From positions 66,092,001-66,156,000 of the forward strand of contig JANJGN010000021.1 of NCBI GenBank assembly GCA_026770705.1: a DNA stretch of 64,000 nt, given 5' to 3'. Below, piece by piece: positions 1 to 64,000 of this stretch. Positions within the stretch are counted from its first letter, which is position 1; every line of letters begins with the position of its first letter. Under the pieces are notes generated by a model. It worked only from the letters and a program-made list of their open reading frames with translations, was not told the origin of the DNA and ran no database searches. The position numbers and the translations under genes were made by a program. Source of the stretch: Isurus oxyrinchus. Its lineage: Eukaryota.

Positions 1-3000
1 GTCACCATCCCCGTCCCTGTCCCGTGTCACCATCCCCATCTCCTGTCACCATTCCCGTCTCGAGTCACCATCCCCATCCAGTGTTACCGTCCCTGTCCCC
101 GTCTCGTGTCACTGTCCCCGTACCCGTCCCGTGTCACCATCCCCGTCCCCGTCCCGTGTCACCGTCCCCGTCCCGTGTCACCGTCCCCATCCCCGTCCCC
201 GTCTCGTGTCACCGTCCCCGTCCCGTGTCACCATCCCCGTCCCGTGTCACCGTCCCCGTCTCGTGTCACCGTCCCCGTTGCGTGTCATCGTCCCCGTCTC
301 ATGTCACCGTCCCAGTCCCGTGTTACCGTCCCCGGCGTGTGTCAACGTCCCCGTCCCATGTTATCGTCCCCGTCTCATGTCACCGTCCCTGTCTCGTGTC
401 ATCACCCCCGTCTCGTGTCAACATCCCGTGTCACTGCCCCCGTCTCGTGTCACTGTCCCCGTCCCGTGTCACAGTCCCCATCTCATGTCATCATCCCCAT
501 CTCGTGTCATCGTCCCCGTCTCGTGTCACCGTCCCCGTCACGTGTCACCGTCCCCATCATGTGTCACCATCCCCGTCCAGTGTCACCGAACCAATCCCGT
601 GTCACCGTCCCCATCCCGTGTCACCATCCCCGTCCTGTGTCACCGAACCAATCCCGTGTCACCATCCCCGTCCCATGTCACCGTCCCCATCCCGTGTCAC
701 CGTCCCCATCCCGTGTCACCGTCCCCGTCCCGTGTCACCATCCCCGTCCCGTGTCACCGTCCCCATCATGTGTCACCATCCCCGTCCTGTGTCACCGAAC
801 CAATCCCGTGTCACCGCTCCCGTCCCGTGTCACCGTCCCCGTCCCGTGTCACCGTCCCTGTCCCGTGTCACCGTCCCCGTCTCGTGTCACCGTCCCCGTC
901 CCGTGTCACCATCTCCATCCCGTGTCAATGTCACCGTCCCTGTCCCGTGTCACCATCCCCATCTCCTGTCACCATTCCCGTCTCGAGTCACCGTCCCAAT
1001 CCAGTGTTACCGTCCCCGTCCCCGTCTCGTGTCACCATCCCCGTCCCTGTCCCATGTCACCATCCCCATCTCCTGTCACCATTCCCGTCTCGAGTCACCA
1101 TCCCCATCCAGTGTTACCGTCCCCGTCCCCGTCTCGTGTCACCGTCCCCGTCCCCGTCCCGTGTCACCATCCCCGTCCCCGTCCCGTGTCACCGTCCCCG
1201 TCCCGTGTCACCGTCCCCATCCCCGTCCCCGTCTCGTGTCACCGTCCCCGTCCCGTGTCACCATCCCCGTCCCGTGTGACCGTCCCCGTCTCGTGTCACC
1301 GTCCCCGTCCCGTGTCATCGTCCCCGTCTCATGTCACCGTCCCCGTCCCGTGTTACCGTCCCCGGCGTGTGTCACCGTCCCCGTCCCATGTCATCGTCCC
1401 CGTCTCATGTCACCGTCCCCGTCTCGTGTCATCACCCCCGTCTCGTGTCAACATCCCGTGTCACTGCCCCCATCTCGTGTCACCGTCCCCGTCCCGTGTC
1501 ACCGTCCCCATCTCGTGTCATCGTCCCCATCTCGTGTCATCGTCCCCGTCTCGTGTCACCGTTCCCGTCCCGTGTCACCGACCCTGTCCCCATCCCTTGT
1601 CACTGCTCACATCCCGTGTCACCATCCCTGTCCTGTCACCATCACCGTCCCGCGTCACCGACCCAATCCCCTGTCACCGACCCAATACTGTGTCACCGAC
1701 CCAATCCCGTGTCACCTTCCCCGTCCCGTGTCACCGACCGATTCCCATGTCACCGACCCAATCCCGTGTCATCGTCCCCGTACCGTGTCCCTGTCCCCGT
1801 CCTGTGTCACCGTCCCCGTCCCGTGTCACCCTCCCCACCTGGTGTCACCGTCCCCGTCCTGTGTCACTGACCCAATCTCGTGTCCCCGTCCCGTCCTGTG
1901 TCACCGCCCCAATCCTGTGTCACCGTCCCCGTCCCCGTCCCCGTCCCATTTCACCATCCCTGTCCCGTTTCACCATCCCTGTCCTGTGTCACCGTCCCCG
2001 TCCCCATCTCATGCCACCGTCCCCGTCCCATGTCACCGTCCCCATCCCCATCCCATGTCACCGTCCCCGTCTCGTGTCACCGTCCCCGTCGCGTGTCACC
2101 GTCCCCATCATGTGTCACCATCCCCGTCCAGTGTCACCGAACCAATCCCGTGTCACCGTCCCCATCCCGTGTCACCATCCCCGTCCTGTGTCACCGAACC
2201 AATCCCGTGTCACCATCCCCGTCCCATGTCACCGTCCCCATCCCGTGTCACCGTCCCCATCCCGTGTCACCGTCCCCGTCCCGTGTCACCATCCCCGTCC
2301 CGTGTCACCGTCCCCATCATGTGTCACCATCCCCGTCCTGTGTCACCGAACCAATCCCGTGTCACCGCTCCCGTCCCGTGTCACCGTCCCCGTCCTCGTC
2401 CCGTGTCACCGTCCCCGTCCCGTGTCACCGTCCCCGTCCCCGTCCTCGTCCCGTGTCACCGTCCCCGTCCCGTGTCACCGTCCCCGTCCCATGTCACCGT
2501 CCCCATCCTGTTTCACCGTCCCCGTCCCGTGGCCCTGTCCCTGTCCTGTGTCACCGTCCCCGTCCCAAGTCACCGCCCCCGTCCCGTGTCACCGTCTCCG
2601 TCCCGTGTCACTGTCCCCGTCCCCGTCCTCGTCCCGTGTCACCGTCCCCGTCCCGTGTCACCGTCCCCATCCTGTTTCACCGTCCCTGTCCCGTGGCCCC
2701 GTCCCTGTCCTGTGTCACCGTCCCCATCCCAAGTCACCGCCCCCGTCCCGTGTCACCGTCCCCACCCCGTGTCACCGTCCCCGTTCCGTGTGACCATCCC
2801 CGACTTGTGCCATTGTCCCCGTCCCATGTCACCATCTCCGTCCCGTGTCACCGTCCCCGTCCCATGTAACCGTCCCCATCCCGTGTCACCTCTCCCGTCC
2901 TGTTTCACCGTCCCCGTCCCTTGTCACCGTCCCCGTCCAGTGTCACTGTTCCCGTCCCGTGTCACCGACCCTGTCCCCATCCTATGTCACCGCTCACATC

Positions 3001-6000
3001 TCGTGTCAGCATCCCTGTCCTGTGTCACCATCCCCAACCTGTGTCACTGACCCAATCCCGTGTCACCGTCCCCGTCCTTTGTCACCGTCCCCGTCCCGTG
3101 TCACCGACCCTGACCCCGTCCTTTGTCACCGTCCCCGTCTCGTGTTACCGTTCCTGTCCCGTGTCACCGACCCTTTCCCGTCCCGCGTCACTGACCCAAT
3201 CCCGTGTCACCATCCCCGTCCCGTGTCACCGTTCCTGTCCCGTGTCACCGTGCCCGACCTGTGTCACCGTCCCCGTCCCGTGTCACCGTTCCCATCCCGT
3301 GTCACCGACCCTGACCCCGTCCTTTGTCACCGTCCCCGTCCCGTGTCATCGTCCCTGTCCCCGTCCTGTTTCACCATCCCCGTCTCGTGTCACCGCTCCC
3401 GTCTCGTGTCACCGTCCCCGTCCAGTATCACCGTCCCCGTCCCGTGTCACCGTCCCCATCCCGTGTCACCCTCCTCATCCCGTGTCACCCTCCCCATCCT
3501 GTGTCACCGTCCCCGTCCCGTGTCATCATTCCCGTCCCGTGTCACCGTCCCCGTCCCATTTCACCCTCCTCGTCCCGTGTCACTGCTCCCGTCCCATCTC
3601 ACCATCCCTGTCCCCGTCCTGTGTCACCGTCCCCGTCTCGTGTCACCGCTCCCGTCTCCTGTCACCCTCCCCGTCCTGTGTCACCGTCCCCGTCCCGTGT
3701 CACCATTCCTGTCCCGTGTCACCCTCCCCGTCATGTGTCACCGAACCAATCCCGTGTCACTGACCCAATCCCATGTCACCGTCCCCGTCACGTGTCACCG
3801 CCCCAATCCCGTGTCACCTTCCCCGTCCCGTGTCACCGACCGATTCCCATGTCACCGTCCCCGTCACGTGTCACCGCCCCAATCCCGTGTCACCTTCCCC
3901 GTCCCGTGTCACCGACCGATTCCCATGTCACCGACCCAATCCCGTGTCATCGTCCCTGTCCCGTGTCACTGTCCCCGTCCCGTGTCACCGTCCCCATCCC
4001 GTGTCACCCTCCTCACCTGGTGTCACCGACCCGTCCTGTGTCACCGCCCCAATCCCGTGTCACCGTCCACATCCCGTGTCACCGTCCCCGTCCCATGTTA
4101 CCATCCCTGTCCCGTGTCTACGACCTAATCCCGTGTCTCCGACCTAATCCTGTGTCACCGTCCCTGTCCCGTGTCACCAGCCCCGTCCTGTGTCACCGTT
4201 CCCGTCCCGTGTCACCGTCCCTGTCCCCGTCTCGTGTCACCGACCCCGTCTCGTGTCACCAGCCCCGTCCTGTGTCACCGTCCCCGTCCCGTGTCACCGT
4301 CCCCATCCCAGTCCCGTGTCACCGACCCCATCTCATGTCACCGTCCCCGTCTCATGTCACCGTCCCCGTCCTGTGTCACCATCCCTGTCCTGTGTGACCG
4401 TCCCTGTCCCGTGTCACCGTCCCCGTCCCCGTCCCCGTCCCCGTACCCATCTCGTGTCACCGTCTCCGTCCCGTGTCACCGTCCCCGTCCCGTGTCACCA
4501 TCTCCGTCCCGTGTCACCCTCCCCATCACGTGTCACTATCTCCGTTCCGTGTCACCCTCCCCGTCCCGTGTCACCATCCCCGTCCTGTGTCACCAAACCA
4601 ATCCCGTGTCACTGCTCCCATCCCGTGTTACCGTCCCCATCCCGTGTCACTGTCCCCGTCCTGTGTCACCATCCCCGTCCCGTGTCACCGTGCCCATCAC
4701 GTGTCACCATCTCCGTCCCGTGTCACCGTCCCTGTCCCGTGTCACCGCTCCTGTCCCGTGTCACCATCCCAATACCGTGTCACCGTCCCCATCCCCGTCC
4801 CGTGTCACCGCCCCCGTCCCATGTCACCATCCCTGTCCCGTGTCTACGACCTAATCCAGTGTCACTGACCCAATCCCGTGTCACCGTCCCTGTCCCTTGT
4901 CACTGATCCAATCCCGTGTCACCGTCCCTGTCCCGTGTCACTGACCCAATCCCGTGTAACCGTTCCCGTCCCGTGTCACCAGCCCCGTCCTGTGTCACCA
5001 TTCCCGTCCCGTGTCACCGTCCCCGTCCCGTGTCACCATCTCCGTCCCGTGTCACCCTCCCCATCACGTGTCACCATCTCCGTCCCGTGTCACCCTCCCC
5101 GTCCCGTGTCACCATCCCCGTCCTGTGTCACCGAACCAATCCCGTGTCACTGCTCCCACCCCGTGTCACCGTCCCCATCCCATGTCACCGTCCCCGTCCT
5201 GTGTCACCATCCCCGTCCCGTGTCACCGTGCCCATCACGTGTCACCATCTCCGTCCCGTGTCACCGTCCCTGTCCCGTGTCACCGCTCCCGTCCCGTGTC
5301 ACCGTCCCCATCCTGTGTCACCATTCCTGTCCCGTGTCACCGTCCCCATCCCGTGTCACCGACCCAATCCCATGTCACCGTCCCCGTCCCGTGTCACCGT
5401 CCCCGTCTCGTGTCATCGTCCCCGTCCCGTGTCACCATCTCCATCCCGTGTCAATGTCACCGTCCCTGTCCCGTGTCACCATCCCCATCTCCTGTCACCA
5501 TTCCCGTCTCGAGTCACCGTCCCCATCCAGTGTTACCGTCCCCGTCCCCGTCTCGTGTCACCATCCCCGTCCCTGTCCCGTGTCACCATCCCCATCTCCT
5601 GTCACCATTCCCGTCTCGAGTCACCATCCCCATCCAGTGTTACCGTCCCTGTCCCCGTCTCGTGTCACTGTCCCCGTCCCCGTCCCGTGTCACCATCCCC
5701 GTCCCCGTCCCGTGTCACCGTCCCCGTCCCGTGTCACCGTCCCCATCCCCGTCCCCGTCTCGTGTCACCGTCCCCGTCCCGTGTCACCATCCCCGTCCCG
5801 TGTCACCGTCCCCGTCTCGTGTCACCGTCCCCGTCGCGTGTCATCGTCCCCGTCTCATGTCACCGTCCCAGTCCCGTGTTACCGTCCCCGGCGTGTGTCA
5901 CCGTCCCCGTCCCATGTTATCGTCCCCGTCTCATGTCACCGTCCCCGTCTCGTGTCATCACCCCCGTCTCGTGTCAACATCCCGTGTCACTGCCCCCGTC

Positions 6001-9000
6001 TCGTGTCACCGTCCCCATCCCGTGTCACCGTCCCCATCTCATGTCATCATCCCCATCTCGTGTCATCGTCCCCGTCTCGTGTCACCGTCCCCATCACGTG
6101 TCACCGTCCCCATCATGTGTCACCATCCCCGTCCTGTGTCACCGAACCAATCCCGTGTTACCGTCCCCATCCCGTGTCACCATCCCCGTCCTGTGTCACC
6201 GAACCAATCCCGTGTCACCATCCCCGTCCCATGTCACCGTCCCCGTCTCGTGTCACCATCCCCGTCGCGTGTCACCGTCCCCATCATGTGTCACCATCCC
6301 CGTCCTGTGTCACCGTACCAATCCCGTGTCACCATCCCCGTCCCATGTCACCGTCCCCATCCCGTGTCACCGTCCCCATCCCGTGTCACCGTCCCCGTCC
6401 CGTGTCACCATCCCCGTCCCGTGTCACCGTCCCCATCATGTGTCACCATCCCCGTCCTGTGTCACCGAACCAATCCCGTGTCACCGCTCCCGTCCCGTGT
6501 CACCGTCCCCGTCCTCGTCCCGTGTCACCGTCCCCGTCCCGTGTCACCGTCCCCGTCCCCGTCCTCGTCCCGTGTCACCGTCCCCGTCCCGTGTCACCGT
6601 CCCCGTCCCATGTCACCGTCCCCATCCTGTTTCACCGTCCCCGTCCCGTGGCCCTGTCCCTGTCCTGTGTCACCGTCCCCGTCCCAAGTCACCGCCCCCG
6701 TCCCGTGTCACCGTCTCCGTCCCGTGTCACCGTCCCCATCCCTGTCCTCGTCCCGTGTCACCGTCCCCGTCCCGTGTCACCGTCCCCATCCTGTTTCACC
6801 GTCCCTGTCCCGTGGCCCCGTCCCTGTCCTGTGTCACCGTCCCCATCCCAAGTCACCGCCCCCGTCCCGTGTCACCGTCCCCACCCCGTGTCACCGTCCC
6901 CGTTCCGTGTGACCATCCCCGTCTTGTGCCATTGTCCTCGTCCCATGTCACCATCTCCGTCCCGTGTCACCGTCCCCGTCCCATGTAACCGTCCCCATCC
7001 CGTGTCACCTCTCCCGTCCTGTTTCACCGTCCCCGTCCCTTGTCACCGTCCCCGTCCCGTGTCACCGTCCCCGTCCCCGTCCTCGTCCCGTGTCACCGTC
7101 CCCGTCCCGTGTCACCGTCCCCGTCCCATGTCACCGTCCCCATCCTGTTTCACCGTCCCCGTCCCGTGGCCCTGTCCCTGTCCTGTGTCACCGTCCCCGT
7201 CCCAAGTCACCGCCCCCGTCCCGTGTCACCGTCCCCACCCCGTGTCACCGTCCCCGTTCCGTGTGACCATCCCCGTCTTGTGCCATTGTCCTCGTCCCAT
7301 GTCACCATCTCCGTCCCGTGTCACCGTCCCCGTCCCATGTAACCGTCCCCATCCCGTGTCACCTCTCCCGTCCTGTTTCACCGTCCCCGTCCCTTGTCAC
7401 CGTCCCCGTCCCGTGTCACCGTCCCCGTCCCCGTCCTCGTCCCGTGTCACCGTCCCCGTCCCGTGTCACCGTCCCCGTCCCATGTCACCGTCCCCATCCT
7501 GTTTCACCGTCCCCGTCCCGTGGCCCTGTCCCTGTCCTGTGTCACCGTCCCCGTCCCAAGTCACCGCCCCCGTCCCGTGTCACCGTCCCCGTCCCGTGTC
7601 ACCGTCCCCATCCTGTTTCACCGTCCCTGTCCCGTGGCCCCGTCCCTGTCCTGTGTCACCGTCCCCATCCCAAGTCACCGCCCCCGTCCCGTGTCACCGT
7701 CCCCACCCCGTGTCACCGTCCCCGTTCCGTGTGACCATCCCCGTCTTGTGCCATTGTCCCCGTCCCATGTCACCATCTCCGTCCAGTGTCACTGTTCCCG
7801 TCCCGTGTCACCGACCCTGTCCCCATCCTATGTCACCGCTCACATCTCGTGTCAGCATCCCTGTCCTGTGTCACCATCCCCAACCTGTGTCACTGACCCA
7901 ATCCCGTGTCACCGTCCCCGTCCTTTGTCACTGTCCCCGTCCCGTGTCACCGACCCTGACCCCGTCCTTTGTCACCGTCCCCGTCTCGTGTCACCGTTCC
8001 TGTCCCGTGTCACCGACCCTTTCCCGTCCCGCGTCACCGACCCAATCCCGTGTCACCATCCCCGTCCCGTGTCACCGTTCCTGTCCCGTGTCACCGTGCC
8101 CGACCTGTGTCACAGTCCCCGTCCCGTGTCACCGTTCCCATCCCGTGTCACCGACCCTGACCCCGTCCTTTGTCACCGTCCCCGTCCCGTGTCATCGTCC
8201 CTGTCCCCGTCCTGTTTCACCATCCCCGTCTCGTGTCACCGTCCCCGTCCAGTATCACCGTCCCCGTCCCGTGTCACCGTCCCCATCCCGTGTCACCCTC
8301 CTCATCCCGTGTCACCCTCCCCATCCTGTGTCACCGTCCCCGTCCCGTGTCATCATTCCCGTCCCGTGTCACCGTCCCCGTCCCATTTCACCCTCCTCGT
8401 CCCGTGTCACTGCTCCCGTCCCATCTCACCATCCCTGTCCCCATCCTGTGTCACCGTCCCCGTCTCGTGTCACCGCTCCCGTCTCCTGTCACCCTCCCCG
8501 TCCTGTGTCACCGTCCCCGTCCCGTGTCACCATTCCTGTCCCGTGTCACCCTCCCCGTCCTGTGTCACCGAACCAATCCCGTGTCACTGACCCAATCCCA
8601 TGTCACCGTCCCCGTCACGTGTCACCGCCCCAATCCCGTGTCACCTTCCCCGTCCCGTGTCACCGACCGATTCCCATGTCACCGTCCCCGTCACGTGTCA
8701 CCGCCCCAATCCCGTGTCACCTTCCCCGTCCCGTGTCACCGACCGATTCCCATGTCACCGACCCAATCCCGTGTCATCGTCCCTGTCCCGTGTCACTGTC
8801 CCCGTCCCGTGTCACCGTCCCCATCCCGTGTCACCCTCCTCACCTGGTGTCACCGACCCGTCCTGTGTCACCGCCCCAATCCCGTGTCACCGTCCACATC
8901 CCGTGTCACCGTCCCCGTCCCATGTTACCATCCCTGTCCCGTGTCTACGACCTAATCCCGTGTCTCCGACCTAATCCCGTGTCACCGTCCCTGTCCCGTG

Positions 9001-12000
9001 TCACCAGCCCCGTCCTGTGTCACCGTTCCCGTCCCGTGTCACCGTCCCCGTCCCCGTCTCGTGTCACCGACCCCGTCTCGTGTCACCAGCCCCGTCCTGT
9101 GTCACCGTCCCCGTCCCGTGTCACCGTCCCCATCCCAGTCCCGTGTCACCGACCCCATCTCATGTCACCGTCCCCGTCTCATGTCACCGTCCCCGTCCTG
9201 TGTCACCATCCCTGTCCTGTGTGACCGTCCCTGTCCCGTGTCACCGTCCCCATCCCCGTCCCCGTCCCCGTCCCCATCTCGTGTCACCGTCTCCGTCCCG
9301 TGTCACCGTCCCCGTCCCGTGTCACCATCTCCGTCCCGTGTCACCCTCCCCATCACGTGTCACCATCTCCGTCCCGTGTCACCCTCCCCGTCCCGTGTCA
9401 CCATCCCCGTCCTGTGTCACCGAACCAATCCCGTGTCACTGCTCCCATCCCGTGTCACCGTCCCCATCCCGTGTCACTGTCCCCGTCCTGTGTCACCATC
9501 CCCGTCCCGTGTCACCGTGCCCATCACGTGTCACCATCTCCGTCCCGTGTCACCGTCCCTGTCCCGTGTCACCGCTCCCGTCCCGTGTCACCATCCCAAT
9601 ACCGTGTCACCGTCCCCATCCCCGTCCCGTGTCACCGCCCCCGTCCCATGTCACCATCCCTGTCCCGTGTCTACGACCTAATCCAGTGTCACTGACCCAA
9701 TCCCGTGTCACCGTCCCTGTCCCTTGTCACTGATCCAATCCCGTGTCACCGTCCCTGTCCCGTGTCACTGACCCAATCCCGTGTAACCGTTCCCGTCCCG
9801 TGTCACCAGCCCCGTCCTGTGTCACCGTTCCCGTCCCGTGTCACCGTCCCCGTCCCGTGTCACCATCTCCGTCCCATGTCACCCTCCCCATCACGTGTCA
9901 CCATCTCCGTCCCGTGTCACCCTCCCCGTCCCGTGTCACCATCCCCGTCCTGTGTCACCGAACCAATCCCGTGTCACTGCTCCCATCCCGTGTCACCGTC
10001 CCCATCCCATGTCACCGTCCCCGTCCTGTGTCACCATCCCCGTCCCGTGTCACCGTGCCCATCACGTGTCACCATCTCCGTCCCGTGTCACCGTCCCTGT
10101 CCCGTGTCACCGCTCCCGTCCCGTGTCACCATCCCAATACCGTGTCACCGTCCCCATCCCCGTCCCGTGTCACCGCCCCCGTCCCATGTCACCATCCCTG
10201 TCCCGTGTCTACGACCTAATCCAGTGTCACTGACCCAATCCCGTGTCACCGTCCCTGTCCCGTGTCACGACCCAATCCCGTGTCACCGTCCCTGTCCCTT
10301 GTCACTGATCCAATCCCGTGTCACCGTCCCTGTCCCGTGTCACTGACCCAATCCCGTGTAACCGTTCCCGTCCCGTGTCACCAGCCCCGTCCTGTGTCAC
10401 CGTTCCCGTCCCGTGTCACCGTCCCCGTCCCGTGTAACCGTTCCCATCCCATGTCTCCAGCCCCATCCTGTGTCACCGTTCCCGTCCCGTGTCACCGTCC
10501 CGTGTAACCGTTCCCGTCCCGTGTCTCCAGCCCCGTCCTGTGTCACCGTTCCCGTCCCGTGTCACCGACCCCGTCTCGTGTCACCAGCCCCATCCTGTGT
10601 CACCGTCCCCGTCCCGTGTCACCGACCCCGTGCCGTGTCACCGTCCCCATTCCAGTCCCGTGTCACCGACCCCATCTCGTGTCACTGTCCCCGTCTCATG
10701 TCACCGTCCCCGTCCTGTGTCACCATCCCTGTCCTGTGTGACCGTCCCGTCCCGTGTCACCGTCCCCGTCCCCGTCTCCGTCCCCATCTCGTGTCACCGT
10801 CTCCGTCCCGTGTCACCGTCCCCGTCCCGTGTCACCATCTCCGTCCCGTGTCACCCTCCCCGTCCCGTGTCACCATCTCCGTCCCGTGTCACCCTCCCCG
10901 TCCCGTGTCACCATCCCCGTCCTGTGTCACCGAACCAATCCCGTGTCACCGCTCCCATCCCGTGTCACCGTCCCCATCCCGTGTCACCGTCCCCATCCTG
11001 TGTCACCATCCCCGTCCCGTGTCACCGTGCCCATCACGTGTCACCATCTCCGTCCCGTGTCACCGTCCCTGTCCCGTGTCACCGCTCCCGTCCCGTGTCA
11101 CCATCCCAATACCGTGTCACCGTCCCCATCCCCGTCCCGTGTCACCGCCCCGTCCCATGTCACCATCCCTGTCCCGTGTCTACGACCTAATCCAGTGTCA
11201 CTGACCCAATCCCGTGTCACCGTCCCTGTCCCGTGTCACGACCCAATCCCGTGTCACCATCCCTGTCCCTTGTCACTGACCCAATCCCGTGTCACCGTCC
11301 CTGTCCCGTGTCACTGACCCAATCCCGTGTAACCATTCCCGTCCCGTGTCACCAGCCCCGTCCTGTGTCACCGTTCCCGTCCCGTGTCACCGTCCCCGTC
11401 CCCATCCCGTGTAACCGTTCCCATCTCATGTCTCCAGCCCCGTCCTGTGTCACCGTTCCCGTCCCGTGTCACCGTCCCCGTCCCCGTCCCGTGTAACCAT
11501 TCCCGTCCCGTGTCTCCAGCCCCGTCCTGTGTCACCGTTCCCGTCCCGTGTCACCGACCCCGTCTCGTGTCACCAGCCCCATCCTGTGTCACCGTCCCCG
11601 TCCCGTGTCACCGACCCCGTCTTGTGTCACCGTCCCCGTCTCATGTAACCGTCCCCGTCCTGTGTCACCATCCCTGTCCTGTGTCACCGTCCCTGTCCCG
11701 TGTCACAGTCCCCGTCCCCGTCTCCATCTCGTGTCACCGTCTCCGTCCCGTGTCACCGTCCCCGTCCTGTGTCACCATCCCTGTCCTGTGTCACCGTCCC
11801 TGTCCCGTGTCACAGTCCCCGTCCCCGTCCCCATCTCGTGTCACCGTCTCCGTCCCGTGTCACCTCTCCCGTCCCGTGTCACCATCCCCGTCCCGTGTCA
11901 CCATCCCCGTCCCGTGTCACAGTCCCCGTCCCCGTCCCCATCTCGTGTCACCGTCTCCGTCCCGTGTCACCTCTCCCATCCTGTGTCACCATCCCTGTCC

Positions 12001-15000
12001 TGTGTCACCGTCCCTGTCCCGTGTCACGGTCCCCGTCCCCGTCCCCATCTCGTGTCACCGTCTCCGTCCCGTGTCACCTCTCCCGTCCCGTGTCACCATC
12101 CCCGTCCCGTGTCACCGTCCCCGTCTCGTGTCATCATCCCCGTCTCGTGTCAACATCCCGTGTCACTGCCCCCGTCCCTTGTCACCGTCCCCGTCCCGTG
12201 TCACCGTCCCTGTCCCCATCCTTTGTCACCGCTCATATCCCGTGTCAGCATCCCTGTCTTGTGTCACCATCCCCGTCCCGTGTCACCGTCCCCGTCTCAT
12301 GTCACCATCCCCGTCCCGCATCACCGTCCCCGTCTCATGTCACCGTCCCCGTCCTGTGTCACCATCCCTGTCCTGTGTCACCGTCCCTGTCCCGTGTCAC
12401 AGTCCCCGTCCCCGTCCCCATCTCGTGTCACCGTCTCCGTCCCGTGTCACCGTCTCCGTCCCGTGTCACTGTCTCCGTCTCGTGTCATCATCCCCGTCTC
12501 GTGTCAACATCCCGTGTCACTGCCCCGTCCCCGTCCAGTGTCACCGTTCCCGTCCCATGTCACCGACCCTGTCCCCATCCTTTGTCACCGCTCACATCCC
12601 GTGTCAGCATCCCTGTCCTGTGTCACCATCCCCAACCTGTGTCACTGACCCAATCCCGTGTCACCGTCCCCGTCCTTTGTCACCGTCCCCGTCCTGTGTC
12701 ACCGTTCCCATCCCGTGTCACCGACCCTGACCCCGTCCTTTGTCACCGTCCCCGTCCTGTGTCACCGTTCCTGTCCCGTGTCACCGACCCTGTCCCCGTC
12801 CCTTGTCACCGCTCACATCCCGTGTCACCATCCCTGTCCTGTGTCACCATCCCCGTCCCGCATCACCAACCCAATCCCGTGTCACCATCCCCGTCCTGTG
12901 TCACCGTCTCCATCCTGTGTCACTGACCCAATCCCCTGTCACCGACCCAATCCCGTGTCACCGTCCCCGTCCTGTGTCACCGTCTCCATCCTGTGTCACC
13001 GACCCAATCCCGTGTCACCGTCCCCGTCCTGTGTCACCGTCTCCGTCCTGTGCCACCGACCCAATCCCCTGTCACCGACCCAATCCCGTGTCACCGACCC
13101 AATCCCGTGTCACCGTCTCCATCCTGTGTCACAGACCCAATCCCGTGTCACCGTCCCCGTCTCGTGTCACTGACCCAATCCCGTGTCACCGTCCTCGTCT
13201 CGTGTCACCGACTCAATCCTGTCTCACCATCCCTGTCTTGTGTCAGCGACCCAAACCCGTGTCACCGTCCCCTTCCCGTGTCATCGTCCCCATCCCGTGT
13301 CATCGTCCCTGTCCCTTGTCACCGCTCCCGTCCCGTGTCATCGTCCCTGTCCCTGTCCTGTGTCACCGTCCCCGTCTCGTGTCACCGTCCCCGTCCCGTG
13401 TCACCGTCCCCGTCCAGTATCACCGTCCCCGTCCCGTGTCACCGTCCCCGTCCCGTGTCACCGTCCCCGTCCAGTATCACCGTCCCTATCCCGTGTCACC
13501 GTCCCCGTCCCATGTCACCCTCCTCGTCCTGTGTCACTTCTCCTGTCCCATCTCACCATCCCTGTCCCCGTCCTGTGTCACCGTCCCCGTCTCGTGTCAC
13601 CGCTCCCGTCTCCTGTCACCGTCCCTGTCCGGTATCACCGTCCCCGTCCCGTGTCACCCTCCCCATCCTGTGTCACGTCCCCGTCCCGTGTCACCGTCCC
13701 CGTCCCGTGTCAACATCCCCGTTCTGTGTCACCGAACCAATCCCGTGTCACCGTCCCCATCCCGTGTCACCGTCCCCATCCCGTGTCACCGTCCCTGTCC
13801 CGTGTCACCATCCCCGTCCCGTGTCACCGTCACCATCACATGTCACCATCCCCGTCCTGTGTCACCGAACCAAGCCCGTGTCACCGCTCCCGTCCCGTGT
13901 CACCATCCCCGTCCCGTGTCACCGTCCCTGTCCCGTGTCACCGTTCCTGTCCCGTGTCACCGTCTGCATCCCGTGTCACCGTCACCATCCCCGTCCTGTG
14001 TCACCGTCCCTGTCTCGTGTCATCGTCCCCGTCTCGTGTCACCGTCCCCGTCCAGTATCACCGTCCCCGTCCCGTGTCACCGTCCCCGTCTCGTGTCACC
14101 GCTCCCGTCTTGTGTCACCGTCCCCGTCCAGTATCACCGTCCCGTCCCGTGTCACCATTCCCATCCCGTGTCACCCTCCCCGTCCTGTGTCACTGTCCCC
14201 GTCTCGTGTCACCGCTCTCGTCTCGTGTCACTGTCCCCGTCCAGTATCACCGTCCCCATCCCGTGTCACCGTCCCCGTCCCATGTCACCCTCCTCATCCC
14301 ATGTCACTGCTCCCGTCCCATCTCACCATCCCTGTCCCCATCCTGTGTCACCGTCCCCGTCTCATGTCACCTCTCCCGTCTCCTGTCACCGTCCCCATCC
14401 GGTATCACCGTCCCTGTCCCGTGTCACCCTCCCCGTCCTGTGTCACCGTCCCCGTCCCGTGTCACCATTCCCGTCCCGTGTCACCGTCCCCGTCCCGTGT
14501 CACCATCCCCGTCCTGTGTCACCGAACCAATCCCGTGTCACCGTCCCCGTCCCGTGTCACCATCCCCGTCCTGTGTCACCGAACCAATCCCGTGTCACCA
14601 TCCCCGTCCCATGTCACCGTCCCCATCCCATGTCACCGTCCCCATCCCGTGTCACCATCCCCGTCCCGTGTCACCGTCCCCATCATGTGTCACCATCCCC
14701 ATCCTGTGTCACCGAACCAATCCCGTGTCACCACTCCAGTCCCGTGTCACCGTCCCCGTCCCGTGTCACCGTCCCTGTCCCGTGTCACCGTCCCCATCCC
14801 GTGTCACCAACCCAATCCCATGTCACCGTCCCCGTCCCGTGTCACCGCCCCAATCCCGTGTCACCTTCCCCATCCCGTGTCACTGACCGATTCCCATGTC
14901 ACCGACCCAATCCCGTGTCATCGTCCCCATCCCGTGTCACTGTCCCCGTCCCGTGTCACCCTCCCCACCTGGTGTCACCGACCCAATCTCATGTCCCCGT

Positions 15001-18000
15001 CCCGTCCTGTGTCACCGCCCCAATCCCATGTCACCGTCCCCATCCCCGTCCCGTGTCACCGTCCCCGTCCCATGTTACCATCCCTGTCCCGTGTCTACAA
15101 CCTAATCCCGTGTCACCGACCTAATCCCGTGTCACCGTCCCTGTCCCGTGTCACGACCCAATCCTGTGTCACCGTCACTGTCCCGTGTCACTGACCCAAT
15201 CCCGTGTAACCGTTCCCGTCCCATGTCACCGACCCAATCCAGTGTAACCGTTCCCATCCCGTGTCACCAGCCCCGTCCTGTGTCACCGTTCCCGTCCCGT
15301 GTCACCGTCCCCGTCCCCGTCCCGTGTCACCGTCCCCGTCCCAGTCCCGTGTCACCGACCCCGTCTCGTGTCACCGTCCCCGTCTCATGTCACCATCCCT
15401 GTCCCGTGTCACCGACCCTGTCCCCGTCCCTTGTCACCGCTCACATCCCGTGTCATCATCCCTGTCCTGTGTCACCATCCCCGTCCCGCGTCACCAACCC
15501 AATCCCGTGTCACCATCCCCGTCCTGTGTCACCGTCTCCATCCTGTGTCACTGACCCAATCCCCTGTCACCGACCCAATCCCGTGTCACCGTCCCCGTCC
15601 TGTGTCACCGTCTCCATCCTGTGTCACCGACCCAATCCCGTGTCACCGTCCCCGTCCTGTGTCACCGTCTCCGTCCTGTGTCACCGACCCAATCCCCTGT
15701 CACCGACCCAATCCCGTGTCACCAACCCAATCCCGTGTCACCGTCTCCATCCTGTGTCACTGACCCAATCCCGTGTCACCGTCCTCGTCTCGTGTCACCG
15801 ACTCAATCCTGTCTCACCATCCCTGTCTTGTGTCAGCGACCCAAACCCGTGTCACCGTCCCCGTCTCGTGTCACCGCGCCCATCCCATGTCACCGTCCCC
15901 TTCCCGTGTCATCGTCCCCATCCCGTGTCATCGTCCCTGTCCCTTGTCACCGCTCCCGTCCCGTGTCATCGTCCCTGTCCCTGTCCTGTGTCACCGTCCC
16001 CGTCTCGTGTCACCGTCCCCGTCCCGTGTCACCGTCCCCGTCCAGTATCACCGTCCCCGTCCCGTGTCACCGTCCCCGTCCCGTGTCACCGTCCCCGTCC
16101 AGTATCACCGTCCCTATCCCGTGTCACCGTCCCCGTCCCATGTCACCCTCCTCGTCCTGTGTCACTTCTCCCGTCCCATCTCACCATCCCTGTCCCCGTC
16201 CTGTGTCACCGTCCCCGTCTCGTGTCACTGCTCCCGTCTCCTGTCACCGTCCCTGTCCGGTATCACCGTCCCCGTCCCGTGTCACCCTCCCCATCCTGTG
16301 TCACGTCCCCGTCCCGTGTCACCGTCCCCGTCCCGTGTCAACATCCCCGTTCTGTGTCACCGAACCAATCCCGTGTCACCGTCCCCATCCCGTGTCACCG
16401 TCCCCATCCCGTGTCACCGTCCCTGTCCCGTGTCACCATCCCCGTCCCGTGTCACCGTCACCATCACATGTCACCATCCCCGTCCTGTGTCACCGAACCA
16501 AGCCCGTGTCACCGCTCCCGTCCCGTGTCACCATCCCCGTCCCGTGTCACCGTCCCTGTCCCGTGTCACCGTTCCTGTCCCGTGTCACCGTCTGCATCCC
16601 GTGTCACCGTCACCATCCCCGTCCTGTGTCACCGTCCCTGTCTCGTGTCATCGTCCCCGTCTCGTGTCACCGTCCCCGTCCAGTATCACCGTCCCCGTCC
16701 CGTGTCACCGTCCCCGTCTCGTGTCACCGCTCCCGTCTTGTGTCACCGTCCCCGTCCAGTATCACCGTCCCCGTCCCCTGTCACCATTCCCATCCCGTGT
16801 CACCCTCCCCGTCCTGTGTCACTGTCCCCGTCTCGTGTCACCGCTCTCGTCTCGTGTCACTGTCCCCGTCCAGTATCACCGTCCCCATCCCGTGTCACCG
16901 TCCCCGTCCCATGTCACCCTCCTCATCCCGTGTCACTGCTCCCGTCCCATCTCACCATCCCTGTCCCCATCCTGTGTCACCGTCCCCGTCTCGTGTCACC
17001 TCTCCCGTCTCCTGTCACCGTCCCCATCCGGTATCACCGTCCCTGTCCCGTGTCACCCTCCCCGTCCTGTGTCACCGTCCCCGTCCCGTGTCACCATTCC
17101 CGTCCCGTGTCACCGTCCCCGTCCCGTGTCACCATCCCCGTCCTGTGTCACCGAACCAATCCCATGTCACCGTCCCCGTCCCGTGTCACCATCCCCGTCC
17201 TGTGTCACCGAACCAATCCCGTGTCACCATCCCCGTCCCATGTCACCGTCCCCATCCCATGTCACCGTCCCCATCCCGTGTCACCGTCCCCGTCCCGTGT
17301 CACCATCCCCGTCCCGTGTCACCGTCCCCATCATGTGTCACCATCCCCGTCCCGTGTCACCGAACCAATCCCGTGTCACCACTCCAGTCCCGTGTCACCG
17401 TCCCCGTCCCGTGTCACCGTCCCTGTCCCGTGTCACCGTCCCCATCCCGTGTCACCAACCCAATCCCATGTCACCGTCCCCGTCCCGTGTCACCGCCCCA
17501 ATCCCGTGTCACCTTCCCCATCCCGTGTCACTGACCGATTCCCATGTCACCGACCCAATCCCGTGTCATCGTCCCCGTCCCGTGTCACCCTCCCCACCTG
17601 GTGTCACCGACCCAATCTCATGTCCCCGTCCCGTCCTGTGTCACCGCCCCAATCCCATGTCACCGTCCCCATCCCCGTCCCGTGTCACCGTCCCCGTCCC
17701 ATGTTACTATCCCTGTCCCGTGTCTACAACCTAATCCCGTGTCACCGACCTAATCCCGTGTCACCGTCCCTGTCCCGTGTCACGACCCAATCCTGTGTCA
17801 CCGTCCCTGTCCCGTGTCACTGACCCAATCCCGTGTAACCGTTCCCGTCCCATGTCACCGACCCAATCCAGTGTAACCGTTCCCATCCCGTGTCACCAGC
17901 CCCGTCCTGTGTCACCGTTCCCGTCCCGTGTCACCGTCCCCGTCCCCGTCCCGTGTCACCGACCCCGTCTCGTGTCACCAGCCCCGTCCTGTGTCACCGT

Positions 18001-21000
18001 CCCCGTCCCGTGTCACCGTCCCCGTCCCAGTCCCGTGTCACCGACCCCGTCTCGTGTCACCGTCCCCGTCTCATGTCACCATCCCTGTCCTGTGTCACCA
18101 TCCCTGTCCTGTGTCACCGTCCCTGTCCCGTGTCACAGTCCCCGTCCCCGTCCCCATCTCATGTCACCGTCTCCGTCCCGTGTCACCGTCCCCGTCCCGT
18201 GTCACCATCTCCGTCCCGTGTCACCGTCCCCGTCCCGTGTCACCACTGCCATCCCGTGTCACTTCTCCCGTCCCATGTCACCGTCCCAATCCCATGTCAC
18301 CGTCCCCGTCCCCGTCCCGTGTCACCGTCCCCATCCCATGTTACCATCCCTGTCCCGTGTCTACGACCTAATCCCGTGTCACTAACCTAATCCCGTGTCA
18401 CCGTCCCTGTCCCATGTCACTGACCCAATCCCACATAACCGTTCCCATCCCGTGTCACCAGCCCCGTCCTGTGTCACCGTTCCCGTCCCCGTCCCCGTCC
18501 GGTGTCACAGACCCCGTCTTGTGTCACCAGCCCCGTCCTGTGTCACCGTCCCCGTCCCGTGTCACCGTCCCCGTCCCAGTCCCGTGTCACCGACCCCGTC
18601 TCGTGTCACCGTCCCTGTCTCATGTCACCGTCCCCGTCCTGTGTCACCATCCCTGTCCTGTGTCACCGTCCCTGTCCCGTGTCACAGTCCCCGTCCCCGT
18701 CCCCGTCCCCATCTTGTGTCACCGTCTCTGTCCCGTGTCACCGTCCCCGTCCCGTGTCACCATCTCCGTCCCGTGTCACCGTCCCCCATCCCGTGTCACC
18801 ATCCCCGTCCTGTGCCACCGAACCAATCCCGTGTCACCGCTCCCATCCCACGCTACCGCTCCCGTCCCGTGTCACCGTCCCAATCCCGTGTCACCGTCCC
18901 CGTCCCCGTCCCGTGTCACCGTCCCCGTCCCATGTCACCATCCCTGTCCCGTGTCTACGACCTAATCCCGTGTCACCGACCTAATCCCGTGTCACCGTCC
19001 TGTCCCGTGTCACGACCCAATCCCGTGTCACCGTCCCTGTCCCGTGTCACTGACCCAATCCCGTGTAACCGTTCCCGTCCTGTGTCACTAGCCCCGTCCC
19101 GTGTCACCGACCCCGTCTCGTGTCACCATTCCCATCCCGTGTCACCGTCCCCGTCCCCGTCCCGTGTCACCGACCCCGTCTCATGTCACCAGCCCCGTCC
19201 TATGTCACCGTCCCCGTCCCGTGTCACCGTCCCCGTCCCCGTCCCGTGTCACCGACACCGTCTAGTGTCACCGTCCCTGTCTCATGTCACCGTCACCGTC
19301 CCGTGTCACCATCCCTGTCCTGTGTCACCGTCCCTGTCCCGTGTCACCGTCCCCGTCCCGTGTCACCATCCCCGTCCCGTGTCACCGTCCCCGTCCCGTG
19401 TCACCATCCCCGTCCCGTGTCATCGAACCAATCCCGTGTCACCATCCCCATCCCGTGTCACCGTCCCCATCCCGTGTCACCGTACCCGTCCCGTGTCACC
19501 ATCCCCGTCCCGTGTCACCGTCCCCATCACGTGTCACCATCTCCGTCCCGTGTCACCGTCCCTGTCCCGTGTCTACGACCTAATCCCGTGTCACCGACCT
19601 AATCCCGTGTCACCGTCCCTGTCCCGTGTCACGACCCAATCCCGTGTCACTGTCCCTGTCCCGTGTCACTGACCCCATCCCGTGTCACCGTACCCGTCCC
19701 GTGTCACCATCCCCGTCCCGTGTCACCGTCCCCATCACGTGTCACCATCTCCGTCCCGTGTCACCGTCCCTGTCCCGTGTCTACGACCTAATCCCGTGTC
19801 ACCGACCTAATCCCGTGTCACCGTCCCTGTCCCGTGTCACGACCCAATCCCGTGTCACTGTCCCTGTCCCGTGTCACTGACCCAATCCCGTGTAACCGTT
19901 CCTGTCCCGTGTCACCAGCCCCGTCCTGTGTCACCGTTCCCGTCCCGTGTCACCGTCCCTGTCCCCGTCCCGTGTCACCGACCCCGTCTCGTGTCACCAG
20001 CCCCGTCCTGTGTCACCGTCCCCGTCCCGTGTCACCGTCCCCGTCCCCGTCCCGTGTCACCGACCCCGTCTCGTGTCACCGTCCCTGTCTCATGTCACCG
20101 TCCCCGTCCCGTGTCACCGTCTCCGTCTCGTGTCACCGTCCCCGTCTCATGTCACCGTCCCCATCCTGTGTCACCATCCCTGTCCTGTGTCACCGTCCCT
20201 GTCCCGTGTCACAGTCCCCGTCCCCGTCCCCATCTCGTGTCACCGTCTCCGTCCCGTGTCACCGTCCCCGTCCCGTGTCACCATCCCTGTCCTGTGTCAC
20301 CGTCCCTGTCCCGTGTCACAGTCCCCGTCCCCGTCCCCATCTCGTGTCACCGTCTCCGTCCCGTGTCACAGTCCCCGTCCCGTGTCACCATCTCCGTCCC
20401 GTGTCAACATCCCGTGTCACTGCCCCGTCCCTTGTCACCGTCCCCGTCCAGTGTCACTGTTCCCGTCCCATGTCACCGACCCTGTCCCCATCCTTTGTCA
20501 CCGCTCACATCCCGTGTCAGCATCCCTGTCCTGTGTCACCATCCCCGTCCCGCATCACCGACCCAATCCCGTGTCAGCATCCCTGTCCTGTGTCACCATC
20601 CTCGACCTGTGTCACTGACCCAATCCCGTGTCACCGTCCTCGTCCCGTGTCACCGTTCCCATCCCGTGTCACCGACCCTGACCCCGTCCTTTGTCACCGT
20701 CCCCATCCCGTGTCACCGTTCCTGTCCCGTGTCACCGACCCTGTCCCCATCCCTTGTCACCGCTCACATCCCGTGTCACCATCCCTGTCCTGTGTCACCA
20801 TCCCCGTCCCGCGTCACCGACCCAATCCCGTGTCACCGTGCCCGACCTGTGTCACCGTCTCCATCCTGTGTCACCGACCCAATCCCCTGTCACCGACCCA
20901 ATCCCGTGTCACCGTCCCCGTCCTGTGTCACCGTCTCCATCCTGTGTCACCGACCCAATCCCGTGTCACCATCCCCGACCTGTGTCACCGACCCAATCCC

Positions 21001-24000
21001 GTCACCGACCCAATCCCGTGTCACCGTCCCCGTCCTGTGTCACCGTCTCCATCCTGTGTCACTGACCCAATCCCCTGTCACCGACCCAATCCCGTGTCAC
21101 CGTCCCCGTCCTGTCACCGTCTCCATCCTGTGTCACCGACCCAATCCCCTGTCACCGACCCAATCCCGTGTCACCATCCCCGACCTGTGTCACAGACCCA
21201 ATCCCGTGTCACCGTCCCCGTCCTGTGTCACCGTCTCCGTCCTGTGTCACCATCTCCGTCCTGTGTCACCGACCCAATCCCCTGTCACCGACCCAATCCC
21301 GTGTCACCGACCCAATCCCATGTCACCGTCTCCATCCTGTGTCACTGACCCAATCCCGTGTCACCGACCCAATACTGTGTCACCGTCTCCATCCCCTGTC
21401 ACCGACCCAATCCCGTGTCACCGACCCAATCCCGTGTCACCGTCTCCATCCTGTGTCACTGACCCAATCCCGTGTCACCGACCCAATCCCGTGTCGCCGT
21501 CCCCGTCTCGTGTCACCGACCCAATCCCGTGTCACCGACCCAATCCCGTGTCACCGCTCCCGTCCCGTGTCACCGTCTCCGTCCCGTGTCACCGTCCCTG
21601 TCCCGTGTCACCGTCCCCATCCCGTGTCACCGTCCCCGTCACGTGTTACCGTCCCCATCCCGTGTCACCGTCCCCGTCCCGTGTCACCGTCCCCGTCCCG
21701 TGTCACCGCCCCAATCCCATGTCACCTTCCCCGTCCCGTGTCACTGACCGATTCCCATGTCACCGACCCAATCCCGTGTCATCGTTCCCGTCCCGTGTCA
21801 CTGTCCCCTTCCCGTGTCACCCTCCCCACCTGGTGTCACCGACCCGTCCTATGTCACTGCCCCAATCCCGTGTCACCGTCCCCGTCCCGTGTCACCGTCC
21901 CCGTCCCATGTTACCATCCCTGTCCCGTGTCTACAACCTAATCCCGTGTCACCGACCTAATCCCGTGTCACCGTCCCTGTCCCGTGTCACTGACCCAATC
22001 CCGTGTAACCGTTCCCGTCCCGTGTCACCAGCCCCGTCCTGTGTCACCGTTCCCGTCCCGTGTCACCGTCCCCGTCCCCGTCCCATGTCACCGACCCCGT
22101 CTCGTGTCACCAGCCCCGTCCTGTGTCACTGTCCCCGTCCCGTGTCACCGTCCCCGTCCCAGTCCCGTGTCACCGACCCCGTCTCATGTCACCGTCCCCG
22201 TCTCATGTCACCGTCCCCGTCCTGTGTCACCATCCCTGTCCTGTGTCACCGTCCCTGTCCCGTGTCACAGTCCCCGTCCCCCTCCCCATCTCGTGTCACC
22301 GTCTCCGTCCCGTGTCACCGTCCCCGTCCCGTGTCACCATCTCCGTCCCGTGTCACCGTCCCCGTCCCGTGTCACCATCCCCGTCCTATGTCACCGAACC
22401 AATCCCGTGTCACCGCTCCCATCCCGTGTCACTGTCCCAATCCCGTGTCACCGTCCCCGTCCCGTGTCACCGTCCCCGTCCCATGTCACCATCCCTGTCC
22501 CGTGTCTACGACCTAATCCCGTGTCACCGACCTAATCCCGTGTCACTGTCCCTGTCCCGTGTCAACACCCAATCCTGTGTCACTGTCCCTGTCCCGTGTC
22601 ACTGACCCAATCCCGTGTCACTGACCCCATCTCATGTCACTGTCCCCGTCCCGTGTCACGACCCAATCCTGTGCCACCGTCCCTGTCCCGTGTCACTGAC
22701 CCAATCCCGTGTAACCGTTCCCGTCCCATGTCACTAGCCCCGTCCTGTGTCACCATTCCTGTCCCGTGTCACCGTCCCCGTCCCCGTCCCATGTCACCGA
22801 CCCCGTTTCGTGTCACCAGCCCTGTCCTATGTCACCGTCCCGTGTCACCGTCCCCGTCCCCGTCCCATGTCACCGTCCCCGTCTCGTGTCACCGTTCCCG
22901 TCCCATGTCACCGACCCTGTCCCCGTCCCTTGTCACCGTCCCCGTCTCGTGTCACCGTTCCCGTCCCATGTCACTGACCCTGTCCCCGTCCCTTGTCACC
23001 GTCCCCGTCCCGTATCACCCTTCCTGTCCCGTCTCACCGACCCTGTCCCCGTCCCTTGTCACCGCTCACATCCCGTGTCACCATCCTGTCCTGTGTCACC
23101 ATCCCCGCCCCGCGTCACCAACCCAATCCCGTGTCACCATCCCCGTCCTGTGTCACAGACCCAATCTCGTGTCACCGTCCCCATCCCGTGTCACCGTCTC
23201 CGTCCTGTGTCACCGACCCAATCCTGTGTCACCGACCCAATCCCGTTTCACTGACCCAATCCCGTGTCACCGTCTCCATCCCGTGTCACCGTCCCTGTCC
23301 TGGGTCACCGACCCAATCCTGTGTCACCGACCCAATCCCGTGTCACCGTCCTAATCCCGTGTCACCGACCCAATCCTGTCTCACCATCCCTGTCCCGTGT
23401 CACCGACCCAATCCCGTGTCACCGTCTCCATCCCGTGTCACCGTCCCCGGCCCGTGTCACCGACCCAATCCCGTGTCACCGTCTCCATCCCGTGTCACCG
23501 TCCCCGGCCCGTGTCACCGACCCAATCCTGTGTCACCGACCCAATCCCGTGTCACCGTCCTAATCCCGTGTCACCGACCCAATCTTGTCTCACCATCCCT
23601 GTCCCGTGTCACCGACCCAATCCCGTGTCACCGTCCCCGTCTTGTGTCAGCGACCCAACCCCGTGTCACCGTCCCCGTCTCGTGTCACCGACTCAATCCC
23701 GTGTCACCGTCCCTGTCCCATGTCACCGTCCCCGTCTCGTGTCACCGACTCAATCCCGTGTCACCGACCCAATCCCGTGTCACCATCCCCGTCCCGTGTC
23801 ACCGTCCCCATCCCGTGTCACCGTCACCGTCCCATGTCACCAGCCATGTCCCGTGTCACCATCCCTGTGTCATGTCACCATCGCACATCCTGTGTCACAG
23901 CCCCCATCCCGTGTCACCGCCCCCGTCTTCGTCCCGTGTCACTGCTCCAGTCCCGTGTCACCAGCCATGTCCCGTGTCACCGGCCCCGTCCTGTGTCACT

Positions 24001-24160
24001 GTCATCGTCCCATGTCAATGCCCCCATCATGTGTCACCGCCCCCGTCCCGTTTCAAGGCCCCAGTCCCATGTCCCCGTCTTGTGTCACCATCCCCGTCCC
24101 GAGACACTGTCCCTGTCCCGTGTCACCGGCCCCGTCTCAATCCCATGTCACCGTCCCTAT
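1..24160. repeat. 19-bp GC/CpG-rich satellite (CCCGTGTCACCGTCCCCGT)n, >24 kb, truncated by the window start
   Basis: Continuous 19-mer with +6-bp (CCCCGT) variants. Translates to a 19-aa cycle (SPSPSRVTVPVPCHRPRPV) in all three + frames. Confidence 0.98.
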
Positions 24161-24169
24161 CCACAATTC

Positions 24170-24490
24170 CTCATCCCGGGTCCCCAATCAGATTTCCCAC
24201 CTCGATTCTCATGCCGATTCCCCATCCCGATTCCCCATCCTGGGTCCCCTCCCCGATTCCCCACCACGATTCCCCATCCCGGGTCCCCTCCCCGATTCCC
24301 CACCACGATTCCCCATCCCGGGTCCCCTCCCCGATTCCCCACCCCGGGTCCCCTCCCCGATTCCCCACCACGATTCCCCATCCCGGGTCCCCTCCCCGAT
24401 TCCCCACCCCGGGTCCCCTCCCCGATTCCCCACCCCGGGTCCCCATCCAGGGTCCCCATGCCAATTCCCCACCCCTATTCCCCATTCCGA
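24170..24490. repeat. GC-rich ~39/25-bp minisatellite (CCCGGGTCCCCTCCCCGATTCCCCA...) at the satellite edge
   Basis: Unit visible at 24271 and again at 24310. Confidence 0.9.
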
Positions 24491-24504
24491 GTCTTCATGC
24501 CGAG

Positions 24505-24565
24505 AAGTGAAAGAGAGAAAGAAGTGAGAGAGAAAGAAGTGAGAGAGAAAGAAGTGAGAGAGAGA
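24505..24565. repeat. 15-bp purine repeat (GAAAGAAGTGAGAGA)n
   Basis: About 4 direct copies. Confidence 0.85.
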
Positions 24566-24689
24566 GGTTAGGACTGAAAAGGGGAATGAAACAAAGAGAA
24601 AGGGGAAGAGACAGAGAGAAAGAGAGGAGTGAAGCACAAACAATTGGAGACTATTCAGTACAAGTAAGGCTCAGCCATGTGTTGTCACT

Positions 24690-25115
24690 CGTGGCTCGGC
24701 TCAGTTAGTGGAATTCATGCCATGGAGTCTGAAAGTTGTGGATTCAGGTCCCACTCCAGCACATGAAAACAAAATCTAGGCTGTCACATTAGTCAGTACT
24801 TGGGGAAGGCTGCACTATTGGAAGTCTGTCTGTCAGATGAGGTGTTAAACTGTGGCCCTGTCTGCACTCAGATTGATGTTTTCAGGCCCATTTTGAAGAG
24901 GAACAGGGGAGGTCTCCCTGGCGTCCTGGCCAATATTTACCCTGCAATCATCATCACAAAAACAGATTATCTGGTTATTATCATATCGCTGTTTGTGGGA
25001 GATTTGTGGGCGCAAAATAGCTGCTGTGTTTCTTACAACAGTGATTCACTTCAAAAATACTTTTTTGACTGTAAAAGTGCTTGAGATGTTCAAAGGTGGT
25101 GAAAAGAGCTACAAA
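24690..25115 (+). mobile_element. tRNA-derived SINE, DeuSINE/SacSINE1-like, decayed
   Basis: Pol III A-box-like ggctcagttagtgg, B-box-like ggattcaggtccc, recognisable body (cctggccaatattta; gctgtttgtggga...ttacaacagtga...acttcaaaa) and a degenerate LINE-type tail. Confidence 0.65.
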
Positions 25116-25185
25116 GTTATTTTATTTTTACCTACCAGTTTGGTTGTTGGAACAGGAAGCAACAATACTGAAGACTTGAGCTCCA

Positions 25186-26655
25186 GAACTTGCCGTGCCC
25201 CTAGCCAAGCTGTTCCAGTACAGCTCCAATACCGGCATCTACCCGGCTATGTGGAAAATTGCCCAGGTATGTACTGTACACAAGCAGGAAAAATCCAACC
25301 CGGCCAATTACTGCCCCATCAGTCTACTCCCCATCATCAGTAAAGTGATGGAAGGGGTCATCAACAGGGCTATCAAGCAGCACTTGCTTAGCAATAACCT
25401 GCTCACTGACAGAGTTCCGCCAGGGTCACTCAGCTCCTGACCTCATTACAGCCTTGGTTCAAACATGGGCAAAAGAGCTGAGCTCCCGAGGTGAGGTGAG
25501 AGTGACTGCCCTTGACATCAAGGCCGCATTTGACCGAGTGTGGCATCAAGAAGCCCTAGCAAAACGAGTCAATGAAATCAGGGGAAAACTCTCTGCTGGT
25601 TGGAGTCATACCTAGCACAAAGGAAGGTGGTTGTAGTTGTTGGAGGTCAGTCATCTCAGTTCTAGGATATCACTGCAGGCGTTCCTCAGCGTAGTGTCAT
25701 CGGCTCAACCATCCTCAGCTGATTCATCAATGACCTTCCTTCCATCATAAGATCAGAAATGGGGATGTTCGCTGATGATTGTACAATGTTCAGCACCATT
25801 CGTGACTCCTCAGATACTGAAGCAGCCTATGTCCAAATGCAGCAAGACCTGGACAATGTTCAGAATTGGACTGACAAGTGGCAAATAACATTCATGCCAA
25901 ACAAGTGCAAGACAATGACCATCTCCAACAGGAGAATCCAACCATCACCCCTTGACATTCAATGGCATTACCATCGCTGAATCCCCCACAATCAACATCC
26001 TAGGGGTTAGCATTGACCAAACTGAACTGGACTAGCCATATAAATACTGTGGCTACAAAAGCAGGTCAGAGGCTAGGAATCGTGCGATGAGTAACTCACC
26101 TCCTGACTCCCCAAAGCCTGTCCACCATCTACAAGGCACAAGGCAGGAGTGTGATGGAATACTCCCCACTTGCCTGGATGAGTGCAGTTCCCACAACACT
26201 TCAAAAGCTGGACTCAGTCCAGGACAAAACAATCCGCTTGATTGGCACCACATCCAGAAACATTCACTCCCTCCACCACCGATGCACAGTAGCAGCAGTG
26301 TGTACCATCTACAAGATGCACTGCAGGAATTCACCAAGGCTCCTTAGACAGTATCTTCCAAACCCTCAACCACTACCATTTAGAAGGATAAGGGCAGCAG
26401 ATAGATGGGAACACCACCACCTAGAAGTCCGCCTCCAAGTCACTCATCATCCTGAATTGGAAATATATCACCGTTCCTTCACTGTCACTGGGTCAAACTC
26501 CTGGAACACACTCCATAACAGCACTGTGGGTTTGCTTAGACCACATGGACTGCAGTGGTTCAAGAAGGCATCACACCACCACTTTCTCAAGGGAAACTAG
26601 GGATGGGCAATAAATGCTGGCCCAGCCAGCGAAACCCACATCCCATGAATGAATT
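25186..26655 (+). mobile_element. 5'-truncated non-LTR retrotransposon (CR1/L2-group LINE), disrupted RT
   Basis: RT fragments WKIAQV..HK..KSNPANYCPISLLPIISKVME and MFADD, split by frameshifts. 3' end with AATAAA and an ATGA-repeat tail. Confidence 0.9.
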
Positions 26656-26671
26656 ATTTTTTTTTTAAAAA

Positions 26672-27300
26672 AGGCCATTCAGCCTCTCTAGCCTGCTCTA
26701 CCATTCAATGAGATCATGACCGATACTTAACTCCATATACCCACCTTTTACCCAAATCACTTAATATCTGGATAACAAAAACCTATCAATCTCAGATTCG
26801 AAATTTACAACAGATCCAGCATCAATTGCTGTTGCGAAAGTGAGTTCCAAACTTCTTTTCAATTCTGAGTTGTCTTATGAGGAAAGGTTGGACAGACTGG
26901 GCTTGTTTAGAAGAATGAGGAGTGATTTGATTAAAGGAGACAAGATCTTGAATGGCCTTGACAAGGTGGATGCCGAAAGGATGTCTCCTCTTGTAGGTGA
27001 GTCCAGAACTAGAGGTCACTGTTTTAAAATTAGGGGTCACCCTTTTAGGACAGAGATGAGGAGAAATCTTTCCTCAGAGGGTTGTGCGACACTGGAATTC
27101 TCTGCCTCAAAAGGTGGTGGAGGTGGGGGTCATTGAATATTTTTAAGGCAGAGGTAGAGTGATTCCCTTGCCTAACAAGAATTTAAGGTTATCAGGTTTA
27201 GATGGGAATTGAAACACAAGAAGATCAGTCATGATCTCATTAAATGGTGGAGCAGGCTCGAGAGGCTGAATGGTCTACTCCTGCTCCTATTTCTTATGTT
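26672..27300. mobile_element. Two CR1 3'-end fragments in opposite orientation (about 26672-26850 minus, 26865-27300 plus)
   Basis: LSYEERLDRLGL...RTRGH ORF2 C-terminus. The ggctgaatggtct 3' motif and its reverse complement occur at the two ends. Confidence 0.85.
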
Positions 27301-27452
27301 GACTCTCTCTGATCAGCTCATACTTGTCCAACTGCTCAGTCACGGTGTCTCTAATGACAGATTCTATTAATTTCCCCACAACAGATGTTAGACAATAGGC
27401 CAATACTTGTCACAACATTAAGGATTTCCTAATCGAAGGGGACATTCCCTAT

Positions 27453-27676
27453 ACAAAAAACAGAAAAGTCTGGAAAAAACTCAGCAGGTCTAACAGCATC
27501 TGTGGAGAAAAAGACATAGTTAAAGTTTCGAGTCTGTTTGACGGTTCTTCAGCAGACTCAAAACGTTAACTCTGCCTTTCTCTCTCCACAGATGCTGTCA
27601 GACCTACTGAGTTTTTCCAGCATTTTCTGTTTTTGTTTCACATTTCCAGAATCCGCAGTATTTTGCATTTATCTCA
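27453..27676. mobile_element. Palindromic Penelope-like terminal-repeat element with a 14-bp target-site duplication
   Basis: Arms ctggaaaaaactcagcaggtctaacagcatctgtggag / ctccacagatgctgtcagacctactgagtttttccag. Flanks gggacattccctat (27439-27452) and gggacatttcctat (27677-27690). Confidence 0.7.
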
Positions 27677-28209
27677 GGGACATTTCCTATGCTAAGTTTT
27701 TTCTAAAAAAATCAGCCTGACCAGCTTGTCCTGCCACTTTCAAAGATCTACATGAGCCCCCAGCTTTGTTTCTGTATCCCCTTTATAATTGAACAGATCT
27801 AATCCTTTCCCTCCTGCCCACAAAAGGATGTAGCAACATTTTTCTCTTTGCTTGTGTCTTTTAGAAATCTACTAAATGTCAACCTGCACTTCTTTTTAAA
27901 CTTCTCAAGTGTCTCTACAATGTCAGCAGCCTCCCAGTTTATCCTGAGCTTCAGCCACACATTCATGGCTGTGACGGCCATTTTGTTTTCACACAATTCA
28001 CTCAGTCTCTCGCCCTCTGGTCGATTTCTCTCATTCTAACTGTTGGCATGTTAATGTCTTGTAGTTCCCAGAAGTTTGAAATAATCACACACTTTTAAAC
28101 TCAAATTCTTCAAACACTTCAATACCTAGGAATTTCACTGTTAGTAGATTTGAATGTCCTTCAACATTAGATGCATTAGACAGAGACAGAGACTGGAGTT
28201 CAAACTTCA

Positions 28210-28215
28210 TTTATT
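28210..28215 (-). terminator. Polyadenylation signal AATAAA
   Basis: tttatt on the + strand, with a GT-rich tract about 20 nt downstream on the sense strand. Confidence 0.55.
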
Positions 28216-28588
28216 GTTGGAATTGAGGAAAATACAAAATTGCAAGTACTGATCAAGTCACCTTTAGCAACCCCCAGCAAAAAATAAATCTGCACATGTT
28301 CTCTGCCCCAGGACAGTCCCCCCACCCCCCTTCTACAATGCTGACTGGGACTGAAGGTCTCGAGAATCAAGCCCCCGCACCCTGTACCAGCAGGCCCTAT
28401 GACATGATTAAGTGCAAGTGGACCTCCAAACACAGTTAGTGCACCTGATAATCTAAGCAGAAACTGAAATCAGGATCACTCCCCAATTGAATCTCTCTCC
28501 TTTCTCTCACAGGTAATTAAAGAGATTTAACTGTTAAAATGCAGCAATGCAATCAAGCCCCCAAAACGAAATCAATGAATCAATCAGT

Positions 28589-29100
28589 GGGCAGACTTTT
28601 CCACTCCCAGCAGCGGCGGCAATCATGGCAGGCGGCAATCGTGGCGGCAAAAGAACATTGTTTCATGACTGTACCTAAAAGTGGCGAGCGAGGCTTCTGC
28701 CTGGACTTTCAGGTCAGTAGAAACTGCTTTCACCTTCCTTTCACACCATCACTGAGAGATATCAGCTGCCTGTCACACATACCGTGCCAAGGCTTGGCAC
28801 AGGGCAGGGGTGAATCCAGGGTATGACTTGGGTTGTGCTGGTAAATCAAGGAGCAAAGTGGGAGAGTTACTGGCTCATTGGAGCCTCTGAAGTCAGGATC
28901 CTGAGAGTCAGGATCCTGCCACAATGAGTATCATCGTGCTCCTCCCGGATGGGTATTTAATGAGCTGACCTGAGCAAGATCTCGCGTGTCCAGCAACACC
29001 CACCCTTCACCCCCGCACTGCCCCACAGCTTTTCAACAGAAGTCATTCCGACTTCAATTCCCGCCACCGGACTCGGTCTCCACAATGGAAAATTCTGCCC
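28589..29100. mobile_element. Non-autonomous TIR element (MITE, PIF/Harbinger-like), 512 bp
   Basis: Left end GGGCAGACTTTTCC, right end reverse complement GGGCAGAATTTTCC (13/14). AGT on both flanks gives a 3-bp TSD. Confidence 0.75.
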
Positions 29101-29370
29101 AGTATCCCAGAGTCTGTGCAGTAAAATCAAATTAATTCAATAACAGAAAGCGCACACATTTCATTACCTATAGAACCCCCCCCGCCCCACCCCCCCTCAG
29201 TTTCAGAGTTACAGATGTCAAGTCACTGCTTCAATGAAAACCCACCCCCCTGATTCTCTCATCAACTCCTCACGCTGACTGTTGACTGAACTCCCTGGAA
29301 CGTCAGCAGGACACGAGAGGCCACTGGGGAAGAGAAACAAAATGCAGTTAGAGTGAGGCACACACTCCAC

Positions 29371-30505
29371 ACCCACCAAACACCAGCAGCAAACCCCATC
29401 AGACCCAGCCAAACACCAGCAGCAAACCCCATCAGACCCAGCCAAACACCAGCAGCAAACCCCATCAGACCCACACAAACACCAGCAGCAAACCCCATCA
29501 GACCCACCCAAACACCAGCAGCAAACCCCATCAGACCCCAAACACCAGCAGCAAACCCCATCAGACCCACCCAAACTCCAGCAGCAAACCCCATCAGACC
29601 CCCAAACACCAGCAGCAAACCCCATCAGACCCCAAACACCAGCAGCAAACCCCATCAGACCCCCAAACACCAGCAGCAAACCCCATCAGACCCACCCAAA
29701 CACCAGCAGCGAACCCCATCAGACCCCAAACACCAGCAGCAAACTCCATCAGACCCATCCAAACACCAGCAGCAAACCCCATCAGACCCACCCAAACACC
29801 AGCAGCAAACCCCATCAGACCCACCCAAATACCAGCAGCAAACCCCATCAGACCCCAAACACCAGCAGTGAACCCCATCAGACCCCAAACACCAGCAGCA
29901 AACTCCATCAGACCCACCCAAACTCCAGCAGCAAACCCCATCAGACCCACCCAAACTCCAGCAGCAAACCCCATCAGACTCACCCAAACACCAGCAGCAA
30001 ACTCCATCAGACCCACCCAAACTCCAGCAGCAAACCCCATCAGACCCAAACACCAGCAGCAAACCCCATCAGACCCCCAAACACCAGCAGCAAACCCCAT
30101 CAGACCTACCCAAATGCCAAAAAATCCCATGAGACCCCCAAATACCAGCAACAAACCCCATCAGACCCACCCAAACACCAGCAGCAAACCCCATAAGACC
30201 TACCCAAATGCCAAAAAATCCCACGAGACCCCCAAACACCAGCAACAAACCCCATCAGACCCACCCAAACACCAGCAGTAAACCCCATCAGACCCACCCA
30301 AACACCAGCAGCAAACCCCATCACACCCACCCAAACACCAGCAGCAAATGCCATCAGACCCACCCAAACACCAGCAGCAAACCCCATCAGACCCACCCAA
30401 ACACCAGCAGCAAACCCCATCAGACCTACCCAAATGCCAAAAAATCCCATGAGACCCCCAAACACCAGCAACAAACCCACCCCAGACCCACCCAAACACC
30501 AGAAA
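29371..30505. repeat. Intron 7 minisatellite, 28-33-bp unit (AGACCCACCCAAACACCAGCAGCAAACCCCATC)
   Basis: About 35 tandem copies, starting just beyond the branch point. Confidence 0.97.
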
Positions 30506-30770
30506 AACCTATCAGACATCTTGGTCTCCATAACCCACTGGATCTCAGGGGAAAGAGAACATGAGACCCCAGTGAAAACTTAATTCCTTGAAATATAATT
30601 CAGCAGCTGACTGGAGGCCACATGCAGGTGAGATGCTATAAAATGTGCCCCCCACCACCCCTCCCACACCCAATTACCCATGACATCTCCAGCCTCAGAT
30701 CAACAACTCCAGGAGGCCAGTCTCAAAACTTAGTGTCAAGTTGTATGATCCAGTCTTTAATGCATATAGG

Positions 30771-30797
30771 AAGAGAGAGAAACAGAGACAGAGACAA

Positions 30798-30842
<45 letters not shown>

Positions 30843-30851
30843 GAGAGAGAG
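30771..30851. repeat. (GA)n/(GAGACA)n microsatellite
   Basis: Directly visible. Confidence 0.95.
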
Positions 30852-30977
30852 ATACTGCACTCAGATTCCACACTCAGATTCCACCTCGAGATTGTACAGT
30901 TAACACCAACAGTAAAACTCCAGTTTCAAGGCCAGTGCACAATCTGCTCACACTATTGATCAGTGATGTTCATACCT

Positions 30978-31024
30978 TTAGGCATTGGCGGAGGAAGCTG
31001 ATGAGGAATCCCCTTTATCAGAAG
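30978..31024 (-). CDS. MHC class I exon 7, cytoplasmic (TSDKGDSSSASSANA*)
   Basis: Acceptor ttcttccattaacag|CT, Ser-rich tail ending in Ala, TAA at 30980-30978, then AG|GTATGA donor (exon ends 30976). Confidence 0.88.
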
Positions 31025-34000
31025 CTGTTAATGGAAGAACAAACATTAAAAACTATTTATTGTCAGAGAGCCACAGACAAAGAGAGCCAGAGGCTGTCAC
31101 ATACTAACACAAGAGGATGAAGGTGACACACACATAGGCACATGCACACACACAGTCACACAGACACACACACACTCAGGCAAAGGGAGAGGTCACATGC
31201 TGATGAAGACAGAACAGTAAACTGGTCCCAGTACAGACACAGAATGAGCAAGGTTTCCTGCTCTTTACACAGTTAGATGAAGATCTGGTGTTTTGAGGTA
31301 GACTTACTCTTTGCCGGATTGTAGCCAGTCTTCTGCCCCGCTGTAAAACAAGGAAGTCTCAGTTAGTGACATTCAGAGAGGAAAGAGGTGGAAGATCGAG
31401 ACTATTTTATCTTTCCCAGTCACTTCCCCTGCCTGTCCGGACCACCACTCATAGGAAGATGAGAACATAGTAACAGGATGAGACTATTTATTCATAGAGG
31501 ATGTTTCGACATTCAGTGAGATTATGGCTGATCTGCAATCTCATTCCACTGACCCCCCCTCACCCCCCAACTTTGCCCATATCACTTCATACCTTTGACT
31601 CACAAGATCAATTCAGTTTTAAAATTGACAATGGTCATTTGTGGAAGCAAGTTCCAAATGTCTATCACTCTTTGTATGTAGAAGTGTTTCCTAATTCCAC
31701 TCCTGAAAGATCTGGCTCTAATTTTTGGATGATCCCCCCTAGTCCTAGACTCCCCAGCCACTGAAAATAGATTCACCCTGCTCCCTGTTCTCATTATCTT
31801 GAAAATTTCCATTAAACCACCTCTCCACTTTCTAGATTGCAGAGAATACATTCCCAGTTTGTTTAATCTCTCCTCAAAACTTAACTTGTGCAGTCATCCT
31901 AGTAAATCTACAGTGCACTCCCTCCTTCCTATGGTGAGGGGACCAGACCTGCTCCCATTATTCCAGGTGTGGTCAAACCTGGGCTTTGTAAAGCTGAAAC
32001 ATCACTTCTACCCCCTTGGATTATTTTCCTTCAGATAGAAAAAGCAGCATTCCATTCACCTTTCTGATTATTTTCTCTCCCTGTCCAGGACATTTTCATG
32101 ATCTCTGGGCCTGGATCCCCAAGCATCTTTGAACCTCCACTGTTTCTAGTTTGTCACCATTTATAATCTACCTTTGTAAGGTTTGTAGGTTCGAATTGCT
32201 GACATTGAAATCCTCTCGCTACAGTTTTACTTAATTTATCATTGTCTTTTTAATTTTATACTTCCATCTACATTATAGGCAATGATGCCAATCTTCGTAC
32301 CATCGACAAATTTGGAGATGTGGTTTTCTATCCCATCATCTAAGTCATGACTGAATGGTTGAGACCCAACACAGATCCTTGCAGGGCATAAATAGTCACA
32401 TCCTGCCAATTAGATTATCACCATACACATTATTGCTACTCTGTCTCCTGCCAGTCAGTCAATTTCCTAACCAGTTAAAATAATTTCCCTCCAATTTTGA
32501 GTTTCAGCTTTAGTTAATAACCTCTCATGGGGGACTTCATCAAATGCTTTCTCAAAGTCCATATAAATAAAATCCATAGACATTCCCCTGGCCACCACTT
32601 TAATCACCTCTTCAAAAAAGTTCACTCAAGTTAACTTGACATGAGCTATCTCTTTACAAAACCATGTGGCTCTCTCTGACCAACATAAGTCACCCCATTG
32701 TTAATCATAGATGGTCATCATTTCCTCACAACGCATAATGGGTCCGTATTTCTCTGGTTTCCCCCACTCAACTTTCTTAAACAGCGTAGAGAGAGGTGTA
32801 ATTTTTTAATCTGAAGGAATGGATACCCAACTGATAATTTTGGAGATTATTGTTCCAGCACGTGCAATGCTCCTGGGGTTTTGTCACCATTTAGTGTTAT
32901 TAATTTCTCCAATACCGTGACATTGCTTCTGTGAATTTTGATGATTCCGTGTCTCTGATACTATAATAGTTCACTGACATACTGACCATTTCCTCTACTA
33001 TAAATATTGACACCATATAATCATTCAGCACCTACACCTTCTTATTTCCATTAACAATATCACAATTATCAGTTTTCTAAAGGCCCACAATGTTTCTGAA
33101 CACACTCCTTTTCCCTAATGTAACTATCGAGGTTTTGTGTGTTGATTTTGATATTCCATGCAAATTTCTTCACAGGTTTATTTTTGTAGCTCTCACTACC
33201 TGCTTTCTCAATCTTTGTTGTTCTTTGTACCTTTCCATTTAGCAGGATCTATGCAATTTTTGCATTTTGTAAGTTATTTCTTTCAGTTTTACTGTTCTCT
33301 CTTCAATTGTCCACGGTTAGCTTTTTATGCAAGTACAGCTCTTGTCCTTTGGGTGTCTAAATTGGTTTTGTATTATATGAGATTCCTTTTTCAACACCTC
33401 CTCCTGACATTGTGTGAACTTACCATTAAGAGATTTGCCCAGTTTACTGTGGACAATCCATTCAAGTCAGTCTTACCAAATCGAGAATCTTAGCTGGTTC
33501 ATGTTTCTCGCTTTCAGAATTACATGAACCCAATCCTAGAATGACCATTACTGGATAAACATTCAAACACTGTTAGGGTGCTAATTTAATCTGTTCTAGG
33601 ATATATGTTGTGTTAGAAAACTAGCCAGAAACATTCAAGAAATTCACTACCTTCTGACATGTGCTTATCCCAATCTCTCTGGAAGTTAAAATCTCTCATT
33701 AAACCATCCTGCCTTTGCTACATACATACTGCCTAATCGCAGCATTTATACACATCCCAGCTTCACAGCTGCTACCAATGTGCCAACTCCCACTAAAGTC
33801 TTAATCCTTTTCTGTTTCTTAATTTAACCCATAATATCTCCACTGTCTGCCCACCTATCGTTATATCTCCTCTTATCATTGAAGGGATTTCATCCGTAAT
33901 CATTAAGGCTACACCACCCTCTCTACGTTTTCCTGATCCTATTTCTGAGTATATTTAGTTCCTGGTCCTAAAGGTCGAGCAGCCACATCTACCATGTCAA

Positions 34001-37000
34001 ACCCTCCAAAGTGAATTATGTTTGCAATTCGTACAATGACTACTTTGTGTTTGTATAAAGCATACTTATTTGGGCCTGACAGCATAACTGGTCCATCCAC
34101 CCACACTTCACTCACACATTTACTGAATCACTCTCCCAATTTAATTATTTGACGTCTTGAAGTTTCCCCACAATTTGTAGTTCCTAAAGTTCAACCCCAA
34201 CCCCCGCTCCCTCACCCAACTCCACCACCTCATCCCACTGGGCCCCAACATTGACACTCTCTTGCACCCAGTGCCACCCTATGCCCACTACATCTTATAT
34301 CTCTGTAATCCACACTAGTTCCCCAATCCGTCCCACACTTCCAGCACCAAGAGTCCCTTCCCCCAGCGTGTACTTGCCATTTTCTCCACAATTCCTACCT
34401 TTCTTTTTGTAGAAGACGAAAGCCACAATGGCGAGAGCGATGAGCAGAACAGCAATCACAACACCAACAATAATAGGGATCATGGAGTCAGCCTTTGGTT
34501 CTGAAAGACAGAGTGAATGGGAAAGTCACATACCAGAGATCAGACACAAAACAGGAGGATTCACTAAACAATGTGGCACTGTAGTTTCCCAGGATACACT
34601 GAGCCCAATCCCACAGTAATATCCCAGGATACAGTGAGCCCACTCACACTGTAATATCCCGAACACACTGAGACCATTCACACAGCTCAGCACTGACCCT
34701 CTCGCCTGTAGAGAGAGAGACTGGATCCTCACACAGCTCAGCACTGACTCTCTCTCTCTCTTGTACAGAGAGAGACTGGATCCTCACACAGCTCAGCACT
34801 GACCCTCCCTCTTGTACAGAGAGAGACTGGATCCTCACACAGCTCAGCACTGACCCGCTCTCCTGTGCAGAGACTGGATCCTCACACAGCTCAGCACTGA
34901 CCCTCCCTCTTGTACAGAGAGAGACTGGATCCTCACACAGCTCAGCACTGACCCGCTCTCCTGTACAGAGAGAGACTGGATCCTCACACAGCTCAGCACT
35001 GACCCGCTCTCCTGTAGAGAGAGACTGGATCCTCACACAACTCAGCACTGACCCGCTCTCCTGTACAGAGAGAGACTGGATCCTCACACAGCTCAGCACT
35101 GACCCTCTCTCCTGTACAGAGAGAGACTGGATCCTCACACAGTTCAGCACTGACACTCTCTCCTGTAGAGAGACTGGATCCTCACACAGCTCAGTACTGA
35201 CCCTCTCTCCTGTACAGAGCTAGACTGGATCCTCACACAGCTCAGCACTGACCCTCTCTCCTGTACAGAGACTGGATTCTCACACAGTCAGCACTGACCC
35301 TCTCTCCTGTAGAGAGAGAGACAGGATTCTCATACAGCTCAGCACTGACCCGCTCTTCTGTAGAGAGACTAGATCCTCCACAGCTCCGTATTGACCTTCT
35401 CTCCTGTACAGAGAGAGAAGGTTTCTCAAATAGCTCAGCACTGACCCTCTCTCCTGTACCAAGAGAGACTAGATCCTCATACAGCTCAGCACTGACCATC
35501 TCTCCCGTAGAGAGAGAGGCCTAATTCATACACAGCTTAGCACTGACCCTCTCTCCTGTACAGAGACTGGATCCTCACACAGCTCAGCACTGACCATCTC
35601 TCCTGTACAGAGACTGGAGTCTCACACAGCTCAGCACTGACCCTCTCTCCTGTACAGAGACTGGATTCTCACACAGCTCAGCACTGACCCTCTCTCCTGT
35701 ACAGAGACTGGATCCTCACACAGCTCTGCACTGACCCGCTCTCCTGTAGAGAGACTGGATCCTCACACAGCTCAGCACTGACCCTCTCTCCTGTAGAGAG
35801 AGAGACTGGATCCTCACACAGCTCAGCACTGACCCTCTCTCTTGTACAGAGAGAGACTGGATCCTCACACAGCTCAGCACTGACCCCCCCCCTCTTGTAT
35901 AGAGAGAGACTGGATCCTCACACAGCTCAGCACTGACCCTCTCTCCTGTAGTGAGACTGGATCCTCACACAAATCAGCACTGACCCTCTCTCCTGTAGAG
36001 ACTGGATCCTCACACAGCTCAGCACTGACTCTCTCTCCTGTACAGAGAGAGACAGGATTCTCACACAGCTCAGCACTGACCCGCTCTCCTGTAGAGAGAG
36101 AGACTGGATCCTCACACAGCTCAGCACTGACTCTCTCTCCTGTACAGAGAGAGACAGGATTCTCACACAGCTCAGCACTGACCCGCTCTCCTGTAGAGAG
36201 AGAGACTGGATCCTCACACAGCTCAGCACTGACTCTCTCTCCTGTACAGAGAGAGACAGGATTCTCACACAGCTCAGCACTGACCCGCTCTCCTGTACAG
36301 AGACTGGATCCTCACACAGCTCAGCACTGACCCTCTCTCCTGTAGTGAGACTGGATCCTCACAAAATGGTGGATAATCTTACCATAAAACACGACCATCT
36401 TCCTGTTCAGCACACCCTGATCCACCACACAGGAGAACTTGGCCTGATCCTTCGGGTCAAAGTCCATTAAATTTTGGATCTGGTAAGTGCCATCATGGTT
36501 GGGCCGGGCTCCAGTGGAATGAATCTCCTCGACCTTGGACCCATCTCTCTGCATTTCCACCTTTATGGCCTGAGGGTAGAACCCAGTGGCAACACAGGAG
36601 AGCTTGTTACTGTTCCCCAGACGGGTTAAGGACACGGCTGGAGCAACTGAGAGAGGAGAGAAAGTATTAATACAGGAACAAAGACAAACCTCAGAACCAT
36701 GACACGCTCACTTGCCAACTCCATCTCTCCGCCTCACCCACCCACTCACTGGCTCTCACTGTGGCTCCACTCCTCCCTCACTCTCAAACCCCCTCATCCC
36801 TCATTCCCCTTCACTCACCCCCATCCCCTTCATCCCCTCCATTCCTCTTCACTCCCCCTCCTCCCACTTCAGTCCCCTTCACCCCATCCCTTCTCCACCC
36901 ATTCGCATCCCCCTCTCCCCACCTTCTCTCCCCCAGCCCCCTCTCCTCTCGCCCACCTCCCCTCTCCTCTCTTCCCCATCCCCATCTCCCCATCCCCTCT

Positions 37001-40000
37001 CCTCCATCCCTCTCCCCTATCCCCGTCTTCACCCTCTCCTCTCCCCAACACCTCTCCCCCATCCCCCTCTCCCCCTGATCCCATCCCCCTCTCCCCTCTC
37101 CTGTCCCCCTCTCCCACCCCCCCATTCTCTCCCCCATCCCTCTGCCCTCCCCTCTCCTCCCTATCCCACATCCCCCTTCCCCATCCCCCTCTTCCCCCCA
37201 GCCCTTTCTCGGCCCTCTCCCCATCCCCCCTCTCACCCATCCCTATCCCCCTCTCCACCCCTCTCTTTCCCATCTCCCCCCCTCCTAACCCCCTCTCTCC
37301 CCTCCTCTCTCTCCCCCCATCCGCCCTCCCCCTTCTCCCATTCCCCCTGTCCCCCACCCCCCTCCCCCTTTCCCCCTCTCCATCCCTCCTCTCTCCCCTA
37401 GCTCTCTCCCCATCCCCCCTCGCTCTCTCCCCCCTCCCCCCTCTCTCTTTCCCCCCTATCCCCCTCTCTCCCATTCCCCCTCTCTCCCTCTCCCCACCTC
37501 TCTCCCATCCGCCGCTCTCTCTCCCCCATCCCCCTCTCTCCCTCTCCCCTCTCTCCCTCTCCCCCCTCTCTCCCCACCTCTCTCCCCTCCTCTCTCTCCC
37601 CCCATCCCCCCTCGCTCTCCCCAATCCCTACCTCTCTCTCTCTCTCCCCCCATCCCCCCATCTATCTCTCTTCTCCCACCCCCCTCTCTACTGCCATCCC
37701 CCCACTCTCCCCCCACCCCCGCCCCTCTCCCTCCATCCCCCATCCCACCCCTCTCTCTCTCCTCCCCATCCCCCCTCTCTCTCTCTCCTCCCCATCCCCC
37801 CTCTCTCTTTCTCCCCATCCTCTCTCTCCCCCATCCCCCCCTCTCTCCCCCCCGTCCCCCCCATCCGCCCCCTCTCTCTCCCCCCATTCCCCCTCTCTCC
37901 CCCACATTCCCCCCCACTCTCTCTCCCCCACCCCACCACCCTCTCTCCCCCACCCCACCACCCTCTCTCCCCCATCCCCCCTCTCTCTCCACCATCCCCC
38001 CTCTCTCTCCCATCCCCCTCTCTCCCCCCATCCCCCTGCTCTCTCTCCGCCCCCCATCCCCCCTCTCTTCCCCCAATCCCCCCTCTCTCTCCCCACCATC
38101 CCCCCTCTCTCTCTCTCCCCCCATCCCCCTCCCCCCAATTCTCCCCATCCCCCCTCTCTCTCTCCAACCCCCCTCTCTCTCCCCCCCATTCCCCCGCTCT
38201 CTCTCCCCCCCTCTCTCTCCCCCATCCCTCCCTCTCTCTCTCCCCCATCCCCCTTCTCTCTCTCCCCCCATCCCCACCCTCTCTCTCCCCCCATCCCCAC
38301 CCTCTCTCTCCCCCCCATCCCCCCCATGTCTCCCCCATCCCCCCTCTCTCTCCCCCATTCCCCCCCTCTCTCCCCCCATCACTCCCCCATCCCCCCCTCT
38401 CTCTCTCCAACCCCCCTCTCTCTCCCCCCATCCCTCCTCCCCCCATCCCCCCTCCCTCCCTCTCCCCCATCCCCCCCATCTCTCCCCCATCCCCCCTCTC
38501 CCCCCATCCACCCCTCTCTCCCCCATATCCCCCCATCTCTCCCCCACTCCCCCCCATTCCCCTCCCCCCATCTCTCCCCACCCCCCCATCCCCCCTCTCT
38601 CCCCCCAACCCCCCTCTCTCTCCCCCCATCCCCCCTCTCTCCCCCATCCCCCCCATCTCACCCCCATCCCCCCTCTCTCTCACCCCCATCCTCCCCTCTC
38701 TCTCCCCCATCCCCCCCATCTCTCCCCCATCCCCCCCTCTCTCTCTCTCTCCAACCCCCCCTCTCCCTACCCCCATTTCCCCTCTTTCTCCCCCCATCTC
38801 CCCCTCTCCCTCCACCAAATCCTCCCCCTCTCCCCATCCCCCCTCTCTCCCCCCTCCCATATCTGTCCCCCCATTCCCCCCTCTCTCCCCCATCCCCCCT
38901 CTCCCCCCATCCCCCCTCTCTCCCCCATCCCCCCTCTCCCTCTCCCCCACCCCACCTCTCTCTCCCCCCATCCCCCCCTCCCTCTCCCCCACCCCACCTC
39001 TCTCTCCCCCCATCCACCCCTCTCTCCCCCCATCCCCCCCTCTCTCCCCCACCCCCCTCTCTCTCTCCCCCATTCCCCCCCTCTCTCCCCCCATCTCTCC
39101 CCCATCCCCCCTCTCTCTCTCTCCCATCCCCCCTCTCTCTCCCCCCATCCCTCCTCCCCCCATCCCCCCTCCCTCTCTCCCTCTCCCCCATATCTCTCCC
39201 CCATCCCCCCTCTCTCTCCCCCATTCCCCCTCTCTCCCCCCATCCACCCCTCTCTCCCCCCTATCCCCCCATCTCTCCCCCACATCCCCCTCCCCCATCT
39301 CTCCCCACCCCCCCATCCCCCCTCTCTCCCCCCAACCCCCCTCTCTCTCCCCCCATCCCCCCTCTCTCCCCCATCCCCCCCATCTCACCCCCATCCTCCC
39401 CTCTCTCTCCCCCATCCCCCCATCTCTCCCCATCCCCCCCTCTCTCTCTCTCTCTCTCCAACCCCCCCTCTCCCTACCCCCATTTCCCCTCTTTCTCCCC
39501 CATCTCCCCCTCTCCCTCCACCAAATCCTCCCCCTCTCCCCATCCCCCCCTCTCTCCCCCCCTCCCACATCTCTCCCCATCCCCCCTCTCTCCCCCACCC
39601 CCCTCCCCCTCTCCCCCACCCCCCTCTCCCCCACCCCACCTCTCTCTCCCCCCATCCCCCCTCGCTCTCCCCAATCCCTACCTCTCTCTCTGCCCCCATC
39701 CCCCCATCTATCTCTCTTCTCCCACCCCCCTCTCTACTGCCATCCCCCCACTCTCCCCCCACCCCCGCCCCTCTCCCTCCATCCCCCATCCCACCCCTCT
39801 CTCTCTCCTCCCCATCCCCCCTCTCTCTCTCTCCTCCCCATCCCCCCTCTCTCTTTCTCCCCATCCTCTCTCTCCCCCATCCCCCCCTCTCTCCCCCCCC
39901 GTCCCCCCCATCCGCCCCCTCTCTCTCCCCCCATTCCCCCTCTCTCCCCCACATTCCCCCCCACTCTCTCTCCCCCACCCCACCACCCTCTCTCCCCCAC

Positions 40001-43000
40001 CCCACCACCCTCTCTCCCCCATCCCCCCTCTCTCTCCACCATCCCCCCTCTCTCTCCCATCCCCCTCTCTCTCCCATCCCCCTCTCTCCCCCCATCCCCC
40101 CGCTCTCTCTCCGCCCCCCATCCCCCCTCTCTTCCCCCAATCCCCCCTCTCTCTCCCCACCATCCCCCCTCTCTCTCTCTCCCCCCATCCCCCTCCCCCC
40201 AATTCTCCCCATCCCCCCTCTCTCTCTCCAACCCCCCTCTCTCTCCCCCCCATTCCCCCGCTCTCTCTCCCCCCCTCTCTCTCCCCCATCCCTCCCTCTC
40301 TCTCTCCCCCATCCCCCTTCTCTCTCTCCCCCCATCCCCACCCTCTCTCTCCCCCCCATCCCCCCCATGTCTCCCCCATCCCCCCTCTCTCTCCCCCATT
40401 CCCCCCCTCTCTCCCCCCATCACTCCCCCATCCCCCCCTCTCTCTCTCTCCAACCCCCCTCTCTCTCCCCCCATCCCTCCTCCCCCCATCCCCCCTCCCT
40501 CCCTCTCCCCCATCCCCCCCATCTCTCCCCCATCCCCCCTCTCCCCCCATCCACCCCTCTCTCCCCCACTCCCCCCCATCCCCCTCCCCCCATCTCTCCC
40601 CACCCCCCCATCCCCCCTCTCTCCCCCCAACCCCCCTCTCTCTCCCCCCATCCCCCCTCTCTCCCCCATCCCCCCCATCTCACCCCCATCCCCCCTCTCT
40701 CTCACCCCCATCCTCCCCTCTCTCTCCCCCATCCCCCCCATCTCTCCCCCATCCCCCCCTCTCTCTCTCTCTCCAACCCCCCCTCTCCCTACCCCCATTT
40801 CCCCTCTTTCTCCCCCCATCTCCCCCTCTCCCTCCACCAAATCCTCCCCCTCTCCCCATCCCCCCTCCCTCCCCCCTCCCACATCTGTCCCCCCATTCCC
40901 CCCTCTCTCCCCCATCCCCCTCTCCCCCCATCCCCCCTCTCTCCCCCATCCCCCCTCTCCCTCTCCCCCACCCCCCTCTCTCTCACCTGTTTTCAGTTGG
41001 CTCTCTCCATACTCGAGGTATTTTCGCAGCCACTCGATGCAGGTTTGCTCCAGGTAACCTTTCAGCCCCTGGTTCCATGCCGTGTCCCGATCCCACTTGT
41101 TCTTGGTGATCTCTCCCCACGGGACCGTGGTGGACCAGACCATCTGATCCTTGTGGAAGTTGATGAGATCCTTCCCGTCCCAGCCGTACTGGTAAACCCC
41201 CGCGGTGGTGCCGTCGTCCCGCAACTCACAGCCGTACATCACCTGGAGGGTGTGAATCCCTGTCAAACAGAAACAGGGCCTCAGACCCGCACACACCCCG
41301 GCCCCGACCCCCGACCCCGGCCCCCGGCCCCCGGCCCCCGACCCCGACCCCTGGCCCGGACCCCGACCCCCGGCCCCCGACCCCCGGCCCGGACCCCGAC
41401 CCCCGGCCCGGACCCCGACCCCTGGCCCGGACCCCGACCCCCGGCCCCGGCCCCCGACCCCGACCCCTGGCCCGGACCCCGACCCCCGGCCCCCGACCCC
41501 GACCCCCGGCCCCCGACCCCGACCCCTGGCCCGGACCCCGACCCCCGGCCCCCGACCCCGACCCCCGGCCCGGACCCCGACCCCCGGACCCCGGCCCGAC
41601 CCCCGACCCCCGGCCCGACCCCCGACCCCCCACCCCGACCCCCGACCCCCGGCCCCGGCCCGGACCCCGACCCCCCGCCCGGACCCCGACCCCCGACCCC
41701 CGACCCCCGGCCCCCGACCCCGACCCCCGGCCCGGACCCCGACCCCCGACCCCCGGCCCGGACCCCGACCCCCGGCCCCCGACCCCTGGCCCCCGGCCCG
41801 GATCCCCACCCCCGACCCCCGGACCCCGACCCCCGGACCCCGCTCCCGCTCCCGGCTCTGACCCCCGGGATTATCAGAGTGAATGGTGGTGGGGGGGGGG
41901 GGTGCTGAGGACTCACCGCCGTTCTCGGTCTGGTTGGTCCGATCCTTGAGGGTCTGAATGTTGACCTTTCCCACCTGCTCCGAGCTCTGTGAATTCTGTG
42001 TATTCTGCACCCAGTACTCAGGGCCCACATTCTGCTCCATCCAGCGCTGCCGAGGGATCATCTTCCCCACATCACTGTCATAGTGAACAAACTCCAGCTC
42101 ATCCACATAACCGACCACCACAAACTCGGGCAGCCCGTCAATGGGGGTCATTGAGGTGTAGTGATAGCGGAGAGAGTGAGATCCTGGAACAGAGAGAGAG
42201 AGAGAGATCAGAGCGGGTGGGGGTGGGGGCGGGGGCGGGGGGCAGTCAGCACTCTCCGCCGCTCTCACCCCTCACACCGCTCCCACTATCTACCTCCCTG
42301 CTCCCACTGCCCCCAGGCCCCACCGCGTGTCAGGCTCTCCCCCAGCCAGCCCACCGGGAACATCCCCCTGCTCCACTGTACACCGCACAGCAATCAGCTC
42401 CTTCACCCCATGGCCGCAACGGGGAAGCCAAACACCCTCAGCACAGCGAGGGGCAACAGACAAACTGCTACACCCCCTGATCCCGGGAACAGCACAGAAC
42501 AGGGAAAGACAGCCACCCTCAATACAGTGTAAATAAACCCTGAGACAACATAACACAACACAGAGCCCCTGTAAATAAACCCCGAGACAACACAACACAA
42601 CACAGAGCCCCTGTAAATAAACCCCGAGACAACACAACACAACACAGAGCCCCTGTAAATAAACCCTGAGACAACACAACACAACACAGAGCCCCTGTAA
42701 ATAAACCCCGAGACAACACAACACAACACAGAGCCCCTGTAAATAAACCCCGAGACAACACAACACAGAGCCCCTGTAAATAAATCCTGAGACAACACAA
42801 CACAACACAGAGCCCCTGTAAATAAACCCTGAGACAACACAACACAACACACAGCCTCTGTAAATAAACGCTGAGACAACACAACACAACACAGAGACCC
42901 TGTAAATAAACCCCGAGACAACACAACACAACACAGAGCCTCTGTAAATAAACCCCGAGACAACACAACACAACACAGAGCCCCTGTAAATAAACCCCGA

Positions 43001-46000
43001 GACAACACAACACAACACTGAGCCCCTGTAAATAAACCCTGAGACAACACAACACAACACAGAGCCGCTGTAAATAAACCCCGCGACAACACAACACAAC
43101 ACAGAGCCCCTGTAAATAAATCCCGAGACAACACAACATAACACAGAGCCCCTGTAAATAAACCCTGAGACAACACAACACTGAGCCCCTGTAAATAAAC
43201 CCTGAGACAACACAACATAACACAGAGCCCCTGTAAATAAACTCCGAGACAACACAACATAACACAGAGCCCCTGTAAATAAACCCCGAGACAACACAAC
43301 ACAGAGCCCCTGTAAATAAACCCCGAGACAACACAACACAACACAGAGCCCCTGTAAATAAACCCCGAGACAACACAACACAACACTGAGCCCCTGTAAA
43401 TAAACCCTGAGACAACACAACATAACACAGAGCCCCTGTAAATAAACCCTGAGACAACACAACATAACACAGAGCCCCTGTAAATAAACCCCGAGACAAC
43501 ACAACATAACACAGTGCCCCTGTAAATAAACCCTGAGACAACACAGAGCCCCTGTAAATAAACCCTGAGACAACACAACACAACACTGAGCCCCTGTAAA
43601 TAAACCCTGAGACAACACAACACTGAGCCCCTGTAAATAAACCCTGAGACAACACAACATAACACAGAGCCCCTGTAAATAAACCCCGAGACAACACAAC
43701 ATAACACAGTGCCCCTGTAAATAAACCCTGAGACAACACAGAGCCCCTGTAAATAAACCCTGAGACAACACAACACAACACAGAGTCCCTGTAAATAAAC
43801 CCTTAGACAACACAACACAGAGCCCCTGTAAATAAACCCTGAGACAACACAACACAACACTGAGCCTCTGTAAATAAACCCTGAGACAACACAACACAAC
43901 ACAGAGCCTCTGTAAATAAACCCTGAGACAACACAACATAACACATGGCCCCTGTAAATAAACCCTTAGACAACACAACACAACACAGAGCCCCTGTAAA
44001 TAAACCCTGAGACAACACAACACAACACTGAGCCTCTGTAAATAAACCCTGAGACAACACAACACTGAGCCCCTGTAAATAAACCCTGAGACAACACAAC
44101 ACAACACAACACTGAGCCTCTGTAAATAAACCCTGAGACAACACAACACTGAGCCCCTGTAAATAAACCCTGAGACAACACAACATAACACACAGCCCCT
44201 GTAAATAAACCCTGAGACAACACAACACACAGCCTCTGTAAATAAACCCTGAGACAACACAACACTGAGCCCCTGTAAATAAACCCTGAGACAACACAAC
44301 ATAACACAGAGCCCCTGTAAATAAATCCTGAGACAACATAACACAACACACAGCCCCTGTAAATAAACCCTGAGACAACACATAACACACAGCCCCTGTA
44401 AATAAACCCTGAGACAACATGACACAACACAGAGTCCCTGTAAATAAACCCTCAGACAACATAACACAGAGCCCCTGTAAATAAACTCCGAGACAACACA
44501 ACACAACACAGAGCCCCTGTAAATAAACCCCGAGACAACACAACACAGAGCCCCTGTAAATAAACCCCGAGACAACACAACACAACACAGAGCCCCTGTA
44601 AATAAACCCCGAGACAACACAACACAACACTGAGCCCCTGTAAATAAACACCGAGACAACACAACACAACACAGAGCCTCTGTAAATAAACCCCGAGACA
44701 ACGCAACACAACACTGAGCCCCTGTAAATAAATCCTGAGACAACATAACACAACACAGAGCCCCTGTAAATAAACCCCGAGACAACACAACACAACACAG
44801 AGCCCCTGTAAATAAATCCTGACACAACATAACACAACACAGAGCCCCTGTAAATAAACCCTGAGACAACACAACACAGAGCCCCTGTAAATAAACCCTG
44901 AGACAACACAACACAACACAGAGCCCCTGTAAATAAACCTTGAGACAACACAACATAACACAGAGCCCCTGTAAATAAACCCTGAGACAACACAACACAA
45001 CACAGAGCACCTGTAAATAAACCCTGAGACAACACAACATAACAGAGCCCCTGTAAATAAATCCTGAGACAACATAACACAACACAGAGCCCCTGTAAAT
45101 AAACCCTGAGACAACACAACACAGAGCCCCTGTAAATAAACCCTGAGACAACACAACACAACACAGAGCCCCTGTAAATAAACCTTGAGACAACACAACA
45201 TAACACAGAGCCCCTGTAAATAAACCCTGAGACAACACAACACAACACAGAGCACCTGTAAATAAACCCTGAGACAACACAACATAACAGAGCCCCTGTA
45301 AATAAACCCCGAGACAACACAACAGAGCCCCTGTAAATAAACCCCGAGACAACACAACACAACACAGAGCCCCTGTAAATAAACCCCGAGACAACATAAC
45401 ATAACACAGAGCCCCTGTAAATAAACCCCGAGACAACACAATGCAGAGCCCCTGTAAATAAACCCTGAGACAACACAACACAACACAGAGCCCCTGTAAA
45501 TAAACCCCGAGACAACACAACACAGAGCCCCTGTAAATAAACCCCAAGACAACACAACACACAGCCCCTGTAAATAAACCCTGAGACAACACAACACAAC
45601 ACACAGCCCCTGTAAATAAATCCCGAGACAACACAACACAGAGCCCCGGCAAATAAACCCTGAGACAACACAACACAACACACAGCCCCTGTAAATAAAC
45701 CCTCAGACAACATAACACAGAGCCCCTGTAAATAAACCCCGAGACAACACAACACACAGCCCCTGTAAATAAACCCTGAGACAACACAACACAACACACA
45801 GCCCCTGTAAATAAATCCCGAGACAACACAACACAGAGCCCCGGCAAATAAACCCTGAGACAACACAACACAACACACAGCCCCTGTAAATAAACCCTGA
45901 GACAACACAACATAACACAGAGCCCATGTAAATAAACCCCGAGACAACACAACACAGAGCCCCGGCAAATAAACCCTGAGACAACACAACACAACACAGA

Positions 46001-49000
46001 GCCCCTGTAAATAAACCCTGAGACAACACAAATAACACAGAGCCCCTGTAAATAAACCCCGAGACAACACAACACAACACAGAGACCCTGTAAATAAACC
46101 CTGAGACAACACAACACAACAGAGCCCCTGTAAATAAACCCTGAGACAACACAACACAACACAGAGCCTCTGTAAATAAACCCTGAGACAACACAACACA
46201 ACACAGAGCCCCTGTAAATAAACCCCGAGACAACACAACACAATACACAGCCCCTGTAAATAAACCCCGAGACAACACAACACAGAGCCCCTGTAAATAT
46301 ACCGTGAGACAACACAACATAACACAGAGCCCCTGTAAATAAACCCTGAGACAACACAACACAACACAGAGCCCCTGTAAATAAACCCTGAGACAACACA
46401 ACACAGAGCCCCTGTAAATAAACCCTGAGACAACACAACACAACACAGAGCCTCTGTAAATAAACCCTGAGACAACACAACACAACACAGAGCCCGTGTA
46501 AATAAACCCTGAGACAACACAACACAACACAGAGCCTCTGTAAATAAACCCTGAGACAACACAACACAACACAGAGCCCGTGTAAATAAACCCCGAGACA
46601 ACACAACACAATACACAGCCCCTGTAAATAAACCCCGAGACAACACAACATAACACAGAGCCCCTGTAAATAAACCCTGAGACAACATAACACAACACAG
46701 AGCCCCTGTAAATATACCCTGAGACAACACAACATAACACAGAGCCCCAGTAAATAAACCCTGAGACAACATAACACAGTGCCCCTGTAAATAAACCCTG
46801 AGACAACACAACACAACACAGAGCCCCTGTAAATAAACCCTGAGACAACACAACACAGAGCCTCTGTAAATAAACCCTGAGACAACACAACACAACACAG
46901 AGCCCCTGTAAATAAACCCTGAGACAACACAACACAACACAGAGCCTCTGTAAATAAACCCTGAGACAACACAACACAACACTGAGCCCCTGTAAATAAA
47001 TCCTGAGACAACATAACACAACACAGAGCCCCTGTAAATAAACCCTGAGACAACACAACACAGAGCCCCTGTAAATAAACCCTGAGACAACACAACACAA
47101 CACAGAGCCCCTGTAAATAAACCTTGAGACAACACAACATAACACAGAGCCCCTGTAAATAAACCCTGAGACAACACAACACAACACAGAGCACCTGTAA
47201 ATAAACCCCGAGACAACGCAACACAACACTGAGCCCCTGTAAATAAACCCTGAGACAACACAACACAGAGCCCCTGTAAATAAACCCCGAGACAACACAA
47301 CACAACAGAGCCCCTGTAAATAAATCCTGAGACAACATAACACAACACAGAGCCTCTGTAAATAAACCCCGAGACAACACAACACAACACAGAGCCCCTG
47401 TAAATAAATCCTGAGACAACATAACACAACACAGAGCCCCTGTAAATAAACCCTGAGACAACACAACACAGAGCCCCTGTAAATAAACCCCGAGACAACA
47501 CAACACAACACAGAGCCCCTGTAAATAAATCCTGAGACAACATAACACAACACAGAGCCTCTGTAAATAAACCCCGAGACAACACAACACAACACAGAGC
47601 CCCTGTAAATAAATCCTGAGACAACATAACACAACACAGAGCCCCTGTAAATAAACCCTGAGACAACACAACACAGAGCCCCTGTAAATAAACCCTGAGA
47701 CAACACAACACAGAGCCTCTGTAAATAAACCCCGAGACAACATAACACACTGAGCCCTTATAAATAAACCCTGAGACAACACAACACAACACACAGCCCC
47801 TGTAAATAAACCCCGAGACAACACAACACAGAGCCCCTGTAAATAAACCCCGAGACAACACAACACAACACAGAGCCCCGGTAAATAAACCCCGAGACAA
47901 CACAACACAACACAGAGCCCCTGTAAATAAACCTTGAGACAACACAACACAACACAGAGCCCCTGTAAATAAACCCCGAGACAACACAACACAACACAGA
48001 GCCCCTGTAAATAAACCCTGAGACAACACAACAGAGCCCCTTTAAATAAACCCCGAGACAACATAACACGGAGTCGCTGTAAATGAACCCCGAGACAACA
48101 TAACACAACAGTGCCCTTGTAAATAAACACCAAATTACAACCCAGGCACTGACTTGGATTTGAGGGGGTATCTGCTTCATTCTTGACCTCAGTTGCACCA
48201 AGTTGAGAGATTGAGGTTCAGGAAGTGGAGCGTGTGACTTACAGTCGGCAGGATTGGGGAATCGATTGGAGACGGTGAAAGACGGAGCATGGTGTCTGGT
48301 CCTGACTAACAGGCACCATGAATAAATAAAGCAAATTACTGTGAATGCTGAAAATCTGAAATAAAAGCTTAAAATACTGGAAAAGCTCAGCAGGTCTGGC
48401 AGCATCTGTGGAGAGAGAAACAGAGTTAACATTTCAAGTCCATATGACTTATTTTCTGAGAAGAAAAATCACATGGACTCAAAACATTAACTCTGTTTCT
48501 CTCACCACAGATGCTGCAAGACCTGCTGAGTTTTTCTAGCATTTTCTGTTTTTATTTTAGTTCCAATGTATTTTCTATCCCAGGGATGTCAGAGTTAGAC
48601 TACGAGAAGGATAGTCACACTGGTCACCAAGACACATGGAATAGCGGAGACGGAACAGAAAGTTTAGGGTTATAGTGAGTGACTAACATTGGGTTTCGGG
48701 AACCTACAAGAATCTCTTGTTAGGGACAGAATGACTGAGCACGTGAGTTAATGTGTGTTGGTCAGAGAGAGAGAGGGAGAGAGAGAAGAGAGAGTCATCG
48801 ATTTGTCTGATCCTCTTCCTGGCACAGTCTGAGATTAAACCAGTCAGTTTGCAAACCTAGGCCCCATTCCACAAACCTGATTCAGGAGAGCCTGCCCTGG
48901 GTGTTCAAATTTTAGTTCCGGGGTTCGGGTGGGTGGGGATTGCTCGGGGGGTAGGGTGTTGACTTTGTCCCAGCTATAAATGGACAGCAAAACAAAAAAA

Positions 49001-52000
49001 ATCCCTTCGGCCGTCACACTCCCTCATTCCCCCAACACACTCCCCATGTCACATCCATGGCAACTGAAGACACCCAATGTCCTCTATAGCCTCTATACCA
49101 ATCTATTCCCCTCTAACCAACCAATGGCCCCCCTATAGTCTCTATGCCAACCTATTCCCCTCTAACCAACCAATGGCACCCTATAGCCCCTATGCCTATC
49201 TACCCACCCCAAGGCCCTTTATAGCTGCTATGCAAATGTAGTGCCAACTCATACCAACCCATGCTCCCAACTACACTTCTCCCTTACATCCTCCATGCCA
49301 ACTCACCATGAGCAGACTTAAGGACACATGCTGAGACGAAATAAAGTTCTTAGTTTTTATTGCAGACTTTACTTTTATAAAAACACCATCATTCATAAAA
49401 GCGCATTCAATTCATAATCCTTTATAAAAACATACATTTCATTTTGGTGCTTGTTCCCTTATAAAAGCAAGCATTTGTATTCATAGCCCCTCATCAAAGA
49501 CTTTATAAACACTTGCAGCTGTAAATCAACTGTCAACTGATAGGCACCCCACTGTGATAATGATAGGCTGTGCAACCAGTCATGCAGCACAAATCATATA
49601 AGAGAAGCCACAGGTTTAAGTCAGAGTGAAATAGCAAGCGCTGTTTTTTTTATACTGGTGGATGCTTTTTCTTTAAAGTTAAAGGCCAGGAGAGTTATAT
49701 CCCTTCACCGCTTGATAGTTCCAATGAGTTTATCCACTTTTTATGCACATTCATGTCAATTTTTAACAACCCCAAATGACACCTGACCTCTCCCAAAGGT
49801 GTCCCTGGACCTATCCAAAAAGGTACCTTACCTCACCAAAAGGGTATCCTATCTCTCCAAAGGTCTTCGGCAGTTTCAGACATTCTCCCAAAGGTCTCCA
49901 GCCCACAAGTTGTGTTTTAGACATCCCACTAATGAAAATTGGCTCTGTATGGAGGCAGTTGCACTTTTACATGTGCAGCTACCTCTGTGAACCACAGATT
50001 TGCAAAAAGGAACCCAGCCCTGTTCCCATGTCAAAAATGATCTCTGGCACCATGTTGACTAAGATGGAGATCATCTCAGTCTTTATGAAAATTTGGGCCT
50101 TGGTGTCTTATGTGACCCTGAGATGAGCTTCTGATCACATATTTGCATCATCACTAAGACCTCCTATTTCCGCTTCTGTAACATTGCCCAACTTCACCAC
50201 TGCTCAGCTCATCTGCCACTGAAACCCTCATTCATACCTTCCTTACCTTTGGACTTGAATATTCCAACACACTCCTGGCTCATATCCCACTTTCCATCCT
50301 CTGTAAACTTCAGGTGATTCAGAACTCTGCTGCCCACATCTTATCTTGCACCATCTCATTCCCTCTCACTCCCTGTGCTCACTGACCTACACTGGCTCCC
50401 ACTAAAGCAACATTTTCATTTTAAAATTCTCATTCTTCTTTTCCAGCTTCTCCATGGCCTTGGCCTTCCCCATCTCAGTAATCACCTCCAGCTCCACAAC
50501 CCTCTGACATCTCTGAACTCCTCTAATCCTGGCCTCTTGAACATCTCTGATTTCATTGCTCCACTATTGGTGGCTGTGTCTTCAGCTAACTAGACCCCAA
50601 GCTCTGGAATACCCTTCCTTAACCTCTCCACCTCTTTACCTCGCTCTCCCCCTTTAAGACGAACGGTGCCATATTTTGTTTCATAATGTTCCTGTGAAGC
50701 ATCTTGGGACATTTCGTTGAGTTAAAGGTGCTACATAAATATAAGTTGTTGTTGGTAAAGTTAACCTGACTAATCTCATTGAATATTTTGAGCAGGTCAC
50801 GAACATGGAATATTAAGGAGTGTCTGTGGATGTTACTTCTATGGGTTTCCAGAAGGCTTTCGATAAGGTTCCACACAAGAGACTGTTAGGAAAAATGAGA
50901 GTGAATAGAAATGGAGAGGGTCAACTGACTTGGGTTTGAAATTTTTTTGGGAGGTAGGAGACAGAGATTGGGGTTAAAGGGGTAAGTACTTTGATTGGTT
51001 GGATTTGACTAGTGGATTCCAGGGTTCTGTACTGAGGCCTCAACTGTTCACCACATTTATAAGTGAATCTGTGAAGGAATAGAGAGTTGTGCATCTAATT
51101 TGTGGATGACATAAAGTTGGGAGGATCAGTAAGTTGTGTCGATGGGGGCAGGAAGTTACAAAGGGACATTAACTGATGAAGGAGTGAGTAAAACTGTAAC
51201 AGATAGAGTTTAATGTGGGAAAGTGTGAACTCACCCACTGTGGAGCTAAAAAAGATCAAACAGAATATTTCCTAAATGGTGAGAAACTGGGAACTGTGGA
51301 TGAAACATAGAAACATAGAAACTAGGAGCAGGAGTAGGCCATTCGGCCCCTCGAGCCTGCTCCACCATTTATTATGATCATAACTGATCATCCAACTCAA
51401 TAGCCTGCTCCTGCTTTCTCCCCAAACCCTTTGATCCCTTTTGCCCCAAGAGCTATATCTAACTCCTTCTTGAAAACATGCAATATCTTGGTCTCAACTA
51501 CTTTCTGTGGTAGCGAATTCCACAGGCTCACCACTCTCTGGGTGAAGAAACTTCTCCTCATGTCAGTCCTAAACGGTCTGCTCCATATCCTCAGACTGTG
51601 ACCCTTGGTTCTGGACTCCCCCACTATCGGGAACATCCTTCCTGCATCTAACCTGTCTAGCCCTGTTAGAATTTTTTAGGTTTCTAAAATCCCCCTCATT
51701 CTTCTGAACTCCAGCGAATATAATCCTAAGCGACTCAATCTCTCCTCATATGTCGGTCCCGCCATCCCAGGAATTAGTCAGGTAAACTATATAGCAAGTA
51801 CATCTTTCCTCAGATAGGGAGACACAATATTCCAGGTGTGGTCTCACCAAGGCTCTGTACAATTGCAGCAAGGCATCCCTGTGCCTGTACTCGAATCCTC
51901 TGGCTATGAAGGCCAACACACCATTTGCCTTAACAAAAACAAAAACAGAATTACCTGGAAAAACTCAGCAGGTCTGGCAGCATCGGCGGAGAAGAAAAGA

Positions 52001-55000
52001 GTTGACGTTTCGAGTCCTCATGACCCTTCGACAGAACTTGAGTTCGAGTCCAAGACTTGGACTGGAAAAGTGGTGGTGAAATGGAATTAAGATATAGATC
52101 AGCTGTGATCTAATTGAATGGTGGAACAGACTGAAGGGGCTGAATAGCCTCATTCTCTTCCCATGGTTCACACTTCTCTCTGTTTCATTCCCCTCTTTCA
52201 CACTGTTTCACTCCTCTTTCTCTCACTGTTTCACTCATCTCTTTCTCTTGTTTCGCACCTCTCTCTCTTTTGCTCCTCTCTCTTTCGCTCTTTGTTTTGC
52301 TCCTCTTTCACTCGTTAAACTTCACTTCCCTATCTGGCTGATTCTGTTTCACTCCTCCCTCCCTCTCCCCCGCTTCGCTCCTCTCTCTCCCTCCCTCTCC
52401 CCCGCTTCGCTCCTCTCTCTCCCTCCCTCTCCTCCGCTTCGCTCCTCTCTCTCCCTCCCTCTCCCCCGCTTCGCTCCTCTCTCTCCCTCCCTCTCCCCCG
52501 CTTCGCTCCTCTCTCTCCCTCCCTCTCCTCCGCTTCGCTCCTCTCTCTCCCTCCCTCTCCCCCGCTTCGCTCCTCTCTCTCCCTCCCTCTCCCCCGCTTC
52601 GCTCCTCTCTCTCCCTCCCTCTCCTCCGCTTCGCTCCTCTCTCTCCCTCCCTCTCCTCCGCTTCGCTCCTCTCTCTCCCTCCCTCTCCCCCGCTTCGCTC
52701 CTCTCTCTCCCTCCCTCTCCCCCGCTTCGCTCCTCTCTCTCCCTCCCTCTCCCCCGCTTCGCTCCTCTCTCTCCCTCCCTCTCCCCCGCTTCGCTCCTCT
52801 CTCTCCCTCCCTCTCCCCCGCTTCGCTCCTCTCTCTCCCTCCCTCTCCCCCGCTTCGCTCCTCTCTCTCCCTCCCTCTCCCCCGCTTCGCTCCTCTCTCT
52901 CCCTCCCTCTCCCCCGCTTCGCTCCTCTCTCTCCCTCCCTCTCCTCCGCTTCGCTCCTCTCTCTCCCTCCCTCTCCCCCGCTTCGCTCCTCTCTCTCGCT
53001 CCCTCTCCTCCGCTTCGCTCCTCTCTCTCCCTCCCTCTCCCCCGCTTCGCTCCTCTCTCTCCCTCCCTCTCCTCCGCTTCGCTCCTCTCTCTCCCTCCCT
53101 CTCCCCCGCTTCGCTCCTTTCTCCGTTTCATTCTCCTCTCTCTCTCTCTGTTTCATTCTCCTCTCTCCGTTTCACTCTCCTCTCTCTGTTTCACTCTCCT
53201 CTCTCTCTCTCTCCCTGTTTCACTCTCCTCTCTCTCTCCCTGTTTCACTCTCCTCTCTCTCTCTCCCTGTTTCACTCTCCTCTCTCTCTCTCCCTGTTTC
53301 ACTCTCCTCTCTCTCTCTCCCTGTTTCACTCTCCTCTCTCTCTCTCCCTGTTTCACTCTCCTCTCTCTCTCTCTCCCCCTGTTTCACTCTCCTCTCTCTC
53401 TCTCCCTGTTTCACTCTCCTCTCTCTCCCTGTTTCACTCTCCTCTCTCTCCGTTTCACTCTCCTCTCTCTCCCTGTTTCACTCTCCTCTCTCTCCGTTTC
53501 ACTCTCTTCTCTCTCCCTGTTTCACTCTCCTCTCTCTCCATTTCTCTCCCCTCTCCCTCTCTCCCTGTTTCACTCTCTCTCTCTCCCTGTTTCACTCTCC
53601 TCTCTCTCTCTCTCCCTATTTCACTCTCCTCTCTCTCTCTCCCTGTTTCACTCTCCTCTCTCTCTCCGTTTCACTCTCCTCTCTCCCTGTTTCACTCTCC
53701 TCTCTCTCTCCGTTTCACTTTCCTTTCTAGCTGTTTCACTCTCCTCTCTCTCTCCGTTTCACTCTCCTCTCTCTCTCTCCGTTCCACTCTCCTCTCTCTC
53801 TCTCCCTGTTTCACTCTCCTCTCTCTCTCTCCCTGTTTCACTCTCCTCTCTCTCTCTCTCCGTTTCACTCTCCTCTCTCTCCCTCTGTTTCACTCTCCTC
53901 TCTCTCTCTCCCTCCCTGTTTCACTCTCCTCTCTCTCTCTCTCCCTTCCTGTTTCATTCTCCTCTCTCTCTCCCTCCGTTTCACTCTCCTCTCTCTCCCT
54001 CCCTGTTTCACTCTCCTCTCTCTCTCTCCCTGTTTCACTCTCCTCTCGCTCCGTTTCACTCTCCTCTCTTTCCCTGTTTCACTCTCCTCTCTCTCCCTCC
54101 GTTTCACTCTCCTCTCTCTCCCTCCCTGTTTCACTCTCCTCTCTCTCTCCCTGTTTCACTCTCCTCTCTCTCTCCCTGTTTCACTCTCCTCTCTCTCTCC
54201 CTGTTTCATTCTCCTCTCTCTCTCTCTCCCTGTTTCACTCTCCTCTCTCTCTCTCTCCCTGTTTCACTCTCCTCTCTCTCTCCCTGTTTCACTCTCCTCT
54301 CTCCGTTTCACTCTCCTCTCTCTCTCCGTTTCACTCTTCTCTCTCTCTCCCTGTTTCACTCTCCTCTCTCTCTCCCTCTGTTTCACTCTCCTCTCTCTCT
54401 CCGTGTTTCACTCTCCTCTCTCTCCCTGTTTCACTCTCCTCTCTCTCTAGCTGTTTCACTCTCCTCTCTCTCTCCCTCTGTTTCACTCTCCTCTCTCTCT
54501 CCGTGTTTCACTCTCCTCTCTCTCCCTGTTTCACTCTCCTCTCTCTGTTTTACTCTCCTCTCTCTCTCTCCCTGTTTTACTCTCCTCTCTCTCTCTCCCT
54601 GTTTCACTCTCCTCTCNNNNNNNNNNNNNNNNNNNNNNNNNNNNNNNNNNNNNNNNNNNNNNNNNNNNNNNNNNNNNNNNNNNNNNNNNNNNNNNNNNNN
54701 NNNNNNNNNNNNNNNNNNNNNNNNNNNNNNNNNNNNNNNNNNNNNNNNNNNNNNNNNNNNNTCTCTCTCTCCGTTTCACTCTCCTCTCTCTCTCCCTCTG
54801 TTTCACTCTCCTCTCTCTCTCCCCCTCCCTGTTTCACTCTCCTCTCTCTCTCCCTCCGTTTCACTGTCCACTCTCTCCCTCCCTGTTTCACTCTCTCCTC
54901 TCTCTCTCCCTGTTTCACTCTCCTCTCTCTCTCCCTGTTTCACTCTCCTCTCTCTCTCTCCCTGTTTCACTCTCCTCTCTGTCTCTCTCTCCCTGTTTCA

Positions 55001-58000
55001 CTCTCCTCTCTGTCTCTCTCTCTCTCCCTGTTTCACTCTCCTCTCTCTCTCTCCGTTTCACTCTCCTCTCTCTCTCTCCGTTTCACTCTCCTCTCTCTCT
55101 CCCTCTGTTTCACTCTCCTCTCTCTCTCCCCCTCCCTGTTTCACTCTCCTCTCTCTCTCCCTCCGTTTCACTGTCCACTCTCTCCCTCCCTGTTTCACTC
55201 TCTCCTCTCTCTCTCCCTGTTTCACTCTCCCCTCTCTCTCTCTCCCTGTTTCACTCTCCTCTCTCTCTCCCTGTTTCACTCTCCTCTCTGTCTCTCTCTC
55301 CCTGTTTCACTCTCCTCTCTGTCTCTCTCTCTCTCCCTGTTTCACTCTCCTCTCTCTCTCTCCGTTTCACTGTCCTCTCTCTCTCCCTGTTTCACTCTCC
55401 TCTCTCTCTCCCTGATTCACTCTCCTCTCTCCCTGTTTCACTCTCCTCTCTCTCTCCCTGTTTCACTCTCCTCTCTCTCTCCCTGTTTCACTCTCCTCTC
55501 TCTCTCCCTCCCTGTTTCACTCTCCTCTCTCTCCCTCCCTGTTTCACTCTCCTCTCTCTCTCTCCCTGTTTCACTCTCCTCTCTGTCTCTCTCTCTCCCT
55601 GTTTCACTCTCCTCTCTGTCTCTCTCTCTCCCTGTTTCACTCTCCTCTCTGTCTCTCTCTCCCTGTTTCACTCTCCTCTGTCTCTCTCTCTCCCTGTTTC
55701 ACTCTCCTCTCTCTCTCTCCGTTTCACTCTCCTCTCTCTCTCTCCGTTTCACTCTCCTCTCTCTCCCTGTTTCACTCTCCTCTCTCTCTCCCTGATTCAC
55801 TCTCCTCTCTCCCTGTTTCACTCTCCTCTCTCTCTCCCTGTTTCACTCTCCCTCTCTCCGTTTCACTCTCCTCTCTCTCTCCCTCCCTGTTTCACTCTCC
55901 TCTCTCTCCCTCCCTGTTTCACTCTCCTCTCTCTCTCTCCATTTCACTCTCCTCTCTCTCTCTCCGTTTCACTCTCCTCTCTCTCCCCCTGTTTCACTCT
56001 CCTCTCTCTCTCTCCCTGTTTCACTCTCTTCTCTCTCTCTCCCTGTTTCACTCTCCTCTCTCTCTCTCTCCGTTTCACTCTCCTCTCTCTCTCTCTCTCT
56101 CCGTTTCACTCTCCTCTCTCTCTCTCCGTTTCACTCTCCCCTCTCTCTCTCTCCCCCTATTTCACTCTCCTCTCTCTCTCCGTTTCCCTCTCTTCTCTTT
56201 CCCTCTCTCTGATTCACAGCACTCTTTCTCCCTCAATCTGATTCATTTCTTCTTTCTCTCTCTGATGCACTCCCCTCTGTCTCTCTCTTTCTCTCTGATC
56301 ATTTCCAGGAACTCAGCTGCCTGACAGATTTAAACATTCCCTATATATTCTGCCTGGTAACAGTGACATCAAGCTAACACAAATTCTCATTGGCAAATTC
56401 CACTCAGGTCTCCCAACCCCATTAATCCCCATGGAAACTCCCTGTCACTGACTTGTCAGACTGTCTCTTAGCAACAGGGGAGCAGTGGGGGGACGGGTGG
56501 AGTAGGATCCTGACTGGGAGTGTGGGGAGGGGGGACACGGTAATGGGGTAATGGGAGTGAGGAGAGGGCAAAGGGCGATGGGGTAATGGGAATGAGGGGA
56601 GAGAGGACACAGGGCGATGGGGTAATGGGAGTGTGGGGAGAGGGGACACAGAGTGATGGTGTAATGTATCCCACATTCTACCCTCTGTAAACCTCAGATC
56701 ATCCAAAACCCACAGCCTGTGTCTGAACTCACACGAAGTCCTGTTCGACTATCACCTCTATTCTTGCTCACATACATTGCCTCCTGGTGAAGCAACATCT
56801 CAATTTTAAAATGTTCATCTTTCTCTTCAAATCCCTCTGTGGTCTCACCCCTCCCTATCTCTGTCATTTCCTCCACCCTCACAACCCTCCAAGGTATCCC
56901 CACTCCTCTAACGTTGGTCTCCTGAGTATTTCTGGTTTTAACGCTCTGCCATTGTTAGCCATTTCTTCAGGTGCCTAGGCCCCACCCTCTGGAATTCCTT
57001 CCTACATCCCTCCACCTCACCTTCCTCCTTTAAGACACTCCTTAAAATCTACCTCTTTGATCAAGCATTTGGTCATCTGGCCATAATATCTCCTTATGTA
57101 GCTCCTGTGAATGACATTGGGATGTTTTATTATATTAAAGGTGCTATATCAATCCGAATTGTTGTAATCTTTACACAATTTTTTATTGGCAGAGACAAAC
57201 ACCCACCTCCCACCCCAACAACCACAGTGTAAATTTACCCCTATTCATAGGATCACAAGTAAATCCCCAATTCATGCCCACCGCCTGAACACAACGAAAC
57301 ACTCGATTAACATACACTTAACAGAAAGGGTTTAATCGATTAGATATGGAGAAAACACTCCCTCTGGTGAGAGAGACAAGAACAAGGGACAACATCTTAA
57401 AATTCAACTGGGCCATTCAGGAGGGAGATCAGGAAATGGTTTCTCACATAAAGCATAGTGGGAATCTAGAACGTTCTCTCCATAAAGCTGTGGATATGGG
57501 GTGGTTGAAATTGAAGCTTTCAAAATGGACAGACTTTTACAAAAACAAAATACTGCAGATATTAGAAATGTGAAATAAGAGAAAATGCTGGAAATCCTCA
57601 GCAGGTTTGGCAGCTTCTAAAGAGTGAGAGACAGAGTTACAGTTTCAGCTCGATGATGTTTGATCAGAATGGCACCTCTGTTTCTCTCTGCATAAACAGC
57701 TCCTTGTAGTGTCACAGGCTCACAGCTGGGGAATGAGGTACAGATCGGTCAGGAGCTATTTAGTTGGTGAAAGAAGATCGAGAGTCTCCTCTCACTGTGT
57801 CTCTCTCTCTGATCCCACTCTCCAGTCTCGTCACTTTAAACCCCAGTCCCCAGCACCATTTCTCTATCACTCTCTAGCCCCACAGCTCTAACCCTGAGGC
57901 CCCACATTCTCTCTCCAGCCCCACACCCCTAACCCCCAGGCCCTGCACCCTCTCTCCAGCCCCACATCCCTAAACATCAGGCCCTGCAACCTCTCTCCAG

Positions 58001-59583
58001 CCCCACATCCATAAACATCAGGTCCTGCAACCTCTCTCCAGCCCCACACCCCTAACCCTCAAACCCCGCACTCTCTCTCCAGCTCCACACCCCTAACCCT
58101 CAGGCCCCGCACTCTCTCTCCAGCTCCACACCCCTAACCCTCAGGCCCCGCACTCTCTCTCCAGTCCCATACCCCTAACCCTCAGGCCCCGCACTCTCTC
58201 TGCAGCCTCATACCCCTAACCTTCAGGCCCCGCACTCTCTCTCCAGCCCCACACCCCTAACCCTTAGGCCCCACACTCTCTCTCCAGTCCCATGCCCCTA
58301 ACCCTCAGATCCTGCACTCTCTCTCCAGCCCCATACGCCTAAACCTCAGACCCCACACTCTCTAGCCCCATACCCCTAACCCTCAGACCCCACACTCTCT
58401 CTCTAGCCCCATACCCCTAACCCTCAAGCCCCGCACTCTCTCTCAGCCCCATACGCCTAACCCTCAGGCCCCCAAAATCTCTCTCCACCCCCATGCCCCT
58501 AACCCTCAGGCCCCGCACTCTCTCTCCAGCCCCACACCCCTAACCTTCAGGCCCCGCACTCTCTCTCCAGTCCCATACCCCTAACCCTCAGGACCCACAC
58601 TCTCTCTCCAGCCCCACACCCCTAACCCTCAGACCCCACACTCTCTCCAGCCCCACACCCCTAACCCTCAGACCCCAGACTCTCTCTCCAGCCCTACACC
58701 CCAAATCCATAGCCCTGCACCCTCTCTCCAGCCTCATACCCCTAACCCTCAAGCCCCGCACTCTCTCTCAGCCCCATACGCCTAACCCTCAGGCCCCCAA
58801 AATCTCTCTCCAGCCCCATGCCCCTAACCCTCAGGCCCCGCACTCTCTCTCCAGCCCCACACCCCTAACCCTCAGACCCCACACTCTCTCTCCAGTCCCA
58901 TACCCCTAACCCTCAGGCCCCGCACTCTCTCTATAACCCCACACCCCTAACCCTCAGACCCCACACTCTCTCTCCAGCCTCATACCCCTAACCCTCAGAC
59001 CCCACACTCTCTCTCCAGCCTCAATACCCCTAACCCTCAGACCCCACTCTCTCTCCAGCCCCACACCCCTAACCCTCAGGCCCCACACTCTCTCTCCAGC
59101 CCCACACCCCTAACCCTCAGGACCCACACTCTCTCCCCAGCCCCATGCCCCTAACCCTCAGGCCCCGCACTCTCTCTCCAGCCCCATACGCCTAAACCTC
59201 AGACTCCAAAAGCATTTCTCACGCTTCAGCTCAGGATCCCTGACCCTCAGTCTAATTTCCCCACCACCACCATTCTGCTCGTGATTCTCTCTCTCTCTGC
59301 CCCTCCTCAGGTCCAGTACCCAGCACTGAGACCCTCTCTGACCCCATTACCCACTGACTGAGGGTTAATACCCCAGTACCAGATACTGAGACCCTCTCTG
59401 ACCCCGTTACCCACTGACTGAGGGTTAATACCCCAGTACCAGATACTGAGACCCTCTCTGACACCATTACCCACTGACTGAGGGTTAATACCTCAGTACC
59501 AGACATTGAGACCCTCTCTGACCCCATTACTCACCTGCAGAGACCCCTCCACACAGAAGGGTCAGTAGTATTAACCTCAACAT
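30978..59583 (-). CDS. UAA: MHC class I alpha (heavy) chain, classical-type, 7 coding exons, 344 aa
   Basis: Exons of 49+267+273+264+102+33+47 nt = 1035 nt join in frame via GT-AG phase-1 introns: leader, alpha1, alpha2, alpha3 (Ig-C1), TM, two cytoplasmic exons, TAA. Anchors Y7, Y59, R84, T143, K146, W147, Y159, Y171 present. The symbol follows shark classical class I naming and is an inference. Confidence 0.93.
31308..31340 (-). CDS. MHC class I exon 6, cytoplasmic (AGQKTGYNPAK)
   Basis: Acceptor ttgttttacag|CG, donor A|GTAAGT, 33 nt, with the conserved cytoplasmic YxxA motif. Confidence 0.88.
31480..34060 (-). mobile_element. Old CR1-type LINE remnant filling intron 5
   Basis: ORF2 C-terminus ESRTRGDH...RKHFYIQRVIDIWNLLP (31600-31851), decayed RT, and an endonuclease-like GGVAL segment near 33915. 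Many stops. Confidence 0.75.
34399..34500 (-). CDS. MHC class I exon 5, connecting peptide and transmembrane helix (EPKADSMIPIIVGVVIAVLLIALAIVAFVFYKKK)
   Basis: Acceptor tgtctttcag|AA, donor G|GTAGGA, 102 nt. Hydrophobic stretch followed by a KKK stop-transfer. Confidence 0.94.
34678..36363. repeat. Intron 4 minisatellite, 44-50-bp unit (CACAGCTCAGCACTGACCCTCTCTCCTGTACAGAGAGAGACTGGATCCTCA)
   Basis: About 35 copies, most with GGATCC. Begins about 20 nt from the exon 4 donor. Confidence 0.97.
36383..36646 (-). CDS. MHC class I exon 4, alpha3 Ig-C1 domain
   Basis: Acceptor ctctctcag|TT, donor G|GTAAGA, 264 nt. LSCVATGFYP, RPNHDGTYQ, FSCVV. Confidence 0.96.
36770..40985. repeat. Intron 3 polypyrimidine/polypurine low-complexity tract (CCCCCAT/CTCTCT), about 4.2 kb
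   Basis: Almost only C/T on the + strand, running up to the exon 3 donor. Confidence 0.97.
40987..41259 (-). CDS. MHC class I exon 3, alpha2 domain (GIHTLQVMYGC...TKNKW...YLEQTCIEWLRKYL)
   Basis: Acceptor tttgacag|GG, donor G|GTGAGA, 273 nt. Both disulfide cysteines, DGKD, TKxKW, Y159, W167 and Y171 present. Confidence 0.97.
41290..41865. repeat. Intron 2 GC/CpG-rich repeat (CCCCGA/CCCCGG/CCCGGA)n
   Basis: Fills most of the 657-bp intron between alpha1 and alpha2. Confidence 0.97.
41917..42183 (-). CDS. MHC class I exon 2, alpha1 domain (GSHSLRYHY...EYW...RTNQTENG)
   Basis: Acceptor ctctgttccag|GA, donor G|GTGAGT, 267 nt. Motifs GSHSLRY, PEF..VGYVD, YDS, P..RW, YW and the N86-type glycosylation site NQT. 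Confidence 0.97.
42526..48130. repeat. Intron 1 minisatellite, 32/37/42-bp unit GAGA(CAACA)nCAGAGCCCCTGTAAATAAACCCY
   Basis: About 140 copies with a variable internal pentamer. Gives the spurious Cys/Val/Leu ORFs on the minus strand. Confidence 0.98.
48325..48560. mobile_element. Palindromic Penelope-like element (same family as 27453-27676)
   Basis: ctcagcaggtctggcagcatctgtggagagagaaacagagttaac and its inverted arm. Confidence 0.7.
49080..49200. repeat. ~49-bp tandem duplication (about 2.4 copies)
   Basis: ctatag...ctattcccctctaaccaaccaatgg recurs at 49084 and 49133, with a partial copy at 49181. Confidence 0.8.
50095..50753 (+). mobile_element. L2 LINE 3' fragment
   Basis: LTDLHWLP...FKILIL...LHGL ORF2 C-terminus; tail aaaggtgctacataaatataagttgttgttg. 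Confidence 0.8.
50753..51300 (+). mobile_element. CR1 RT fragment
   Basis: Decayed LTNLIE, FQKAFDKVPHKRLL and GSVL motifs. Confidence 0.75.
51303..51930 (-). mobile_element. CR1 3' fragment with (GAAACATA)n tail
   Basis: ORF 51397-51636 ESRTKGHSL...FFTQRVVSLWNSLP and an octamer tail at about 51302-51320. Confidence 0.85.
51933..52050. mobile_element. Penelope-like terminal-repeat half element
   Basis: ctggaaaaactcagcaggtctggcagcatc...gagttgacgtttcgagtc. Confidence 0.65.
52360..53118. repeat. Homogeneous 32-bp minisatellite (CGCTTCGCTCCTCTCTCTCCCTCCCTCTCCYC)
   Basis: About 23 near-identical copies. Confidence 0.97.
53120..56200. repeat. (GTTTCACTCTCC(TC)n CCT) minisatellite, spanning the assembly gap
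   Basis: About 20-30-bp units with a variable TC run. Confidence 0.97.
54617..54761. other. Assembly gap (145 N)
   Basis: N run inside the repeat, so the true intron 1 length is uncertain. Confidence 1.
56685..57165 (+). mobile_element. L2 LINE 3' fragment
   Basis: KQHLNFKMFIFLFKSLCGLTPPYL; tail aaaggtgctatat...ttgttgt. Confidence 0.75.
57325..57690 (+). mobile_element. CR1 fragment followed by a degenerate Penelope-like arm (about 57543-57690)
   Basis: MEKTLPLVRETRTRDN; aaatgctggaaatcctcagcaggtttggcagc. Confidence 0.6.
57885..59205. repeat. 41-bp minisatellite containing CCCTAACCCTCA
   Basis: Unit CCCCACACCCCTAACCCTCAGGCCCCGCACTCTCTCTCCAG, about 32 copies. Confidence 0.95.
59313..59534. 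repeat. 60-bp tandem repeat (about 3.7 copies) starting at the exon 1 donor
   Basis: Lines 59341, 59401 and 59461 align in exact 60-bp register. Confidence 0.95.
59535..59583 (-). CDS. MHC class I exon 1, signal peptide MLRLILLTLLCGGVSA
   Basis: ATG at 59583, 16 codons with a hydrophobic core plus 1 nt, then donor G|GTGAGT. Phase matches exon 2 (G+GA = Gly1 of GSHSLRY). Lies directly downstream of the SXY promoter. Not in the ORF track. Confidence 0.9.
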
Positions 59584-59704
59584 TTTCCTGAATGAATTAT
59601 TTGAGAGTAATCCTATATCCAGTGATAATCCTGTTCCACCTGCACTCCACCTCTTTGTGTCTCTCTGGATCCTGGTCTCTATGCACTTCACCCAGGGCTG
59701 ACTG

Positions 59705-59818
59705 TATTAAACTTCGGTGCCTCCACGCTGATTGGTTCAATGGGACACTAATGTCCAATTATAATATAAACAGCCTGTGAGCCATCAGTCTCTGGGTAGA
59801 AGGTTCCTGGGTAGGTTG
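59705..59818 (-). promoter_or_regulatory. MHC SXY enhanceosome module plus proximal CCAAT and TATA-like box
   Basis: Sense strand: CAACCT (S, 59818-59813), 16 bp, CCCAGAGACTGATG (X1, 59796-59783) overlapping TGGCTCA (X2-like), 20 bp, ATAATTGG (Y, 59762-59755), 19 bp, CCAATCAGCGT (59735), then TTTAATA (59711-59705). Confidence 0.8.
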
Positions 59819-59935
59819 TGTTCCTTTCAAAATAAACTTTTCCGATATAGTGAACTATCCAATCACAGAAATACTGTGAAGAACATCATCAGTTACCAGG
59901 GAGAATAAACTTTACAAGGTTTGAGAATTAAATTA

Positions 59936-59946
59936 GAAACTGAAAG
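59936..59946. promoter_or_regulatory. ISRE / IRF element
   Basis: GAAACTGAAAG fits GAAANNGAAA, about 120 bp upstream of the S box, on the side expected for a class I promoter. Confidence 0.6.
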
Positions 59947-59959
59947 GAGTTTGATCCAG

Positions 59960-61080
59960 AACATGACAGAATGAAAAACATCACGAACAGAGGGAGGCCA
60001 TTCTGCCCTTTAAGTCTGCTATACCATTCAATAAGATCACCGCTGATCTGGTTGTGGTCTCAACTCCACTTTCCTGTCTGCCCCCATAACCCTTGACTCT
60101 CTTGTCTGTCAAAAATCTAATTCAGCCTTGAATAAATTCAGTGACCCAGCCTCCACTGCTTTCTGGGGAAGAGAATTCCACAGACTAACAACCTTCATAC
60201 AGAAAGAAAATTCTCATCTCCACCTTAAAAGGGAGTCCTCATTCTTAAACTGTACCCCTTAGTTTTAATCAACCCTGTGAGGAAACATCCTCTCAGTATC
60301 TACCCTGTGAAATCCCCCCTGCATCACCTGAGCTAAGATTACCTCTCATTCTTTTAAATTTCAATACACGCAAGCCCAAAATGTTCAACCATTTCTCATA
60401 AGATAACTCACATCCCAGGAATGAATCGAGTGAACCTGCTCTGAGCTGCTTTTCACACAATTGTATCTTTTTTCAAATAAGACACCAAAATTGTACACAG
60501 TACTCCAGATGTGGTCTCACCTAGGCCCTGTGCAGGTGCAGTAAAACTTCCTCACTTTTCTACTGAATTCCTCTTGCAATAAACAACAACATTCCATTTG
60601 CCTTCCTAATCATTTGCTGTTCCTGCACACTAACTTTATCTTGATTCATGCACCAGGACAGCCAGATCCCTCTGTACTACAGAGTTCTGCGGTCTCTCTC
60701 CATTTAAATAATATGCTGCTTTTCTATTCTTCCTATCAAAGTGGACAAGTTCACATTTTACCACATTATCCCCCATCTGCCAAATTTTGCCCATTCGCTT
60801 AGCCTGTCTATATCCCTCTGCAGAGTCTCTACCTCCTCTTGACAACTTACTTTCCTACCTATCTTGGAGCCAAATTTAGCTATGATACATTCAGTCCATT
60901 CACCTAAATCATTGATAAAGATTGTAAGTAGTTGAGGTCCCAGCACTGATGATCCATGTAGCACTCCATGAGTTATATCTTGCCAACCTGAAAAAGAGCC
61001 ATTTATCCTGACTCTCTGCTTCCTGTTAGCTAATCAATCTTTTACCCTTGCTAATAGGTTACCCCCTACACCATGTGCTC
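59960..61080 (-). mobile_element. CR1 3' portion with decayed RT
   Basis: SVLGPQLLTIFINDL, LQRDIDRLSEWA, KCELVHF..KN and QRDL motifs. Confidence 0.85.
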
Positions 61081-61159
61081 TTATCATTCAGCCCCTCAGG
61101 CCCTACTTCACTGCTCAATCAGATCCTGGCAGATATGTTTCTCAACATCATTTAATCGC

Positions 61160-62527
61160 TGTAACGGAGCTAAGACCTCACACTATATTTTTGTGAAATA
61201 TCATCATGGCTACTTCATAAGATTTTTAAACTGGACAATGGACTTTTAAAATGACTGAAGACATGTCTGGCTGTGACCCTCAAACAATAGGAGCTAATCT
61301 AGCAGTATCAAAGAAATCCATGCCTCGTTATTTCTGAAGGGACGCAAATGCCCTGTGGACTGCAGACACCAAATTCAAAGGGAATTATACAATTGCCATC
61401 TACAGTACATATGCTAGGCCTGGCCACTGGAGTCTACTAGCCTGCTTAGGCAAAGAACCCTGCAACCTTCTTTTGTAATTCTTAATGGTTGTAACATTAA
61501 CAATCTTAGGAACCCAGATAAAGAAATATACACCCTTGGTCAAGGCAAAGTGGAGACGTGAGAGTCATATGACATCACCTTCCGCCGAACACCCCGCCCC
61601 CCCCCACCCCCCACCCACCCCTACACCCCCTCCCCCCCCCCCCCCCCCCCCACCACTGCCCCCCCCACCGCCCTTAGCTGGAGGAACCTGTAATATTGCC
61701 TTGTGGAGCTGCAAAGCTCAGTCTGCCATCTTCCATCTACGAGCACCACCACCTTGAAGTTCTCCTTGAAGCCACTCACCATCCTGATTTGGAAATAAAT
61801 CGCCGTTCCTTCACTGTCGCTGGGTCAAAATCCTGGAACTCCCTCCCTAACAGCACTGTGGGTGTACCTACACCACATAGACTGCAGCGGTTCAAGAAGG
61901 CAGCTCACCACCACCTTCTCAAGGGCAACTAGGGATGGGCAATAAATGCTGGCCCAGCCATTGAGGCCCACATCTCGTGAATTAATTTTAGAAAAGCAGA
62001 GAACAAGGGGCTTTGCCCTGGTTTGAATGTCTGCCCCCATTTACATTGTTCCTACTGGGACTTCTGAACTTCTCTACCATTGCCCATAACACTAATTCAT
62101 CTCTGCATGCCTATCATATCGTGCAAGTCAGCTCCACTGGAAAAGTGAATTACCCAGCATCAGCTCAGCTTGCCAACCTCTGAGAAGGAATGCACTATTG
62201 GACTTTTTATTCTGGACTCTGGAGTCACAAGAAACAACAATTCTTTGCCCTGTAAATATTGCTTTCTCTATTCTGCTTTTGTTGTATGAATGCACAGGGT
62301 GCTATGTTGCAACACCCCCTCCAGAGTTTTGAGTGTGTGTGAATAAACAAACCCTGTCAAGTTTGGTATGGGATTATTAATAGGAATTGGATCACACCAA
62401 AACTGAGGGATTGGGAAATACATCACCGCTTATAAAGGGAGAAATCAAAATAAAAAACACTGTTTATGGACGGGTGGTGAAAAGAGAAATCAGGGCTATT
62501 TAAACTAATCCCCTCCTATCTGTGACA
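61160..62527 (+). mobile_element. Probable solo LTR inserted in a CR1 3' fragment
   Basis: Ends TGTAAC...GTGACA, internal AATAAA (62342). Flanking CR1-tail sequence rejoins across it. 4-bp flanks tcgc/ccac are only a degenerate TSD. Confidence 0.5.
61740..61990 (+). mobile_element. 3' end of the same LINE family as 25186-26655
   Basis: High similarity to about 26410-26655 (HHPDLEI.RRSFTVAGSKSWNSL...HHHLLKGN). Confidence 0.9.
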
Positions 62528-63860
62528 CCACCATTGCTCCATATCCCCTCTTATCCGAATCCAACAAAAATCAATCCATCTCACTCTTAAAATCTCCAAT
62601 TTCCCAGTCTCCTGAGGGAGAGAGTTACAGATTTCTATAACCCTTTGGGTGAAATTAGTTTCTCCATGTCTATACTAACAAATCCTTGTTAACATTATAA
62701 ACATCTCAATTAGATCACTCCTCAACCGTCTATACTCCAGGGAATACAAAACAAGATTATACTGTATAACCAAAGAGACAGATATAAAGGTGAGGAAGTT
62801 ATATTGAAGCTTTATGAAATATTGAATAGGCCCCAGCTGGAGAATTGTGTCCAATTCCAGGTAACCCCACCTCTGGAGGATGTAAAGGCCCTGGAGAGGG
62901 TGCAGAGATTGACCAGGATGATAACATGGATGAAGAATTCTGATCACATCACAGGAAGGATGTGATTGGGTTAGAGAGGAGACAGAGCAGATTCACAGAG
63001 GATGTTGTCAGGACTGGAGGATTTTAGCGATGAGACAAGATTGGATAGTCTGGGATTGTTCACTTTCAAACAGAGGAGGTTGAGGAGAGATTTAAAATTA
63101 CAAGGAGCCTTGATAGAATGTGTAGGAAGGACATATTTCCCTGAGCAGAGAGGTCAATAACCAGGAAGCAGAGATTTAAAGTAATTGATGGAAGGATTAG
63201 AGGGGATTTGAGGAGTAATTTTTTCAGCCAGAGAGGGCGAGGGTCTGGAACTCACTGTCTGAAAGGGTGACAGAGGCAGAAACCCTAATCACATTTTAAA
63301 AACACTGGGAAATGAAGTTGAGGAATTGTAACCTACAGGGTTCAGGAGGAAGAGCTGGAAGGTGGGATAAGTGGGATAACTCTGTGTCAGCTGGCAGGGA
63401 CACAATGGGCTGAATGGCCTCCTTCTGTCTCAACAACCTTTCTATGTTTCTGTGAGGAACGACTTCAGTTATGTGGAGAAGCTAGAGTTGTTGTCCTTAG
63501 AACAGAGAAGATTAAGAGGATATTCGATAGAGTTGTTCAAAATGACAAAGGCTTTGGATAGAATAAATAAGCAAAAGCAGTTTCCAGTGGCAGGAGGGTC
63601 AGCGAGCAGAGGGACACAGATTGAGGAGAATCACAAAGAGAACCAGAGGTGAGACAGAGCCACAGAGTGAGGAGAAATGTTTTATATCGATCAGTCTGAG
63701 GGGTGGGGGCAGATTCAATAAAAACTATCAAAAGGAAATTGGATAAATACTTGAAGGGAAGAAGATTGACAGGATGATGGGGAAAGAGCAGGGGGAGTGG
63801 GATGAACTGGATAACTCTTTCAAAGAACCAACACAGGCACGATGGGCTGAATGGCCATTA
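62528..63860. mobile_element. Cluster of CR1 3' fragments (minus to about 62760, then two plus-strand pieces)
   Basis: LYSLEYRRLRSDLIE and LEQRRLRG motifs; gggctgaatggcc 3' motifs at about 63410 and 63845. Confidence 0.8.
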
Positions 63861-64000
63861 ATATGAGAATACTGTCTGATTTCTGCAATTTTACAGTACT
63901 GGATGGAAACAATACTGAATGAAGGAATGAGCTCTGATGGTATGCAATCTGTTAGTGGTTGTTCCTGCACTATTACCTCTGGAGTTTGAGAGGAAGCGAT

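Follow-up and report, generated by a model that had tools for sequence, protein, structure and literature searches.

A likely classical MHC class I gene of the UAA type, intact among tandem repeats, in a lamniform shark

Introduction

Class I exons lie scattered among repeats along a 64,000-nucleotide stretch of Isurus oxyrinchus DNA (the window), and they raise the question of whether they belong to a single working gene and, if so, whether that gene is the classical, peptide-presenting class Ia gene of the animal or one of its relatives. Shark classical class I genes have been known since the 1990s. The gene described here is of a known type, a new but unremarkable addition to this familiar family.

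Results

Structure of the gene and its surroundings

Seven coding exons on the minus strand, from 59583 to 30976, join into a stop-free frame of 344 aa that ends in TAA (Table 1), and all six introns of this coding join are GT-AG and in phase 1. In gene order the introns measure 17351, 657, 4340, 1882, 3058 and 283 bp, the leader, exon 6 and exon 7 are just 49, 33 and 49 bp, and each class I exon is present once in the window. The initial annotation had described seven exons with canonical splice sites, a leader exon 17 kb away from exon 2 and a locus hidden among repeats, and all of this was confirmed, with ∼59% of the ∼31.4-kb gene span being tandem repeat. The 17-kb length of intron 1 is a minimum-style estimate because of the assembly gap within it, which is flanked on both sides by an identical 27-mer array.

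The stop codon is followed 2 nt on by a strong donor; from this, an acceptor at 29323 and an AATAAA that is the sole one between 27500 and 31000 we infer that the gene likely has a non-coding eighth exon. A weaker acceptor near 30757, after an AG/TC repeat, is a possible alternative start for this exon.

Table 1. Features of the class I gene and its predicted promoter, in window coordinates.
Feature	Position	Strand	Remarks
ISRE-like element TTTCAGTTTC (candidate)	59936..59945	-	two occurrences of the pattern on the minus strand, window-wide
Distal S-X-Y-like module (candidate)	59856..59922	-	S-like AACCT; X box from 59900; ATTGG at 59863
Proximal S-X-Y-like module (candidate)	59752..59818	-	X box from 59796; ATTGG at 59759
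Exon 1, coding part (16-aa leader)	59535..59583	-	leader identical at 16/16 residues to white shark (P0031) and Mustelus (P0044)
Intron 1	42184..59534	-	17,351 bp, ∼63% tandem arrays; 145-N gap at 54617-54761
Exon 2 (alpha1 domain, 89 aa, polymorphic)	41917..42183	-	end two residues longer than in other sharks
Exon 3 (alpha2 domain)	40987..41259	-	junction with exon 2 in contigs of 3/4 runs
Exon 4 (alpha3 Ig C1 domain, short shark UAA type)	36383..36646	-	
Exon 5 (connecting peptide and transmembrane helix)	34399..34500	-	
Exon 6 (cytoplasmic; YXXA tyrosine motif, YNPA)	31308..31340	-	motif described in PMC4950430
Exon 7 (serine-rich tail and stop codon)	30976..31024	-	donor 2 nt past stop
Likely exon 8 (3' untranslated)	28190..29323	-	AATAAA at 28215-28210; splice and polyadenylation signals

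Tandem repeats make up two thirds of the window. Positions 1-24136 consist of a CpG-rich satellite (19-bp unit, >1,260 copies, 65% GC) that runs off the window start and lies 4 kb downstream of the gene, with 26/39-bp arrays following it to 24485. Every intron but 5 and 6 has its own tandem array adjoining an exon: a 60-bp repeat (59313-59534, 3.7 copies, 93% alike) starts at the exon 1 donor, and a 41-bp array just inside intron 1 (57870-59202) carries 26 copies of TTAGGG on the gene's strand. Decayed LINE-like fragments occur at 25180-26600, 31600-32700, 51300-51960, 60600-61030 and 62000-63650; RVT_1 matches were obtained at 25349-25977 and 32470-32625, and the other LINE-like fragments were judged by eye from their translations.

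According to PMC10751288, elasmobranchs carry a single class Ia gene close to TAP and PSMB8/9, and the Ia-like genes in its vicinity sit among zinc-finger genes. The supplement of that paper lists the white shark 'MHC Ia UAA (partial)' (LOC121291208) as a 33.4-kb gene between psmb8 and TAP2, with TAP2 beginning 31 kb past UAA, as well as two 'MHC-Ia (partial)' entries for catshark. The gene span here thus compares as ∼31.4 kb with 33.4 kb in white shark, and the window extends 28 kb beyond the gene, i.e. short of the 31-kb UAA-TAP2 distance. A Pfam scan of the 135 window frames of ≥52 aa outside tandem arrays detected no TAP, PSMB or zinc-finger gene; besides the class I exons it matched only three reverse-transcriptase fragments and sequence of low complexity. 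No second class I exon or pseudo-exon was found in the window by tblastn with 10 class I proteins or by blastn with the coding sequence, and Rfam gave no match in 24000-64000. Nested in the white shark UAA locus is an unnamed 2,288-bp model (LOC121291545, chr19 65807154-65809441; PMC10751288 supplement). Its length is close to that of the alpha3-to-transmembrane stretch here (2,248 bp), and this model may be a split-off half of white shark UAA.

Domains and anchor residues

The translated frame has the complete build of a class I heavy chain (leader, alpha1, alpha2, Ig C1 alpha3, transmembrane helix and tail, with one phase-1 exon each). Pfam matched MHC_I to exons 2 and 3 (E 4e-26 and 2e-25) and C1-set to exon 4 (E 2e-14), values far outside what chance would give. 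The best solved-structure match for both groove domains was 6LUP, which PMC8236899 identifies as nurse shark UAA.

The eight residues that contact the peptide termini, namely Y7, Y59, R84, T143, K146, W147, Y159 and Y171 in HLA numbering (mature positions 7, 57, 82, 141, 144, 145, 158 and 170), are all present. Position 123 is L, likewise in several other sharks, and position 63 is N in the window and Q in some run variants; PMC8236899 names Y7, Y59, D/E/Q63, Y159 and Y171 for the peptide N-terminus. The eight residues had initially been read as the mark of a classical molecule; their presence was borne out, but they do not single out classical genes, because by-eye reading of the supplement sequences of PMC10751288 finds all eight in nurse shark UDA and UAA-2, and they are also complete in a nurse shark record named non-classical (P0079). 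Four anchors are replaced in the UBA sequences of the same supplement, also read by eye (F59, I143, R146 and F159). The anchors would exclude UBA, UCA, UFA and UGA, but not UDA, UAA-2 or UAA-NC; judged on sequence, they are necessary and insufficient for classical status, which rests here on polymorphism and splicing.

Unusual residues are H8, V59 (HLA 61), two extra residues at the alpha1 end and a Q replacing the H of the alpha3 CxVxH motif. Because H8 and the two extra residues were seen in contigs of several runs and the alpha3 Q is common to basking shark, we regard these three features as traits of the lineage and not as decay. A pseudogene reading was rejected in view of the open frame, the intact splice sites and the spliced contigs described below.

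Relatives and phylogeny

Protein searches retained 21 of 37 candidates as matches for alpha1, 37 of 50 for alpha2 and 2 of 4 for alpha3 (the last for 70-224 aa only). The nearest relatives by sequence are lamniform (mackerel-shark) records: white shark XP_041068227, a 196-aa partial protein (leader, alpha1 and alpha2) with an identical leader and 74% identity over alpha1-alpha2, and basking shark XP_078393299, 117 aa long, which begins at an internal Met in alpha3 and is identical at 104/117 positions over alpha3-tail. On the basis of the matching 'partial' label and the chromosome size, XP_041068227 is probably the product of LOC121291208. No full-length lamniform class I record was present among the matches of the alpha1, alpha2 and alpha3 searches; the suggestion that automated annotation could split or mis-model such genes was thus upheld, the nearest white shark and basking shark records being fragments. 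At full length the best matches were Triakis scyllium class I proteins, with 63-68% of the complete chain identical; the figure for nurse shark Gici-UAA*01 (6LUP, AAF66110) was 61%. The Triakis set comprised 29 listed of 34 members in three clusters, some of which may belong to a second locus; we take AAB97318-AAB97353 to be the Trsc-UAA/UBA loci, with alleles named UAA.

Among the other records, Mobula and Pristis proteins of 573-747 aa (P0025-P0030) have repeated class I domains and are either fused gene models or real multi-domain proteins. Horn shark, bamboo shark and Mustelus proteins (P0032, P0036 and P0038) combine a very divergent alpha1 with an ordinary UAA-type alpha2, and this alpha1 may possibly represent an old alpha1 lineage.

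In a maximum likelihood tree of 41 ectodomains, which left out most Triakis sequences and most non-shark matches, the gene was sister to white shark XP_041068227 (support 100/99) and lay outside both the UBA-like clade (100/100) and the UAA-2-like clade (100/100), these clade labels having been assigned by likeness to the supplement sequences of PMC10751288. The pair fell within a weak group (86/83) together with Triakis, nurse, bamboo and horn shark sequences, deeper nodes were weak (81-86), and a 165-row FastTree agreed with the 41-row tree. UCA, UDA, UFA and UGA are missing from the tree because there were no proteins under those names among the protein-search matches. Phylogeny, proposed at the outset as a check, gave a divided answer: the placement beside white shark and outside the two labelled clades stood, but a grouping of this pair with the UBA-like clade survived an AU test (p=0.133), so that the tree alone does not settle the lineage. 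The kept anchors and the position outside the UBA-like clade in the tree speak against membership of elasmobranch UBA, a multicopy clade marked by the loss of anchors 59, 143, 146 and 159.

Splicing of exon 2 to exon 3

Six sequencing runs of one organism contain 15-33% of the words of exons 2-3 and their intron, and contigs of four of them (X1-X4) were aligned to 41870-42520. None of the runs is recorded as RNA; they were taken as RNA by guess only, X1 being probably DNA, and the contigs carry no expression level, strand or tissue. In the four runs contig depth was 200-28,000 across 41916-42181 but only 0-12 in the intron on the 5' side, and there was no coverage of the intron on the 3' side. 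The loose ends at 41916 in X2, X3 and X4 consist of the first bases of exon 3, i.e. they cross the exon 2-3 splice, and the exon 3 starts read by hand in these ends carry changes at HLA 95 (F, V) and HLA 99 (C). Exon 2 is therefore spliced to exon 3 in transcripts, which covers one of the six coding junctions in runs that are RNA by guess. On the leader side the contigs continue past 42181 by 31, 90 and 123 letters and the intron beyond the masked repeat is uncovered; no letters of the leader-exon 2 junction appear in the contigs because the masked repeat hides those extensions. Spliced reads over the predicted junctions had been named as a check in the initial annotation, and the exon 2-3 junction is the one observed, in 3/4 runs.

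Polymorphism of alpha1

The contigs of the four runs contain seven distinct alpha1-helix variants between 41916 and 42057, the window's own (record 1 of X1) included; differences close to contig ends are outside these variant lists. X1 matches the window's own variant exactly over 41916-42147. Among the 27 contig pieces listed (there are 24 further), no run had more than two major variants, and in X2, X3 and X4 the two had near-equal depth. All eight reconstructed variant segments remain open. An X1 variant at 41956 has an alpha1-helix end so divergent that its last 54 letters are unaligned, and the part of it that is visible encodes the X3 motif.

Within alpha1, 21 codons are changed and all 21 changes are non-synonymous. 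They fall at mature positions 23, 32-34, 38, 39, 42, 43, 60, 61, 64-68, 71, 74 and 77-80, which we take to be groove floor, pocket B and alpha1 helix. Of these codons, 17/21 lie among the 27/86 positions that vary in the 29 Triakis sequences (hypergeometric P=7e-8; 15/21 and P=3e-6 with a stricter cut for variable Triakis positions). A count per site is weaker: 22/24 substitutions are non-synonymous, short of significance given that 21% of sites are synonymous (p=0.09). The proposed check for polymorphism thus came out in favour of a classical gene, provided that the sequence variants are read as alleles of one locus. Runs X2 and X4 have different variants under a single sample code, which means either that animals were pooled under one label or that more than one locus is represented. 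UDA genes form a distinct lineage and have low polymorphism. The variation seen here and a by-eye comparison with the PMC10751288 supplement sequences argue against membership of elasmobranch UDA.

The floor motif of D33 with D42/V43 is found in two of the runs, in 3/29 Triakis sequences, in white shark and in Mustelus. Over residues 61-75, two of the helix variants differ by a single residue from a Triakis sequence and by two from the closest variant of their own species; the remaining five lie at least as close to a variant of their own species as to Triakis. This sharing of D33/D42/V43 and of helix motifs fits either old allelic motifs or convergence, which short protein segments cannot separate. 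For shark class II, old lineages have already been described (PMC8010645). A literature search on lamniform class I polymorphism and on elasmobranch trans-species class I, which left most subscription journals outside, returned nothing on topic by title.

Predicted promoter

The consensus sequences used here for the ISRE and the S, X and Y boxes are those that we presume to be standard. Upstream of exon 1 they pick out a candidate ISRE-like element followed by two candidate S-X-Y-like modules, the proximal one 104 bp downstream of the distal and with identical spacing, and then a CCAAT at 59735. The two modules align gap-free with AACCT, the X-box core and ATTGG in common and differing spacers (35/81 columns identical). 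Gaps within the modules are ∼15-16 bp (S-X) and 20 bp (X-Y), fitting the 16 bp and 20-22 bp given in PMC4374748. The two modules are the sole sites of the exact gapped core, and 0/100 shuffles reach two, for a pattern drawn post hoc from both sites; with one mismatch allowed, 19/100 shuffles reach two and the promoter pattern is not significant. SXY together with ISRE is the class I promoter in PMC7573153, PMC7922096 and PMC7281430. A literature search with most subscription journals outside it found no paper describing X and Y boxes in the promoter of a shark MHC gene.

Discussion

We consider it highly probable that this intact locus is a classical gene, the class Ia UAA of a lamniform shark. 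The initial proposal of a cartilaginous-fish UAA-type classical gene is supported by the alpha1 variation, the exon 2-3 splice and the closest relatives. It has to be weighed against the reading that the gene is an expressed class Ia-like paralog of the nurse shark UAA-NC/UAA-2 kind near the true classical gene, in which case the protein would bind peptides still but be oligomorphic and the variants would come from several loci. Ia-like genes do lie near the Ia gene in elasmobranchs (section 5 of PMC10751288) and genes of this kind keep all eight anchors, but the window holds no zinc-finger gene and no second class I exon, and the gene is sister to the probable white shark UAA, even though the AU test (p=0.133) leaves room for a grouping with the UBA-like clade. 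The difference between X2 and X4 despite one sample code would also suit several loci, as would the resemblance of the D33/D42 variant to Triakis sequences and to the nurse shark non-classical record; however, no run has more than two major variants among the pieces listed, these are at near-equal depth in X2, X3 and X4, and 7/7 helix variants are different, where fixed paralogs would be expected to reappear across runs. We regard a paralog as unlikely.

Less probable still, and in our judgement very improbable, is a chimeric model, in which leader and promoter come from a neighbouring class I copy with the gap hiding sequence, or else a decaying allele. The 145-N gap and the absence of the leader junction letters from the contigs speak for the former, but the same 27-mer array stands on both sides of the gap, there is no other leader in the window, the gene span agrees with that of white shark UAA (supplement of PMC10751288), and the contigs extend 31, 90 and 123 letters past 42181 without covering intron beyond the masked repeat. 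As to decay, the unusual H8, V59 and alpha3-motif Q are to be set against the lack of any stop or frameshift and the exact match to the window's alpha1 in X1.

As the classical UAA gene, the locus would probably be the main one by which the animal displays viral and tumour peptides to killer T cells. In line with what is known of class I genes elsewhere, constitutive and interferon-induced transcription would come from the S-X-Y modules and ISRE via NLRC5/RFX/CREB/NF-Y and IRF1, the leader would direct the chain into the ER, and the heavy chain would pair with beta-2-microglobulin. TAP would deliver cytosolic peptides to the closed groove, to be shown to CD8 T cells, with Y7, Y59, Y159 and Y171 predicted to hold the peptide N-terminus and R84, T143, K146 and W147 the C-terminus. 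Differences at the variable floor and helix positions would give each allele pocket preferences of its own, with balancing selection acting on them, and the YXXA motif of exon 6 (described in PMC4950430) would control endocytosis.

More tentatively, groove variants may have persisted across shark orders while a doubled S-X-Y module plus ISRE drives the gene, a design for which the papers searched gave no shark description; we think this combined proposal possible but lean against it. Were both SXY modules working, or the shared motifs inherited and not convergent, this would bear on the origin of class I regulation and of allelic lineages in the earliest jawed vertebrates. The practical value of the locus is that it supplies a full gene model, predicted promoter included, where the nearest public records from the order are incomplete; its strong groove polymorphism would make it an immune-diversity marker for these sharks.

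Compared with known systems, the gene shares its leader, its short alpha3 without the C-strand Trp and the build of its transmembrane region and tail with Triakis class I and Gici-UAA*01, as well as the variable alpha1 positions with Triakis, and it differs from them in the two extra alpha1-end residues, H8, the Q of alpha3 CxVxH and L123. White shark XP_041068227 and basking shark XP_078393299 are fragments, whereas the window gives the whole chain. In the sequences of supplement 10 of PMC10751288, the elasmobranch UBA, UAA-2, UDA, UCA, UFA and UGA have the class I fold in common with it. There, UBA has a short alpha3 as here but F59, I143, R146 and F159; UAA-2 has the eight anchors but a long alpha3; UDA has the eight anchors but an alpha1 identical at only ∼37/88 positions (hand count) and a Trp-bearing alpha3; and UCA, UFA and UGA, read by eye, are without most anchors, unlike the gene here. 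The list of class Ib families follows PMC12562908.

Mammalian class I has Y84 where the gene here has R84; this gene has two SXY-like modules and is ∼10x longer through its tandem arrays. Exon 8 of HLA-B is wholly non-coding, as exon 8 here is likely to be. H2-K and HLA-A/B likewise have an exon per domain, separate tail exons and the exon 6 YXXA (PMC4950430), and mammalian class I has the SXY plus ISRE promoter (PMC4374748) whose elements are here predicted from sequence. In trout UBA the long intron is intron 2, whereas here it is intron 1, and because intron 2 is short here, alpha1-alpha2 shuffling of the trout kind is less expected (PMC6523485, for trout).

What the first reader, a model, noticed from the sequence alone, without database searches (positions are those of the whole stretch)
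59705..59946. Full mammal-like class I promoter (ISRE - S - X1/X2 - Y - CCAAT - TATA-like) with canonical spacing
Seen: CAACCT-16bp-CCCAGAGACTGATG(GCTCA)-20bp-ATAATTGG-19bp-CCAATCAGCGT, plus an ISRE upstream. Established: SXY modules bind RFX, CREB/ATF and NF-Y with tightly constrained spacing, and the S box helps determine NLRC5 versus CIITA use. From memory, not checked: the S box, the S-X spacer (CCTTCT) and CCAATCAGCGT resemble HLA-A/B promoters, while X1 resembles class II X boxes. Inference: an ancestral-like hybrid module with a class-I-type S box and class-II-type X box, implying deep conservation of the enhanceosome.
Basis: partly seen in the sequence, partly recalled or inferred. Interest (0 to 1): 0.8.

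Follow-up and report, generated by a model that had tools for sequence, protein, structure and literature searches.

The report
Shark MHC class I promoter, doubled SXY
This is the working promoter of a highly expressed classical-type shark MHC class I gene. It carries the interferon element and S-X-Y switch known from mammalian class I genes, with the same spacing as in mouse, and the S-X-Y part is present twice in tandem.

Summary

RNA-type contigs from two studies are identical to the window from 59683 or 59655 down to the donor after 59535. They then continue into the alpha1 exon at 42183, 17.35 kb away. This is therefore the used promoter of a strongly expressed, nurse-shark-UAA-like class I gene.

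It lies 104 bp upstream of the first, in the same register. The ISRE (59945-59936) belongs to this distal module.

A strict X-Y pattern hits only these two sites in 64 kb (0.03 expected). The published mouse H2-K ISRE-S-X-Y construct, slid without gaps over both strands, has its two best matches exactly at the two modules. None of 5000 shuffles reached both scores. S-to-X and X-to-Y spacings equal those of H2-K.

The "class-I S box plus class-II X box hybrid" reading is not resolved, because box-wise identities to mouse H2-K and H2-Eb differ by only 0-3 nt.

Factor binding is untested.

Other first-reader notes of this scan report X-Y modules at other class I genes of this genome; I did not check them.

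The parts
59936..59945 (-). ISRE core (GAAACTGAAA on + strand), 14 bp upstream of the distal S box
   Evidence: 4 such cores in the window, 0.71 expected. Its position relative to S is within 2 nt of that in mouse H2-K.
59917..59921 (-). Distal S-box core AACCT
   Evidence: 27 nt from ACCT to ACTG of X1, as in H2-K and H2-Eb.
59887..59900 (-). Distal X1 box CCTGGTAACTGATG, containing a perfect RFX half-site GGTAAC
   Evidence: It is 11/14 identical to H2-Eb X1, and an 11-nt run AACTGATGATG is identical to H2-Eb.
59884..59888 (-). Distal X2-like TGATG (one mismatch from the CRE half-site TGACG)
59859..59866 (-). Distal Y box GTGATTGG (inverted CCAAT), 20 bp after GATG
59821..59843 (-). Degenerate ISRE/IRF-like stretch (GGAAAAGTTTATTTTGAAAGGAA) at the place in the proximal unit that matches the ISRE of the distal unit
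   Evidence: There is no canonical GAAANNGAAA core here. Weak.
59813..59818 (-). Proximal S box CAACCT
59798..59803 (-). CCTTCT in the S-X spacer, in register with the same hexamer of mouse H2-K
59783..59796 (-). Proximal X1 box CCCAGAGACTGATG
59778..59784 (-). Proximal X2-like TGGCTCA (one mismatch from AP-1 TGASTCA)
59755..59762 (-). Proximal Y box ATAATTGG (inverted CCAAT), about -77..-73
59725..59735 (-). CCAAT box CCAATCAGCGT (AACCAATCAG fits the NF-Y consensus RRCCAATSR), about -53..-49
   Evidence: No difference from organism B DNA over 59704-59741.
59704..59711 (-). TATA-like TTTAATAC, about -29..-22
59535..59683 (-). Exon 1: about 100 nt of 5'UTR, ATG at 59583, leader MLRLILLTLLCGGVSA, phase-1 donor G|gtgagt after 59535. 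The 5' end is that of the longest RNA contig, so the true TSS is at or just upstream of it.
42184..59534 (-). Intron 1, 17,351 bp, mostly satellites and transposable-element fragments
41917..42183 (-). Exon 2 (alpha1)
   Evidence: PF00129, 1.4e-25; best solved structure 6LUP, nurse shark class I.
40987..41259 (-). Exon 3 (alpha2)
   Evidence: 6LUP, 6e-35
36383..36646 (-). Exon 4 (alpha3, C1-set Ig)
34399..34500 (-). Exon 5 (connecting peptide / transmembrane)

Best explanation
The region 59950-59683 (minus strand) is the active promoter of a classical-type (nurse-shark-UAA-like) MHC class I gene.

It contains two tandem S-X1-X2-Y modules whose starts are 104 bp apart:
- Distal module: about -239 to -177. 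An ISRE lies directly upstream of it, and it has the better RFX half-site and Y box.
- Proximal module: about -136 to -73. Its positions match those usually given for mammalian class I promoters.

A consensus CCAAT box (-53) and a TATA-like box (-29) follow. Transcription starts near 59683-59693.

Inferred mechanism, by analogy with mammals:
- An RFX complex binds X1, a CREB/ATF-type factor binds X2, and NF-Y binds Y. They bind cooperatively because the spacing is fixed.
- This forms a platform for an NLR co-activator (NLRC5 and/or CIITA; both have orthologues in whale shark).
- IRF factors on the ISRE add interferon inducibility.
- NF-Y on the CCAAT box, together with the TATA-like box, positions the start site.

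Shown here: the motifs, their spacing, their non-random similarity to the mouse module, the transcription and the splicing.
Inferred: factor binding, co-activator choice, and which module contributes what.
For: 1. Usage.
- RNA-type contigs of organism A are identical to the window from 59683 (X1: 2120 nt, word depth 1297) and from 59655 (X2: depth 822) down to the donor after 59535.
- They continue with 30 letters that match only 42153-42182, the start of the alpha1 exon.
- This is the only leader-like exon between alpha1 and the window end.

2. Gene type.
- The alpha1 and alpha2 exons match PF00129, and their best solved structure is 6LUP, nurse shark class I.
- The usual peptide-terminus residues can be read in the translations.

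3. Motifs.
- The strict X-Y pattern gives 2 hits in 64 kb, both here on the sense strand, against 0.03 expected.

4. Similarity to mouse.
- The 91-nt H2-K ISRE-S-X-Y (primers printed in PMC4374748) was slid without gaps over both strands.
- The best match is 59943-59853 (44/91) and the second best is 59839-59749 (42/91).
- In 5000 dinucleotide shuffles of the promoter, a score of 44 or more occurred twice, 42 or more occurred 13 times, and both together never.

5. Spacing.
- ACCT to ACTG is 27 nt in H2-K, H2-Eb and both shark modules.
- ACTG to ATTGG is 30 nt in H2-K and both shark modules, and 29 nt in H2-Eb.
- This agrees with the 16 bp and 20-22 bp distances reported for NLRC5-bound modules (PMC4374748).

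6. Selection-like pattern.
- The two modules match at 24 of about 25 box positions but at only about 14 of 66 positions elsewhere.

7. Literature.
- CIITA and NLRC5 orthologues exist in whale shark (PMC8455134).
- W/S, X and Y motifs are reported in teleost class I promoters (PMC7573153; PMC6523485).
Against:
- Both X2 boxes are poor CRE matches.
- The proximal X1 lacks a canonical RFX half-site, and the proximal Y has weak NF-Y flanks.
- Window-wide, the identity scores of 44 and 42 are only slightly above the best background value of 41, which falls in satellites.
- Contigs cannot fix the exact TSS.
- In salmon cells the enhanceosome seemed dispensable for IFN-gamma induction (PMC7573153), so motif presence does not prove use.
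- No NF-kB (enhancer A) site was found within 320 bp.
Confidence: 0.72

Rival explanations
1. Only one module works. The distal ISRE-S-X-Y unit is the real enhanceosome site. The proximal unit is a decayed tandem copy that now contributes little beyond an NF-Y site and spacing. The reverse is also possible: the proximal unit is functional and the distal one is a relic.
For: - The distal unit has the canonical ISRE core, a perfect RFX half-site GGTAAC and a TGATTGG Y box.
- The proximal unit has none of these in canonical form.
- The proximal 'ISRE' is degenerate.
Against: - Both units keep all four boxes in exact register, while the sequence between the boxes has no more identity than chance. 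That is hard to explain if one copy were neutral.
- The proximal unit is the one at the mammal-like distance from the TSS.
Confidence: 0.2
2. It is a chance assembly of short AT-rich motifs in front of a gene. The promoter works through CCAAT/TATA and IRF sites only, and the S/X similarity has no function.
For: - Each box is short.
- X2 is weak.
- Window-wide identity to H2-K is only marginally above the background maxima.
- The enhanceosome appeared dispensable in salmon cells (PMC7573153).
Against: - Two strict X-Y hits against 0.03 expected.
- The top two of about 128,000 registers fall exactly here, in the sense orientation.
- 0 of 5000 shuffles reproduce both scores.
- The spacing is identical to mouse.
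Confidence: 0.05
3. It is a hybrid or dual-specificity promoter. The proximal module is NLRC5-type (class-I S box and CCTTCT spacer) and the distal module is CIITA-type (class-II-like X1-X2). This is a refined version of the reader's hybrid idea.
For: - The distal X1-X2 shares an 11-nt identical run with H2-Eb and scores 11/14 and 7/10 against H2-Eb, compared with 9/14 and 5/10 against H2-K.
- The proximal module shares AACCT and CCTTCT with H2-K, and its X2 scores 6/10 against H2-K and 4/10 against H2-Eb.
Against: - The differences are 1-3 nt, measured against a single mouse gene per class.
- Both shark S cores are AACCT, like H2-K.
- The distal S and spacer are closer to H2-K (14/26) than to H2-Eb (9/26).
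- Both modules have the H2-K X-Y spacing of 30 nt.
Confidence: 0.1

Closest known systems
Mammalian MHC class I proximal promoter (ISRE, then the S/W-X1-X2-Y 'SXY' module, then CCAAT and TATA), e.g. mouse H2-K as bound by NLRC5 (Ludigs et al. 2015, PMC4374748)
   Same: - Same order and orientation of elements.
- The ISRE is directly upstream of S, within 2 nt of its H2-K position.
- S-X spacing (27 nt) and X-Y spacing (30 nt) are identical.
- Shared AACCT S core, CCTTCT spacer, ACTG-TG in X1 and ATTGG in Y.
- CCAAT and a TATA-like box lie below Y.
- The proximal module lies about -136 to -73 from the start.
   Different: - The S-X-Y unit is present twice in tandem, 104 bp apart.
- The ISRE accompanies the distal unit, about 250 bp from the start.
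- X2 is not a TGACGC-type CRE.
- No NF-kB enhancer A was found.
- Binding of RFX, CREB, NF-Y or NLRC5 is untested.
MHC class II S-Y module (CIITA enhanceosome), e.g. mouse H2-Eb1, and the extra distal S'-Y' modules of class II loci
   Same: - Same box order and same S-X spacing.
- The distal X1-X2 shares an 11-nt identical run with H2-Eb.
- The distal Y box is of the TGATTGG type.
- Having more than one module per gene recalls class II loci.
   Different: - It drives a class I gene.
- X-Y spacing is 30 nt, against 29 nt in H2-Eb.
- The S core is AACCT, against GACCT.
- The second module is adjacent, not kilobases away.
Teleost classical class I promoters (trout and salmon UBA), reported to carry W/S, X2, Y, ISRE and GAS motifs (PMC7573153, PMC6523485)
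   Same: Non-mammalian class I promoters with mammal-like motifs and interferon elements.
   Different: - No teleost sequences were available here for alignment.
- No GAS site was found here.
- Cartilaginous fish are a deeper branch.

Membership tests
MHC SXY (enhanceosome) promoter module | Boxes in the order S, X1, X2, Y on the sense strand, upstream of the TSS of an MHC gene | tested here: met
   Searches give the order and strand. Searches show that the gene is transcribed from just downstream. Searches show that the gene is class I.
MHC SXY (enhanceosome) promoter module | Tightly fixed spacing (S-X about 16 bp, X-Y about 20-22 bp; PMC4374748) | tested here: met
Measured as ACCT to ACTG (27 nt) and ACTG to ATTGG (30 nt), they are identical to mouse H2-K.
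MHC SXY (enhanceosome) promoter module | X1 is an RFX-type site | tested here: inconclusive
   The distal X1 holds a perfect RGYAAC half-site. The proximal X1 does not, but is 10/14 identical to the mouse X1 boxes.
MHC SXY (enhanceosome) promoter module | X2 is a CRE-like site for CREB/ATF | tested here: inconclusive
   Only one-mismatch versions are present: TGATG in the distal module and TGGCTCA in the proximal one.
MHC SXY (enhanceosome) promoter module | Y is an inverted CCAAT box for NF-Y | tested here: met
   ATTGG is present in both modules at the fixed distance. The flanks are good in the distal module and weak in the proximal one.
MHC SXY (enhanceosome) promoter module | Occupancy by RFX5/RFXAP/RFXANK, CREB and NF-Y, and recruitment of NLRC5 or CIITA | not testable with these tools
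   This needs ChIP, EMSA or reporter assays. Only the existence of shark CIITA and NLRC5 orthologues is on record (PMC8455134).
MHC SXY (enhanceosome) promoter module | Conservation of the boxes in orthologous and paralogous promoters | not tested
Organism B contigs cover only 59591-59741 and 59921-60000. Notes of the scan on other class I promoters were not checked.
NLRC5-type (class I) as opposed to CIITA-type (class II) SXY | Distinctive S box and selected X positions (PMC4374748) | tested here: inconclusive
   Box-wise identities to one mouse gene of each class differ by 0-3 nt. The published logos are in figures that are not held.
ISRE | GAAANNGAAA core next to the promoter module | tested here: met
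   59945-59936. Interferon inducibility is not testable here.
Classical (UAA-type) shark MHC class I gene | Alpha1, alpha2 and alpha3 exons with peptide-terminus-binding residues, closest to nurse shark UAA, and high ubiquitous expression | tested here: met
   (6LUP is the best hit for both alpha1 and alpha2). Contig word depth is 1297. Polymorphism and lineage naming were not tested.

The most novel reading that the evidence does not exclude
The classical class I gene of this shark is driven by a double enhanceosome. Two ISRE-S-X-Y-type units lie exactly 104 bp (about ten helical turns) apart. Both are kept by selection since an old tandem duplication. Possibly one has class-I-like and one has class-II-like X1-X2 features, so that NLRC5- and CIITA-type co-activators could both act on a single ancestral-style promoter.
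Probability: 0.25. Interest if true: 0.65.

Novelty: new variant of a known kind. Interest (0 to 1): 0.5.

Why it matters
The SXY enhanceosome is the central switch of antigen presentation in mammals. Reviews call it conserved across vertebrates, but I found no description of it for a cartilaginous-fish class I gene in the paper library.

This locus is a transcript-verified shark class I promoter whose S-X-Y spacing is nucleotide-for-nucleotide that of mouse H2-K. That pushes the fixed geometry of the module back to the base of the jawed vertebrates.

It also gives a concrete substrate for testing two things with shark NLRC5 and CIITA: when class I and class II specificity of the S box arose, and what a tandem pair of modules does.

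Tried and rejected
- Word search: the alpha3 ORF gave only two short proteins, from Cetorhinus maximus (88% identity) and Scyliorhinus torazame.
- Big representative search: not run. Its 50%-identity representatives would have been useless without the look-up tool, and the protein's identity was not in doubt.
- Metagenome scan with a 32-mer of the core promoter: 0 hits.
- Phage collection search: no match, and irrelevant.
- Full-text search for motif strings: returned only unrelated primers.
- No paper on shark class I promoters was found.
- The search of earlier findings by sequence: blank.
- Rejected, another leader exon nearer to alpha1: none exists.
- Rejected, the promoter as a member of a high-copy repeat: no extra contigs of organism B were laid on it at 85% likeness or more, and there is no other copy in the window.

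Full report
**What is there**

The finding lies on the minus strand. Read 5' to 3' on that strand, the sequence holds the following:
- an ISRE core, TTTCAGTTTC, at 59945-59936;
- CAACCT at 59818-59813, followed by 16 bp;
- CCCAGAGACTGATG at 59796-59783, followed directly by GCTCA;
- ATAATTGG at 59762-59755, 20 bp after GATG;
- CCAATCAGCGT at 59735-59725, 19 bp further;
- TTTAATAC at 59711-59704;
- an ATG at 59583 that opens MLRLILLTLLCGGVSA, ending in a phase-1 donor (G|gtgagt) after 59535.

**The gene**

On the same strand downstream lie class I exons with proper splice sites:

| Exon | Coordinates |
|---|---|
| alpha1 | 42183-41917 |
| alpha2 | 41259-40987 |
| alpha3 | 36646-36383 |
| transmembrane | 34500-34399 |

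- Searched exon by exon, alpha1 and alpha2 match Pfam MHC_I (1.4e-25 and 1.9e-25) and alpha3 matches C1-set.
- The best solved structure for both alpha1 and alpha2 is 6LUP, nurse shark class I.
- The usual peptide-terminus residues are readable in the translations.
- A word search with the alpha3 ORF found an 88%-identical basking shark fragment.

**The promoter is used**

Only one leader-like exon exists between alpha1 and the end of the window. The single read-laying run gave these results:
- Organism A, run X1: a 2120-nt contig of word depth 1297, identical to the window over 59534-59683.
- Organism A, run X2 (another study): a contig of depth 822, identical over 59534-59655.
- Both contigs continue with 30 letters that occur once in the window, at 42153-42182, the first bases of the alpha1 exon.
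- Exon 1 is therefore spliced across a 17,351-bp intron of satellites and transposable-element debris, and the gene is highly expressed.
- The contigs' 5' ends are at 59683 (organism A) and 59693 (organism C, 6 differences). These lie 18-28 nt below the first T of the TATA-like box.

Taking 59682 as +1, the elements sit as follows:

| Element | Position |
|---|---|
| TATA-like box | -29 |
| CCAAT | -53 |
| Proximal Y | -77 |
| Proximal X1 | -114 |
| Proximal S | -136 |

**A second module**

- AACCT at 59921-59917;
- CCTGGTAACTGATG at 59900-59887, containing a perfect RFX half-site GGTAAC;
- GTGATTGG at 59866-59859, again exactly 20 bp after GATG.

The ISRE lies 14 bp upstream of this distal S box, so it belongs to the distal unit. 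The two units are 104 bp apart and in register. Self-identity over the region peaks at offset 104, at 0.37 against about 0.26 at other offsets. The matches are confined to the boxes: about 24 of 25 box positions match, but only about 14 of 66 positions between the boxes do. This fits an old tandem duplication, or two independently built modules. In either case only the box positions have been preserved.

**Is it more than chance?**

- The pattern RACNGATG-N23-ATTGG occurs twice in the 64-kb window, both times here on the sense strand, against 0.03 expected.
- For an outside reference I used the mouse H2-K and H2-Eb SXY constructs, whose primers are printed in Ludigs et al. 2015 (PMC4374748).
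- I slid the 91-nt H2-K ISRE-S-X-Y without gaps along both strands of the whole window. The best register is 59943-59853 (44/91, the distal unit). The second best is 59839-59749 (42/91, the proximal unit).
- The best values elsewhere are 39-41, mostly in satellites.
- In 5000 dinucleotide-preserving shuffles of 60000-59600, the top score reached 44 twice and 42 thirteen times. A pair of 44 and 42 never occurred.

**Spacing**

| Distance | H2-K | H2-Eb | Distal | Proximal |
|---|---|---|---|---|
| ACCT (S) to ACTG (X1) | 27 nt | 27 nt | 27 nt | 27 nt |
| ACTG to ATTGG (Y) | 30 nt | 29 nt | 30 nt | 30 nt |

They agree with the 16-bp and 20-22-bp distances reported for NLRC5-occupied modules. The proximal unit also shares the hexamer CCTTCT in the S-X spacer with H2-K, in register. 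In the distal unit the ISRE sits within 2 nt of its H2-K position relative to S.

**Class-I-type or class-II-type?**

Box-wise identities:

| Segment | Distal vs H2-K | Distal vs H2-Eb | Proximal vs H2-K | Proximal vs H2-Eb |
|---|---|---|---|---|
| S core and flank (14 nt) | 7 | 5 | 7 | 7 |
| S-X spacer (12 nt) | 7 | 4 | 7 | 6 |
| X1 (14 nt) | 9 | 11 | 10 | 10 |
| X2 (10 nt) | 5 | 7 | 6 | 4 |

- The distal X1-X2 shares an 11-nt identical run with H2-Eb.
- Against one reference gene per class, these differences are too small to assign either module to a class.

**Weak points**

- Both X2 boxes are one-mismatch CRE or AP-1 look-alikes.
- The proximal X1 has no canonical RFX half-site, and the proximal Y has poor NF-Y flanks.
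- There is no NF-kB or GAS site within 320 bp.
- Transposable-element sequence starts near 59985-59995, so anything further upstream has been displaced.

**Conservation**

- Short DNA contigs of organism B cover 59591-59741 with 8 differences. All of these lie at 59615-59703, and none lies in the TATA-like and CCAAT stretch 59704-59741.
- Organism B contigs also cover 59921-60000 with 1 difference, and the ISRE is unchanged.
- Nothing was laid on 59742-59920. With such short contigs this says nothing.

**Literature**

- Reviews state that SXY is conserved across vertebrates (PMC7281430).
- Teleost class I promoters are reported to carry W/S, X2, Y and ISRE motifs (PMC7573153; PMC6523485).
- In salmon cells the enhanceosome factors seemed dispensable for IFN-gamma induction.
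- Whale shark has direct CIITA and NLRC5 orthologues (PMC8455134).
- I found no paper in the library that describes a shark class I promoter.
- Other first-reader notes of this scan mention X1-X2-Y modules before other class I genes of this genome, and a followed-up set of class II X-Y modules. I could not check them.

**Verdict**

- This is a real, transcript-verified promoter of a classical-type shark class I gene. Its layout is ISRE, S-X-Y, CCAAT and TATA-like box, and its internal geometry equals that of mouse H2-K.
- It is a variant of the known kind, because the S-X-Y unit is doubled in tandem and the ISRE is attached to the distal copy.
- The enhanceosome mechanism (RFX, CREB/ATF and NF-Y as a platform for NLRC5 and/or CIITA, plus IRF on the ISRE) is inferred, not shown.

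Noticed in passing
window 59313-59534 (minus strand: start of intron 1): A 60-bp tandem repeat (3.7 copies, 93% alike) begins exactly at the exon-1 splice donor. Each copy repeats a donor-like CAGTGGGTAATGGGGTCAGAGAGGGTCTCAG resembling the true GCAGgtgagtaatggggtcagagagggtctcaa. Organism B DNA shows a 'goes back 90' joint here, which suggests copy-number variation. This resembles the giant splice-donor repeat noted elsewhere in this genome (s1-868611).
   Followed up: partly
window 42184-59534: Intron 1 of the class I gene is 17.35 kb. It is almost all satellite arrays (42-bp unit at 42528-48128, CT-rich 25-32-bp units at 52175-56205, 41-bp unit at 57870-59202) plus LINE fragments. It is nevertheless spliced efficiently, since the mRNA contig depth is about 1300.
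   Followed up: partly
window 11-24136: A 24-kb array of a 19-bp C-rich satellite (CCGTCCCCGTCCCGTGTCA, about 1260 copies) lies downstream of the gene.
   Followed up: no
window 59985-61033: Transposable-element sequence abuts the promoter about 40 bp upstream of the ISRE. A short match to another copy lies at 26672-26716, and a LINE reverse-transcriptase ORF lies at 60639-61033 on the minus strand. The junction region 59921-60000 is shared with organism B (1 difference), so the insertion predates the split of the two organisms. Any older upstream enhancer, such as an NF-kB site, would have been displaced.
   Followed up: partly
window 59534-59693, run X9 (organism C): A third species has a transcript with the same exon 1 (6 differences). 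It is spliced to an alpha1 exon that starts differently, so the leader and 5'UTR are shared across species or paralogues. Five of its six differences are the same as in organism B DNA.
   Followed up: no
window 28460-28469, 33809-33818, 53713-53722: Three further ISRE cores (GAAANNGAAA) occur in the window, making 4 in all against 0.71 expected. The one at 33809 is on the gene's strand, downstream of the transmembrane exon.
   Followed up: no
window 54617-54761: A run of 145 N lies inside the CT-rich satellite of intron 1. It was left as it is.
   Followed up: no
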